A stretch of DNA of 64,000 nt, taken from assembly GCA_965655095.1 (NCBI GenBank), contig OZ296649.1, forward strand, positions 65,286,001 through 65,350,000. Reading direction: 5' to 3'. The stretch is from Haplodiscus bocki. Taxonomy: Eukaryota. This document shows positions 1 through 64,000 of this stretch, one piece after another. Position numbers and translations under genes: made by a program. How positions within the stretch are numbered: the stretch's first letter is position 1; each line of letters opens with the position of its first letter. Below the pieces are notes generated by a model. The model ran no database searches. It was not told the DNA's origin and was given only the letters and a program-made list of their open reading frames with translations.

Positions 1-2420
1 TGAAGAAACCAGAGTGTATCTCCAGTATCATTGATCAGAGGAGGAGGTGAGCAACCATGTTCATTGTTTGGTTGAGCCAAAGCGTAGCACTGAAGAAATT
101 TCACATTACTCAAAAGTTATTGTTCGTTTTTGTCCATTACTTTCGTCAATCGAATGCAGGTGTCAAGATCTACGCCGACATACTGCGGCATTTTTTCCTT
201 TTTCGGCCGATATTGAGAGAGATCAGTGGCGACATCTTCAATCAATTTACCTTGAACAACCCATTGTCTAATTAAAATTGGGATATCTGACCTGAAAAAC
301 ATGGCGGTTCCTTCAGCCTGGAACAAACGATTGCTAGTGATGTTCCAACGCCGTTTACGTCTCAACGAAACAGTACTCATACCACTATAAGACCCAACGC
401 TCCGAAACAGTTGATAGGTGTGGCTAGCATAATTAGCCTTCAAGCTACTCACACACGACAATGAAGGTGATACAATGGCTAATCGTTCCTCAAACAAAGT
501 TGGAATTCGTCCCAGCTCCGGATGCCTGGGGGGATGCAAGAACTGTAACGCACATCCCCTGTCATGCGCAGAACAAGTTTGCACAACCAAACCTTCTTTC
601 TCATGTAACCGCAATGTGGCAGCCACTAGAAACGTCTTTAAGCACATCAAAGGGCGCAAAAAGTCGAGTCTAGCGCCTCTGAGTTTTTTGAATGCAGACG
701 CTTGGAATGACGTGAAAGTTCTGTCTATTATGTTTACAAAATGCTGCGCTGGTATGTAGCCAGGATCTTCGATAAACGTCCAACAACCAAAAGGGCAACG
801 TATGTTTGGATACGGTTCCAAGTCCAAAGCTTCAGCCATTTCTTTTTGTCTCATTGTTGTCATTAGTTGCTCGAAACGTTTCAGTCTCTGTGTTCCATCA
901 ACAGTACAAGTGCCAAAAATACGCCGCCGATTCAAAACACGCTGGATGCAGATAGGGAAAAGGGTAATTACCCCTAGCCAATGTTGCCTTATTTCCAGGG
1001 GTAACAGCGAGCAAATAGCGACTAAACAAGCTTCTGGCTTGGAAGTATCAGAAAGGAGCGTGAAAAAAACAGCTGGCCAAGCCATTTGCCAGTTAATTTT
1101 TGGTGCAGTACAATAGTCATAACAGAAACAACACAGATGTACGTTATCGTTTTTCAGCTTCCTGCCGAACTTTCTATTAACCAATCCAGCTTTGCTGTAG
1201 GCCTTAATGTCGAACGGAAAATATACCGTGGCTTGACGCATGCACTTGCAACAAATGTTGGCAGCATCGACAGTATCTGTCACAACCAATTTTGACTCAG
1301 TTTTAACGGTTGATTCTTCAGTCAATTCCGATGATGGAACAAAATTTTCAGTTATTTTCAGTAAAATCTCATCAGTCAACTCGCCTCCAGGCAATCTGTG
1401 AAACTGATCTTGTCGATGTTCCACAGCAGTTGGAGGACGGCCTCTACTTCGCGTTGTAGTATTTTCTCCATCACAAAGAGCTTCTGCCAAACAAAAAGAT
1501 GTCACAGCTGTATTAGTTTCTCTATCGTCGATCAAATATGTGGCGACTGGATATTCTGAAGACCGTCTGCGCTTCTGCAACGGCTCGGTTTCATCAAGTG
1601 CTGCAAGCGCTGTCTGGATTACGTGGCAGTGAGTATTCATTGCTGAATTTGCACATTGACTACTCGAACCAGCAACATCTTCTGATAGGAGTGATGAAGT
1701 GTGGTATGTTTCGGTCAAGCCACTAATTACCTCAAAGTGATCTCCAGTTCGCGTTTGTTGAATGAAAACGCCTTGTCTGTCATTTGAGCAGTCGCATTTG
1801 TAAACGAACCAATTTTTCAAAAGACTGTGGTATACATAAACGTCCAATTTAAAAATTTGACAGAAGGTATATATTTCAGCACAAGTGCCAAAAACTCCAT
1901 TTTCTGCCATTTGCGATGTCTGCAGGTAGTGGTTGACAGTTGGACTGGTGAGAAGTTTGTTCTGGTTGGGGAACTCAGCGGAATAGATAGAAGTTTGCAA
2001 ACTGTTTTCCGGAAAGGTTACCGAGTCCATGTTACTCACAATATGTTTCCTCAATTCATGACCACTTTCATGAGAGAAACCGATAGCTACGCCCAGGGCA
2101 GTGAAAAGACAATTACCATCACCCGTTATTTTAAGACTCTGCGAGGGTTGAACAGAAGTGAGGCGAATGTTAGTTTTATTCACAATTATGCCGCTTGTTG
2201 GGGAACAGGATAGTCCCATCGCTTTCAACGTTGATTCTATGTGCAGGGTATCAACAGACGAGACCAGCAAATTACTATCAGCTATACTGTACAAAATTCC
2301 TAATGGTTCGCTGGTTGAAGAAACATTGTCAGTGGTATTTGGACAGGAGTGATTACGTTCACTGAAGCGTCCACATTTTGCACAGCGACGTCTTTTCAAA
2401 TCACTCTTGCCAGATGGCAT
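1..2420 (-). pseudogene. RepHel polyprotein N-terminal part (CCHC finger + OTU), copy A1, with premature stop
   Basis: ATG at 2420 (MPSGK..). GAA->TAA nonsense at 117-119 where A2 reads KNEQELL. The frame continues to the window edge. Confidence 0.85.
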
Positions 2421-2618
2421 TGCTCTTTCACAACAAACTTCGCTCAAAAGTTTATCAATAACTCATCTTTAATAGTGAATACAATGTACAGAGTAGGCGC
2501 CATTATAGAACCAACGTACAAAATGACATCGTTTTGCTCGGCTTTCAAACTGTTCAATTAACGGTAGCATCTAATTAATTCGAAAAAAGTAGTATCCAGA
2601 AAAATACATGCAATGTGG

Positions 2619-2656
2619 GCCTTGGTTTTGCGCAGTTAACGGAGCAAAACCAAGGC
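2619..2656. promoter_or_regulatory. 13-bp inverted repeat with 12-nt spacer upstream of RepHel (A1)
   Basis: GCCTTGGTTTTGC-N12-GCAAAACCAAGGC. Also at 35369-35406, 52319-52356 and, with 2 mismatches and a different spacer, 17767-17804. Regulatory role is inferred. Confidence 0.6.
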
Positions 2657-5600
2657 ATTCATCAGAGAATGAAAACAAACAGGTACTTACTTGGAGAGGC
2701 GGCGATGTAATGAGTGTTAATTGCGAATCTTGTGTTGTTTAAAAATCGTATTTAAGAAAATAATTTCCGTTCGCCCATACAAGTGGAACGCATCTCGATG
2801 TTACGGATTCCCGTAAATTAGTAGTGTACATGGCGAGTTCTGTCAAGTTTTTTTCCACAATCCTCAGTAAAAGAGACTACAATGCACATCACAATGGTTC
2901 TTAGAAACCAACAATGTTCAGTTGGAAAAACCAACTGAGAACGCATAAGTGTTGAGCGAATTCATACGGATTTCGAAAGGTGTTTGGGAAAACTGTGCAC
3001 TTTAGCAGGGCTGCAAGTTAACCTAAGAAGAGTAATCATGAAAAATGAGGAGGCAAGAAATGGAGAAAAAAAGTTTTCCGAGATCTTACTATTAATTCAG
3101 GCAAACTAAAATTATGCCCTATTCTTTATGACTGAAGTCTGACACGAGGTGAAAATTGACTCCACAGAAAAATATCATCACGTAGAAAACCCGAAATCCT
3201 AACAAATTAGAGAACTATGTTTAAAAGATTCTCACCATCTTGTTTTTCTCTTAGTAAAATCTTGGCTTCCAAAATCATTGCATGATACGGAAGTTATGGA
3301 AGCTGAGAAAACCAGGTGATTCAATTGAGAAAACAACTGCTTGGAGCAGAGGTTGATCAATAAAAATTCAATCAAAAATATCGACAGCGTTTATGTAAAT
3401 GCTAAAAATGAAACATTCAAGTTGATTATTGTACAAAGCAGATGGGATTTTTGACAGTTGAAACAAGAAACAGCAAGAGGCCCTCTTTTTCCCCCGCGAA
3501 AAAACACGTTAACAATTTTACCTTGTCAAAGTTTCATTGGAACACCTGAAGAATGTAAACTTTCAGTATTTGCCGAAATTTATTAAAATTGTCGTCAAAC
3601 AGAAGTCGTTTTCTTATAAGTGCGTCACAAAGTTGATCCACAGTCCCATGCGTGGTACTTCCACGCCACAGATAACACACAGTTTGCTATGAATGTTGAG
3701 GCAGTACTTTCCACCAAAAAGTATTTTCCACTAGCAAGGCTTTTCGCTAACATCTGCACAAAACGCGTCCGAATCCAGACAGTGTTGTCGGAAAAGGCAA
3801 TTTTTTGCGGTCAAAACTATTGATAATATGATCTGAATTACGGTCATTCGATCTTGAATTTCGCTCCAAAAATGGTAAAAACGATTGAGTGGTTGATCAC
3901 ATGGAAGATGAAACGAAACTCACAGGCAACACAAACATGAAGATTTTTCAATAGCAGCAACAACACGATGAAATGACGCACACACTGTCAAGTTTGTCAG
4001 AAACCTATAGGTAATGTAATTCTGCGAACATGCACGTTAACACTCCGTAGCTTTTAGGCGGTAGAGGGGTAAAAAACTAATGAAAACATTTTCTCCGTAG
4101 CAAAACCATTAGCTTGCTCAACTCTGAGGAGCCCGTTGACACTGTTCGTTCAATGCCAATCATCTTTGGAATCCATCGGTATAAATTTAAAGTTACGATT
4201 ATGTTGTACACTTTTCAATTTTTCTTACGCCTCTCATGCTCCATCAGCCACATTAGCAATTCATGTAGGATGATAACAGCGGAGTTCCCCTTTGGAATTC
4301 GGAAATTGTGGAAGAATACCCAGTACTCAGTCAACGATTCTTACAAATATTATCCATCATTCTTCGTTCAGGAAAACGTCAGTTAAAAAAATTACCCGAA
4401 ACAATTAGCTCAATTTATCGACAGAAGCCACACGATGTTGACCATAGTCAGTTGAGACTTCAGTGAGCCACGATTCACAAGAGGAAAACTTCAAACGATC
4501 GAATGACATAAGAAAAGTGTCTACTTCAGAGGGTTCAAATGAGGGATGGGAAATTGGCAAAGTCTAGTTGACGCTAAAGAAATTATGATTTCACATCAAA
4601 ACGCTTTATACAAAAACTAACTTCGGCAATAGTTGAGAGGAATAACACTTTGCTATATTTCGCACGTCCGCGGATAATTTTTTTGACAACGAGAAGCATT
4701 ATTTCACAGAAAAATCAAAACTTACTTTGAAAAAAGTTCGAAACTCCCATATGTAGGCTTCAGAACCAACCAAATATATTCTTGCGAAAAACTCAGGTAA
4801 AAGAATTCGTGAAACGCGACAATTTTTGAACGGTCTGTAGAACAATAAAATCTTCAAAATCGGAAACACCCAACAACGACATCAAGAGTAAATAAGCATC
4901 GTTTCAACTGTACACATTACCTCCACATATTGTTGGAGTTGCTTACACTAACCACATTTCATGTTGGCAAAAGCTCAAAAAGTAGATAATCGAAGTACTG
5001 CTTTCAAGAGTTCAAAAATGAAAGGCACATATTTAATCGACTATCAGTACTGATCCGCCATGAAGTTGGCCTTTATCTTGTCATAATTTATGGTTGAAGA
5101 TTATTTGGTGAAGCCAACTGTCTCAATTCAATGATGATTATGACTATTAACTTTTCTCATCTTTTTGTTTTCCAAAAGCATCCAACGTTCTATATATGTA
5201 TTTGGACGACGCATGAATAATATTGTTACATAGTGGATGAAATGTCATGGCGCAGAACTTCCTATTCATAAATTTTCTAGTACAGAACGCCTAACTGTAC
5301 ATTTTCATGTTTTGAAAAATTCAACTGATGTGAAATAGCACACAACACTTATATTGTTCCTCTGAAGCACAAAGGAACGCAACGAGAACCATGAAGAATT
5401 GCTTCAAGTACATGACTCATTGCGCAACCAATAGATTTTTTTAAAAAAAGTGGATTAACTAAATGGAACGGAACTGTCCTGAAAACGTCCATTGTTATGG
5501 AAGCCGGTAACGGGTAGGTCTCCGGAGATATATTTCAATTCAGCAGCTGATAAAGTGGAAAATTTGTTACTTTACCGTTCTGAGCTGACTTCCGGAAAAA

Positions 5601-5901
5601 ATCGACCGGAAAGTACGTTTGCCATACTTCATTGCTGGTGTATGAACTTAAAAAAAACCAGAAAGATTACTATAGGTTTTGAGGAACATCCTCACATTTA
5701 CGGTGTGAGACGACCTCTGTACGTATCAGTTGCATCCGCATTGTGCGAGTTAATCTTCAGTCTGGAGAAAAGTATCGTAAAAAAAAGAACAAACAACAGT
5801 TTCCAATTATATAAACAAAAATTTAGATTCCGAACCAATCACCAGAATTGATACAGAAATAGAAAACTGAAGGCAAAAAAATCCCGCCCTCTAGTAATTT
5901 G

Positions 5902-5926
5902 CACCGTTGCCTCCACTGGGTGGTCA
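5902..5926. repeat. Junction motif J1 (A1|B)
   Basis: CACCGTTGCCTCCACTGGGTGGTCA. The left flank equals that of J4 while the right flank is a different subfamily. Confidence 0.9.
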
Positions 5927-6497
5927 GGGGTTTTTGCCCCATATCAGGCCTTTGCGAGGCGGGGGAGGGGCCCCTTTGCCGAGCCGTTTTAGTAGTTAGT
6001 GTTTTACATCTGTGGAAACGGGGGTGTAGAAATAGCGATCTCAGCTCCCACCCATACGATTTGGTTCAAACTTTGTATGCAGGCATACTTTACAATTCTA
6101 AGAACAATGGTGCGGGTTAGATCATTCTAGCAAAAATGGTTGAGGAATTATGACGGGATGATTCTGTTTTTTGGCCCTTTTTTGCAGTTTTTAATCGACA
6201 GCCTTGCAACTAACCACATGCATTTGGCCGAAACTTTTTGTGTGAAGCACATAAACTGTGACCTATACGCATGCGAAAAATTTTCTGCCAACTCGTCATA
6301 GGTGTGGAGGTATGACGGATCAAAGTTGGAAAAAAATGCCGAAAATCGATCATTTCGTCATAGCTCCCACATTGAAGTACATAGTTTGCGCTCTGGAGCG
6401 GCTCCATTGTGAAATTGACTCCATAACTTGAAAGATAATTTTTTGACGATAAAAAATTTTTGGCCAAAGTGCCGAAACAAATGACGGTTATGACGAA
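5922..6497. repeat. ~570-bp 3'-subterminal block shared by all units (also ~20659-21227, 21713-22283, 38680-39247, 55627-56201)
   Basis: Alignable in all five units, from GAGGCGGGG..GCCGA through CAAACTTTG to ATGACGGTTATGACGA. Contains iterated (T)ATGACG motifs. Confidence 0.85.
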
Positions 6498-7549
6498 TTT
6501 TTCGAAAAAAAAATAAAAATCACAAAAAATCAAAATTTGCCGTAGAATTTGATTATGACACTTAAACAGGCGCATAGCGAACGTCGGCAGGAAAATTTAG
6601 CTTGCTATGTTTTGAAAGCAGCTGTTCCTTTAACAAACAAATTCAAGTTTGATGAGTTTCTGGGAAGGAAAACAGAATTTTTTTCCGAACGAATCAAAAT
6701 TTCACCCGCGAAAGTGTTTTAACTTTCTCAAAAAGTTTCGCACCATTGTTGTCAATTTGTAGGCAGTAGGTTCCCAGCTGTTACTTTGTGAAAACAACCT
6801 AAATGAAGCAAATGAACCTGTATAGACTTCAGAATAAAACTTCTCTAAAATTTCGTATAAAAGTTTGTTCCCATTCTTCTGTTGGAGAAAATTACAACAC
6901 TTTCTGCTTCTTTTCCTTTTCCCTGTTTTACAAAGCGTTCACTGTATCAAACGTCAAGCAACAAACTGAGAGAGTGCACTGAGCCCGATAAAAGAGCAAG
7001 ACATCGTTTCAAAGTTCAAAACGTTCGGTGATGAACGGATAGTAATGTTTAACATAACAAGAAAGAAGTTCATTGCATAAAATGAAAAGTTCACAACTTC
7101 TACACGAATCAACAATCCACATTCAAAAGCAACACGAATTAGCACAATGTTCTAAGCTACTGAAAGACATAAGTTTACAGAGAGAAGTCGTCGGCAGTTG
7201 CAAACTAATTTCCATTGTTCAACAACAACTAATTTGACATTAGTGTTCACAGTTCTACAAAAACCAACAATTAACCTTTAGGTACTGATAAGTACTGGAA
7301 AGTTAAACTTTATCATAAACAAGAGAATAGAAGCATAGGTTTCAAGATTGAAAAAAGCAGGAGAACAAACTTTGGTATGAAAGAACGAGGACAACATTAA
7401 TTTTTTTTTCCGAAACCTGTTACTTTGTGCATGTTTTTTTCAGCAACCACCTTGCGGTCGATTGCGAAAGGAGATGTTGGTTTTGAAAACCTGCAAGCAG
7501 TTCACGCGGTGGAGAAAGAACGGTCCTCTGAAGAGTAGGTCTAGATCAC

Positions 7550-8560
7550 CTATCGTACGTCGTTCGGATTGTTAGGAGCACCGACGTTAGCATTCGCATG
7601 CTGCAAAGCTGAGGGTTCATTGCCAATATTGGCGTTGCATGGCACAATGTTGTACTTCAAGTTAAAAGGCACTTCAACGGCAGGCGTAATTTCGCAAATG
7701 CGGGCACGTTGTACGTTTTGTGCAAGATTTTCGTCTGTGGATCCAGTTTTGTAAAATCCACGTACCTGCCACCCTCCATTCTCATTTACAAATTGGGACA
7801 CCTGGTTAACAGCATTCCGCAGTTGTTGTGAATTGATTGATGCATATGAAGTTCTAATAATAGCTTCGCTGCAAAACATTTTTGTCAGGTTAAGACTGTG
7901 TAATATTTCTCCCGTGAGGGAGTCTTCGTCTTCATTTTCGATGTCACGACTGATAATTCGGGCGCACATTACCCAAGCGGAAACAGGAGATTTCTGTATA
8001 CAGGGGCATACAGAGTCAATTCGATTTTCTCGTCTGTCACACATGAAGCCTGAGCAAGTTGGAGCCACAGCACTTGCTTGTAAGAAGGTGAGGGGTCTGT
8101 TTGGCAAGCAAAAGTGAAACATTGCTGTCGTTGATGAATGGAGATCTATGGGAATTGGCAACAATGGAATATTGTTAATCACGACTTCCAAAGGAAGAAA
8201 GACATGGAAAATGGGATTACTGCGATCATTGCCGCGAAAAGAGTTGGAGAACACAGGTTCTTTGACGTCCACAATTGACCCTACTGTTAACAGAGTGTCC
8301 CCGAACAAAAAATAGCTTTTCTGTGTAGACTCCGCAATCACAGCAAAGCATTCTTTCGAACTGATCTCGCCTAGTATGACTAATCGATCATAGCTGGTAT
8401 CGAGGGCACCTCTCTTGTTTTTGATATTCTGCGGTCTAAACAACTGCAAAGGTTTGTCATTTTTCTTAATAACTAGAACGATACCTCTGACGAACGTATT
8501 TTCGCTTCGACGCAAAAAAAATGTAGCTGTTACTTGGGAGGTGTTGACTTGAGTTGTCAT
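7550..8560 (-). CDS. Accessory protein of element B (336 aa), possible tandem OB-fold/Zn-ribbon ssDNA-binding protein
   Basis: Intact ATG-started ORF, full-length homolog of 23040-24053. Conserved C-x4-C...C-x-C cluster (PTCSGFMCDRR...CPC) and NGGWxVxGFYK. The fold is inferred. Confidence 0.8.
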   Translation of the reverse strand: MTTQVNTSQVTATFFLRRSENTFVRGIVLVIKKNDKPLQLFRPQNIKNKRGALDTSYDRLVILGEISSKECFAVIAESTQKSYFLFGDTLLTVGSIVDVKEPVFSNSFRGNDRSNPIFHVFLPLEVVINNIPLLPIPIDLHSSTTAMFHFCLPNRPLTFLQASAVAPTCSGFMCDRRENRIDSVCPCIQKSPVSAWVMCARIISRDIENEDEDSLTGEILHSLNLTKMFCSEAIIRTSYASINSQQLRNAVNQVSQFVNENGGWQVRGFYKTGSTDENLAQNVQRARICEITPAVEVPFNLKYNIVPCNANIGNEPSALQHANANVGAPNNPNDVR

Positions 8561-9409
8561 AGTCTGAAATCAAAAGTGGTTGAGGCTGCCTGAGAACTGA
8601 ACAATTGGAGTATTCAAAACCATGCTTTTTACTTTTTTTAAAGATTCTGTGAACGCAATTTCCGTTAAGGTTCCTTACAGTCAACAGGCAAGTATTTTCG
8701 GTTTCAAGCAATTAATACAATGAAATAGCGCTACTGCTTCAAGTAAAGCAACCTGTTTTTCAAAAAAAAGCATGACAATTCATCAATTATTCAGAGTTCT
8801 CAAGACTTCTTCATCATTAAGTTCAATTATAAAAATGTCATGTTACAATTACAGTCATCTTACGGTTCAACGCATCACGCTTTGTCGATCAGTAACATTT
8901 AAGGCCATAGAAAAAAAGGTGAGCAATGCATTCGAATACACCGTTATTAAATCGGTTTTTTCCGTCCACAGAACTTGTAGAAAGTTAAGGTTAATAAAAT
9001 ATATTTTCATTGCAGATGTTCCACAACTGAAGTTTAATACGTACTCAAAGCTACACAAAGCAAGAAAATTCAACTAATCAAAAATGCTGAACTAACTACA
9101 GGAACAAAAATTCTAAACTGTTCATCTGGTGCATATTATCGAGGGCACAGAAGGGGCAATACCAGCTGACATTTCAAAATGCGACAATCTACAGCCGTAG
9201 CAGTCAGTCGAGCCGAAAATTTTTCGTCAGTAGTCCTATGCTGAAATTCGCAACACTGTGCAGTCGATGCAAATATATACAAAAGATTGGAAGAGAACTC
9301 TGTCAACGCTTCACTATGCAGTCGAAGCAGTTGGGATCCAACGCGTACGCAGAAACATTGTGCATAACAGAAAATGGTTTCAACAGTTTTGTCAGAATGG
9401 ATATTGCGA

Positions 9410-12400
9410 TCACCCTGGCTTTAAACAGGCAGTGGGTTCACCACTACATACAATAAGTTTCAAACCGTCTTCTTTGTGCGGCCAAGTTTTTGCGATGTCT
9501 TCACCTAAATTGATGGCTGTGAAGAGTGATACATTTTTCTTTTTGAGATTAACGTAGTTCGATGCTGCATCCAGCCATTCTTTCTCAAATACGCGGACTC
9601 TATGAGACGCATTGGTTAAATTGAACCCAGTTACATAGGCACAAACTTTCCAGGGCAACCGATTTGTAATTTTTGTGAACTTAGAACCTAACCCAGAATT
9701 GTGTTCCCTCAGACGACGCACCAAGGACATAGTGGAGCCAATGTACAACAGCTGACTTTGTGGGACACTCTGCAGCAAGTAACAGAAACCCAAGTTTTGG
9801 GTAGGTAGGTCACGAGTTGATGGCGGAAAAGGCGATGCTTTGGCATGATAAACTGTGGGATCGCGCGCAGAACTTTTTGTCAGAATTTCATTAGTCAGCT
9901 CAGCCCACTGTGATTTTTTGCGGACTAAGTCTAAAACTGCTCTTCTATTCTCCTCCTTCGTGCCCACAAAAGTGACATGGTTCAAACTCCGTACCCTGCT
10001 CATAACCACATACAACTGCTCAGGAAGCCACAAAGCAAAATCTCGTGACCCCACTATTTGCGTCGCCACCATCGGCAGAGTTTCGCCCATGGTCTTGTGA
10101 ATGGTGGACGCAACAAAAAGCTTTAACGGATACTGTATCCTCCTGCACACTGTTTTATGGTTTAATCGGAAGGCTACACCAGTTTCCTTGCCAATAACAA
10201 CACACCTCCAACTGTTTCTGATCACAGAGAGTGGCGGGATATTTCTGCAACCAGCTGGAGCAAGAGCAACTGTTAGGGTACCATTTTCAATGGTATCCAA
10301 AGTCAGGAGGACGCAAAATTGACCTTGATATGCTGATAAGGATGGTTTGTTGACAGTTAATCGCATAATAGCACCGGGGTATAGAAAAAGTGATTGGGGC
10401 TCAAGGCACTTTTTGTTCAGGAACTTCGACGCTGTTGCAGACGCCTCACTCCAGTTGTCGGTGCTCGAAACGCACATTTCGTCGATGGACGCACTTTCAA
10501 AGTATTGTGCTCTGCTGCATTTAACTTCAGTGATTTTATTCTCGGTTGCTTTCCGTTCCGCTTGTCTAGTAGCAAAAATTCGAATTCTATCGTTCGGCAC
10601 GTCGTTCCACGATTGTACAAAAGTGCAATCTTTCTCCATAATTTTCCAAATTTTTTCTGCATTGGCATCTGTTTTAGGCGTTGCTGATAACAATGATAAC
10701 AGTTCCTGGCCGTTCTTGTTCCGCATTCGGACAAAATTTTTCAAATTGTGGAAAGCAAAGGTTGTTAAAGGAAAAGAGGAACTCATCAAGTAAGATCCAG
10801 AGGGCGGAGGAAGTTGAAAGAAGTCACCAGTTGCGACAACGAGTTTTCCGCCGAAAGGAACATAATTTGCTGTGACAACTTGCAAAACATGATCTGTCGC
10901 TGCCCAAAGCTCGCTAGATATCATCGAAAGTTCTTCAACGAAAATTACGTCTAAGTGCTGTAAAACTCGGCTTTTGATAGGAGATCGTTGTAAATTGGAC
11001 AGAGCCTTCTTCGAAAGTGATTCTGCAGAGCAACATTTTTCAACTGGAAATGGTATCAAAGCATTCAGATGTTTTCCAGCTAAAGCAGCAGATCTTTCAG
11101 CTGCTATGGATGTCACCACACAATGCTATCCTTGACATAAGGCGTAAGCAAGAGATTTCAGCATCACAAAAGTTTTGCCGCTTCCTGGTGGACCGAAAAC
11201 AATCTGATGTCTTATGAAAGTGCAATGTCCTCGTTTATACATGTCTATTGAATTAATGAGTTCGTCCAAAACTTGACGTTGCTCTAAATATGAGTTTTTA
11301 CTTTGATCCGGGCTCTTCTGTAAAAGTGGCTTCCAAGGCACTGGAGTATTGAAAGTGGCGTCGATCATCGTTTGCTCTGCAGGTAATTCAGTCTGACATG
11401 TCTGAAGGAAAGCTATCATTTTACACTTTTCCATAGCCAGTTGAATTGTGACTGTTTCTTCGCATTCCTCCAGGACGCTTTTGTCGAGAACAGGTGGTAA
11501 AGCAGCAGCAAAAAAGAGATTGTTTATCAACAGTGCCTCCGATATGACACTATGGGCCATTACCAAGTAAGTGTCAATCAATTTAGATGACCCTGGAGTG
11601 AAGCGAAGCTGTTCCAGCAAATACTTCTTAGCTATTTCTTTCACTTCGCCATCAGTGACGGTTGAGTTTAGCAAAATACCCGCTTTTATGAAAGCTTCTT
11701 TGAAAGTTTGGACGTTCAAGATGTCCAACTCAGTGTCAAGTTTCCCGACGGTCAGTAACAGATGAAGTAAAAACTTTGTTGGGTTATTCGGTAGACTGTT
11801 GCTGAAAACAACAACGGCCTCTTCTTCTGACAAGTTTTTCCAATGAGCAACGAACTGAGAACTGTTCTTGTTTTCAAGAATGGGAACAATGTGTTTCCTC
11901 ATTTCGCGTTTCAAGATCTGATTCCGTTCTTCACCAAACTTTTCTTGACAGAGACTTACGAAAGAGTTAACAGCAGATGGGCGCAGTTTAACCAAATATC
12001 CAAGTGCATCAACCCAGCAGCTTTTACGTAAACCTTTTTTCAAGAACTTCTCGTGATTGCTAAGGCAGTTTGTTCTTCTGGGTTTCCAGCGCACAAACCA
12101 GCTGTAATAGTCTTTTAACTGCGATACGAACAAAAGTTCCGGCGGCCTCAGTCCAAAAACAGTTACCTTGTCAGGAGAAATGAAACTGTTTTCAACATCT
12201 GCAAGGAGGAGGGTTTGACTTTTTGTAAATTGTCGAAGTTTTGGGAGTTCCAATAATTCTTTTCGCACACGGATTCCATCAGTGAAAGTGGCGCTGAAAT
12301 TCGGAGACTTGTGAAAACGTTTCTCAATTACAATTCCTGAACGATATTCTTTGGGAACTGTAGGCACATGTACAAAGTCAACATTTGTGCAGACGTAAGG

Positions 12401-15400
12401 AAGTTGTAAGCACCACCAAAGACATTCAGTAATACTGACAATGCGACCTTTTACTGATTGTCGTTTCTCTTCCTGACGCAAATTTTTCAAACAAGCTCGA
12501 ACACCTGCTATCTTCTCATGTTCTATCGGTTCTGTCAGAACCTTTACACTGTTCTCTGTCTGACCTGCAACAATTGTGGCTGCTGCTCGAGATTCAATGC
12601 CCGCTGCATACTTCGCAACGTAACGGGGTGCCGTGTAATCGTCGCAAATTTGAACGTTAGTGCTTGATTGAGTCAGTGCAAACAAAGCTGCATTGGTTGG
12701 CGAGAAATGCTCGTTAGACACAGTCGGATAGTGATGCTTCCCGGCAATTAGAGGGTCTTTGACCTTCGGCAACAACGTGTTAACGTCAATGTCTGCTAAG
12801 TCCATGGCTTGTAACAAGTCCATTGTTTCAGAAGAGAAGTTAATGGGAACTTTTTTGAACGAAAATGCATTCGATGGTGGATATCTTGGCACACGACAAA
12901 TTGGCTGATTGAGACGATCTGTTTTTTTATGGCATCGCTGACGCCCTTTGGTACAGTTATGAATTTGATACTTTTGAAATAACTCACCGAGATGCAACCT
13001 TTCGTCTTTCGTTAATTGAGGGCAACTGCTTTCTAATGCACCCAAAAATGTTTCTTTTGAACAGCAAACTCGAGATCTCACCTCATTAGAAAACTTGTCT
13101 TCTGGAGTACAAAGTATCACATGCAAATGAGGGAACCCAGCTGTCTCCTCCTGCCATTCATACCGCATCCAAATGTGGGATACCGGTCCCAGTGGTCTTT
13201 CTGGAGATTTTTTCACCCACTCCATTACGTATTGTGAAGCTCTATACCAACACCTGAGCATCGGCATCAATTCTGCTTGAATGGCCGCAGAGAGCAGTTC
13301 TTTTTTTGTAGTTTCTGGTGGGTACATTTCATAGAGCGCCTGAAAAATTTTTCTAACGCCAGGATGGGTCGACTGGCTGCAAGTATATGTCAAAAAGTAC
13401 GTTGGATTTTTATCTCGAATTAAAGCTGCGAGTTCACAGACATTTTTACGACTTTCCGCACAGTCAAACTTGAATGTTTGCGTTGAAACAAATGAACAAT
13501 TTGTAGGGCCGGAACTCACTTCCTGCCATCCCCGATTTAAAACCAATCTAACATCAGTTTTGTGAAGCTGCATGTTCAAAAGGCTGTCAAACACATACTG
13601 CAAATAAGTTGGATTGCATGATGTCAACAGCGAACCATCTTTGATTCTCGTACGAAGCATGTCTTCCAAACCAGCAAAACCCAGTTGTCTGTTGTACTTG
13701 GAGTTGTTGTAAAGCGCGGCTGGTATTGCTCCATGAAAACTACCGTTGTTAGCTTGACACTAGAAAATTGATGGAAACAAAAGAGCTTCTGGTTGAATTA
13801 GAGGCAGCGCTGTCGTGGAAGTTGCTGCAATGTTTTCCAAAAAACGTTTTTCTTTCAGCGACAAACTGATTGGACTCCCTTTATGCCGGTACAAAAGGTT
13901 GCATTGAGAATTGAGCAGAATGTGAAGTGGCAGTTTGAAAAGGTCTTCATTTCGATGTGGATCGATGAAAAGAGCTTTTTTATCAGGGCAAGTTTGGAGA
14001 CTAGCCAATACATTTATGCTTTCTTCAAGAGGTTCATGGTTGTCAACTTCCAAAGAAAAATCCCCAACAACAGACAAATTGTTGTTGGACACCATACCAA
14101 AGGCAATTGCTGCTGCATCAGGCTCGCTTGATTCGATAGACTCTACAATAGATGATGTTTCGGATACAACTCGCAAGCTAGACGACTCTGAATTAACAGG
14201 AGAGAAATGCGTATTTGCCCTCTTTTCCGACATCGGCATTGGATCAACAAGAACACGTCTATTCGGATTCTGTAGACCTTCGTTGAAGTGACGCTTGCAT
14301 ACGCAACTGTTACATTGGGAATAAGGGCAACGCAAAAAAAGAAGCACGGGTGCATCTACAACGAAAACTGCTCTTTCTGAAGTCTCTTGTCAAAGGAACG
14401 TCATGAGACTCACAGATGAAGACGCCCTGACCAGTCAAAGTGCTCAGCAATTTCCATTTCAAATCAGCTAATTCAAGATTTCTTGATTTCTCATAAATTG
14501 CTATTGTCCAATATCCACGAAGACCTGAACTCAAAGCCTCAGTTCTAGACTCTGTCATCTTCTTAGCGTATCTGCAGTTTTTCTCCAAAAGCCAGAACTT
14601 CTGGAAGTCACCTCCATGTCGAACCATCAACCTTGGCTCGGCGGCCGGGCCTCCATCCTTTGCTCCGACTGCAATCAGTTCATAGCCGATATCGCTGATA
14701 ACCAACTTTAGCGGAGGTTCGCTTTTGCTCCGCAAATTATTGGGGGAGTTGGTGGTGAATATAGCGTGAGTTGTTTCAACGGGAAGTTGCAGATTTGTAT
14801 AACAAGTTATATTTTTTCGATTCGTTAAAGGGATGTGGCAAAAATTCTCTGACACGGTTGCCAAAAACTGTGCGGCGAGATGGCAACAACAGTACTTCAC
14901 ACCTTTTAACTGCTCTTCAGTTCGGTTTTTCTCTAGCAAGGTGTTTATTGCTTCTTCCGAGCGCCGTAGAAGTAGCGTATTGCTGGCTTTCTTCATTGCC
15001 TTTGAGGTAATAAAAACATTCCTCAGCGAAGATATCAAAGGCCTCAAGGTCACAGAATACTTACCTGATGTTACTAAAGAACGACACATCAACGGTGACA
15101 GACACAGTGCAGCTTGTACAAGCCAAAAAACATTGCTGCCTTTACAATTCAGAGGAGGGGGCGAACAACCATACTCGCCGGTTCCGTGGGCGAAGGAATA
15201 ACAACTCAAAGCTTCCACGTTGTTTAAATAGTCTTTATCATTTTTATCTAGAACTTTAGCTATTTCTACACAAGTCTCCAAATCTGTAGAAAGGGCAGGC
15301 AACAAACACTCTGATATGTTTTCAATCTGTGCAGGATAGTCAAGAATCCCCAAAGCTACATCTTCAACGATTTTACCTTCTTTCACCCATTCACAAATCT

Positions 15401-17480
15401 TCGTTTTAACATCTTCCCGAAAACGGCACGCGAGGCCTTCAGCGTGGTACAAGATATCGCTGGTGATGTCCCAACGCGTTCGCCGCCGCAACTGAACTGT
15501 ACTCATTCCACTATAAGAACCAACACTTTTCAATAACTGGTAGGTATGACTGGCGAAATTTGCTTTAATATTTGTTATCCACGAAATTGTTGGTGCCACC
15601 ATACTCAAACGCTCATCGTGAATTAACGCAGTTCTTGACAGGACAGGATGTGATGGAGGATGAAGGTATTGCACAGACGACCCCTTTGAGTGCATAAGGC
15701 AAGCGTGAACAACCAATCCTTCTACTTTGTCTACACGCACAGTTGTTGCAATTAAGAACTTCCGCAACGATGACGTTGGAACCAAGAAATCTGACCTAAT
15801 TCCTCTAAGATGCAAATAACTAGAAGCTCCAAAAGACGTAAAAGCTGGGTCGAATAGATTCAAAAAGTGTTTAGCATTGATTAAACCGGATTCTTCAATG
15901 AAACACCAGCAACCAAATGGGCACCGAACGTTCGGGTAAGGTTCTTTATCCAAAGCTACTGCTATTTGTTCTTGTTGAAGAGTTTTGATCAGTTTCTGGA
16001 AATAATGCAAACGAGCGGTTCCGTCAACGACACATTTCCCATTGATTTCTTTTCCATTGAGAAACTGTTGGACTCATGGAGTAAATTTTTCCAAGCATCC
16101 CATCCATTGCTGTCTCAGTTCCCAAGATAACAACGTTAAAACATTCAACTGCTGCTCCTTGGGCATTTTTTCATCACTCAAAAGCGTGAAAAAAACAGAT
16201 GGCTATGCGTGACTCCACTCGATGCGTTCGGAAGTACAGTAAAGTAGACATTGATTGCATAATATGGGAAAAGCGTCCTTGATTCGGTTACCAAACATTC
16301 TGTTTATAAAATCTGACTTTTCTGTCTTAGTAAGCTTTAACGGATATTGCAGCGTGGATTGTCGCAAGCATTTGCCGCAAAACTCTCCGTCAGCAGACTT
16401 AGAATTACCATCTGTCGTTTGTTCAATTGTTGCATCACTGTGTGAAACCGTAGCAGTGTTAGTGTACAGATCCTCGATTTTGGGTATTTCTCTGCTCAGA
16501 ACAGATTTGGTAGCGTTTTCTGACAACGGTAGCATCGGAAAATTTTGATCTGACTTTGCGTTACAGGAGTTCTGACTTGGAATGTGTGTGACGTGAGTTT
16601 CAAGGCATGTCTTCGAGGTGGATGGATCCGCAGTGTGTTTTGCTTTTTTCGCTGGTGGGACCCCTGTTGTGTTTTCTGGGTACCTGAAAGATTCAATATC
16701 CTCTCCCAAAACTGACGAAGAGAAATGCATTGCGTTGGAACTAAGACAGGAAATTCTTTGTGAACCTGCAGCGTTTTCTTCATTTGCGACTGAAACCAAC
16801 TCACTGATTACTTCAAAGTGATTTGCATTCCAGGTTTGCTGAATGAAAATTCCACGACGATTCGTGCTCAGAGAGCATTCATAAACCAACCAGGATTTCA
16901 GAGGAACATGATATAAATATACGTCCATTTGGAAAATCTGACAAAACGCGTATATTTCAACGCATGTTCCGAAGACTCCATTTTCTTCCATTTTCGACAA
17001 ACTGAGGTACTCTTGAATCGAAGTACAAAGCAAAACACGGTATTGGTTTGGAAAATCAGCGGAGTAAATTGTGGTTTGTAAGCTGTTTGGAGGGAAGTTG
17101 ATGAACATCATGTTGCTAACAATTATATTCCGTAGAATTGAACTACAATCCTGTGACAAACCGAGAGCAACTGCTAAGGATGAGAAAAGGCAATTACCAT
17201 CGCCAAGAATCGCAGTTACACGCGCCGGACGCAAATTATAAATGATACTGTCATTTGCGATCGAAACGTCTAGAGAGACTAAAAAATCAGTTAGACCTAA
17301 AGTTGAGAGGCAGTTCAGAGTTTCACTTCGTGCAACTGGTGAAACGGAGATTGAAATGTCGGGAATTTTGTATAAGATGCCCAGCGGCTCATCAGATTGC
17401 AGTTCTCGATCAATGTCCTTCAGGCAAACATGGCTTGCAACAGCAAATTGTCCACAAGAAGTACAACGGCGACGATTCAT
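9410..17480 (-). pseudogene. Disrupted OTU-Rep-Pif1 helicase-GIY-YIG polyprotein, element B
   Basis: Five ORF pieces colinear with the 2.7-kaa ORF. Stops at 16203-05 (W->TAG), 16074-76 (TGA), 13760-62 (W->TAG) and 11126-28 (L->TAG), plus a frameshift near 14340. Motifs GDGNC, FPHLH, YVAKY, GPPGSGKT and YIGST are retained. Confidence 0.9.
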
Positions 17481-17766
17481 GTTTTGCTTTTTGGTTGCAG
17501 GTTTGATTGCACAAAAAAGGGAAGCAGCATGTCAAAATTTACCAAACCTATTTGAAACACAAAAAAAAATTACAGAACCCAGATAATTGAAGCCGCCAAG
17601 GACCCATTTGCGACAAATAGAGCTCCAGAGGCTGCTATAAATTCGACATACAGACTGTGATATTTATTCCTTTCCGCATTTCAAACCTTTTTGAAGTTTT
17701 TAGGAAAGGACTGTTTCCATAACGGTTACAGTTTCCATTGCGAATTGAATAATGAAAAACAGAAGC

Positions 17767-17804
17767 GCCTTGGTTTTGCGAAGGCCTCTGAGCGAAACCA
17801 AGTC
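17767..17804. promoter_or_regulatory. Inverted repeat upstream of RepHel (B)
   Basis: GCCTTGGTTTTGC-N12-GCGAAACCAAGTC. The left arm is identical to that in A and C, and spacer length is the same. Confidence 0.55.
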
Positions 17805-20638
17805 TTTGGGAAGATGCCTTTTACATATAGTGCTTCACTCGTGCCGACATCAAATAGCAAAAGTCCTACAGGCAAAGCACATAGAAAACACAATGAAAGT
17901 CTCTAAACATTTACAAGAAGCAATAAACTACTTTCCAAATTAACCCTTCAAGAAAGAGAAGCCGATATAAAATCTTTGGCTTCAGGTCGCAAGTTTTGGT
18001 CTGCAACAAAAACCAGCAAACTCCTACAGGAAGGAGGCGTATGTCAAAATTCCCCAAAAACTTTCACTTGCGATAATTGGTACCAGCCAATTACTTCCCC
18101 CTTTTGACGTGGAATGAAACAGAGACCATTCACACAACTGCACGAGAAACACACTTTTTGTCATTAATTTACTCAATATGGTGACAATTGGCAAACACAA
18201 ACAAAAACGAAAATAAACTTTTGCAGATACACGCAAAATTGCATCATTTTCTTCCCTGCCAGCACAGCACAACCAAAAACAAAAAAATACTCAAGTTTAA
18301 TCTGCCTTTCATATATTCGAACGTTATTTTTAATGAGCACCCGAAAATCATGAAGAATTTTCCTATAATGACACAGACTACACAATTATCTGCCTTTACT
18401 TCAAGCTGACTACAATGGCAATCAATCTGAAGCTTGCTTTTTACTGCCGGAAACTTAACCGTCCTGTAGTTGGCGATAAGAACAGCAAATATATCTAAAG
18501 CAATGAACATGAAAAATTAGCTTAAATTAAACTGACATTGAACTGTTGAACAAAGTAGGATATCATGTTACAGCGTTTTACTGCTCAGTTGAAAAGAGAT
18601 AAAACCCTTATTTGAAAAGCGTGAAACAAGAACGTTACGTAATCTTTCATTCCCGCACTGACAGCGGAAACGGTCTGTTTGTCTAAGAAATTATCCCTTG
18701 TTTTCAGTTTACCGCATGACTGACACCAAACTCACCAGCTAACGAATGGCGAACACTAAATGTTACGTGACCGGTGTTTAGTCCGCAGGCGGTTAAAAAG
18801 TAAATGAAAGCAAGTTCTCCTCCTAAGCAAAACCAATAATATGCTCAACTTTGTTGAACCTGTAGAAATTGTTCCTCTAATGCCAGTCAACGTTGGCAAC
18901 CAAGGGGATACATTAAAAGTAACGATTATTTTGTTTACTTTTCAATTTCCCACGTCTCCAATGCGCCATTAACTATTTCAACATTTCATGTACGATGATA
19001 ACAGCGTAGTCCCCCTTTTAGTTTTAGAAATTATTGAAAAGTATTAGTAGTCAGCCAGCGATTCTGACAAGCGTTACACAGCACTCTTCTCCCAGGAAAA
19101 CGTTAGCAAAGTAATTTACCAAAGTTAATGCGCCGAATTTATCGACACAAGCCAAAAATTGTTCACCAAAATCAGTTGAGACTTCAGTGAGTCAGGAATT
19201 ACAGGATGAACAGTTCATACGTTTCTATCACATACGAAAAAGTATCTACATGAAAGGGTTCAAATGCGGGATTGGAAATTGGCGATGCCGAGTTCACGTG
19301 AAACAATTTACGATTTGATATAAAAACGCAATATCCAAAAAGAAACCTCGACAAAACTTCACAAGAATAAAACGTATCCATAACATGCTCGTTCGCTGAT
19401 CATTTTATCTGACAACAAGTAATTTTTTACACAAAATTCAAAAGTTATTTTGGAATAAGTGTAAAACTCCGTTATGTATGCGTCGGAACCGACCGAATAG
19501 CCTCTTCCAAGAACCTCACGCAAAAACGTTTGTGAAACGCGACAGTTCTGGTTCGGTCTGTAGAAGAAAAAAATGCTTAAAATCGAAACCACTCTTGAAA
19601 GTCATCAATAGTAAAGAAGCATCGTTTTAACTGAGCATGATACCTTCAGAAACTGTTTCGATTCCTTTCACTAACCACGTTTATTGTTGGTAAAAGCTGA
19701 AAATCAGGAAAATCAAAGCACGAATTTCACCACTTGACAAAAGAAAGACACACATTTAGTCTACTATCAGCACTGATACGTCATCAAAGTGGCCTTTAAC
19801 TTGTCATAATCTATGGCTGACGATGACTTGATGGAGACAATGGAGACAAGTGTCTCAAGTCAATGATGAAAATGGCTAGTTACCATTAATCCTTTTGTTC
19901 TGCTTCTGGACGCATTAAACGTATTTAATGCGTTTTGAACGGTGCATGAATAAAATAGTTACATAATGGATGAAATGTTTTGGCGCGGAACTTTTTGTTC
20001 ATGAATTTCTCTGGTACAGAACACCTGACTGTACTTTTTCATGTATGAAAAAGGCCAAATGACGTGGACGAGCCCGCAACACCAATATAGTTTCTCTGAA
20101 GAACAAAAAACGGTATGGAGGACCACCAAGAAATGCTTCAGGTACATCACCCATTCTGCAAGCCAATGATTTCTTTGAAAAATTCCGGATTAAACAAATG
20201 GGAAGGTTATCCAATGAAAACGTTCATTGTTATGTAAGTCGGTCACGGGTAAATGGGTGAAGTTAAATATTATTTCTGCAGCTGACAACTTTAAAAATTT
20301 GTTACATTAGCGCCGTTTTGACCTGAGTTTGTGTAAAAATCGACCAGAAAGTATGTTTGCCATCCTTCATTGCTGCTGTTGTCAACTTTTAAAAAGTCTA
20401 CAAAACTATACGTTTTGCGGAAAAAACGCAATCTTACGGTGTGAGACAAACTGTCCATGTATCCATGTATCAGTTGTACCGCGTCGTGTGAGCTATTCTT
20501 CAGCCTGGAGTAAGGTATCGTAAATAAAAAAACAACAGTTTCCTTTTATAAAAACAACCCTTTAGAAAAAAGAACCAATCACCAGAAATGATGCAGCAAA
20601 AAAATTGGATGCAGAAAATCCCGCCTTCTGGTAATTTT

Positions 20639-20663
20639 CACCGTCGCCTCCACTGGGTGGTCA
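20639..20663. repeat. Junction motif J2 (B|mini1)
   Basis: CACCGTCGCCTCCACTGGGTGGTCA (1 mismatch). Confidence 0.9.
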
Positions 20664-21712
20664 AGCTTTTTAGCGACACAAAACTGTTACGAGGCGGGGT
20701 AGGGGCCCCTGTGCCGAGTTTCATAAATCAAGTTTACACCTAACCGGACCCCCACGAAAAGGAGACGATCTCGAAACCTAACCATACGATTTTAATCAAA
20801 CTTTGCATGTGGATAGAGTCTGCCGATGTATGAACATTTTTGGCAATTACATCATTTTGTTTCTTTTCGTTAGGGAGATATGACGCAATGATCCTGTTTT
20901 TTGGCAGGTTTTGATATTTTTTTCGCAATATCTCCACACTTTAACCATAGCATTGGACTCAAATTTTTTGTGTGAAGCACAATTCTTGTGGACTACCTAC
21001 ATGCCAAGAATTTTCGGCAAGGGCCTTTTGCCCTAGGAGATATGACCTTTCAAAATTGTCAAAAATAGGCCAAAATCGACCAATTTGTCATTTCTCCCAC
21101 GTTGATGTTAAAGAAGTGATGTGAGCTTTCGTCACAACGTGACGGGACCTGTGTCAAATGAAAGATAATTTTCCGACAAAAAAACAGTTTTGGCCAAATT
21201 GCCGAAAATAATGACGGTTATGACGAAACTCCCGGAAAAAGAACCAAAAACTCAGAAAAATTTATTTTTGACAGTAGAATTTTTTCCGATTTTAAGTTGC
21301 CCGATTTCTTCGCCCAATATCTTCCTCCCTTTGGAAAGAGGTCTAGATCAAGTAGAAGGTTCACGTAGAGGAAATTTCCTGAAGTTCTTTCAAAAAGCAA
21401 ACAAACGGTTGAAATACCTATAATTAAAGGACAAAAATTGAGAACCAAAATTAGCATTACCTTCGCCCCGTTTTTCCGTAGATTAGCGCAGCGTTTCGGA
21501 GGAAAATCGGGGCATAAAACATTTCGACATAACTTCTTTTATCCACTTTTGTAAGTTTTTATGACAGAAGTCTCTAAAAATGTAGTTTTTGAATCAAACT
21601 GGGGAAAGTACCTAACATGGAACGTTTCATAGGAACAGAGAAAATACATGTACTGGCACAAAAAAAACCAGTGGCCGCCAACTGGTGAATTTCACCGTTG
21701 CCTCCACTGGGT
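20659..21712 (-). mobile_element. Non-autonomous mini-element 1 (1054 bp)
   Basis: Bounded by J2 and J3. The first ~570 bp are nearly identical to the 3' block of A2 and the rest is non-coding with a hairpin at 21465-21513. Confidence 0.8.
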
Positions 21713-21717
21713 GGTCA
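21693..21717. repeat. Junction motif J3 (mini1|A2)
   Basis: Exact 25-bp motif. Confidence 0.9.
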
Positions 21718-23039
21718 CGCTCTTAAGCCCCACGAAACAGTTTTGCGAGGCGGGGGAGGGGCCCTGTGCCGAGCTTCATAAATCAAGTTTACACCTAACC
21801 GGACCCCCCCGAAAAGGAGACGATCTCGAAACCTAACCATACGATTTCAATCAAACTTTGCATGTGGATAGAGTCTGCCGATGTATGAAGATTTTTGGCA
21901 CTTACATCATTTTCTTTTTTTTTCGTTGGGGAGATATGACGCAATGATCCTGTTTTTTGGCAGGTTTCGATGTATTTTTCGCAATATCTCCACAATTTAA
22001 CCATAGCATTGGACTCAAATTTTTTGTGTCAAGCACAATTGTTGTGGACTACCTACATGCCAAAAGTTTTTGGCCAGGGCCTTTTGCCCTAGGAGATATG
22101 ACCTTTCAAAATTGTCAAAAATAGGCCAAAATCGACCAATTTGTCATTTCTCCCACGTTGATGTTAAAAAAGTGATGTGAGCTTTCGTCACAACGTGACG
22201 GGACCTGTGTCAAATGAAAAAAAATTTTCCGACAAAAAAACAGTTTTGGTCAAATTGCCGAAAATAATGACGGTTATGACGATTTTTTGTGGAGGAAAAA
22301 AAAACAGGTAAAAAGTCAGTTTCTCCTCTACTTCATCTGAAATCCGTCAACTTTTTGAAGGCGGGAATGAAGCTTTGCTGAAATTTCATACTCAACTATT
22401 AGGCTGGGAAACTGTCGGTAACACAAGTTTTAACTAGGGCCAATTCAAGGAAACTCGCTGCAGTTTTTTTCTTTCAATTCCAAATTATTTGTAATAGAAA
22501 TTATGAAGATTATGTTATAGTTATACATAACTGTAGCAACTTTTTTTTTGTCTCAGCGGACATTGAATTACATTTGAGGTGACTAGTTACAAGGAGCTGC
22601 ACAAACTTTTTTCTGAATGACCCATTGAATTTTTAATGAACATTATACGTACCAACAACAGAAAACAACTTAAACTGTGCTAAATAAAGTTCACTAGTAA
22701 TACAAAATGAAATCTCAGTTTAACTGCAAATGAATGGTAGCAACCCTTGAAAATTCAATTGAATGCACGTAGAAAAAATGCACTTCATGACAACTCTCTT
22801 TTTCTTAAACGACAATTGATCTTTTAATTTTGGGCAAACACCTTACGGTCGAATGCCTTGTGACAGTCGATGTTGCATGCAAACAACTTTCGGTAGCTTG
22901 CTGAATGATTCATTGCACCTTGTTTTAATTGTCTCTAATACCTGTGTTGAGCCTGTAATTAATTTGTAACTGTAGTAAAAACTATCACAACAGTGATTGA
23001 TATAAGATTTGTTTGAGTTTTGTTGGTTCAATGAAGTGT

Positions 23040-24053
23040 TCATCTCATGTTGTTTGCATTGTCACTTGCCGGCAAACTTGCGTTAGCGTGAAAAAGGCGT
23101 GGTGGCTGGTTTGTATCGTCTCCAGTCCAGGGAATTACATTGTACTTCAAATTCACAGGGATCTCAGTCGCTGGAGTGATCCGACAAATTCTTACCCTTT
23201 GAACATTTTGGGCAATGTTTTCTTCTGTCAAAGCAGTTTTGTAGAAGCCTGACACTCTCCATCCACCATTGTTATTAACATGGTTAGCAACACGCATGAC
23301 AGCTTCTCTCAAAAGTCCCCTGTCAATTGATGTGTATGCCGATCTAATGATAGCTTCCTCACAAAAAAGTTTGGTCAAAGACAAACTTTGCAGAATATCC
23401 CCTGTTAGAGGATCATCGTCTTCGTTCAATATGTCCTGACTAAGTACCCTTGCTGACATTACCCATGCCGACAAAGTCAATTTTTGCAAACATGCACAAA
23501 TGCTTTCGTTTTTTCTATTTCTTCTGTCGCACAAAAAACCTGAACAAGTCGGAAACACAGGAATTACGTGCAGAAACGAAAGGGGTCGATGTGGGAGACA
23601 GAAGTGGAACATTGCACCCGTCGAGGGATTCAAATCGATAGGAACAGGCTCCATTGGCAGGTCGTCGGTAACTACCTCTAACGGAAGAGACACGTTGAAA
23701 ATTGGATTGGTTCGATCGTTACCAAGGCAGGAGTTGGAAAATATTGCTTCTTTCACGTCAACGATGGCACCAATAGTTAATTTTCGGTCAGCAAAAAGGA
23801 GTGAACTTTTCTGCGCAGAATCGGCTATTACTGCAAAACATTCTCGCGTTTCCATTTCGCCGATGATGATTAGGCGATCATAGTTTGTGTCAGGGGTCAA
23901 TCTTTTAGCTTTTACAGTTTGCCGTCGAAATAACTGTAGGGGACGATCAAATTTTTTAAAAACCAAAACAACACCTCGGATATATGTCTTCTCACTGTTT
24001 CGCAAGAAATTGGGAGCAGTTATTTGGGCCGTATTTACACGGGTGGTCATCAT
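23040..24053 (-). CDS. Accessory protein of element A2 (~337 aa), possible OB-fold/RPA-like
   Basis: Homolog of 7550-8560. Start placed at MMTTRVN by alignment with B and C, although the ORF is open to 24107. Confidence 0.8.
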   Translation of the reverse strand: MMTTRVNTAQITAPNFLRNSEKTYIRGVVLVFKKFDRPLQLFRRQTVKAKRLTPDTNYDRLIIIGEMETRECFAVIADSAQKSSLLFADRKLTIGAIVDVKEAIFSNSCLGNDRTNPIFNVSLPLEVVTDDLPMEPVPIDLNPSTGAMFHFCLPHRPLSFLHVIPVFPTCSGFLCDRRNRKNESICACLQKLTLSAWVMSARVLSQDILNEDDDPLTGDILQSLSLTKLFCEEAIIRSAYTSIDRGLLREAVMRVANHVNNNGGWRVSGFYKTALTEENIAQNVQRVRICRITPATEIPVNLKYNVIPWTGDDTNQPPRLFHANASLPASDNANNMR

Positions 24054-25393
24054 CTGGAACATTCCCTTCAAGCACCATCTTACACAACGCGGTTTACACA
24101 ATGACATTTTTTTAACCTATTCAGGACGCAGAACTAAGTGTTCTCAATAAACAAAACAAAGAAGATGAATTTGAACATGATCAAATACAACTTCATTAAT
24201 TTTCCACGTTTCAGTGAGAATTGTTAGTATACATTAAAAGGTTCGATATTAAAGTTGTTGCTCTTTTTTTACATTGAAAAAATTTACATGATTATTTACA
24301 TGATGCCACGCAAAAGGTGGAACTGACTTTTTTCAAATTTTTTTTCACGTTTCAACGGTCTGAAAGTTCAGTCAATAGAAAATGAGGGGTATGTTTGGTC
24401 TTAATTACATTCTTCAACGAACTTTCATTGAACAATCATGGCTGCAAATGCAAATGAAAAGAGTATACGTATTGAAAACGTGTTAATTCAGGATAAAATT
24501 GAAGTTCTTTGTGGTAACCAGTCTAACATGAAACTAAAATCTTTTGAAAAATGATTAATTCATTGCACAGACAATGATAGCAACTTGAAAGAAATGAAAC
24601 AATCGACAGTTTTTTGACTTAAACAAATGAAGTTGAATCGAAGCTACATAAAACGATATTTCAGGGGAAGTAATCTGCGGAATGTTCCATTTCAATGAGA
24701 ATTTCAATTAGGTACAAAAAATTAACAGAAATAAAAACAACGCCGAACAAAAAGCAACATTCAAGGGTTTAGCAGTATCCATGGGTTTAGCAGTATTCAC
24801 TTTATGGAGAAACGTATGTGAAAGAAACAAGCATACATAAAAAACAACGCAACATACCAAATTCAAAGGTTTACCGGATTAAAATGACATTTACTCAAAA
24901 AGTCATTGAATTTTGTTGAGAAGTTACAAAAAAATAAAAACTCAGATCACTTTACAGTCGATTCCAATTGTATGCACAGTAAAACAACCAATAACTCCTA
25001 TTTGTTTGCTGCATGATAAAATAGGAATATCTGTTTAATCGAATATGCCGAAGGAAGCCTTCAAAACCTTGGTCGTCCAGGTTTCCCACAACACTTTTAT
25101 TTCTTTTTCAGTTGGAAAATGATGTGATTGCTTTCAGAACCCCAGTCGACATTGAGCAGGTGTACGTATTCTGCGACGCTCTGTTAAAAGAGTGGGCATT
25201 AAACAATTACAATTGATCACAATTTTGTCGACCACATTATGAAAACTTTTCAGTCAACTTTGATATTTTAAAAGAAACTAAGAAGAAAGAAAACAAACAC
25301 GCCAATACCAAAAAATCTAACACAGGGTATCATGTTAGAGACTGCGTTCATTAATCAACAACTACTTCACGAAAGCTTTGTTACTTGTACTTA

Positions 25394-26161
25394 TCACAGG
25401 TCAGAAAAATGTGGTACAGTACCCAAAACTCTTTTTCTTAGAATGTACATCAAGTTGGAAACACCGTGACGAGATAAATGCACGCCATCCATCAAATTCC
25501 TCTCGGAGCTCATTTTGCTAGCCACCGACAAAAAATTGTATTGACCCGAAGAGTTTCTGAGTCCATCGTTCACCCTTTTGATATCTAGGACGCAACGTTT
25601 GGATCTCATGACAAGAGCCAGACAGTATACTGTGTAACACATTGGAGTGGCCAGACGCACGAGGTACATAATGTCTCGAACCACCTAAGATTTAACAAAA
25701 TTTTTTGAGGTAAACATGCACTTCGTTTGATTTTGTCGAACTTTCTTCAAATTTTGGAGGAAAAAAAATGAAAATACTTTCAGTTTCATTTGACGCTCAG
25801 CTTTTTAATAGGAAAATTTTTTTCGCAGGGAAATATCACCTGCTTATCAATTCATGCACAATGCACCCTGATGTTGCAATGAGTATTTTCCTGAAAATGT
25901 TTTCAGTCGCGACCAACTTGACATTCTGTTGAACAAATCACTCACTTGCTCAGGAGTTTTTCCCCGCTGTCTGCCCCTGCATGTAAGTGCATTTGCCCCG
26001 ATGAACAGAATGATTGATTCATAAAACGTTGTTAGGTTTCTTAAACAGTCAATTACCAGACGGCAAGATGCCGTGGCACCAGGGAAAAACTTCACTTCCA
26101 GGTTTGCGTGCTTCCTGACAAGTCTTCTGCCAAGAGAATCAGCTATGATAAGATGTCTCAT
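25394..26161 (-). CDS. SGNH/GDSL hydrolase, two exons (26161-25946, 25684-25394), 168 aa
   Basis: Block I IIADS, block II FPGA, block III FIGAN, block V DGVHL. A phase-0 GTGAGT...TTAG intron (25945-25685) joins the two ORF-track pieces in frame. Confidence 0.85.
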
Positions 26162-27073
26162 TTAGATCTGCAGAACGTTGAAAAACAAAGACAAGGGGGG
26201 ACGACAAAAAAAACGACAATTAATGATTCCAACATCATAGGTACACTATGATGGAACACAGAAGATAAGTGTCATTAGCATTAAATTGGAGTATAAAACG
26301 CAAGAGCTGAAAATATCATTGTTCCAAGAGCTCTAAATATATATTTGCTCATTTGAGTGTGTCTGCTTTTTGGTATAGAAGTTTCACTAAGGTTTCACTA
26401 AATGTTTCACCTTGCGGTCGAAACAGGAAGAAGTACAAGGCTTTTATCATACACTATCTGGGAGTATATCGTTATTAGGACAAACAAAAAGGAAAGTATT
26501 CGATAAGCATACGTTAAAAATGCAGTGCAAAAAGTTAAATTTTCTAATCAATCAACTTTACTAACAGTGGGCAATCAGGAACGTTCTTTGTTAAGGGGCA
26601 GTTTAAGAACACCTAATGTACCAATTTCAATGTTCCAAAAAGCATGTTGAAAGTGCAGCAAACTTTTTTCCGCAAATGAATATTGTCGAGAAAGTTTTGT
26701 ATTAAACTTACTTAAACGTTGAACTCTATGGAAAACAGTACGTTGGCTAAATATTCTGTAGACTACTCTCAAAGACGTCACAAATCGAACAATTGAATTG
26801 TTGTAAATAGCAAAAGAAAAAACATTTAGAAATAACAAATTCAGCGTTCTTTAAACACAGCAAAAAGCAAAAACACACATACTAAAAACATTATACGTGC
26901 ACCTGTGGAAACCACCGGGGACATTGAAGATATACGTTGGACGTTTAAAAATTCATTTCATGTGTTGAATAAATAATGAACTTCAGGTTTTTTTGTGAGA
27001 AAGCATTCACTTCGTCACATTTCACAGTCGGCGAAGCATTTGATAAGTAGTTTGTCAGTGTTTCTCTAAGGTA

Positions 27074-30000
27074 CTAAAGTAATATGGGCTGATTACAGCA
27101 AATTACCAATTTCAAGACATCTTCTTTATGAGGCCAATTTATGATTAAGTTTTCTGCTGTTGACAATGCATTCGGGAGGGAGATGTTCTTCTTCCTCAAG
27201 TTAAGCACTTTAGTAACTGCCTCAAGCCACCGTTTTTCAAAAAACCTTATTCTCTCCGTTGAGCTGATTGCAAGAAAACCAGTCACGTAAGCACACAAAA
27301 CCCAAGGTCTTCGAGAGGGATCCTGTGTGAATGATGCTCCCAAGCCAACATTATGTTCACGAATTCGTCGATTGAGGCACATTGTTGAACCAATATATAA
27401 TAAGTTGTTTTGCGGGACGCTCTGAATAAGGTAACAGTAGCCAACATTCTCCTGCGGTATACTGATGGTTGATGGAAAAGGGTTTGCAGCACCATGGAAG
27501 ATCGTTGGGTCACGGGAAGAACACTTCTGGAGGATTTCGGAAGTCAGCTCCGACCACTGTGACTTTTTACACAGCAAACTCAGAATGGCTCCTTCGTTCG
27601 ACTGCTTCGATCCCACGAAAGTGATGTCCGCCAGTGATCGAACACGACTCATTACTACGTATAGTTGCTCTGGCAACCAAAGTGAAAACTCTTGGGCTCC
27701 AACAATCTGCGTGGCAACTGTTGGGAGTGTTTCGCCCATAGTTTTATGAATAGTTGACGCCACGTACAATTTGAGGGGGAATTGGATTCTGCGACAAATA
27801 GTTCTGTGGTTCAGACAAATGTTCACTCCAATTTCTTTTGCAAGGACAATACATCTCCAGGTACTTCGAATTACAGAGAGTGGTGGAATGGATCGGCAAC
27901 CAGCAGGTGCCAAGGCAACACTTACTGTTCCGTTGTCAGCCAATGAGTCCAGGGAAACCAAAACACAGAGTTGTCCTTGGAAAGCCATCACATTTGGCTT
28001 GTTAACGGTGAGTCGGAGAATTGCTCCAGGGAACAGAAACAACGATTGTGGCTCCAAACATTTCTTGTTTAAAAACTTTGTCGCCGCTCCAGAAGCTTCT
28101 ATCCAGTTGTCCGTACTTGACACACACATTTCATCTGTCGATGAACTTTCATGGAACTGGGAACCACTGTCTTTCACTTGACAAATTTTCTTTAATGTCG
28201 CATATCTTTCTGCTTTGCGAGTAGCAAAAATTCTAATTGTATCATTTGGTACGTCATCCCAACATTCTACGAAATTGCAATTTCGCTCAATCAAATTCCA
28301 AATTTGCTTTCCGATGGGAGGTGTTCTGGGAAAAGTTGACATGAGTGACAAAACTTTCTGACCTGCTTCGTTTTGCATACGCACAAAGTGCTGGAGGAAA
28401 CTAAAATGAAAAGTCGTTAAAGGGAATGAAGAACTGATCAGACAACTTCCTTTTGGTGGAGGAAGTTGAAAAAAATCTCCTGTTGCAATGATTAGTTTCC
28501 CAGCAAATGGCACGTAGTTCGAGCAAATGATTTGGAAAACGTGGTCCGTGGCAGCCCAAAGTTCACTTGAGATCATCGAAATTTCTTCAACGAACAATAC
28601 ATCCAAATTCTGGAGAAACCGACTTCTGTCCGGTGATTTCTGCAAGCTGGACAAAGCTACTTGAGACAAAGAATTAACAGTTCCATTTTTTTCCACCGGG
28701 AAAGGAATGAGAGCGTTCAGATGCTTCCCACCTAAAGCAGCTGACCTTTCGGCCGCCAGCGAAGTTACCATGCAATTGAGTCCTTGACATATTGCATAAC
28801 TCAGACCTCTCAGCATGATGAACGTTTTTCCCGTTCCTGGTGCCCCTGCAAGGATTTGATGTCTGACGAAATTTTGTGTTCCTCCTCTGTACAAGTCCAC
28901 CATTTCAACTAAATGTTTCAAAATTTCACTCTGTTCACAGTACGACTTCACTGTCTGGCCAGGATGTCTACCAAAGTCCGGTTTCCAAACAACGGGTGCA
29001 GTTAGGGAAGCGTCTATCATACTTTCTTCGCTTGGAAGTCCCATTTGACATGTGTGTAAGAACTCTACCAATCTACTCTTGTTCATTGTCAAATCTACAG
29101 CAACATTTTCTTCGGAGTCGGCAGAGATAGTGCGATCCAAAACAGCTGGTACCCCGGATGCAAAATACAAATTGTTTTCTAACAGTGCCTCTCCTAGAGC
29201 ACTATTTGCCATCAACAAATACTTGTCAATGAGTTTAGAGGATCCTGGCACAAAGCGGAGCTGTTGCAGTAGGTACCGGCGAGCTAGTTGAAGGACGACT
29301 GCTACAGTAATGTTGTTACGCTCGACCAGTTTGGCAGCTGCAAAAGCTTCCCTGAAAGAGGAAACAGAGAGAATGTCCAGTTCGGTGTCAAACGAACCAA
29401 AAGTTAGCACAAAGTGCAACAAGAACTTTGTTGGACTACTGGGCAGATTATTTGTGAAAAACACTATGGCTTTTTGATCTGAGAAACAAAGATTGTACGC
29501 TACTAGTCTGGGGCAACTGTTGGTTCCTTGCAATTTGGGGACAATGTGTTTGCGGCACTCCTCTTTCAAAAATTCGTCCCTCGGCTTATCACTTCTTGTT
29601 GCACAGAAATCAAGAAAATCAAAGATAGCGGGTGGGCGTATCTTGATGACGTATCCGAGGCAATCAACCCAAAAGTCATTACACGATGCACGGCTCAACA
29701 TAATCTCATGACTACTTTTCCCTTTCGAAATGTTGTTTTTGAGTCTAACGAACCAACTGAAATAACTTTTCAAACTGCTGACAAAGAGAAGCTCCGGTGG
29801 TCTCAACCCAAAAATGGTCACTTTGTCAGGCGTAATCGAACTCGCTTCTACATCTGCCAACAACAATTCTTGATTTTTTGTTAATTGTCGATGTTTTGGA
29901 AGCTTCAGGACGTTTTTCCGAATTCGAACAGCTTCGGCAAAAACAGCACTGAAGTTCATGGTGCTCGCAGTATATTTTTCTATCACTATTCCTGATCTGA

Positions 30001-33000
30001 ATTCTTTGGGAACTGTTGGTACATGAATGAAATCTACGTTTGTGCAAACGTACGGCAACTGCAAAGCCCACCACAAGCATTCAGTAATGCTAACAATTCT
30101 TCCTGTTACAGATTTGAGTTTATCATCATCCTGACGTTTTTTGGTTACGCTGGATTGGACGCCGGCTATTTTTTCATTCACAATAGGTTCCGTTTGCACT
30201 TTCACTTCATTCTCACCAGCAGAGGCTAATATCTTTGTGAACGCCCAACCTTCCACACCGGCAGCATACTTTGCAACGTATCGTGAACACATTTCGTCGT
30301 CACAAATTTGGACGTTCGTACTGCTTTCGGTGAAAGCAAACAAAGCTGCATTTGTTGGTGACAAGTGTTCATTGTAAGCAGCAGGGTAGTGATGTTTTCC
30401 AGCTCTCAGTTCTTCTTCAACTTTGTCTGTTGAAGAGTTAGGGTCAATATAGGACAATTTCATGCTTCTCAGCAAGTCCCAAGTTTCTTTGGAGTAATTA
30501 GGTTGTATTTCCTTGTAAGAGAACCCAACTGATGCAGGATATTTAGGTACCCTACACACTGGCTTTCCCGACCAATCAGTTTTCTTTTTACATCTATTTT
30601 TTCCCTTGCCACAATCGTGCCGTTGGTATTTTTGGAAAAGTTCTCCCAACCGGAACCGTTCTCTATCCGATAATGCTGGACAACATTTGCTCATGGCGCC
30701 CATGAATGTTTCTTTCGAACAGCAGACTCGGGATTGAACTTCCGGACCAAACTTGTTTTCTCCGGTACACACTAGTGCATGGATGTGTGGAAAGGCCGAA
30801 GTTTCATCTTGCCACTCGTATCTCATCCATAAGTGAGAGATTGGTCCCAAAGGTTGCTCGGCCGAACACTTCAACCATTGCATTACATACAGTGAGGCGC
30901 GATGCCAACATCTAAACATAGGCATTAATTCACTTTGTATTACAGATAATCTCAGTTCTTTCGATGTAATATCGGGCGGGTAAAGTTTGTCAATAGCCTG
31001 GAAAATTTTCCGCAAGCCGGGGTGAGTAGATTGCCCACATGTGTATGTAACAAAATAAGTGGGGTTTTTATCTCTAATGAGTGCTGCTACTTCGCAGACA
31101 TTTTTCCGGGATTCTGCACAATCGAACTTGAACGTTTCATCGGAAAAGTACTGATAATTAGTAGTCGCACTGCCCAATTCTTGCCAGCCTCTGTTCAACA
31201 CAATCCGAATATCAGTTTTACTCAATTGTAAGTTTAAAAGACAGTCAAAAACGAACTGAAGATATGATGCGTGACTGGAGGTTAAAAGCGACCCATCAGT
31301 GATGCGAGTTCGCAGCATGTTCTCTAAACCTGCAAACCCTACTTGTTTGTTGTATTTTTCGGATTGGAACAGGGATATTGGAATTGCTCCTTCAATGCTG
31401 CCATCGTAATTTTGGGACCAGAAAATAGAAGGAAAAAGCAGTCCTTCCGGTTGAAGCAAAGGCGTTGATGATGTCGAGGAAGCTGTAATGTTTTCCATGA
31501 AACGTTTCTCCTTAACGGTTAGGGTAATGGGATGACTTTTTTTCCTGTACAGTAAGTTGCATCGAGAATTCAACAGTATGTGGAGAGGAATATTATAATT
31601 TTCCTCACTGACAGCCTCTTGTACAGCAACAATGGCCCTTTCACCCGAACACATGTTCAATTTATTCATCACCAATTCACTTTCGCTGATCGAGTTTGCG
31701 TTCATGTTGTTGCACAAAAAAGAAGCTAACGACGAACTTGAGTTTTGACTTGAACAGTTGATGGATAAATCTGGTTCAACAACGCTTCTGTCCTGCTCAC
31801 ATAAACTAGCTATGTTGGAATTCAGTTCACACAGTGCACCATTGATTGCAGCTTCAGCGTTTGGGTTTTCAGGCGCTATTTTTCGTTTTGCTATAGGTCC
31901 AACTAAAACTCGTAAGTTCGGATGTTTCATTCCCTCGTCGAAGTGTTTCTTACACACACAACTGTTGCACTTTGAGTAGGCACATCTGAGGAATGATGAC
32001 CTTCCACATCGACAGAAGTAGTTGCTACGTCGGAAGTCCCTTGTTAAAGGAACATCATGTTTGTCACAAATGAAAACTCCTTGACCGGTTAAATTACTGA
32101 GATAGTGCCATTTTACAGTCGACACTTTCTTAGAGTTAGTTCCTCGGTAGATTATAAAACTCCAGTAGCCTCGTAGAATTTTTTCTATTAAGGTCTCAGG
32201 TGACTCCAACAAAGGTTTAGCAAACTTGTTAGCTTTCAGTGTACGCCAAAAATTGCAGAAGCGACCACCATGCCGAAGCAAAATTACAGCATCTGTACCC
32301 CGAGAACCACAACCACATCCCACAAGTTCAAATTGGACATCAAACACGATGATATTGAGAGGTGAGTTGACCTTGTTCCTCAAATTGTTTACATCAGTTG
32401 TTGTAGCAATCACGTGTTTCGTATCCATGGTTACGTCGCGCACAATTTTCTCAGTCAATTCTATTCTTTGGCTCAAATGCAGATGGCATAAGTCAGCACA
32501 TAATGCGTGCAACACCACGCCACCCGCCTGAAAAAAGTTTGAAATCATGTTTGGGTTGTCATTGTTAGTCGCCGCGTTGTTCAATATACTGTCAATGTCA
32601 GCTTGAGCTTGTGAAATACGCTGCAACTTGCTTTCTTTTCCAAACCCAGCAACTGTATGACGCAACAGTGACAACAAATTTGTTGCCAAAACGTGGTTAA
32701 CGCCGGATACCATGGATGAACATAAAATTGGAGAAATGCAGCATGCTGCTTGAAGAAACCAGAGTGTATCTCCAGTATCATTGATCAGAGGAGGAGGTGA
32801 GCAACCATGTTCATTGTTTGGTTGAGCCAAAGCGTAGCACTGAAGAAATTTCACATTACTCAAAAGTTCTTGTTCGTTTTTGTCCATTACTTTCGTCAAT
32901 CGAATGCAGGTGTCAAGATCTACGCCGACATACTGCGGCATTTTTTCCTTTTTCGGCCGATATTGAGAGAGATCAGTGGCGACATCTTCAATCAATTTAC

Positions 33001-35170
33001 CTTGAACAACCCATTGTCTAATTAAAATTGGGATATCTGACCTGAAAAACATGGCGGTTCCTTCAGCCTGGAACAAACGATTGCTAGTGATGTTCCAACG
33101 CCGTTTACGTCTCAACGAAACAGTACTCATACCACTATAAGACCCAACGCTCCGAAACAGTTGATAGGTGTGGCTAGCATAATTAGCCTTCAAGCTACTC
33201 ACACACGACAATGAAGGTGATACAATGGCTAATCGTTCCTCAAACAAAGTTGGAATTCGTCCCAGCTCCGGATGCCTGGGGGGATGCAAGAACTGTAACG
33301 CACATCCCCTGTCATGCGCAGAACAAGTTTGCACAACCAAACCTTCTTTCTCATGTAACCGCAATGTGGCAGCCACTAGAAACGTCTTTAAGCACATCAA
33401 AGGGCGCAAAAAGTCGAGTCTAGCGCCTCTGAGTTTTTTGAATGCAGACGCTTGGAATGACGTGAAAGTTCTGTCTATTAAGTTTACAAAATGCTGCGCT
33501 GGTATGTAGCCAGGATCTTCGATAAACGTCCAACAACCAAAAGGGCAACGTATGTTTGGATACGGTTCCAAGTCCAAAGCTTCAGCCATTTCTTTTTGTC
33601 TCATTGTTGTCATTAGTTGCTCGAAACGTTTCAGTCTCTGTGTTCCATCAACAGTACAAGTGCCAAAAATACGACGCCGATTCAAAACACGCTGGATGCA
33701 GATAGGGAAAAGGGTAATTACCCCTAGCCAATGTTGCCTTATTTCCAGGGGTAACAGCGAGCAAATAGCGACTAAACAAGCTTCTGGCTTGGAAGTATCA
33801 GAAAGGAGCGTGAAAAAAACAGCTGGCCAAGCCATTTGCCAGTTAATTTTTGGTGCAGTACAATAGTCATAACAGAAACAACACAGATGTACGTTATCGT
33901 TTTTCAGCTTCCTGCCGAACTTTCTATTAACCAATCCAGCTTTGCTGTAGGCCTTAATGTCGAACGGAAAATATACCGTGGCTTGACGCATGCACTTGCA
34001 ACAAATGTTGGCAGCATCGACAGTATCTGTCACAACCAATTTTGACTCAGTTTTAACGGTTGATTCTTCAGTCAATTCCGATGATGGAACAAAATTTTCA
34101 GTTATTTTCAGTAAAATCTCATCAGTCAACTCGCCTCCAGGCAATCTGTGAAACTGATCTTGTCGATGTTCCACAGCAGTTGGAGGACGGCCTCTACTTC
34201 GCGTTGTAGTATTTTCTCCATCACAAAGAGCTTCTGCCAAACAAAAAGATGTCACAGCTGTATTAGTTTCTCTATCGTCGATCAAATATGTGGCGACTGG
34301 ATATTCTGAAGACCGTCTGCGCTTCTGCAACGGCTCAGTTTCATCAAGTGCTGCAAGCGCTGTCTGGATTACGTGGCAGTGAGTATTCATTGCTGAATTT
34401 GCACATTGACTACTCGAACCAGCAACATCTTCTGATAGGAGTGATGAAGTGTGGTATGTTTCGGTCAAGCCACTAATTACCTCAAAGTGATCTCCAGTTC
34501 GCGTTTGTTGAATGAAAACGCCTTGTCTGTCATTTGAGCAGTCGCATTTGTAAACGAACCAATTTTTCAAAAGACTGTGGTATACATAAACGTCCAATTT
34601 AAAAATTTGACAGAAGGTATATATTTCAGCACAAGTGCCAAAAACTCCATTTTCTGCCATTTGCGATGTCTGCAGGTAGTGGTTGACAGTTGGACTGGTG
34701 AGAAGTTTGTTCTGGTTGGGGAACTCAGCGGAATAGATAGAAGTTTGCAAACTGTTTTCCGGAAAGGTTACCGAGTCCATGTTACTCACAATATGTTTCC
34801 TCAAATCATGACCACTTTCATGAGAGAAACCGATAGCTACGCCCAGGGCAGTGAAAAGACAATTACCATCACCCGTTATTTTAAGACTCTGCGAGGGTTG
34901 AACAGAAGTGAGGCGAAAGTTAGTTTTATTCACAATTATGCCGCTTGTTGGGGAACAGGATAGTCCCATCGCTTTCAACGTTGACTCTATGTGCAGGGTA
35001 TCAACAGACAAGACCAGCAAATTACTATGAGCTATACTGTACAAAATTCCTAATGGTTCGCTGGTTGAAGAAACATTGTCAGTGGTATTTGGACAGGAGT
35101 GATTACGTTCACTGAAGCGTCCACATTTTGCACAGCGACGTCTTTTCAAATCACTGTTGCCAGATGGCAT
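27074..35170 (-). CDS. Helitron-like RepHel polyprotein (~2698 aa): CCHC finger - OTU - Cys-rich region - HUH/Y2 Rep - Pif1 SF1 helicase - SLX1-like GIY-YIG nuclease
   Basis: Single intronless ORF, ATG at 35170. Motifs CAKC-x7-HSC, GDGNCLF..HFE, PTYFVTYTC, RYEWQ..FPHIH, YVAKY, GAPGTGKT, FVEEISM, GDFFQLPP, QFPL..TIHKTMG, LYVVMSRV, GYCY..YIGST..RRIREHN. Confidence 0.95.
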   Translation of the reverse strand: MPSGNSDLKRRRCAKCGRFSERNHSCPNTTDNVSSTSEPLGILYSIAHSNLLVLSVDTLHIESTLKAMGLSCSPTSGIIVNKTNFRLTSVQPSQSLKITGDGNCLFTALGVAIGFSHESGHDLRKHIVSNMDSVTFPENSLQTSIYSAEFPNQNKLLTSPTVNHYLQTSQMAENGVFGTCAEIYTFCQIFKLDVYVYHSLLKNWFVYKCDCSNDRQGVFIQQTRTGDHFEVISGLTETYHTSSLLSEDVAGSSSQCANSAMNTHCHVIQTALAALDETEPLQKRRRSSEYPVATYLIDDRETNTAVTSFCLAEALCDGENTTTRSRGRPPTAVEHRQDQFHRLPGGELTDEILLKITENFVPSSELTEESTVKTESKLVVTDTVDAANICCKCMRQATVYFPFDIKAYSKAGLVNRKFGRKLKNDNVHLCCFCYDYCTAPKINWQMAWPAVFFTLLSDTSKPEACLVAICSLLPLEIRQHWLGVITLFPICIQRVLNRRRIFGTCTVDGTQRLKRFEQLMTTMRQKEMAEALDLEPYPNIRCPFGCWTFIEDPGYIPAQHFVNLIDRTFTSFQASAFKKLRGARLDFLRPLMCLKTFLVAATLRLHEKEGLVVQTCSAHDRGCALQFLHPPRHPELGRIPTLFEERLAIVSPSLSCVSSLKANYASHTYQLFRSVGSYSGMSTVSLRRKRRWNITSNRLFQAEGTAMFFRSDIPILIRQWVVQGKLIEDVATDLSQYRPKKEKMPQYVGVDLDTCIRLTKVMDKNEQELLSNVKFLQCYALAQPNNEHGCSPPPLINDTGDTLWFLQAACCISPILCSSMVSGVNHVLATNLLSLLRHTVAGFGKESKLQRISQAQADIDSILNNAATNNDNPNMISNFFQAGGVVLHALCADLCHLHLSQRIELTEKIVRDVTMDTKHVIATTTDVNNLRNKVNSPLNIIVFDVQFELVGCGCGSRGTDAVILLRHGGRFCNFWRTLKANKFAKPLLESPETLIEKILRGYWSFIIYRGTNSKKVSTVKWHYLSNLTGQGVFICDKHDVPLTRDFRRSNYFCRCGRSSFLRCAYSKCNSCVCKKHFDEGMKHPNLRVLVGPIAKRKIAPENPNAEAAINGALCELNSNIASLCEQDRSVVEPDLSINCSSQNSSSSLASFLCNNMNANSISESELVMNKLNMCSGERAIVAVQEAVSEENYNIPLHILLNSRCNLLYRKKSHPITLTVKEKRFMENITASSTSSTPLLQPEGLLFPSIFWSQNYDGSIEGAIPISLFQSEKYNKQVGFAGLENMLRTRITDGSLLTSSHASYLQFVFDCLLNLQLSKTDIRIVLNRGWQELGSATTNYQYFSDETFKFDCAESRKNVCEVAALIRDKNPTYFVTYTCGQSTHPGLRKIFQAIDKLYPPDITSKELRLSVIQSELMPMFRCWHRASLYVMQWLKCSAEQPLGPISHLWMRYEWQDETSAFPHIHALVCTGENKFGPEVQSRVCCSKETFMGAMSKCCPALSDRERFRLGELFQKYQRHDCGKGKNRCKKKTDWSGKPVCRVPKYPASVGFSYKEIQPNYSKETWDLLRSMKLSYIDPNSSTDKVEEELRAGKHHYPAAYNEHLSPTNAALFAFTESSTNVQICDDEMCSRYVAKYAAGVEGWAFTKILASAGENEVKVQTEPIVNEKIAGVQSSVTKKRQDDDKLKSVTGRIVSITECLWWALQLPYVCTNVDFIHVPTVPKEFRSGIVIEKYTASTMNFSAVFAEAVRIRKNVLKLPKHRQLTKNQELLLADVEASSITPDKVTIFGLRPPELLFVSSLKSYFSWFVRLKNNISKGKSSHEIMLSRASCNDFWVDCLGYVIKIRPPAIFDFLDFCATRSDKPRDEFLKEECRKHIVPKLQGTNSCPRLVAYNLCFSDQKAIVFFTNNLPSSPTKFLLHFVLTFGSFDTELDILSVSSFREAFAAAKLVERNNITVAVVLQLARRYLLQQLRFVPGSSKLIDKYLLMANSALGEALLENNLYFASGVPAVLDRTISADSEENVAVDLTMNKSRLVEFLHTCQMGLPSEESMIDASLTAPVVWKPDFGRHPGQTVKSYCEQSEILKHLVEMVDLYRGGTQNFVRHQILAGAPGTGKTFIMLRGLSYAICQGLNCMVTSLAAERSAALGGKHLNALIPFPVEKNGTVNSLSQVALSSLQKSPDRSRFLQNLDVLFVEEISMISSELWAATDHVFQIICSNYVPFAGKLIIATGDFFQLPPPKGSCLISSSFPLTTFHFSFLQHFVRMQNEAGQKVLSLMSTFPRTPPIGKQIWNLIERNCNFVECWDDVPNDTIRIFATRKAERYATLKKICQVKDSGSQFHESSSTDEMCVSSTDNWIEASGAATKFLNKKCLEPQSLFLFPGAILRLTVNKPNVMAFQGQLCVLVSLDSLADNGTVSVALAPAGCRSIPPLSVIRSTWRCIVLAKEIGVNICLNHRTICRRIQFPLKLYVASTIHKTMGETLPTVATQIVGAQEFSLWLPEQLYVVMSRVRSLADITFVGSKQSNEGAILSLLCKKSQWSELTSEILQKCSSRDPTIFHGAANPFPSTISIPQENVGYCYLIQSVPQNNLLYIGSTMCLNRRIREHNVGLGASFTQDPSRRPWVLCAYVTGFLAISSTERIRFFEKRWLEAVTKVLNLRKKNISLPNALSTAENLIINWPHKEDVLKLVICCNQPILL
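27200..27445 (-). other. SLX1-like GIY-YIG endonuclease domain
   Basis: GYCYLIQS-x7-LYIGSTMCLNRRIREHNVGLGASFT-x5-RPWVLCAYVTGF-x10-FFEKRW. The Tyr/Tyr/Arg/His/Glu active-site set and SLX1-type HNxG..T..RPW..GF..FE..W signature are present. Confidence 0.85.
27600..28870 (-). other. Pif1-family SF1B helicase domain
   Basis: Walker A at 28823-28846, motif III GDFFQLPP, motif V TIHKTMGETL, motif VI LYVVMSRVR at ~27640-27665. Confidence 0.9.
30250..31100 (-). other. HUH Rep (Y2) catalytic domain
   Basis: Motif 1 PTYFVTYTC (~31037-31063), motif 2 RYEWQDETSAFPHIH (~30779-30826), motif 3 YVAKY (30266-30280). Confidence 0.88.
34470..34890 (-). other. OTU-like cysteine protease domain
   Basis: ITGDGNCLFTAL ... 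GVFGTCAEIYTFCQIF ... GDHFEVI, giving catalytic Asp/Cys/His. Confidence 0.88.
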
Positions 35171-38100
35171 TGTTCTTTCACAACAAACTTCGCTCAAAAG
35201 TTTATCAATAACTCATCTTTAATAGTGAATACAATGTAAAGAGTAGGCGCCATTATAGAACCAACGTACAAAATGACATCGTTTTGCTCGGCTTTCAAAC
35301 TGTTCAATTAACGGTAGCATCTAATTAATTCGAAAAAAGTAGTATCCAGAAAAATACATGCAATGTGGGCCTTGGTTTTGCGCAGTTAACGGAGCAAAAC
35401 CAAGGCATTCATCAGAGAATGAAAACAAACAGGTACTTACTTGGAGAGGCGGCGATGTAATGAGTGTTAATTGCGAATCTTGTGTTGTTTAAAAATCGTA
35501 TTTAAGAAAATAATTTCCGTTCGCCCATACAAGTGGAACGCATCTCGATGTTACGGATTCCCGTAAATTAGTAGTGTACATGGCGAGTTCTGTCAAGTTT
35601 TTTTCCACAATCCTCAGTAAAAGAGACTACAATGCACATCACAATGGTTCTTAGAAACCAACAATGTTCAGTTGGAAAAACCAACTGAGAACGCATAAGT
35701 GTTGAGCGAATTCATACGGATTTCGAAAGGTGTTTGGGAAAACTGTGCACTTTAGCAGGGCTGCAAGTTAACCTACAAAGAGTTATCATGAAAAATGAGG
35801 AGGCAAGAAATGGAGAAAAAAAAGTTTTCCGAGATCTTACTATTAATTCAGGCAAACTAAAATTATGCCCTATTCTTTATGACTGAAGTCTGACACGAGG
35901 TGAAAATTGACTCCACAGAAAAATATCATCACGTAGAAAACCCGAAATCCTAACAAATTAGAGAACTATGTTTAAAAGATTCTCACCATCTTGTTTTTCT
36001 CTTAGTAAAATCTTGGCTTCCAAAATCATTGCATGATACGGAAGTTATGGAAGCTGAGAAAACCAGGTGATTCAGTTGAGAAAACAACTGCTTGGAGCAG
36101 TGGTTGATCAATAAAAATTCAATCAAAAATATCGACAGCGTTTATGTAAATGCTAAAAATGAAACATTCAAGTTGATTATTGTACAAAGCAGATGGAATT
36201 TTTGACAGTTGAAACAAGAAACAGCAAGAGGCCCTCTTTTTCCCCCGCGAAAAAACACGTTAACAATTTTACCTTGTCAAAGTTTCATTTGAACACCTGA
36301 AGAATGTAAACTTTCAGTATTTGCCGAAATTTATTGAAATTGTCGTCAAACAGAAGTCGTTTTCTTATAAGTGCGTCACAAAGTTGATCCACAGTCCCAT
36401 GCGTGGTACTTCCACGCCACAGATAACACACAGTTTGCTATGAATGTTGAGGCAGTACTTTCCACCAAAAAGTATTTTCCACAAGCAAGGCTTTTTGCTA
36501 ACATCTGCACAAAACGCGTCCGAATCCAAACAGTGTTGTCGGAAAAGGCAATTTTTTGCGGTCAAAACTATTGATAAAATGATCTGAATTACGGTCATTC
36601 GATCTTGAATTTCGCTCCAAAAATGGTAAAAACGATTGAGTGGTTGATCACATGGAAGATGAAACGAAACTCACAGGCAACACAAACATGAAGATTTTTC
36701 AATAGCAGCAAAAACACGATGAAATGACGCACACACTGTCAAGTTTGTCAGAAACCTATAGGTAATGTAATTCTGCGAACATGCACGTTAACACTCCGTA
36801 GCTTTTAGGCGGTAGAAGGGTAAAAAATTAATGAAAACATTTTCTCCGTAGCAAAACCATTAGCTTGCTCAACTCTGAGGAGCCCGTTGACACTGTTCGT
36901 TCAATGCCAATCATCTTTGGAATCCATCGGTATAAATTTAAAGTTACGATTATGTTGTACACTTTTCAATTTTTCTTACGCCTCTCATGCTCCATCAGCC
37001 TCATTAGCAATTCATGTAGGATGATAACAGCGGAGTTCCCCTTTGGAATTCGGAAATTGTGGAAGAATACCCAGTACTCAGTCAACGATTCTTACAAATA
37101 TTATCCAGCTTTCTTCGTTCAGGAAAACGTCAGTTAAATAAATTACCCGAAACAATTAGCTCAATTTATCGACAGAAGCCACACGATGTTGACCATAGTC
37201 AGTTGAGACTTCAGTGAGCCACGATTCACAAGAGGAAAACTTCAAACGATCGAATGACATAAGAAAAGTGTCTACTTCAGAGGGTCCAAATGAGGGATGG
37301 GAAATTGGCAAAGTCTAGTTGACGCTAAAGAAATTATGATTTCATATCAAAAAGCTTTATACAAAAACTAACTTCGGCAATAGTTGAGAGGAATAACACT
37401 TTGCTATATTTCGCACGTCCGCAGATAATTTTTTTGACAATGAGAAGCATTATTTCACAGAAACAGAAAAATCAAAACTTACTTTGAAAAAAGTTCGAAA
37501 CTCCCATATGTAGGCTTCAGAACCAACCAAATATATTCTTGCGAAAAACTCAGGTAAAAGAATTCGTGAAACGCGACAATTTTTGAACGGTCTGTAGAAC
37601 AATAAAATCTTCAAAATCGGAAACACCCAAAAACGACATCAAGAGTAAATAAGCATCGTTTCAACTGTACACATTACCTCCACATATTATTGAAGTTGCT
37701 TACACTAACCACATTTCATGTTGGCAAAAGATCAAAAAGTAGATAATCGAAGTACTGCTTTCAAGAGTTCATAAATGAAAGGCACATATTTAATCGACTA
37801 TCAGTACTGATCCACCATGAAGTTGGCCTTTATCTTGTCATAATTTATGGTTGAAGATTATTTGATGAAGCCAACTGTCTGAATTCAATGATGATTATGA
37901 CTATTAACTTTTCTCATCTTTTTGTTTTCCAAAAGCATCCAACGTTCTATATATGTATTTGGACGACGCATGAATAATATTGTTACATAGTGGATGAAAT
38001 GTCATGGCGCAGAACTTCCTATTCATAAATTTTCTAGTACAGAACACCTAACTGTACATTTTCATGTTTTGAAAAAATCAACTGATGTGAAATAGCACAC

Positions 38101-38659
38101 AACACTTATATTGTTCCTCTGAAGCACAAAGGAAGGCAACGAGAACCACGAAGAATTGCTTCAAGTACATGACTCATTGCGCAACCAATAGATTTTTTTA
38201 AAAAAAGTGGATTAACTAAATGGAACGGAACTGTCCTGAAAACGTCCATTGTTATGGAAGCCGGTAACGGGTAGGTCTCCGGAGATATATTTCAATTCAG
38301 CAGCTGATAAAGTGGAAAATTTGTTACTTTACCGTTCTGAGCTGACTTCCGGAAAAAATCGACCGGAAAGTACGTTTGCCATACTTCATTGCTGGTGTAT
38401 GAACTTAAAAAAAACCAGGAAGATTACTATAGGTTTTGAGGAACATCCTCACATTTACGGTGTGAGACGACCTCTGTACGTATCAGTTGCATCCGCATTG
38501 TGCGAGTTAATCTTCAGTCTGGAGAAAAGTATCGTAAAAAAAAAGAACAAACAACAGTTTCCAATTATATAAACAAAAATTTAGATTCCGAACCAATCAC
38601 CAGAATTGATACAGAAATAGAAAATTGAAGGCAAAAAAATCCCGCCCTCTAGTAATTTG

Positions 38660-38684
38660 CACCGTTGCCTCCACTGGGTGGTCA
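38660..38684. repeat. Junction motif J4 (A2|C)
   Basis: Exact 25-bp motif. Confidence 0.9.
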
Positions 38685-39995
38685 CGCTCTTAAGCCCCAC
38701 AAAACAGTATTGCGAGGCGGGGGAGGGGCCCTGTGCCGAGCTTCAAAAATCAAGTTTACACTTACCCGCACCCACCCGCAGAAAACACGATCTCGAAACC
38801 TAACCATACGATTTTGATCAAACTATGCATGTGGATAGAGTCCGCCGATGTATGAAGTTTTTTGGCACTTACATCATTTGTTTTCTTTTGGTTGGGGAGA
38901 TATGACGCAATGATCCTGTTTTTTGGCAGGTTTCGATGTTTTTTTCGCAATATCTCCACACTTTAACCATAGCATCGGACCCAATTTTTTGTGTGAAGCA
39001 CAATTGTTGTGAACTACCTACATGCCAAAAATTTTTGGCCTGGGCCTTTTACCCTAGGAGATATGACCTTTCAAATTTGTCAAAAATAGGCCAAAATCGA
39101 TCATTTTGTCATTTCTCCCAATTTGATGTTAAAAAAGTGATGTAAGCTTTCGTCACAACGTGACGGGACCTGTGTCAAATGAAAGATAATTTTTCGACAA
39201 AAAAACAGTTTTGGTCAAATTGCCGAAAATAATGACGGTTATGACGATTTTTCGTGGAAGAAGAAAAACCAGGTAAAAATTCAGTTTCTCTACTTCATCT
39301 GAAATCCGTCAACATTCTGAAGGCGGGAATCAAGCATTGCTGAAAGTTTGTACTGAACTACTGGGCTGGGAAAATGTCGGTGACGCAAAATTTTTACTTG
39401 GGCCAATTCATAAAAACTCGTTGCAGTTTTTTCTTTCAATTCCGATTTATTTGTAACAGAAATTTTCAAAATTATGTTAAAATTATACAAAACTGTAGCA
39501 AATTTTCTGTCTCAGTGGACATTGAGTTAGATTTGAGGTGATTAGTTATAAAGAGCTGCACACAAACTTTTCCTGAATGACCCATTTAATTTTTAATGAA
39601 CATTATACGTATCAACTACAGAAAACAACTTAAACTGTGCTAAATAAAGTTGACCAGTAATACAAAGTGAAATCTCAGTAACTTGAATGGTAGCAACCCT
39701 TGTAAGTTCAATTGGATGCACATAAAACAAATCCACTTCATGACAACTCTCATTTTCTTTAACGACAATTGATCTATTAGTTTTGGGCAAACACCTTACG
39801 GTCGAATGCCTTGTGACAGTCGATGTTGCATGCAAACAACTTTCGGTAGCTTGCTGAATGATTCATTGCACCTTGTTTTAAATGTCTCTAATACCTGTGT
39901 TGAACCGGTAATCAAGTATTTGTAACTGTAGTAAAAATTATCAATACAGTGATTGACATAAGATTTGTTTGAGTTTTGTTGGTTCAATTAAGTGT

Positions 39996-41009
39996 TCATC
40001 TCATGTTGTTTGCATTGTTACTTGCCGGCAAATTTGCGTTAGCGTGAAAAAGGCGTGGTGGCTGGTTTGTATCATCTCCATTCCAAGGAATCACATTGTA
40101 CTTCAAGCTCACAGGGATCTCAATCGCTGGAGTGATTCGACAAATTCTCACCCTTTGAACATTTTGCACAATGTTTTCTTCTGTTAAAGCAGTTTTGTAG
40201 AAGCCTGACACTCTTCACCCACCATTGTTATTAACATGGTTAGCAACACGCATGACAGCTTCTTTCAAAAGTCCCCTGTCAATTGATGTGTATGCCGATC
40301 TAATGATAGCTTCCTCACAAAAAAGTTTGGTCAATGACAAACTTTGCAGAATATCACCTGTTAGAGGATCATCGTCTTCGTTCAGTATGTCCTGACTAAC
40401 TACCCTTGCTGACATGACCCATGCTGACAAAGTTGATTTTTGCAAACATGCACAAATGCTTTCGTTTTTTCTATTTCTTCTGTCGCACAAAAAACCGGAA
40501 CAAGTCGGAAACACAGGAATAGCGTGCAAAAACGAAAGGGGTCGGTGTGGGAGACAGAAGTGGAACATTGCACCCGTCGAGGGATTCAAATCGATAGGAA
40601 TAGGCTCCATTGGCAGGTCGTCGGTAACTACCTCTAACGGAAGAGACACGTTGAAAATTGGATTGGTTCGATCGTTACCAAGGCAGGATTTGGAAAAAAT
40701 AGCTTCTTTCACATCAACGATGGCACCAATAGTTAGTTTTCGGTCAGCAAAAAGGAGTGAACTTTTCTGCGCAGAATCTGCTATTATTGCAAAGCATTCT
40801 CGCGTCTGGATTTGGCCGATGATGATTAGGCGATCATAGTTTGTGTCAGGGGTCATTCTTTTAGCTTTTACAGCTTGCGGTCGAAATAACTGTAGGGGAC
40901 GATCAAATTTTTTAAAAACCAAAACAACACCTCGGATATATGTGTTCTCACTGTTGCGCAAGAAATTGGGAGCAGTTATTTGGGCCGTATTTACACGGGT
41001 GGTCATCAT
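39996..41009 (-). pseudogene. Accessory gene of element C with nonsense mutation
   Basis: TGG->TGA at 40215-40217 in the conserved NGGW motif. The frame continues to 39996. Confidence 0.85.
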
Positions 41010-42331
41010 CTGGAACAATCTCTTCAAGCATCATCTTATACAACGCGGTTTACACAGTGACATTTTGTCAACCTATTCAGGACGCAGAACTAATTTTTCT
41101 CAAAATTTAAAACAAACAAGATGAAGTTCAACATGATCAAATACAATTTCATTAAAATTCCACGTCACAGTCAGTATCGTTAGTATACATTAAAATGTTT
41201 GATAGAAAAGTTCTTGCTATTTTTCTATTGAAAAAATTTACATGTTCCTTTAAGTGATGCCACGCAAATGGTGCAACTGACTTCTTTCAACATTTTTTCA
41301 CGTTTCAACGGTCTGAAAGTTCAGTCTTCAGTGAATGAGGAGTATGTTTGGTCACAATTACAATCTTCAATGAACTTTCACTGAATATTAATGGCTGTAA
41401 ATGCAAATGAAAAGAGTATACGGATTGAAAACGTGTTAATTCAGGATAAAAATGTTCTTTTATATGACAGCCACTCTAACATGAAAGAAAAAGTTTTTTT
41501 TAAAAAAACAATTCATTGCACAGACAATGAGAGCAATTCAAAAGAAATGAAACAATCGGCATTTTTTGACTTAAACAAATGAAGTTAACTTGAAGCTACG
41601 TAAAACAATATTTCAAGGCAAGTAATCTGTGGAATGTTTCATTTCAATGAGAAGTTCAATTAGCTACAAAAAAACAACAGGCATAAAGTCAATGCTGAGC
41701 AAAGAGCAACAATCATGGGTTTAGCAGTATTCGAAGTTTATCGAAAAACGTAACTGAAAGAAACTAACATACAGAAAAAAACAACACAACATGCCAAATT
41801 CAAAGTTTTCACGAAATACACCGACATTTATTCAAGAAAATCATTTAACTTTGTTAAGAAGTTACAAAAACTAAAAACTCAGATCACTTTAAAGTCGATT
41901 CCAATTGTATGCACAGTAAAACAACCAAAAAGTCCCACTTGTTTGCTGCATGATAAAATAGGAATATCTGTTTAATCGAATTTACCGAAAGAAGCCTTCA
42001 TAACATTGGTCGTCCAAGTTTACAACTACACTTTTTTCTCTTTTTCAGCTGCAAAAGGATGTGATTGCTTTCAGAACCCCAGTCGACAATGAGCAGGTGT
42101 ATGTATTCTGCGACGCTCTGTTAAAACAGTGGGCATTAAACAGTTACAACTGATCCGAATTTTGTCGGCCACATTATGACAGTTTTCCAGTCAACTTTCA
42201 TAATTTGAAAAAAAAGAACGAGGAAAGGGAACAAACACGCCATTACCAAAAAATCAAACACAGGGTACCGTGTTAGAGACTGCGTTCATTAATCAACAAC
42301 TACTTCACGAAGGTTTTGTTACTTGTACTTA

Positions 42332-43096
42332 TCACAGGTCAGAAAAACGTAGTACAGTACCCAAAACTCTTTTCCTTAGAATGTACATCAAGTTGGAAAC
42401 ACCGTGACGAGATAAATGCAAGCCATCCATCAAATTCCTCTCGGAGCTCATTTTGCTAGCAACCGACACAAAATTGTATTGACCCGAAGAGTTTCTGAGT
42501 CCAGCGTTCACCCTTTTGATATCTAGGAAGCAAGGTTCGGATCTCATGACTAGAGCCAGACAGTATACTCTGTAACACATTGGAGTGGCCAGACGCACGA
42601 GGTACATAATGTCTCGAACCACCTAAGTGTTAACAATTTTTTTTAGCTGAAGATGCACTTCGTCTGATTTTGTTCAACTTTCTTCAAATTTTGGAGAAAA
42701 TAAAAAGAAAATACTTTCAGTTGCATTTGAAGCTCTGGTCATTAATTGGAAAATGTTTTCGCAGGGAAATATTGCCCGCGTATCGACTCATACACAATGC
42801 ACCCTGATGTTGCAACCAGTATTCTTCTAAAACGTTTTCAGTCGCAAGCAATTTGACATTGTGTTGAATAAATTACTCACTTGCTCAGGACTCTTTCCCC
42901 GTTGTCTGCCCCGGCTTGTAAGTCCATTTCCCCCGATGAACAGAATGATTGATTCATAAAACGTTGTTAGGTTTCTTAAACAGTCAATTACCGCACGGCA
43001 AGATGCCGTGGCACCAGGGAAGAACTTCACTTCCAGGTTTTCGTGCTTCCTGGCAAGTCTTCTTCCAAGAGAATCAGCTATGATAAGATGTTTCAT
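42332..43096 (-). CDS. SGNH hydrolase of element C, two exons (43096-42881, 42622-42332)
   Basis: ADS / PGA / IGGN / DGLH motifs. Same 216-nt exon 1 and the same GTGAGT...TTAG intron position as in A2. Confidence 0.85.
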
Positions 43097-43577
43097 TTCG
43101 ATCTGCAGAACATTGAAAAGCAACGACAAGGGGCGAAGACAAAAAAAACGACAAATAATGATTCCAACAGCATAGGTACACTATGATGGAACACACAAAA
43201 CAACTGTCATTAGCATTATGTTGGAGTATAAAACGCAAGAGCTGAAAATAACTTTGTTCAAAAAGCTCTAATTATTTATTTGCTCATTTGAGTATGTCTG
43301 CTTTTTGGTATAGAATTAATGTTTTACCAAGTGTTTCACCTTGCGGTCGAAACAGGAAGAAGTACAGGGCTTTTATCATACATTATCTGGGAGTATATCG
43401 TTATTAGGACATACAAAAAAGAAAGTGTTCGACAAGCATACGCTAAAAATGCAGTGCAAGAAGTTAAATTTACTAATCAATCAACTTTAAATACAGTGGG
43501 CAATCAGGAACGTTCATTGTTAAGGTGCAGTTTATGAAAACCTAATGTACTTATTTTAAGGTTCCAAAAAGCATGTT

Positions 43578-43626
43578 GTGCAGCAAAGTGCAGCATAGAA
43601 AAGTGCAGCATGGAAAAGTGCAGCAA
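43578..43626. repeat. Micro-tandem expansion of GTGCAGCA (4 copies)
   Basis: A single copy occupies the equivalent site of A2 (~26653). Confidence 0.6.
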
Positions 43627-44038
43627 ATTCTTTTCCGCAAATGAATAATGTCGAGAAAGTTTTGTATTAAACTTACTTAAACGTTAAACTCAATGGAAAA
43701 GAGTACGTTGGCTCAATTTTCTGCAGAATACTCTCAAAGACATCACAAATCGAACAATTGAATTGTTGTAATTAGCAAGAGAAACAACATTTAGAATTAA
43801 AAAATTCAGCGTTCTTTAAACGCAACAAAAAGCAAAAACACACATACGAAAAACTTCATACGTGCACCTCTCGAAACCACCGGACAAATTGAAGATATAC
43901 GTTGGACGTTTAAATATTCACTTCAGGTGTTGATTAAATAATGAACTTCAAGTTTTTTTGTGAGAAGGCATTCACTTGGTCACATTTCACAGTCGACGAA
44001 TCATTTGATAAGTAGTTTGTGAGTGTTTCTCTAAGGTA

Positions 44039-47000
44039 CTAAGGTAATATGGGCTGATTACAGCAAATTACCAATTTCAAGACATCTTCTTTATGAGGCC
44101 AATTTATGATTAAGTTTTCTGCTGTTGGCAATGCATTCGGGAGGGAGATGTTCTTCTTCCTCAAGTTAAGCACTTTAGTAACTGCCTCAAGCCACCGTTT
44201 TTCAAAAAACCTTATTCTCTCCGTTGAGCTGCTTGCAAGAAAGCCGGTCACATAAGCACACAAAACCCAAGGTCTTCGAGAGGGATCCTGTGTGAATGAT
44301 GCTCCCAAGCCAACATTATGTTCACGAATTCGTCGATTGAGGCACATTGTTGAACCAATATATAACAAGTTGTTTTGGGGGACGCTCTGAATAAGGTAAC
44401 AGTAGCCAACATTCTCCTGCGGTATACTGATGGTTGATGGAAAAGGGTTTGTAGCACCATGGAAGATCGTTGGGTCACGGGAAGAACACTTCTGGAGGAT
44501 TTCATTACTCAGCTCCGACCACTGTGACTTTTTACTCAGCAAACTCAGGATGGCTCCTTCGTTGGACTGCTTCGATCCCACGAAAGTGATGTCCACCAGT
44601 GATCGAACACGACTCATTACTACGTATAGTTGCTCTGGCAACCAAAGCGAAAACTCTTGAGCTCCAACAATCTGCGTAGCAACTGTTGGGAGTGTTTCGC
44701 CCATAGTTTTATGAATAAATGACGCCACGTACAATTTGAGGGGGAATTGGATTCTGCGACAAATAGTTCTGTGGTTCAGACAAATGTTCACTCCAATTTC
44801 TTTTGCAAGGACAATACATCTCCAGGTACTTCGAATTACAGAGAGTGGTGGAATGGATCGGCAACCAGCAGGTGCCAAGGCAACACTTACTGTTCCGTTG
44901 TCAGCCAATGAGTCCAGGGAAACCAAAACACAGAGTTGTCCTTGGAAAGCCATCACATTTGGCTTGTTAACGGTGAGTCGGAGAATTGCTCCGGGGAACA
45001 GAAACAACGATTGTGGCTCCAAACATTTCTTGTTTAGAAACTTTGTTACCGCTCCAGAAGCTTCTATCCAGTTGTCCGTACTTGACACGCACATTTCATC
45101 TGTCGATGAACTTTCATGGAACTGGGAACCACTGTCTTTCACTTGATTAATTTTTTTCAACGTCGCATATCTTTCTGCTTTGCGAGTAGCAAAAATTCGA
45201 ATTGCATCATTTGGTACGTCATCCCAACATTCTACGAAATTGCAATTTCGCTCGATCAAATTCCAAATTTGCTTTCCCATGGCAGTTGTTCTGGGAAAAG
45301 TTGACATGAGTGACAAAACTTTCTGACATGTTTCATTTTGCATACGCACAAAGTGTTGGAGGAAACTAAAATGAAAAGTTGTTAAAGGGAATGAAGAACT
45401 GATCAGACAACTTCCTTTTGGTGGAGGAAGTTGAAAAAAATCTACTGTGGCAAGGATTAGTATCCCAGCAAATGGCACGTAGTTCGAGCAAATGATTTGG
45501 AAAACGTGGTCCGTGGCAGCCCAAAGTTCACTTGAGATCATCGAAATTTCTTCAACGAACAATACATCCAAATTCTGGAGTAAGCGACTTTTGTCCGGTG
45601 ATTTCTGCAAGCTGGACAAAGTTACTCGAGACAAAGAATTAACAGTTCCATTTTTTTCCACAGGGAAAGGAATGAGAGCGTTCAGATGCTTGCCAGCTAA
45701 AGCAGCCGACCTTTCGGCCGCCAGCGAAGTTACCATGCAATTGAGTCCTTGACATATTGCATAACTCAGAGCTCTCAACATGATGAACGTTTTTCCCGTT
45801 CCTGGTGGCACTGCAATGATTTGATGTCTGACGAAATTTTGTGTTCCTCCTCTGTACAAGTCCACGATTTCAACTAAATGTTTCAAAATCTTAGTCTGTT
45901 CACAGTACGACTTCACTGTCTGGCTAGGATGTCTACCAAAGTCGGGTTTCCAAGCAACGGGTGCAGTTACAGAAGCATCTGTCATACTTTCTTCGCTTGG
46001 AAGTCCCATTTGACATGTGTGTAAGAACTCCACCAATCTATTCTTGTTCATTGTCAAATCTACAGCAACATTTTCTTCGGAGTCGGCAGAAATAGTGCGA
46101 TCTAAGACAGCTGGTACCCCGGATGCAAAATACAAATTGTTTTCTAACAGTGCCTCTCCTAGAACGCTGTTTGCCATCAACAAAAACTTGTCTATGAGTT
46201 TAGAGGATCCTGGCACAAAGCGGAGCTGTTGCAAAAGGTACCGGCGAGCTAGTAGACGGACGACTGATACAGTAATGTTGTTACGCTCCACCAGTTTGGC
46301 AGCTACAAAAGATTCCCCGAGAGATGAAACAGAGAGAATGTCCAGTTCGGTGTCAAACGAACCAAATGTTAGCACAAAGTGCAACAAGAACTTTGTTGGA
46401 CTACTGGGCAGAGTATTTGTGAAAACCACTATGGCTTTTTGATCTGAGAAACAAAAATTGTACGCCACTAGTCTGGGGCAACTGTTGGCTCCTTGCAATT
46501 TGGGGACAATGTGTTTGCGGCACTCTTCTTTCAAAAATTCGTCCCTCGGGTTATCACTTCTTGTTGCACAAAAATCAAGAAAATCAAAGATAGCGGGTGG
46601 GCGTATCTTGATTACGTATCCAAGGCAATCAACCCAAAAATCATTACACGATGCACGGCTCAACAAAATCTCATGACTACTTTTCCCTTTCGAAATGTTG
46701 TATTTGAATCTAACGAACCAACTGAAATAACTTTTCAAACTGCTGACAAACAGAAGCTCCGGTGGTCTCAGGCCAAAAATGGTCACTTTGTCAGGCGTAA
46801 TTGAACTCGCTTCCACATCTGCCAACAACAATTCTTGATTTTTTGTTAATTGTCGATGTTTTGGAAGCTTCAGAAAGTTTTTCCGAAATCGAACAGCTTC
46901 GGCAAAAACAGCACTGAAATTCATGGTGCTCGCAATTTTTTTTTCAATCACTATTCCTGATCTGAACTCTTTGGGAACTGTTGGTACATGAATGAAATCT

Positions 47001-50000
47001 ATGTTTGTGCAAACGTACGGCAACTGCAAAGCCCACCACAAGCATTCAGTTATGCTAACAATTCTGCCCGTTACAGATTTGCGTTTATCATCATCCTGAC
47101 GTTTTTTGGTAACGCTGGTTTGGACTCCGGCGATTTTTTCGTTCACAATAGGTTCTGTTTGGACTTTCACTTCATTCTCACCAGCAGAGGCTAATATCTT
47201 TGTGAACGCCCGACCTTCCACACCGGCAGCATACTTTGCAACGTATCGTGAACACATTTCGTCGTCACAAATTTGGACGTTCGTACTGCTTTCCGTGAAA
47301 GCAAACAACGCAGCATTTGTTGGTGACATGTGTTCATTCTAAGCAGCAGGGTAGTGATGTTTTCCAGCTTTAAGTTCTTCTTCAACTTTGTCTGTTGAAG
47401 AGTTAGGGTCAATATAGGACAATTTCATGCTTCTCAACAAGTCCCAAGTTTCTTTCGAGTAATTAGGTTGTATTTCTTTAAAAGAGAACCCAACTGATGC
47501 AGGATATTTAGGTACCCTACACACTGGCTTTCCCAACCAATCAGTTTTCTTTTTACATCTATTTTTTCCCTTGCCACAATCGTGCCGTTGGTATTTTTGG
47601 AAAAGTTCTCCCAACCGGAACCGTTCGCTATCCGATAACGCTGGACAGCATTTGCTTAACCCGCCCATGAATGTTTCTTTTGAACAGCAGACTCGGGATT
47701 GAACTTCCGGACCAAACTTGTTTTCTCCGGTACACACTAGTGCATGGATGTGTGCAAAGGCCGAAGTTTCGTCTTGCCACTCGTATCTCATCCATAAGTG
47801 AGAGATTGGTCCCAAAGGTTGCTCGGCCGAACTTTTCAACCATTGCATTACATACTGTGAGGCGCGATGCCAACATCTAAGCATAGGCATTAATTCACTT
47901 TGTATTACAGATAATCTCAGTTCTTTGGATGTCATATCGGGCGGGTAAAGTTTGTCAATAGCCTGAAAAATTTTCCGCAAGCCAGGGTGAGTAGATTGCC
48001 CACATGTGTATGTTACAAAATAAGTGGTGTTTTTATCTCTAATGAGTGCTGCTACTTCGCACACATTTTTCCGGGATTCTGCACAATCAAACTTGAACGT
48101 TTCATCGGAAAAGTACTGGTAATTAGTAGGCGTACTGCCCAATTCTTGCCAGCCTCTGTTCAACACAATTCGAATATCAGTTTTACTCAGTTGTAAGTTT
48201 AAAAGACAGTCAAAAACGAACTGAAGATATGATGTGTGACTGGAGGTTAAAAGCGACCCATCAGTGATGCGAGTTCGTAGCATGTTCTCTAAACCTGCAA
48301 ACCCCACTTGTTTGTTGTATCTTTCGGATTGGAACAGGGATATTGGAATTGCTCCATCAATGCTGCCATCGTAACTTTGGGACCAGAAAATAGAAGGAAA
48401 AAGCAGCCCTTCCGGTTGAAGCAAAGGCGTTGATGATGTTGAAGAAGCTGTAATGTTTTCCATGAAACGTTTCTCCTTAACGGTCAGGGAAATGGGATGA
48501 CTTTTTTTCCTGTAAAGTAAGTTGCATCGAGAATTCAACAGTATGTGGAGAGGAATATTGTAGTCTTCTTCTCTGAAAGCCTCTTGTACAGCAACAATGG
48601 CCCTTTCACCGGAACACACGTTCAATTTATTCATCGCCAATTCACTTTCGCTGATCGAGTTTGCGTTCATGTTGTTGCACAAAAAAGAAGCTATTGAGGA
48701 TGAACTTGAGTTTTGACTTGAACAGTTGATGGATAGATCTGGTTCAACAACGCTTTTGTCCTGCTCACATAAACTACTTAAGTTGGAATTCAGTTCACAC
48801 TGTGTAGCAATGATTGCAGCTTCAGCGGTCGGTTTTTCAGGCGTTAATTTTTGTTCTGCTGTAGGTCGAACTAAAACTCGTAAGTTTGGATGTTTCATTC
48901 CCTCGTCGAAGTGTTTCTTACACACACAACTGTTGCATTTTGAGTAGGCACATCTGAGGAATGATGACCTTCCACATCGACAGAAGTAGTTGCTACGTCG
49001 GAAGTCCCTCGTTAACGGAACATCATGTTTGTCACAAATGAAAATTCCTTGACCGGTTAAATTACTAAGATAGTGCCACTTTACAGTCGACACGTTTTTA
49101 GAGTTAGTTCCTCGGTAGATTAAAAAAGTCCAGTAGCCTCGTAGAATTTTTTCTAGTAAGGTCTCAGGTGAGTCCAACAAAGGTTCAGCAAACTTGTTAG
49201 CTTTCACTATACGCCAAAAATTGCAGAAGCGACCACCGTGCCGAAGCAAAATTACAGCATCTGTACCCCGAGAACCACAACCACATCCCACAAGCTCAAA
49301 TTGGACATCAAATAGGAAGACGTTGAGAGGTGGGTTGACCTTGTTCCTCAGATTATTTACATCAGTTGTTGTAGCGATCACGTGTTTCGTATCCACGGTA
49401 ACGTCGCGCAGAATTTTTTCAGTTAATTCTTTTCTTTGGCTCAACTGAAGATGGCATAAGTCAGCACATAATGCGTGCAACACCACGCAACCCGCCTAAA
49501 AAAAGTTTGAAATCATGTTTGGCTTGTCCTTGTTAGTCGCCGCGTTATTCAATATACTGTCAATGTCAGCTTGAGCTTGTGAAATACGCTGCAACTTGCT
49601 TTCTTTTCCAAACCCAGCAAATGTATGACGCAACAGTGAAAACAAATTTGTTGCGAAAACGTGATTAACGCCAGACACCATGGATGAACATAAAAATGGA
49701 GATATGCAGCATGCTGCTTGAAGAAACCAGAGTGTATCGCCAGTATCATTGATCAGAGGAGGAGGTGAGCAACCATGTTCATTGTTTGGTTGAGCCAAAG
49801 CGTAGCACTGAAGAAATTTCACATTACTCAAAAGTTCTTGTTCGTTTTTGTCCATCACCTTCGTCAATCGAATGCAGGTGTCAAGATCTACGCCGACATG
49901 CTCCGCCATTTTTTCATAATCCGGCTGATATTGAGAGAGATCAGTGGCGACATCTTCAATCAATTTACCTTCAACAACCCATTGTCTAATTAAAATGGGA

Positions 50001-52138
50001 ATATCTGACCTGAAAAACATAGCGGTTCCTTCAGCTTTGAACAAACGGTTGCTAGTGATGTTCCAACGCCGTTTACGTCTCAATGAAACAGTACTCATAC
50101 CACTATAAGACCCAACGCTCCGAAACAGTTGATAGGTGTGGCTAGCATAATTAGCCTTTAAGCTACTCACACACGACAATGAAGGTGATACAATGGCTAA
50201 TCGTTCCTCAAACAAAGTTGGAATTCGTCCCAGCTCCGGATGCCTGGGGGGAAGCAAGAACTGTAACGCACATCCCCTGTCATGCGCAGAACAAGTTTGC
50301 ACAACCAAACCTTCTTTCTCATGTAACCGCACTGTGGCAGCCACTAGAAACGTTTTTAAACACATCAAAGGGCGCAAAAAGTCGAGTCTGGCGCCTCTGA
50401 GTTTTTTGAATGCAGACGCTTGGAATGATGTGAAAGTTCTGTCGATCAAGTTTATAAAATGCTGCGCTGGTATGTACCCAGGATCTTCGATAAACGTCCA
50501 ACAACCAAAAGGGCAACGTATGTTTGGATACGGTTCCAAGTCCAAAGCTTCAGCCATTTCTTTTTGTCTCATTGTTCTCATTAGTTGCTCGAAACGTTTC
50601 AATCTCTGTGTTCCATCAACAGTACAAGTGCCAAGAATACGCGGCCGATTTAAAACACGCTGGATGCAGATAGGGAAAAGGGTAATTACCCCTAGCCAAT
50701 GTTGCCTTATTTCCAGGGGTAACAGCGAGCAAATAGCGACTAAAGAAGCTTCGGGTCTGGAAGTATCAGAAAGGAGCGTGAAAAAAACAGCTGGCCAAGC
50801 CATTTGCCAGTTAACCTTTGGTGCAGTACAATAGTTATAACAGAAACAACACAGATGTACATTTTCGTTTTTCAGCTTTTTGCCGAACTTCCTATTAACC
50901 AATCCAACTTTGCTGTAGGCCTTAATGTCGAACGGAAAATATACCGTGGCTTGACGCATGCACTTGCAACAAATGTTGGCAGCATCGACAGTATCTGTCA
51001 CAACGAATTTTGACTCGATTTCAACGGTTGATTCTTCAGTCGATTTCGGTGGTGGTACAAAGTTTTCAGTTAATTTCAGGAAAATCTCATCAGTCAAGTC
51101 ACCTCCAGGCAATCTGTGAAATTGATGTTGTCGATGTTCCACAGCAGTTGGAGGACGGCCTCCATTTTGCGTTGTAGTATTTTCTGCACCACAAAGAGCT
51201 TCCGCCAAACAAAAAGATGTCACAGCTGTATTAGTTTCTCCAATGTCGATCAAATGTGTGCCGACTGGATAATCTGAAGTCCGTCTGCGCTTCTGCAAGG
51301 GCTCAGTTTCATCAAGTGCTTCAAGTGCTGTCTGGATTACGTGGCAGTCAGTATTCATTGCTGAATTTCCACATTGACTACTCGAACCAGCTAAATCTTC
51401 TGATAGGAGTAATGAAGTGTGGCATGTTTCGGTCAAGCCACTAATTACCTCAAAGTGATCTCCAGTTCGCGTTTGTTGAATGAAAACTCCTTGTCTGTCA
51501 TTTAAGCAGTCGCATTTGTAAACGAACCAACTTTTCAAAATATTGTGGTATACATAAACGTCCAATTTAAAAATTTGACAAAAGGTATAAATTTCCACAC
51601 AAGTGCCAAAAACTCCATTTTCTGCCATTCGCGATGTCTGCAGGTAGTGGTTGACAGTTGGGCTCGTGAGAAGTTTGTTCTGGTTGGGGAATTCAGCGGA
51701 ATAGATTGAGGTTTGCAAACTGTTTTCCGTAAAAGTCACCGAGTCCATGTTACTCACAATAAGTTTCCTCAAATCATGACCACTTTCATGAGAAAAACCG
51801 AGGGCAACGCCCAGGGCAGTGAAAAGACAATTACCATCACCCGTTATAGAAAGACTGTGCGAGGGTTGAACAGAACTGAGGCGAATGTTAGTTTTATTCC
51901 CAATTATGCCGCTTGTTGGGGAACAGGATAGTCCCATCGCTTCCAACGTTGATTCTAAGTGCAGGGCATCAACAGAGGAGACCAGCAAATTACTGTCAGG
52001 TATACTGTACAAAATTCCTAATGGTTCGCTAGTTGAAGAAACATTGTCGGTGTTATTTGGACAGGAGTGATTACGTTCACTGAAGCGTCCACATTTTGCA
52101 CAGCGACGACTTTTCAAATCATTCTTGCCAGATGGCAT
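44039..52138 (-). pseudogene. RepHel-GIY-YIG gene of element C with two in-frame stops
   Basis: Q->TAG at 49496-98 and Y->TAG at 47339-41, no frameshift. Walker A is altered (AVPPGTGKT), as is motif III (TVDFFQLPP). Confidence 0.9.
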
Positions 52139-55100
52139 TACTCTTTCACAAGAAAATTCGCGCAAAAGTTTATCAATAACTCATCTTCAATAGTGAATAC
52201 ATTGTAAAGAGTGGGCGCCATTATAGGACCAACGTACAAATTTTTCAAAATGTTCAATTAACGGTAGCATCTAATGAATTCGAAAAAAGCAGTATCCAGA
52301 AAAATATATGCAATGTGGGCCTTGGTTTTGCGCAGTTAACGAAGCAAAACCAAGGCATTCATCAGAGAAAGAAAACAAACAGGTATTTACTCGTAGAGGC
52401 GGCGATGTAATGAGTGTTAATTGCGAATCTTGTGTTGTTTGAAAATCGTATATAAGAATTTATTTTCCGTTCACCCATACAAGTGGAACGCATCCCGATG
52501 TTACGGACTCCCGTCAATTAGTAGTGTACACGGCGAGTTCGTTGAATTCGAAAGTTTTTTCCCCAATCCTCAGTGAAAGAGACTACAATGCACATCACAA
52601 TCGTTCTTAGAAGCCAACAAGGTTCAGTTGGAAAAACCAACTGAGAACGCATGAGTGTTGAGCGAACTCAAACGAATTTCCAAAGGTGTTTGGGAAAACT
52701 GTGCACTTTAGCAGGCCTGCAAGTTAACCTACAAAGATTTATCATGAAAAATGAGGAGGCAAGAAATGGAGAAAAAAAAAGTTTTCCGAGATCTTACTAT
52801 TAATTCAGGCAAACTAAAATTATGCCCTATTCTTTATGACTGAAGTCTGACACGAGGTGAAAATTGACTCCACAGAAAAATATCATCATGTAGAAAACCG
52901 CAAAGCCTAACAAATTAGAAAACTATGTTTGAAAGATTCTCACCATCTTGTTTTTCTCTTGGGAAAATCTTGGCTTCCAAAATCATTGCATTATAAGGAA
53001 ATTATGAAATCTGAAAAAACCGGGTGATTTAGTTGAGAAAACAATTGCTCAGAGCAGCGGTTGATCAATAAAATATCAGTCAATAATGTCGACAGCGATT
53101 ATGTATATGCTAAAAATAAAACATTCAAATTGATTATTGTACAAAACAGATGGGATTTTTGAAAGTTTGAAACAAGAAACAGCAAGAGGCCGTCTTTTTC
53201 CCCCGCAAAAAACATGTTAACAATTTTACTTTGTCAAAGTTTCATTTGAACACCTGAAGAATGTAAACATTCAGTATTTACCGAAAGTTATTGAAATTGC
53301 CGTCAAAGAGAAATCGTTTTCTGATAAGTGCGTCCCAAAGTTGATCCACAGTCAGATGCGTGGTACTTCCATGCCAAAGATAACACACAGTTTGCTATAA
53401 ATGTTGAGGCAGTACTTTTCATCAATAAGTATTTTCCGCAGCTTTTTCGGTAATATCTGCACAAAGCGCGTCCGAATCCAAACAAGGTCGTCGGAGAAGG
53501 CAATTTTTTGCGGTCAAAACTATTGAAAATATGATGTGAATTATGGTTATTCGATCTTGAATTTCGTTCCAACAATGGTAAAAACGATTGATTGGTTTGT
53601 TCACATAGAAAATGAAACGAACCTCACAGGAAACACAAACATGAAGAACTTTCAATGCCAGCAAAAACGCGATGAAATAACGCACACAATAACAAGTTTG
53701 TCAGAAACCTATAGGTAATGTAGTTCTGCGAACATGCACGTTAACACTCTGTAGCTTTTAGGCGGTAGATGGGTAAAAAATTAATGAAAACAATTTCTCC
53801 TCCGTAGCAAAACCATTAACATGCTCAAATTTGAGGAGCCCGTTTTCACTGTTCGTTCAATGCCAATCATCTTTGGGATCCATCGGTATAAATTTAAAGT
53901 TACGATTATGTTGTACACTTTTCAATTTTTCTTACGTTTCTCATGCTTCATGAGTAACATTAGCAATTCATGTACGATGATAACAGCGGAGTTCCCCTTT
54001 GCAATTCAGAAATTGTGGAAGAACACCTAGTACTCAGGCAACGATTGTTACAAACAATATCCAGCATTCTTCGTCTACGAAAACGTCATTTAAAAAAATT
54101 ACCCAAAACAATTGGCTCAATTTGTCGACAGAAGCCATACGATGTTGACCATAGTCAGTTGAGACTTCAATGAGTCACGATTCACAATATGAAAAGTTCA
54201 AACGATCGAATGACATGAGAAAAGTATCTATTTCGGAGGGTTCAAATGAGGGATGGGAAATTGGCAATGTCGAGTTGACGCTAAAGAAATAATGATTCCA
54301 TATCAAAACACTTTATCCAAAAACTAACTTCGGCATGAGTTCAGAGGAACAACACGTTGCCATATTTCGCTCAACGGCGGATATTTTATTTTGACAACGA
54401 GAAACATTTTTTCACAGAAAAATCAAAACTTATTTTGAAAGAAGTTCAAAACTCCGATAAGTAGGCTTCAAAACCAACCAGATATATTCTTGCGAAAAAC
54501 TCAGATATAAGAATTTGTGAAACGCAAACAATTTTTGAACGGTCTGTAAAGCAGTAAAATCTTCAAAATCGGAAACACTCAAAACCGACATCAACAGTAG
54601 AGAAGCATCGTTTTAACTCTACACGTTACCTCCACATATTGTTAAAGTTGCTTCCACTAACCACATTTCATGTTGACAAAAGCTCAAAATGTAGAGAATC
54701 GAAGTACTGCTTTCACGACTTCATAAATGGAAGGCACATATTTAATCGACATCAGTACTGATCCGCCATCAAATTGGCCTTCATCTTGTCATAATTTATG
54801 GTTGACGATTATTTTATGAACACAACTGTCTCAATTCAATGATGATTATGACCAGTAACTTTTTCTCATGTTTTTATTTTCCGGAAGCATCAAACATTCT
54901 ATATATGTTTTGGACGACGCATGAACAATATTGTTACATAGTGGATGAAATCTCATGGCGCAGAACTTCTTTTTCATAAATTTGTCTAGTACAGAACACC
55001 TAACTGTACATTTTCATGTTTTGAAAAAATCAACTGATGTGAAATAGCACACAACACCTATATTGTTCCTCTGAAGCACAAAAGAAGGCAACGAGAACCA

Positions 55101-55606
55101 TCAAGAAATGCTTCAAGTACATGACTCATTACGCAACCAAAAGATTTCTTTGAAAAAAGTGGATTCAATAAATGGAACGGAACAGTACTGAAAACGTCCA
55201 TTGTTATGGAAGCCGGTAACGGGTAGGTCTGTGGAGTTATATTTTAATTCAGCAGCTGATAATGTGGAAAAATTGTTACTTTACTGTTCTGAGCTGACTT
55301 CGGGAAAAAATCGACCGGAAAGTACGTTTGCCATACTTCATTGCTGCTGTCATGAACTTAAAAAAAAACAGGAAATTTACTAGGTTTTGAGGAACAACCC
55401 CACATTTACGGTGTGAGATGAACTCTGTGCGTATCAGTTGCATCTGCACTGTGCGAGTTATTCTTCAGCCTGGAGAAAAGTATCGTAAAAAAAGAACAAA
55501 CAACATTTTTCAATTATATAAACAAAAATTTAGAACTTTGAACCAATCACCAGAATTGATACCGGAAAAAAATTGAAAGCAAAAAAACCCGCCATCTATT
55601 AAATTG

Positions 55607-55631
55607 CACCGTTGCCTCCACTGGGTGGTCA
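55607..55631. repeat. Junction motif J5 (C|mini2)
   Basis: Exact 25-bp motif. Confidence 0.9.
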
Positions 55632-56677
55632 GGGTGATACCCCACAAACAATCTGCGCGGCCGGGAAGGGACCCGTTTGCCGAACTTAAAATATAGTGCG
55701 TAGCAAATAGTATCCGTCCGTAGGGGGGGCTAAATAAGGCGATCTCGCGTTCCAACCATTAGATTTTGTTCAAACTTTGCATGTGGCCATAACTTTTAAT
55801 TCTAAGAATTTTGATATAGGTCCCGTCATGATTGATTCATTGGGGGAGGAGTTATGACGGAATGATCGTCATTTTTGGCCCAATTCCGAGATTTTTTGGC
55901 CGAATCTCCACAAGTAACCATATGCATTGGGCTAGCGTTTTGTGTGTGAAGCATTTCGAGTGTGGGTTATCCGCATGCAAAAAATTTTCCGTCAACTCGT
56001 CATAAAAGTGAAGATATGACGGGTGAAATTGAAAGAGAATTCGAAAAAAATGATCATTGCGTCATTTCTCCTTTGTCGAAGTATCAACAATGACATCTAG
56101 GGCTGCCGGACAGCGGAATAACTTACACCAATTGAAAGAAATTTTCCCGACGACAAAAATTTTTTGCTCAGAATGACGAAATAAATGACGGTTATGACGA
56201 AAGCTTGACCGCCACAAAGAAAAAATGACGGTTATGACGAAATTTTCAAAAATAAGAAACTTCATAAAACTTTATGTTTCAACGTGTAGAAAACAATGAA
56301 AATAGTTACATGTGATGTACACAAACGTTTATTGATTTTCTAACGACTTTTATAACTCATTGGAGTTGGCTTTTTTTGTGAACCACAGCTTTTCTCAAAG
56401 ACGGATTTTCTTTTCAAATTTGATATTTCCCGTTGTTCGGGAGATCAGCGGGCAGCTGATCGGAAGAACAACGGGCTCAGACCACAAAAAAAGCAATCGG
56501 TGTGCAATGGTCTCTTTTGCCGAGGGGAACACAAAACAGTAGAAGACTCAAAAGCAAAAACTTAAACGTCAAAACTCATAGATCAAACTTTCCTTAAATT
56601 GAACAATTTGTTTTCACGGAAATAAAAACCTACGGTAAAGCCTCCTCTGGTAATTGGTACCCTAGCCTCCGCTGGGT
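55627..56677 (-). mobile_element. Non-autonomous mini-element 2 (1051 bp), last unit of the array
   Basis: Starts with a divergent (more B-like) 570-bp block and has a hairpin at 56429-56475. Ends in a degenerate terminal motif TCTGGTAATTGGTACCCTAGCCTCCGCTGGGT. Confidence 0.72.
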
Positions 56678-56739
56678 TGTGTAACGTTATTAATGTTTTT
56701 TCGTCGTTTCATTTTAATTTCTTTCGTCGGCCAATCCGT

Positions 56740-56900
56740 TATGTTTCGTGTGGCTTCCTACAAATTTTACACTGATGGTTTTCAGTTCCGGTTTTTGATT
56801 CGTAGTCTGTGACATACGTTGATGTCTTCATTCGTGATAACAACACCTGCTTTTCGTGCAACCTCGACCTTTTTGAGAAAGCGTACAGAAGTGGTTTTGA
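56740..56900 (-). pseudogene. Decayed LINE ORF1-like fragment
   Basis: A frame not in the ORF track reads EVARKAGVVITNEDINVCHRL followed, after a shift, by VKFV. This resembles the 'DI..xHRL...IIVKF' motif of L1/CR1-type ORF1 proteins. Confidence 0.35.
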
Positions 56901-58054
56901 TTGGCATCTCTTGTGAATTTTCGTTGGAAGCCATATTTGGCTCCACACAGGGTGAGGGTTGCTATCATCGCCAGTGCCATCACGTTTCCTGAGGTGCATT
57001 TTGCCATACGACTCGTTCGAGACAAGCATTCTGCTTACCAGTGATTTCACAATCAATCTATTCAATAAATTTCTTACAATTAATCATAGAAAAAGGAAGC
57101 AGCACCTCTTACAGTATCTATAGGGCAATAGCAATAAAATTAATGAGTTTTCATGTAACTTGGAGTACGCGGAAAATAGAATGACTTTTGCGCTTTTACA
57201 GACCCTTCATTTTTTGCTTTTGACATATTGTGTTTTTAATGTCTGTGCGTTCGATTTTTCCATTGGCCGGTTCAAAAGGTTGATATATAGATCTGTTGAC
57301 CTTGTGTGAAGAGGTGCGACTTTTTATCTTTTGTAGAAATCCTTCCTTTCCGAGAAACTGACCTTTTGTTCATGCTTGATACAACTAAATAAGACAGGAT
57401 TTTTGGAATCTTCTGCTTCGATGTTCGAGTTCGGCCAGATATCTGTTTCAATTTTTTTGTCTCACATCACATTTTGCAACCAAAACGAATGGAAAAGAAC
57501 CAAAAGAGCGAAGATGGAAGTTTGGACCTATTAGAAGTACGAAACTTTTTGGGACATCCCAAATGTGAATTTCATTTTTTCGGCTTTTGTAGGTTGAGCA
57601 GACGGTCATCTATTGCTACTTTGTTACTGTCCTCTGCGTTCTGTCTCTTTATTTTCACTGCTTTTCTTGTTAGTCACTCGGGTGGCCGCTGAGTGCTGCT
57701 AGTTTTCTGGAATGTAATCTGTTTTATGCCCATGGTATTTTGGTTTTATATATAAAGAAAGAAAGAAAGAAAGGAATTAATTATTTCTGAAACACATCAG
57801 AAATACTATGATTTAAATACAAACAACAAAAAGGAACAATCAATCAGGTTTGGTAATGTAAAATTTATCTGTCATTTTCCATGTCTTTGGCTTAGTTCTT
57901 CATCTTTTCACCATGCAAGTTTCTTAGCATGATTGTCTATTTTCCTGGCGCTTTTTTGCTGAAAAAATCCTGCACTGCTTTAAATTTTACAGATTTTTCA
58001 GTCTTGAAATGTGGTACAATACGAAAACGTTCGTTACAATGTGAAACGGTCAGA

Positions 58055-59503
58055 ATGCTTTGTCAGCGTTCTGTCGAGAGTCGAACAAAAAGTAACCCAA
58101 CAGCGTCTCCTGCGTGCCCCTGTTGCGGTAAAGCTTACGATGGATCAACAAACAGATGTGTTCAGGATGCTTGCGGACATTTTAGATGTTTTCTGTGCGT
58201 GTTTCAAGGAGTGAAATGCGTCAATTGTTTTCCCAGCCAACCTCATCAGCGCACCATTAGCCAGAGCAATAAAACTAGCAAAGCACCGGGTTAGCTGCTT
58301 CGTTTGGTTGCGACGACTATTTGCTTCTATCTGTGCTCGATTTTGCAGGAAAAAAAGTGTTGAACAAGCTCAGGACAGCTCAAATGTCGAAAAAGCGCAA
58401 ACGTTTGGGCAGACCAAAGATCGCATCACGTTTCTTGTTGCAATTTTTTTTCTAACATTGTTGCTGAGGGGCCCTTTTTTCTTTGCTTTGCTTTTTATGA
58501 CTTGATTAATTGGTTCTGCTGGCAAGGATTAATTAGGTTTTTAAATGATTTAAAATCTTAGTTGAAATTGATATGTGTTTTGGATGTGACATTTGACTCA
58601 TTGTTTCAGCAAATCCGAAACATCAGAGGCACCAACAGCATTCAAGTGCTATTGAGGAGACACGGAAGCCAGTTTTCAGTGCTCCAAGTGTGAATAGCTA
58701 TGTTTGGCAGACTGCGCGCGCAGCGCCGGATGTTGCGCAATTGGATGTCTCTACGACGATTGAAGATCCAGATGCTGATGACCACGATCATCATTACTGG
58801 CTATATCAGCCATTGGAAGAAAAAGACAACAACAGTTGTACTGGCGCCTCAACTACAGGGCAGGCTAGGAGAGATAATTTATTATTACCCAGTGTAGAAT
58901 CAAGCAACCAGTTCGCAACGTCCAGACTTATGACTCCTATTGCAGAAGAAGATAGTCAGCTATCATCTGACGAAGAAATGGACATGCCAGCATTAGGAAT
59001 ACCCAATGCGACCGGGGGTCAAGTTATTGACCATATTTATTGCAGTATCTCGGATGACGATTTGCCTAGTAAAGAGTTTGAGGACTCAATTGCTGATTCG
59101 TCTTTCCCCGATATAATTAGACCATCAATTGGAATTGCCCCACGATTGCCTCCAAGAAGACCTGATGTAACAAGCATTACAAACATTTCGTCCTCTTCAA
59201 ATCACAGTTCTGCCCAGAATCCAGTGTATGATCCAGGCAGGGGCATTCAAGGAACGGGAAGCTCAGAAAGTTTGAAATCTTTATCAACTGATTCTTCTTC
59301 TAATACTGTCCGCAATTCAGCGTCTATAATTCTGGCAAATAATTCTTTGGCTGTTGCACCTAAACAGCAGAAATCGCTGCATGGAAGCAGTGTCTCTTCT
59401 TCTGGTTGGCCCGGCGCAAGTTATGAAGCGCAACTAAAAATGAACAAAAGCACAAGCCTTTCATCTGTTTGCGTATCTAACGTGGCACCTACGGCGACTA
59501 AAC
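58055..59503 (+). CDS. 5' exons of a host gene: N-terminal RING (TANC/rolling-pebbles-like) then Ser-rich low-complexity region; exons ~58055-58289 and 58610-59503, 3'-incomplete
   Basis: CPCC..YD....VQDACGHFRCFLC.....CVNC. A phase-1 GTTAG...TTTCAG intron (58290-58609) joins the RING exon in frame with the 272-aa ORF, and the next donor GTTAGT is at 59504. Family assignment rests on the RING motif only. Confidence 0.6.
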
Positions 59504-62500
59504 GTTAGTGTAGCATTTTTACAGTCAGTTACTTTTTTGAATTTGACTCTTGGGTAATGACTTTGATTTTTGAAAGCAAAAATATCCTTCTCACGATATC
59601 TTCCGGGACTGTTTTGATGTTCGCCACGGCGTATTGATCGCTTACAAAATTATCGCTTATTGCTTCTTTCGCTTTTTCTGAATTTTTTTGATGGCGCCTC
59701 TTATAGAACTTGCGCACTTTTCCGCATGTCGCCGATGAAGAAAGTTAGAAATAATTTTTCAAGTCAAGTTAACTTGCATAAAAAAAATAAATCCTCAAGA
59801 GCTTTATTTGATAGGTTGGTTCCCATTTCCTGAAAATGTTTTCGATAGGCAGATGCGACATGAAAGACGCGCTAAAAATATTGTATGCCATAGTTCAGAC
59901 CTCTGGGTGCCCAGCCTAAAACATTCAGGATCAATATCTGCAACTGCATCGTATTTGTGAAAATGAACAAAGCGGCCGGCTAAAACTGGCATATTTTGCG
60001 CCCTCCAATTTTGTTATAGATGCTTTTTAATAGGATGAAAGCGTTTTTTTTCCAAAAAATACTCTTCGTCAAATTTTCTAATTTTTCCAAATGAAAAAAT
60101 TTTCTGATTTTTGTTTTGCAAAAAGACCTCACGAATAAGGTGGGAAGACATTTTTAAGAATTAATATCATTTCATACGCATTCTAAAGCAAATTTGCCAC
60201 CTTTACCGATTTTGGAAAAAAAAAATAATTCAAGTTCTTTCCAAAATAAACTATTTTTCAAAAAACCCCATGTTCATACGCATTGGAGAGATCTTACTAT
60301 TTCAGTCGCACGCTACTGAAAATTGGCTATAATTTGGTGATGAAAAATTTCAACTTCAGAATCATTCGGACATTTTCAATTGGTAAGTAAACGGAAAAAA
60401 CACAAGCATTGAATGGATGATTTTCCTTCCGTGTCATAAATATGGGCGGAAAATATTAAAACCGTTTACGCAGCTGCCTATTCGTTGAAATTTCCATTTG
60501 CTGAAGCCGCTTCGCTTATTTGACGCTTCGGCTCTGCTTAAATAATCGCGTTGTGCTTCAGTGTCAATAAACTGGTTCGATACGGCCACCTTGTGCAAGA
60601 AAGCTTTGAATATCAATTTTTGATTTAGAGTTTTCAAATAGTTGAGAGTACATCTTGATAATTTCAATGATTCGAGATTTTTGGAAACTCGATCTCATTT
60701 CATCATTGTTCAATTATTTTCATAAATGTTAAGGTAAAGCGAGGCTGTTTGATGAGAACGAAGTGCTCTGTTGTTTTGGCAAATGAATTAACTGCCAAAA
60801 GCATTCCAATAGCCCGATCTCGTTCAACATCTGAAATAGGCATTTCGATTAAACTTTAATATCACAGTTAAATTTGACGTGTATGATTAAATTTCACAAG
60901 AGCAATCATTTTTCAAAACTTGGAATATCAAGTTGAAAAAGCTACTCTCTATTTTCAACCGCATCTGCTTTTAATAGTGTTCTATTAAAAGCAAAAAATC
61001 TTTTATGTGGCAATAAGTTTAGTTGGAGGGCCATGTTATTTTGTCTTCTCACTTCAGTATGGAACTTGTGGAATGACCAAATTAGTTGAGACAGATCTTT
61101 TTGATGGGTGATCATCAGTCCAGTTTCTGAAAACAGAGTTCTTCAGATTGAATGCAAAGATAAAATGGTTTCGATTCTTATTTGAGTGTAGGAGTAAGTA
61201 GTCGTGGCTACTGAAACGAACTGGTTTCAAACTAAAAGATTTAGTTTTTGGCGTTTTACTTATTTTGGAAAAGTATGACATTTTACCTCGAATCAATAGC
61301 TGTCTTTGTGACAAGTTGTATGAACGGATTTTGTTGAGCAGTGTAGAATTTATCAGGGCTGAAAAAGTTTACTTTGGTCTTGTCGCTCAAGTTTTAGTTG
61401 CCGCTTTCATTGGAAAAGCCAATTTTTGTAGTTACTTTGCTTCTTTTTCTTTGAAAGCCTCTAGATTTTACTTCTTCGTATCTTTGCGCCTTTTCGAGTA
61501 TCTTTCGCAAATCGATTGTAATATAATTTCTATATTTTGATCCATTTACATTTAATTTCCTTTCCCAGCTAGAGCGAACGTGACTATTTAATTTTTCGAT
61601 TTCAAGTAATGATTCAAGTATGCTCTAACTTCCAGGATCTCTATTCTTTTGAAAAATCCATATTGCAAAATTCGTGAATTTGGATCGTTTGAAGTTTCTC
61701 TATAGCCTGTGTTGGGAAACCTCCGCTTAGCGTCTGCAATCTAAAATCGTTCAATTCCAATTTTTTAGCCATTATGAGTTCTAGCGCTTCATACCTACCA
61801 TCCTTGATGCATGTTTTTTTTCGCGTTACTCGTTCATTTTCGGAAATCGGCGTGACTGGCCAGCTGAGCGATAAAATAAAGTGGAACAGTTTATTTATTT
61901 ACTTTAATCATTTCTGTTTACTTTCTCGCTTCCACCAGCTAAAGCGAATATTACTATTTTCTCCGTTTTCAAGTACATGTAGTAAGTGCTTCAAATATTC
62001 TCTGAATTTTAATAGGAATTTGATTTTCCTCTTTTTCAAAATGATTAGTCATTTTTACTTATTCCACCCAATTCGCTTTTTTGCTATTCCAAATTCGTAG
62101 CACTTAATGCCTAGTATGCTTGATGTCTATGGTTTTTTTTTAAATATCACAACGAATGTTCCACTTTTCCCATTCTTTTTCTGGTACTGTATTTTACAGC
62201 ATTGCCAGTACAGTCAAAAACAAGCCCAGGTCAAAGGTAAGTTGTCAAAAACACGCATGGGTCCCCTATGATTTTTTTTCCGTATTGTGAGACCAATTAT
62301 TTCCGGTAAAAATTGTAGCCTTTTTAATACCACACCTCTGGTTTAACCAAATTTTTGCCCCCGACAGTTGCGCTGCACCGACTTTGAGCTGTTCTCAGCT
62401 CTTTCTTTCTTATATCGAGCTGTAAGGATAGCGACTCTAATCGCATTCAACACGCTTGTTTTTTTAGTTTGCGTCGAAAAATTTCGAAAGGAAAATATTC

Positions 62501-63049
62501 AATTCAGTAGGCGACGTTTTTTCCTTTTCCTGAAACTGCCCATAACGTGCAGACTTTTCGTTTCTGCAGGGTCGTTGATGTCTTGTATAATACAGGTGTC
62601 GGGTGTCACTGCGGTTCGGAAGCCGGAGATGGCGTATTCGAATCCCGCTATCGACCATATTCTGAGCGTATTTTTAGATACTCGTTAATAAGTTATTTTT
62701 TAACAAAAAATACGGTTTTTCGGCAAAAATTTAGGGTTTGTGATAAGTGGGCTTTTCTCAAAAATTACCCCCTTTCCGACGTAACTGAAGCAAATTGTTC
62801 TTTTCCATTTTTTTTTAAATTTGAGAAAACGTTTTCGATTTTGCTGAAAAAAACCGAAAAAAAGTTCAAGTTATAAGTCTGTTAAGAATTCGGTTAAAGT
62901 TTAATTATAAAATTGAAAAATTCTACACTTTTTCCAGTTTTTATGTTTTGGTTTTTTCTTTCAAAAGCAGAAAATGCATATCTTTTGTTCGAAAATATGT
63001 CTGCTGCAGCATATCGTTTTGTGATATCGACATTGAGATAATGCCGAAT

Positions 63050-64000
63050 AGACCGATTATTATTGAATTTCCTAGTTTTTGGAACTCACTTTTCTGCAAA
63101 AATACACATGTAAGTTTCTAATCTAGGTCTCAATCGGATATTTTCACTTGTAGTGAACTGTTTAGTTGGAGAAGTGTCGATTTTAATCCTCGCATCAAAA
63201 TCCTGATAGTCATATCTGGTAGTGCTTTTTATAATGATTTTTTTTTCAAAATTTAAACACTCATTTCTCAACAACTCTGAGCTTGATTTCTTCCATCAAG
63301 GTCCCAATCAAAAGCTTGTCATTTGCGGAAGTTGATTCGATTGAAAAATCAATTTTTCTGATCCTTCCATCATAATCCCGATAGTCAGAAATTTCAAAAA
63401 TTGTTTAATATTATTGATTTGTCTCTATAATCAAAATCATTTTTCTCAGTAACTACAGGTATGATTTCTCCAACGAAGGTCTCCTTCGAAAACTTTCCGC
63501 TTGCAGATGATGATTCCATTAACAAACTTTTTGTTTTGATGCATGGATGCTATTCATTTTGGTTTCGTTAATGTTTTTAATTCGCAGCCTTTACAAGTTC
63601 AATTTCCTCCATCGAAATCTCAATCGAAAACACATCACTTGTAGACAAGTATTCAACTAAAGAAAATCATTGTTTTTCTCCCTTGCATCAGAATCCTGAT
63701 AGTCCGAAAATTCCGAAGTAAACATTTTAATTTTTATTTTTCTCGATATTCAACCTCATTTTGACCAAAACTACGGGTTTTCTCTTCCATCAGGGTCGTC
63801 ATCGAAATCCTTCTAGTTGTAGATTTTTTTTTCGATAGGAGAATTGTCGATTTGTGTTCGGTCTTGCATCAGTGTTTTGACAGTCTGAAGTTTCCAAAAA
63901 ATGCTATTTTTTTATTTCGCTCAATTTTCAAGCTTGTTTTCCTCAGCCACTACAGTTCCCTAATCCTCCATTAAGAAATCAATCTAAAACATAACACTTA
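63050..64000. repeat. Degenerate ~160-180-bp tandem repeat
   Basis: Recurrent CATCA..ATCCTGATAGTC-like motif at 63205, 63380, 63698 and 63879, plus recurring ACTAC(A/G)G and CTTGTAG/CTTGCAG. Confidence 0.5.

Follow-up and report, generated by a model that had tools for sequence, protein, structure and literature searches.

Mixed arrays of probable Helitron-like transposons joined at a single point, with a likely preference for insertion at their own joints

In the stretch of the Haplodiscus bocki genome examined here and at further loci, transposon units of many families are joined 3' end (tail, RTS) to 5' end (head, LTS) at exactly one point, all facing the same way and without any sequence in between. 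Moreover, near-identical young copies of one family have unrelated neighbours on both sides. The elements as a whole are probably best explained as Helitron-like rolling-circle transposons that encode an OTU-Rep(HUH,Y2)-PIF1-GIY-YIG protein and an accessory protein of 336-355 aa; their circle intermediate is inferred. We consider Rep-catalysed, site-specific insertion at element joints the best reading of the arrays, and a likely one. It is inferred from the diversity of contexts; no filled and empty site pair, raw long read or circle has been seen. Helitron-like elements generally choose only a dinucleotide target and scatter genome-wide, and their tandem arrays are explained as concatemers of one donor. 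Insertion restricted to an element's own joints is described for no rolling-circle transposon in the literature we searched.

Units and joints of the array

The window (the whole 64,000-nt stretch analysed) contains, at 1-56674, a seamless chain of six units in a single orientation: A1, B, mini1, A2, C and mini2. Unit limits were set by self-BLAST. Neither intervening DNA nor a duplication was found at the joints between them; thus, self-BLAST and the joint sequences uphold the original prediction of six abutting units without host DNA. All large ORFs lie on the minus strand, as do the units and joints given below, and this coding direction reverses the predicted polarity: what had been called the right end is the 5' end (head, LTS). 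A1 (1-5918) is a partial unit, an autonomous A-type element represented by its 5' part; its head starts at 5918 and runs leftwards, and a piece of the Rep ORF lies at 117-2447. It is 98.8% identical to 32751-38676 in A2 as far as the motif, and the tails beyond do not align, so the claim that these near-identical ends are followed by different subfamilies also held. Unit B (5919-20655; 14,737 bp) has a Rep gene broken into five ORFs (9410-17480) and an accessory ORF at 7550-8560; its copies elsewhere are 99.5-99.9% identical and have other neighbours. The non-autonomous mini1 (20656-21709; 1,054 bp), 93% identical to units in locus L123, consists of a head, with a 41-nt hairpin beginning at the C of CAG, and a beta-type tail block. 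By self-BLAST and its ORFs, A2 (21710-38676; 16,967 bp) is autonomous and apparently intact. Unit C (38677-55623; 16,947 bp) is A-like (90-93% to A2), with its Rep gene in three broken ORFs (44039-52165). The last unit, mini2 (55624-56674; 1,051 bp), belongs to a 1.05-kb mini family. Its head, CAGCGGAGGCTAGGGTACC, had been taken for a degenerate motif at 56653-56677; this failed, as the head is intact and that of another mini family, 87-89% identical to 1.05-kb units elsewhere. Across loci, the non-autonomous minis measure 1.05, 1.25 or 1.43 kb and the autonomous units 15-17 kb.

The 25-bp motif CACCGTTGCCTCCACTGGGTGGTCA occurs on the plus strand at 5902, 20639 (1 mismatch), 21693, 38660 and 55607, against a chance expectation of 0. 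J1 (5902-5926, cut 5918|5919) joins the B tail to the A1 head and reads ...TGACCACC|CAGTGGAGGCAACGGTG on the coding strand. The mini1 tail meets the B head at J2 (20639-20663, cut 20655|20656), the A2 tail the mini1 head at J3 (21693-21717, cut 21709|21710), the C tail the A2 head at J4 (38660-38684, cut 38676|38677), and the mini2 tail the C head at J5 (55607-55631, cut 55623|55624). At the array end, J6 (56653-56686, cut 56674|56675), the mini2 head CAGCGG... directly follows non-element sequence ...CGTTACACAACC, giving AACC|CAG. Homology between mini2 and other minis ends at 56680; beyond it, the flank matches none of the fetched loci. This flank (56675-64000, no strand assigned) lacks element similarity and is presumably host DNA; Pfam and Atlas gave no family matches for its ORFs. 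Rfam and tRNA scans of the window returned nothing, and the small ORFs between the A2 genes had no matches. J6 is the only array end seen.

Are these junctions real? A 72.5-kb contig of a second assembly matches window positions 1-18560 at 99.989% (L128) and 34039-57329 at 100%. The two assemblies agree over 41.8 kb, and J1, J4, J5, the array end J6 (in L150) and the flank are seen directly. J2 and J3 fall between the two compared stretches of that contig, and the second assembly possibly rests on the same reads as the first. Coverage of the contig is ~72x, within the 34-134x of other contigs and about single-copy. Contigs built at k=31 (Logan) break inside the motif and neither confirm nor refute the junctions; in them, summed depth at the junction bins exceeds that over the B body ~20-fold. 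One related contig, about 1.8 units long, was flagged circular, probably as a repeat artefact.

One junction rule in many contexts

We compared the window with 25 further loci from the second assembly, of the same organism. There were 94 distinct junctions, with 19 tail types and 17 head types in 40 combinations, and all that is common to them is G(A/G)CCACC|YAG (~10 nt): the RTS closes in ...G(A/G)CCACC and the LTS opens with YAG. The cut falls at the same phosphodiester in 94/94, and the breakpoints are therefore not scattered along the shared block; such scatter would have counted against the original prediction. Our search demanded ACC|YAG plus a GC-rich hairpin, and deviant joints are perhaps under-counted; positions -5 and -4, which the search pattern did not impose, are C in 94/94. 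At the boundary, the base at Y depends on the head, and the 3 nt preceding CACC depend on the tail. The 25-bp motif, proposed as the unit of joining, held only in part. It is made of 8 nt of RTS and 17 nt of one head superfamily, and seems invariant in the window because five heads share that superfamily; the recognised unit is better given as ~10 nt plus the RTS hairpins.

Adjoining units often come from unrelated families (identity ~50%). Adjoining minis of one family are 86-96% alike, and runs of one mini family occur. Subfamilies ~70% identical are interleaved with units 98.8-99.9% identical to copies elsewhere in the genome. The window and L126 both have a B tail joined to an A head, L138 runs colinear with L139 at 96.7%, and L123 contains a duplication of 3,175 bp. 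Array segments thus also spread as blocks, and therefore not every junction is an independent insertion. The assembly of a second organism, whose Rep is 59% identical, follows the identical junction rule, which likewise holds in metagenome contigs. A metagenome scan with GACCACCYAGYGGAGGC returned 120 loci, nearly all of them chance matches, with relatives only in L037, L040 and L092. In three relatives with Rep identity of 35-50% (L124, L125 and L151) no such joint was seen at their own ends, and their termini could not be defined.

The young B2 family offers the clearest view of single copies. It is a 17-kb family with an intact 2685-aa OTU-Rep-PIF1-GIY-YIG gene and copies 99.4-99.96% identical. 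Among nine copies, identity is 98-100% in the 1,000 nt leading up to the cut and drops to ~50% beyond it, where there are at least 7 unrelated heads that begin with either TAG or CAG. BLAST alignments between copies (12.6 kb at 99.8%) stop exactly at …GACCACC|YAG. Upstream of nine B2 heads lie at least 5 tail types, with homology beginning 10 nt before the cut. Moreover, individual 17-kb units sit between unrelated neighbours, in several different pairings. With 17-kb copies as alike as 99.8%, an assembler could mispair the contexts before and after a copy; this does not threaten single junctions, but it makes the pairing of the two sides less secure. A search of the fetched loci for an empty site (the tail|head pair flanking a B2 copy, directly joined) gave trivial self-matches only. 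When solo and array copies were compared, all sampled copies of two young families lay within arrays and none abutted host DNA. From these samples we infer that the elements likely insert only at end-to-end joints of their own kind.

Encoded proteins and element ends

The A2 transposase (27074-35197, minus strand) is an intact protein of 2,707 aa, identified by motifs and domain searches. It carries an OTU motif (GDGNCLF), the Rep motifs FFTYTC, PHIHAL (HUH) and RYVAKYAAG (YxxKY), a PIF1 helicase with GAPGTGKT (Walker A) and an SLX1-like GIY-YIG nuclease; 15 homologues retain both PHIHAL and RYVAKYAAG. Pfam matches were PIF1 (E 1.4e-11) and Helitron_like_N (E 2.4e-5, below the gathering score), PIF1 chains in the PDB matched at E 5e-11 and Helraiser at E 2.7e-4, and the Rep is weakly similar to a fish Helentron Rep (BLAST E 0.007). 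Neither DUF6570 nor AP-endonuclease appeared at E<=1 in the protein parts scanned, and GIY-YIG occupies the nuclease position; fish Helentrons P0020-22 have both. No integrase was found in domain searches; the enzyme is an HUH Rep. Each autonomous unit also has an accessory ORF with conserved Cys residues (355 aa in A2, 23040-24107, minus strand; 336 aa in B). The accessory protein has no Pfam match, and its AF2 model (pLDDT 32) is unusable. Judged from sequence alone, the enzyme is intact and the ends look functional.

A 570-bp block noted in the original prediction is, once corrected, the element 3' end (tail, RTS), with phased CGTCAT iterons and a covarying hairpin. In B (5919-6497, minus strand) the iterons lie on the coding strand at 6490-6495, 6481-6486, 6312-6317 and 6150-6155, the hairpin with its CCCT loop at about 5958-5980, and a short terminal hairpin, GGGGcaaaaaCCCC, abuts TGACCACC. 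The iteron was observed 204 times, against ~14 expected. Per-sequence DNA folds of the RTS hairpin keep the pairing through differing sequences and conserve the CCCT loop; RNAalifold on a MAFFT alignment of tails gave 3 pairs only, because indels misalign the stems. In minis, the LTS hairpin begins at the first base past the cut. Non-autonomous copies share both ends, the 3' end carries a hairpin, and there is no target-site duplication. By eye only and without statistics, head GAGGGCGGG shows weak complementarity to tail CCCGCCTC. A joint-spanning CCAC-CCA-GTGG was considered as a nick hairpin and rejected, since it is not conserved in TAG-type heads.

Origin of the arrays and comparison with known systems

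How might unrelated units come to share one joint? In the mechanism we propose, Rep would nick single-stranded DNA at CACC|YAG, with the RTS hairpins and iterons as guides. For the enzyme, a joint on a free circle would be the same substrate as one in a resident array (or an RTS end), and the two catalytic tyrosines would cut both and swap the strands. An incoming unit or run of units would thus be spliced precisely into a resident joint with zero bases lost or gained, the complementary strand then being supplied by replication and the second strand possibly nicked or resolved by the SLX1-like nuclease. Every insertion would yield two new joints, and arrays would therefore grow on themselves while host genes are spared. 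The core of the original prediction, that incoming elements integrate at resident termini and so build mixed arrays, is supported as likely. Its suggestions that Rep recognises its own end as target and that the GIY-YIG domain helps remain inference only, and the idea of a safe harbour is a plausible consequence without shown function.

The closest rival places Rep-mediated joining outside the chromosome, by circle-to-circle initiation and termination or by multi-unit read-through, with mixed multimers then integrated or exchanged as blocks. It differs from our best explanation only in the place of joining. In its favour, the joints serve a rolling-circle Rep as start and stop signals, multi-unit runs recur (the B-to-A joint of the window and L126; L138 with L139), and Helitron end-bypass is known (PMC6431247). 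Rolling-circle plasmids also recombine at their nick site. However, site-specific entry into arrays would still be needed, since sampled copies lack host flanks, and lone 17-kb B2 units between unrelated units in several combinations fit single-unit events; we consider this account unlikely. An assembly artefact, in which repeats are misjoined at the shared motif, is less likely still. Short-read contigs do break within the motif and one related contig was flagged circular, but the two assemblies concur over 41.8 kb at ~72x with four joints seen directly, and other samples and another organism show the same junction rule.

Two further accounts, both very unlikely, are rejected because neither yields the observed pattern of joints and neighbours. 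In satellite-like evolution, exchanges between the shared blocks (unequal crossing-over, gene conversion, segmental duplication) would have rearranged an old tandem array. Block duplications exist, neighbouring minis of the same family are alike, and the A1-A2 spacing of 32,750 bp matches A + mini + B. Nevertheless, this account is largely refuted: homologous recombination would need more than the 7-10 nt that unrelated partners share at the joint; the breakpoints keep one position in 94 junctions, with no scatter through the heads or the 570-bp block; sequences that do not align at all adjoin copies with 99.8% identity over 12.6-17 kb; and diverged subfamilies are interleaved with near-identical units. 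A higher-order repeat (A-mini-B)n was likewise rejected as the full explanation, other orders being present in L002, L126, L127-L139 and L143. The other account supposes single-donor rolling-circle concatemers that later diverged in place. Helitron concatemers are documented (PMC5148889, PMC11934779), and the account may hold for homogeneous runs of one mini family. It is refuted for the mixed parts of arrays, where neighbours are often unrelated; divergence in place cannot explain why an intact element that has 99.8% identical copies elsewhere lies among decayed units.

If insertion at own joints is true, it would be a targeting strategy new among eukaryotic DNA transposons, with self-made safe harbours sparing host genes, and would provide a mechanism by which large mixed 'macrosatellite' arrays arise. 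It would also give a handle on end recognition and joining by a Y2 HUH Rep, and a direct one, because origin, terminator and target coincide in ~10 nt plus hairpins and can be tested with oligonucleotides. For genome engineering, too, an enzyme of animal origin able to splice single-stranded DNA at a defined site of 10 nt would be of interest. A bolder reading, which as a single joint judgement we favour by only a narrow margin, is that of a eukaryotic integron-like cassette system with an HUH Rep and a fused SLX1-type nuclease. Its joints (…CACC|YAG…) would be origin, terminator and attachment site at once, and autonomous and mini units of many families would enter and leave self-made arrays as single-strand circles. 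Were it true, the family would live almost wholly in its own arrays as a strictly self-targeting lineage conserved across host species, with a Rep that naturally inserts DNA into animal genomes at a specific sequence.

Which known systems do these elements resemble? They meet the broad features of Helitron-like elements, an HUH, two-tyrosine Rep with a C-terminally fused PIF1-type helicase. The ends of canonical Helitrons (HLE1; 5'-TC ... CTRR-3', inserted at A/T) are not met, as ours are YAG... and ...CACC. HLE2 (Helentron / Helitron2) is alike in its one giant ORF, N-terminal OTU protease, HUH-Y2 Rep, PIF1 and C-terminal nuclease, and in its RTS stem-loop, non-autonomous derivatives sharing both ends and lack of target-site duplication; a GIY-YIG domain was once seen in an HLE2, HelenSM92 of Sphagnum (PMC11417382). 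However, HLE2 elements insert at T-T (or T/C), whereas all 94 junctions here read CACC|YAG and the array end AACC|CAG. HLE2 elements also have terminal inverted repeats of 12-16 nt, to which the weak head-tail complementarity seen by eye may or may not correspond. An AP endonuclease takes the place of the SLX1-like GIY-YIG in Helentrons, neither it nor the HLE2 marker DUF6570 was detected in the parts scanned, and insertion here is inferred to be confined to own joints.

Arrays of canonical Helitrons (bat, maize, Arabidopsis, Metarhizium) are also head-to-tail, each 3' end abutting the next 5' end, and their joint is that of the circular intermediate (PMC5148889). Unlike ours, they repeat a single donor or are rare double insertions; in our arrays unrelated families take turns, and no copies were found outside arrays. 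Integron arrays (attC x attI) share polarised, unrelated cassettes and a short conserved core beside folded single-strand hairpins, and in both, circles are the probable mobile form and new cassettes go into a joint that is already present. This resemblance is functional only, as the integron criterion (IntI, attI, attC) is not met: integrons are bacterial and use one site (attI) and a tyrosine recombinase, IntI, encoded outside the cassettes, whereas here each joint appears usable and the HUH Rep is carried by some units. The bacterial IS200/IS605 and IS91/ISCR elements use single-strand HUH chemistry with hairpin-guided cleavage and no target duplication, and insert beside a fixed short sequence that is also required at their own end. 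Their 4-5-nt targets, in contrast, are frequent in host DNA, and their copies are therefore dispersed; to our knowledge, they form no mixed arrays. Telomere-targeting Helitrons of Paramecium are Helitron-like, with a strict site preference and fixed orientation, but their target is the host telomeric repeat rather than their own junction, and their Rep belongs to a different clade (PMC13085455). As a separate observation, the RepHel clade comprised 317 clusters at E<=1e-30.

Composition and polarity of the array

We found that six Helitron-like units lie end to end in the window, with neither filler DNA nor a target duplication at any joint. Self-comparison resolves them, in plus-strand order, as A1 (1-5918, truncated by the window edge), B (14,737 bp), the non-autonomous mini1 (1,054 bp), A2 (16,967 bp), C (16,947 bp) and mini2 (1,051 bp), meeting at 5918|5919, 20655|20656, 21709|21710, 38676|38677 and 55623|55624. 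A 25-bp motif marks these five places and occurs nowhere else in the window, where chance predicts no copies and where there are no runs of N. The original prediction of a seamless array joined at this motif therefore held. A1 and A2 are 98.8% identical and A2 and C 90-93%, and similarity between B and A is limited to the last 1.9 kb of B (74%) and the first ~570 bp (plus strand). The 7.3 kb beyond the array showed no similarity to the rest of the window or to any fetched locus.

Every long ORF is encoded on the minus strand. In the coding direction, therefore, a unit starts at the motif and finishes with the "570-bp block", which is the 3' end (RTS, or tail) and not the 5' end; the polarity first proposed was reversed. 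The tail block opens with a double CGTCAT, then carries single copies, at -560/-570, -390 and -230 from the end (fixed distances), and this hexamer occurs 204 times in 81 tails against ~14 expected. At about -62 to -40 is a hairpin with a conserved CCCT inside its loop, whose stem sequence is family-specific while its pairing is kept (GGCaaaGGGG/CCCCcGCC; GCCGCtaCCGGG/CCCGGGCGGC; GGATTCaGG/CCGAATCC; CGCGGG/CCCGCG). A second, short hairpin adjoins the terminal (T/G)G(A/G)CCACC. Heads, the 5' ends, start with CAG or TAG, and in mini families the C of CAG is the first base of a 41-nt hairpin.

The 25-bp motif had been taken for the recognised core and requires correction in size. Only 8 nt of it belong to the tail, the other 17 nt (CAGTGGAGGCAACGGTG) come from a single head superfamily, and all that is common to every junction is G(A/G)CCACC|YAG. 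Because the Y varies with head type and the three bases before CACC vary with tail type (GAC, GGC, GCC, AAC, TTC, CCG), the joint lies between CACC and YAG, its position being formally ambiguous over the four invariant bases. The copy at 56653, described earlier as degenerate, is simply the usual head of minis in the 1.05-kb family.

Some further features of the units were observed. The window's only two short tandem repeats are at 43585-43625 and 56173-56242, the latter a run of ATGACG iterons repeating every 20 nt along the inner margin of the mini2 tail block. Unit B is a mosaic of modules (5883-9058 versus 9456-17222): across the accessory gene and tail, the module matches a metagenome scaffold (L002) and a locus of a second assembly (L126) at 86-90% identity, but the Rep region reaches just 72-77%. 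The similarity switches at ~9058 in both comparisons, so modules are swapped within units too. Among short-read contigs compared over 18800-23800, the bins with the joints and the opening portion of the tails (20637-20803, 21639-21805) had a summed k-mer depth ~20x that of the B body, so far more copies share the joint-proximal sequence than share any single body. Of the words sampled, 7% were present in a "coral metagenome" run.

Joints in other loci and assemblies

Exact look-up of unit-encoded protein sequences yielded 25 loci (L123, L126-L150) in assembly ERZ26859043 from the same organism. Contig ctg78179 of that assembly (72.5 kb, ~72x) runs colinearly with the window, matching 1-18560 at 99.989% and 34039-57329 at 100%, including the joints at 38676|38677 and 55623|55624, the array end and the flank.

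The B2 family (unit 17,017 bp, with an intact gene of 2,685 aa) was sampled in at least nine copies that are 99.4-99.96% identical to one another. Downstream of its identical tail stand at least seven unrelated heads: five begin with CAG (B-type, A-type, two mini types and the type of L002), and three begin with TAG and have no further similarity. B2 copies share 98-100% identity over the 1,000 nt leading up to the cut versus ~50% over the next 600 nt, and 12.6-kb BLAST alignments with 99.8% identity stop precisely at the final C of GACCACC. The identical B2 head is in turn preceded by at least five different tails, with homology beginning 10 nt before the cut. Within the family of the window's unit B, three copies encode identical accessory proteins and precede three different heads, and additional B copies (99.5-99.9% identity) have still other partners. 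Over all loci, 106 junction instances fall into 94 distinct contexts, which pair 19 tail clusters with 17 head clusters in 40 combinations and a single orientation.

The rule extends beyond this assembly. Joints are spaced 17,087 bp apart in L002, a 17.3-kb scaffold, and the same rule is found in three loci from independent samples (L037, L040, L092). It also applies in the assembly of a second organism, ERZ25074608, whose Rep is 59% identical and in which L001 has five joints and L124, L151 and L152 have more.

Coding capacity and relation to known Helitrons

The A2 transposase ORF (27074-35197, minus strand) is uninterrupted and encodes 2,707 aa. It comprises an OTU protease domain (GDGNCLF), a Helitron-type Rep (FFTYTC, the HUH motif PHIHAL and the two-tyrosine motif RYVAKYAAG), a PIF1 helicase (GAPGTGKT) and a GIY-YIG nuclease nearest to SLX1 (PDB 4xlg, E 3e-6). 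The A2-type gene is broken in C (three ORFs) and B (five ORFs). Each autonomous unit also has, downstream of Rep, an accessory ORF of 336-355 aa with conserved cysteines (7550-8560, 23040-24107 and 40215-41027, minus strand). Its product matches no known family, and an AlphaFold model from seven sequences reached a pLDDT of only 32; the RPA-like identity proposed earlier remains a suggestion and the function open. Its invariant cysteines follow a C..C and C.C pattern.

Protein architecture and ends place these units among Helitron-like elements. Unlike canonical Helitrons (HLE1), they lack TC...CTRR ends and an A-T target; unlike HLE2 (Helentron/Helitron2), they lack the T-T target, and neither a DUF6570 nor an AP-endonuclease domain appeared at E<=1 in the protein parts scanned (PMC11417382). 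As to the short terminal inverted repeats of HLE2, inspection by eye showed no more than weak complementarity between head and tail. A GIY-YIG domain is on record once in HLE2, in a moss (PMC11417382). Searching with the Rep-helicase core (27848-31330, minus strand) recovered 317 public protein clusters (50% identity) at E<=1e-30 and 3,234 at E<=1e-3, most of them 2,000-2,800 aa and unnamed. The clade is thus large and apparently unannotated in public data. The literature describes tandem Helitron insertions either as concatemers or as rare double insertions (PMC5148889, PMC11934779), and site-specific Helitrons are known from Paramecium telomeres (PMC13085455). In the open-access literature searched, we found no rolling-circle elements reported to target their own joints or to make mixed arrays, and no description of this targeting behaviour for Helitron-like elements.

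Origin of the arrays

How are such arrays built? Homologous unequal crossing-over is excluded, since it requires far more than 7-10 shared bases, which was not seen, and would scatter breakpoints across the 570-bp block. The original prediction had named such scatter among the outcomes that would refute the prediction itself, and none was seen. Concatemers of a single donor are likewise excluded: they cannot interleave unrelated families, nor set an intact element with 99.8%-identical copies elsewhere amid decayed units. Assembly error is an unlikely source of the joints: two assemblies agree, coverage is ordinary, and the rule recurs in independent samples and a second organism.

We therefore consider it very likely that the arrays are built by junction-specific, enzyme-made joining. 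That the joining event is insertion into resident joints is inferred, and likely; the claim that incoming units enter at resident element ends is thus supported, with corrections. The joint within an array is the sequence expected of an end-joined circle, so Rep would cut circle joint and resident joint alike. We propose that the two-tyrosine HUH Rep, placed by the tail hairpins and iterons, would nick CACC|YAG on single-stranded DNA. Its two tyrosines would hold both 5' ends and swap the 3'-OH ends, so that an incoming unit is spliced into a resident joint in fixed orientation and with sequence unchanged. Insertion would then be the intermolecular version of circle closure. Were the reaction to start at one joint and stop only at a later one, several units would travel together, in keeping with the blocks that recur. 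A part in cutting or resolving the second strand is suggested, speculatively, for the fused SLX1-like nuclease. At the sole array end seen (56674|56675), ...ACAACC precedes the first head; this single case hints that entry into naive DNA may also require ...ACC.

Ordinary rearrangements also exist and differ in appearance from the joints. A 3,175-bp tandem duplication (L123:1014-5786, 97% identity) cuts its first mini short at 2626, 50 nt before the tail end, and so has its breakpoint away from a joint. In L138/L139 a whole array is duplicated colinearly (96.7%), and the original claim was corrected for the contribution of block duplication to arrays. At L130:12600-12660, a B2-B2 joint lacks precisely its 29-nt core, TCCCCTGACCACCCAGTGGAGGCGACGGT, relative to L135. 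This contig (ctg68648, 30,691 bp) is flagged circular and holds ~1.8 units of period 17,017 bp; the circularity is probably a tandem-repeat artefact, and a genuine circle is not excluded.

In two relatives with 50% Rep identity, L124 and L125, the elements' own ends, whose limits are undefined, show no CACC|YAG joint; a ~52-bp satellite directly follows the Rep stop codon in both (L124:18122-18626, L125:18694-20098). The second organism has, at L151:20000-26606 (minus strand), an array of minis with CACC|YAG joints that directly adjoins, in opposite orientation, an element with a 35% identical Rep that itself lacks such joints. Arrays may draw in other Helitron-like families or be drawn to them. 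The lengths of the non-autonomous units cluster sharply at 1.04-1.06, 1.25-1.26 and 1.43-1.44 kb (L133, L136-L139, L142, L144-L149 and window 20656-21709 and 55624-56674), and those of the second organism measure 1.07 kb (L001). Minis form same-family runs 86-96% alike, interspersed with abrupt family switches.

Follow-up and report, generated by a model that had tools for sequence, protein, structure and literature searches.

Among the closest described systems to the element discussed here are the Helentrons (HLE2 subgroup b), in which a Rep-helicase (RepHel) protein, often with an OTU domain, carries an AP endonuclease after its helicase (PMC11417382, PMC6431247). This literature bears out a first-pass annotation of the locus, made from the DNA letters alone, which had named an AP endonuclease as the classical Helentron nuclease at this position. 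A GIY-YIG nuclease has been reported for one HLE2 family, HelenSM92 of the moss Sphagnum magellanicum, in which the 2024 HELIANO study described the domain as "captured and transposed" (PMC11417382). The annotation's caveat that the pairing might already be catalogued was therefore justified; the HELIANO report is a single passing mention, and the architecture is not an already well-characterized Helitron group. HelenSM92, classified as HLE2, is reported to have a GIY-YIG domain besides RepHel, as the present element does, but it was presented as a captured domain in one family without lineage assignment, a conservation or selection test, or a clade view. In the literature on Helitrons together with GIY-YIG or SLX1, we found no further mention of the pairing; the other papers examined concern Penelope elements, Terminons, Fanzor-carrying Mariner elements, and unrelated genes.

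Penelope-like retroelements share with this element a C-terminal GIY-YIG that serves as the DNA-nicking module of a mobile-element enzyme, there a reverse transcriptase, and in retroelements, as here, AP-type and GIY-YIG-type nucleases appear as alternative modules. Penelope-like elements are, however, retrotransposons that use target-primed reverse transcription, and their nuclease belongs, according to the literature, to a different GIY-YIG branch. Among cellular enzymes, fungal SLX1 depends on SLX4 for its activity and is regulated through its RING domain (PMC4407285). At-HIGLE from Arabidopsis, a RING-less nuclease of the SLX1 lineage, cuts branched DNA without SLX4 (PMC9071465). Holliday junctions, 5' flaps, and splayed arms are the preferred substrates of enzymes in this lineage (PMC4407285, PMC9071465).

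The DNA analyzed here, called the window throughout, is a stretch of 64,000 nt from Haplodiscus bocki (GCA_965655095.1, OZ296649.1:65,286,001-65,350,000, forward strand). In an autonomous ~17-kb Helitron-like rolling-circle transposon, the feature under study almost certainly codes for the C-terminal nuclease domain of the transposase, a RING-less domain of the SLX1 lineage that is fixed and selected and occupies the slot of the Helentron AP endonuclease.

Domain layout and identity of the nuclease

Table 1. Positions of the transposon copies, domains, and motif residues in the window (A2 is the copy that hosts the nuclease under study).
Feature	Position	Strand	Residues	Remarks
Edge copy	3-2447	(-)		N-terminal part only, cut by window edge
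Copy B	9434-17483	(-)		40-60% identity; frame broken
Copy B GIY-YIG	9413..9790	(-)		from a divergent subfamily; last 188 aa 56% identical; no motif residue lost
Copy A2	27077-35197	(-)		intact
Copy C	44045-52165	(-)		92% identity, two breaks
Copy C GIY-YIG	44042..44407	(-)		96% identical to A2 over last 188 aa; ORF broken twice upstream
A2 intact ORF	27074..35197	(-)		2707 codons open; OTU, Rep, PIF1 helicase, GIY-YIG
A2 ORF ends	stop 27074-27076	(-)		first ATG is codon 10
A2 OTU-like cysteine protease	34574..34873	(-)	109-208	N-terminal
A2 Rep region	30770..31081	(-)	1373-1476	partial Helitron_like_N match
A2 HUH motif (HIH)	30779-30787	(-)	1471-1473	
A2 Rep tyrosine motif YVAKY	30266..30280	(-)	1640-1644	
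A2 PIF1-like helicase core	28457..28936	(-)	2088-2247	Pfam match
A2 Walker A (GTGKT)	28823-28837	(-)	2121	
A2 helicase-nuclease linker	27443..27640	(-)		kept among copies; low model confidence
A2 SLX1-like GIY-YIG domain	27077..27442	(-)	2586-2707 (G2586 to L2707)	~122 aa
"GIY" Tyr (CYL)	27431..27433	(-)	Tyr2589	invariant, 44 aligned domains
"YIG" Tyr	27395..27397	(-)	Tyr2601	invariant, 44 aligned domains
Arg and His-Asn (RRIREHN)	27350..27367	(-)	Arg2611...His2615-Asn2616	align with Cg-Slx1 R36, H40, N41
Glu (FEKRW)	27236..27238	(-)	Glu2654	invariant; aligns with metal-binding Glu79 of Cg-Slx1 (FEHAW)

The A2 protein displays the Helitron-like hallmark of a HUH Rep with a two-tyrosine motif upstream of a helicase in one polypeptide, and its HUH (HIH) and YxxKY motifs are of the ordinary kind. 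Its helicase scores 44.9 bits with PF05970 (PIF1; cut-off 25.9), and the top PDB matches of this region are PIF1 helicases, with Helraiser matched at 2.7e-5. The Rep match to Helitron_like_N is partial, covering the last ~85 positions of the model at 22.8-24.6 bits, below the cut-off of 28.9; elsewhere in the genome, copies with a partial match and an ORF of similar size score up to 42.7 bits. Downstream of the PIF1 helicase, the reading frame continues without a stop into the GIY-YIG domain, across a linker that is partly conserved clade-wide (motif PFRPxDxxLPxD). Two helices and a terminal strand come after the Pfam nuclease core (residues 2586-2660), and the ORF stops ~45 residues past the core without a Cys/His cluster. 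This arrangement shares with Helentrons the N-terminal OTU, the RepHel, and a second nuclease past the helicase, but the nuclease there is an Exo_endo_phos AP endonuclease. A search for Exo_endo_phos after the helicase in A2 gave no match down to E 0.1, and the GIY-YIG domain occupies that slot.

In this tail, the first-pass annotation had read the signature GYCYL...YIGST...RRIREHN.G.G..FT...PW...AYVTGF...FEK.W, which is indeed present in A2 and shared by A2, B, and C, and had assigned it to the SLX1 branch of GIY-YIG nucleases. The profile check that it proposed supports the family: PF01541 (GIY-YIG) matches the last 148 aa alone at 41.0 bits (E 2.3e-10) and the full protein at 35.2 bits, against a curated cut-off of 22.6 bits, and the relatives P0015, P0019, P0025, and P0183 score 28.6-38.6 bits. 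An NCBIfam scan gave no useful match. As for the branch, the top five matches of a single-sequence PDB search are all SLX1 (E 3e-8 to 1e-4), and a profile of 44 domains recovers five SLX1 sequences with E-values from 7e-17 to 2e-13, compared with 2e-7 for UPF0213, 0.09 for T4 EndoII, and 0.7 for UvrC. An AF2 model of the domain (pLDDT 88.9, pTM 0.83) has the GIY-YIG fold, with a three-stranded sheet and flanking helices. When this model was used in Foldseek, the top 11 matches were all SLX1 or At-HIGLE (E ~1e-6), every significant match was a GIY-YIG enzyme, and UvrC, I-TevI, and Hpy188I appeared at E > 0.2. The ESM Atlas shape search returned a fungal "Slx4p interacting protein" cluster with GIY-YIG and SLX1_C (TM 0.70) and a Nucleocytoviricota cluster (TM 0.65). 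Stand-alone GIY-YIG proteins of giant viruses (Pithovirus, Klosneuvirus, and others) are likewise RING-less and of similar size, and their Foldseek values (E 2e-7 to 5e-5) are similar to those of cellular SLX1, but they are free viral proteins.

These agreeing comparisons of sequence, profile, and predicted structure place the tail nuclease in the SLX1 lineage, with the nuclease core only. The annotation described the catalytic residues as intact despite subfamily divergence. For the putative catalytic residues this is upheld both by the motif identity of A2, B, and C and by the alignment of 44 domains, which are only 23-54% identical to the window copy: none of these varies at Y, Y, H, or E, and R and N are nearly invariant (at least 90%). 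SLX1 (with SLX4) is the nearest solved relative by sequence, profile, and fold, and it shares the active-site Tyr, Tyr, Arg, His-Asn, and Glu as well as a long helix past the core. In contrast to SLX1, the Helitron domain is fused to a transposase, is only ~25-30% identical to SLX1, and has no match to RING or SLX1_C (PF21202) in a Pfam scan of A2, hence has no SLX4-binding or autoinhibitory surface. Because the RING domain is absent, an SLX1 orthologue was ruled out, and the regulation of this nuclease must differ from that of fungal SLX1. At-HIGLE is also a RING-less SLX1-lineage nuclease, but it is a stand-alone host protein whose own C-terminal tail is regulatory, whereas the domain described here is itself the tail of a 2700-aa transposase.

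Conservation, spread, and placement of the lineage

All three window copies that reach the C-terminus (A2, B, and C) encode the domain, and their motif residues are identical even though B shares only 56% identity overall. The genome as a whole contains at least 151 matches on many chromosomes, belonging to ~10 subfamilies at 34-100% identity, with open frames ranging from <200 aa in decayed copies up to 2780 aa in intact ones. Each of the 15 intact ORFs sampled (2377-2780 aa) ends in the GIY-YIG domain, and three further subfamilies likewise have it. An exhaustive HMM search of public proteins with the domain produced 908 matches; those of at least 900 aa all combine Hel and GIY-YIG in identical order, and those of at least ~1800 aa all have Rep as well. 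Public RepHel relatives, with identity down to 28%, carry the GIY-YIG domain in 24 of 27 cases, and the remaining three are truncated. Styela clava LOC120345964, for example, combines OTU, PIF1, and GIY-YIG. Besides this genome, the lineage is represented in a tunicate, in diatoms, and in many uncultured eukaryotes. The domain is present in all complete members examined, in keeping with the distinct Helitron-like lineage that the first-pass annotation had suggested.

At unsaturated dS, dN/dS of the domain is 0.05-0.21, compared with 0.18-0.28 for the rest of the protein. GIY-YIG distances follow those of Rep and Hel (Spearman 0.68-0.71, Mantel p 0.001), a correlation that is only moderate beside the 0.91 between Rep and Hel and that partly reflects shared ancestry. 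Such tracking fits a single old fusion. Across this deep lineage, the transposase retains the GIY-YIG domain as a fixed component under selection, not as a stray capture.

Placement of the clade relative to HLE1 and HLE2 is based solely on Rep-core profile E-values and Pfam markers. The clade Rep profile matches the HLE2-type copies of this genome at E ~1e-8 in collinear fashion, and its matches to the HLE1-type copies are fragmented, at 1e-4 to 1e-6; by these values, the clade Rep appears closer to the HLE2-type copies. DUF6570, the HLE2 marker upstream of Rep, gave no match up to E 5 in a scan of residues 700-1700, although a strongly diverged DUF6570 might escape such a single-sequence scan. 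The same domain scores 37-89 bits in this genome's typical HLE2 copies.

Candidate roles of the nuclease

With regard to function, we tentatively favor an accessory structure-selective nickase that would stand in for the Helentron AP endonuclease, a plausible role that falls somewhat short of probable. Rep would cut and transfer one strand only while the helicase unwinds that strand, and branched junctions of single- and double-stranded DNA would be left at the target and donor. The tethered SLX1-like nuclease could then nick the non-transferred strand beside such a branch, and the resulting 3'-OH would prime second-strand synthesis, so that the insertion becomes fixed. This job would be identical to the one proposed for the Helentron AP endonuclease, with DNA structure and not sequence as the guide. 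To our knowledge, no test has addressed the role of the Helentron second nuclease. Transposition of canonical Helitrons (Helraiser) proceeds without a second nuclease, and therefore the domain may be accessory and not essential. Identity and mechanism taken together are probably the best explanation of the locus.

Other roles have to be weighed against the proposed nickase, including the two that the first-pass annotation had inferred, namely a resolvase of flap or strand-transfer intermediates and a target nickase tied to end-targeted insertion. The elements lie in head-to-tail arrays, with a spacing of exactly 16,895 bp three times on C9 and of ~16.95 kb in the window. Together with the junction preferences of SLX1-lineage enzymes (PMC4407285, PMC9071465), these arrays could point to a donor-side or concatemer resolvase, which would cut the flaps, forks, or Holliday-like junctions that arise from strand peeling or from multimers made by terminator read-through and would free unit-length products with no target priming. 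We consider this unlikely: the window arrays mix subfamilies that are 40-60% identical, which read-through of a single element cannot yield, and long arrays would be unexpected if multimers were resolved efficiently. Mixed arrays would instead grow if the nuclease were an end-targeting, homing-like enzyme that cuts at or beside resident termini so that new copies land next to old ones. Almost all genomic GIY-YIG matches do fall in a few dense clusters, copies from different subfamilies adjoin directly with the 3' end of one against the 5' end of the next, and a ~100-nt terminal block is conserved across subfamilies. At the junctions, the conserved 3' block ends ...CTAGAGGGCGG and is followed by GATTTTTTTGCC.... 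Among Helitron-like elements, TC...CTRR termini and insertion between A and T characterize HLE1, and short TIRs and insertion between T and T characterize HLE2. An end-targeting role nevertheless seems quite improbable, in that in Helitrons it is normally Rep that determines the target, enzymes of the SLX1 lineage select by DNA structure and not by sequence, a Pfam scan found no extra DNA-binding module past the nuclease in A2, and relatives on metagenomic contigs adjoin ordinary host genes and not arrays.

A reading implied by the HELIANO wording is that the domain is a passenger, a captured host or viral GIY-YIG fragment that plays no part in transposition. Capture of gene fragments is common in Helitrons, and the moss GIY-YIG was so described (PMC11417382). 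Against this, the domain holds a constant in-frame position in every complete member of a clade diverged to 28% identity, its putative catalytic residues are invariant, its dN/dS is no higher than that of the rest of the transposase, and it has co-diverged with Rep and Hel. A passenger is therefore strongly disfavored, and we give it hardly any credence. A further reading, broader than the nickase and possible but doubtful, is that the GIY-YIG bearers form a separate, ancient major branch of rolling-circle elements beside HLE1 and classic HLE2. The helicase-tethered SLX1-type nuclease would then be an SLX4-independent and obligatory second activity, directed at branched intermediates, where it would cut the strand that is not transferred. 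AP and GIY-YIG nucleases would be interchangeable modules acquired independently, as in retrotransposons, and the same nuclease activity might underlie the end-to-end mixed arrays.

Significance of the fusion

The fusion of an SLX1-like nuclease described here is fixed lineage-wide; in the literature found, a GIY-YIG domain in Helitron-like elements had been mentioned once, in passing, by HELIANO. For annotation, current Helitron models can under-score this clade, as evidenced by the partial Helitron_like_N match and the undetected DUF6570. For the field of structure-selective nucleases, a small, RING-less, presumably partner-independent SLX1-type enzyme tethered to a 5'-3' helicase may also be of interest. 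A second, unrelated nuclease type in the same slot, fixed and under purifying selection in animals and protists, argues for a functional slot and against a relic of gene capture. The AP-type and SLX1-type modules thus offer a natural comparison for how single-strand rolling-circle insertion is completed.

Architecture and arrangement of the RepHel copies

The interval 27074-27445 is the 3′ end of the ORF of copy A2, the intact RepHel element in the window, and the domain order of the encoded protein by Pfam is OTU, Rep, PIF1, and GIY-YIG. The first-pass annotation had described a GIY-YIG motif after the helicase in copies A2, B, and C, and this description is correct as written: on the last 148 residues of copy A2 alone the domain reaches 41 bits, E 2.3e-10, where the Pfam cut-off is 22.6 bits, and all residues of the motif string are identical across the three copies, even though B shares just 56% identity across its last 188 residues. 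A tblastn search with the copy A2 protein placed four RepHel copies in the window, all on the minus strand, and GIY-YIG is encoded in each of the three that reach the C-terminus. Upstream in copy A2, Rep carries an ordinary HIH as its HUH motif (residues 1471-1473) and YVAKY as its tyrosine motif (residues 1640-1644), and the Walker A of the helicase is GTGKT, at residue 2121. The large units also hold, downstream of RepHel, a second ORF (355 and 336 aa) that matches nothing in Pfam, even at E 5. The window has a G+C content of 39.6%, and the sequencing runs containing it are those of one organism plus coral and coral-reef metagenomes, with no others. A reef animal is the probable host.

Features of the RepHel elements in the window
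Feature	Position	Strand	Remark
RepHel ORF, copy A2	27074..35197	minus	single open frame, 2707 codons, no stop
OTU domain	residues 109-208, copy A2 protein	minus	Pfam
Helitron_like_N (Rep), partial	residues 1373-1476, copy A2 protein	minus	Pfam
PIF1 helicase	residues 2088-2247, copy A2 protein	minus	Pfam
GIY-YIG	residues 2586-2660, copy A2 protein	minus	Pfam
RepHel copy, N-terminal part	3-2447	minus	99% identical; truncated at window edge
RepHel copy B	9434-17483	minus	40-60% identical; broken frame
RepHel copy A2	27077-35197	minus	intact
RepHel copy C	44045-52165	minus	92% identical; 2 breaks
Second ORF	23040-24107 and 7550-8560	minus	355 and 336 aa
Element junctions	38540-38780, 21573-21813, 20519-20759, 5790-6030	minus	shared terminal block
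Short unit	20615-22210		between A2 and B

The elements are ~15-17 kb long and lie head to tail. In the window the unit repeat is ~16.95 kb, and subfamilies only 40-60% identical are interleaved and abut directly; elsewhere in the same genome (G000), three identical intact copies are spaced exactly 16,895 bp apart (C9:1749418-1783768), and arrays also occur at C3:133.75-134.31 Mb. A terminal block of ~100 nt, GCTCGGCA.AGGGGCCCCTCCCCCGCCTCG ... TGACCACCCAGTGGAGGCAACGGTG ... GGCGG, is common to all four window junctions, is kept even across subfamilies with proteins 40-60% identical, and at three of the four the next large element starts immediately after it, 5′ end first (GATTTTTTTGCCTTCAATTTT...). 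The short unit of ~1054 bp carries the same 3′-terminal block as the large elements and is probably a non-autonomous derivative; repeat families have a spacing of 1054-1056 bp.

The nuclease core and the SLX1 branch

Three independent comparisons, by single sequence, profile, and structure, agree on the SLX1 branch, and therefore the earlier label "SLX1-like" holds for the nuclease core. With a single-sequence query, the top five PDB matches, at E 3e-8 to 1e-4, were SLX1 proteins of Candida glabrata, S. cerevisiae, and Thielavia and the Arabidopsis SLX1 homologue; bacterial UPF0213 came next. A profile of 44 diverse GIY-YIG domains of the RepHel family (alignment A2, distinct from element copy A2) matched SLX1 at E 7e-17 to 2e-13, UPF0213 at 2e-7 and 2e-5, T4 endonuclease II at 0.09, and UvrC at 0.7. 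The AlphaFold2 model built from this alignment is confident (pLDDT 88.9, pTM 0.83), and all 11 significant Foldseek matches in the PDB were SLX1 or At-HIGLE, with UvrC, I-TevI, and Hpy188I at E > 0.2. Among named ESM Atlas neighbors, a fungal "Slx4p interacting protein" cluster with GIY-YIG and SLX1_C ranked first (TM 0.70), followed by a Nucleocytoviricota cluster (TM 0.65) and bacterial families (at most 0.55); in a viral structure library, stand-alone giant-virus GIY-YIG proteins scored about as well as cellular SLX1. At the residue level, RR.R.HN aligns with R35-R36...H40-N41 of SLX1, and FE..W aligns with FEHAW, the site of the metal-binding Glu79 (PMC4407285). The likeness to SLX1 is confined to this core: the RING/SLX1_C region, which in fungal SLX1 binds SLX4 and autoinhibits the enzyme (PMC4407285), is absent from the copy A2 protein, whose ORF stops ~45 residues past the GIY-YIG core. 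The Helitron protein is thus no orthologue of SLX1.

Conservation of the fusion within and beyond the genome

In a six-frame search, the last 188 residues of copy A2 matched the 1.5-Gb genome at no fewer than 151 places, with 34-100% identity; many of these lie within open frames of 2400-2780 aa, and most fall in a few dense clusters, some of which contain both orientations. GIY-YIG terminates all 15 intact copies sampled across this identity range (E 1e-36 to 1e-46 against the 44-domain profile), and three more subfamilies found via the Rep domain likewise carry it. For pairs with unsaturated dS (0.15-0.29), dN/dS is 0.05-0.21 in GIY-YIG versus 0.18-0.28 in the remaining protein, so the domain is constrained at least as strongly as Rep and the helicase. 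Among the 44 domains, each 23-54% identical to the window copy, Y30, Y42, H56, and E95 are invariant and R52, N57, and W98 are conserved at 90% or more. Two clade-wide motifs lie outside the core: a proline-rich PFRPxDxxLPxD just ahead of the first GIY-YIG strand (27443-27520) and a strand at the extreme C-terminus, LRxVxCG (27077-27110; LKLVICC in the window copy).

When 1.84 billion representatives were searched exhaustively by HMM, 908 matched, 248 of them at E <= 1e-10, and nearly all of the best 150 of the 908 matched in both linker and nuclease, like C-termini of the RepHel-GIY-YIG family. The proteins of at least 1800 aa number 24, including six further members of two of the matched clusters. 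Every matched protein of at least 900 aa has Hel and then GIY-YIG in constant order, and all those of at least ~1800 aa also have Rep. Approached from the Rep-Hel side, 27 relatives were recovered, down to 28% identity; 24 have the C-terminal GIY-YIG, and the other three end within the helicase. These relatives include a tunicate protein (Styela clava LOC120345964 in RefSeq; 2843 aa, OTU + PIF1 + GIY-YIG), and PIF1 + GIY-YIG clusters in the ESM Atlas are mostly diatom. A 35.8-kb JGI metagenome contig, eukaryotic and intron-poor, holds a single-copy 2655-aa relative flanked by one gene of Nipped-B/cohesin-loader-like type and one of FtsZ type, neighbors that suggest a protist host; JGI labels the protein merely "predicted GIY-YIG superfamily endonuclease". 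Distances among 29 full-length proteins show GIY-YIG correlated with Rep and with Hel (Spearman 0.68-0.71, Mantel p = 0.001), a pattern compatible with a single old fusion followed by co-divergence.

The first-pass annotation had allowed that the pairing might already be catalogued. One published mention does exist, and no characterized group was found: HELIANO (PMC11417382 and preprint) was the sole work that full-text searches found to link GIY-YIG with Helitrons or Helentrons, for one HLE2 family, HelenSM92 of Sphagnum magellanicum, so the pairing is known once yet uncharacterized. The recurrent domains that HELIANO analyzed across 404 genomes do not include GIY-YIG (PMC11417382), a search for Helitron with SLX1 gave nothing relevant, and the other Helitron and GIY-YIG literature examined concerned Penelope elements, Terminons, or unrelated genes. 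The fusion is clade-wide and under selection, and it extends far past this sole mention.

Lineage and function

The proposal of a distinct Helitron-like lineage is supported, and the clade differs from both HLE1 and HLE2. Typical HLE1 copies in the same genome score ~195 bits for Helitron_like_N and 195 bits for PIF1, and typical HLE2 copies have DUF6570 + OTU, or UCH + DUF6570, preceding a full Helitron_like_N. In contrast, the GIY-YIG clade aligns to Helitron_like_N over its last ~85 positions only (22-43 bits) and scores 45 bits for PIF1, and Pfam found no DUF6570 in it. Since all three types are present, at least three Helitron-like lineages coexist in this genome. The match to Helraiser, the solved HLE1 transposase, is weak (E 2.7e-5), covers the helicase region only, and ranks below cellular PIF1. 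The Rep-core profile of the clade is collinear with HLE2-type copies at E ~1e-8 versus fragments only, at 1e-4 to 1e-6, with HLE1-type copies. Together with OTU, this profile suggests that the clade is a divergent ally of HLE2, of which DUF6570 is a marker (PMC11417382).

What the nuclease does we infer from its relatives and its position. Conservation and selection speak against a passenger domain, a reading that we disfavor. Other candidate roles would be a resolvase, acting at the donor or on multimers, and a nuclease that steers new insertions to the termini of copies already in place. The most economical reading by analogy is an accessory nickase equivalent to the AP endonuclease of Helentrons, whose slot GIY-YIG takes in the RepHel clade. 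SLX1-lineage enzymes nick duplex arms beside branch points (PMC4407285), and At-HIGLE, which is RING-less, does so without SLX4 (PMC9071465). Rep would cut and join one strand and the helicase would unwind that strand, so that excision and single-strand insertion alike would yield ssDNA-dsDNA junctions. Guided by structure and not by sequence, the accessory nickase would cut the non-transferred strand, letting repair synthesis copy the inserted strand.
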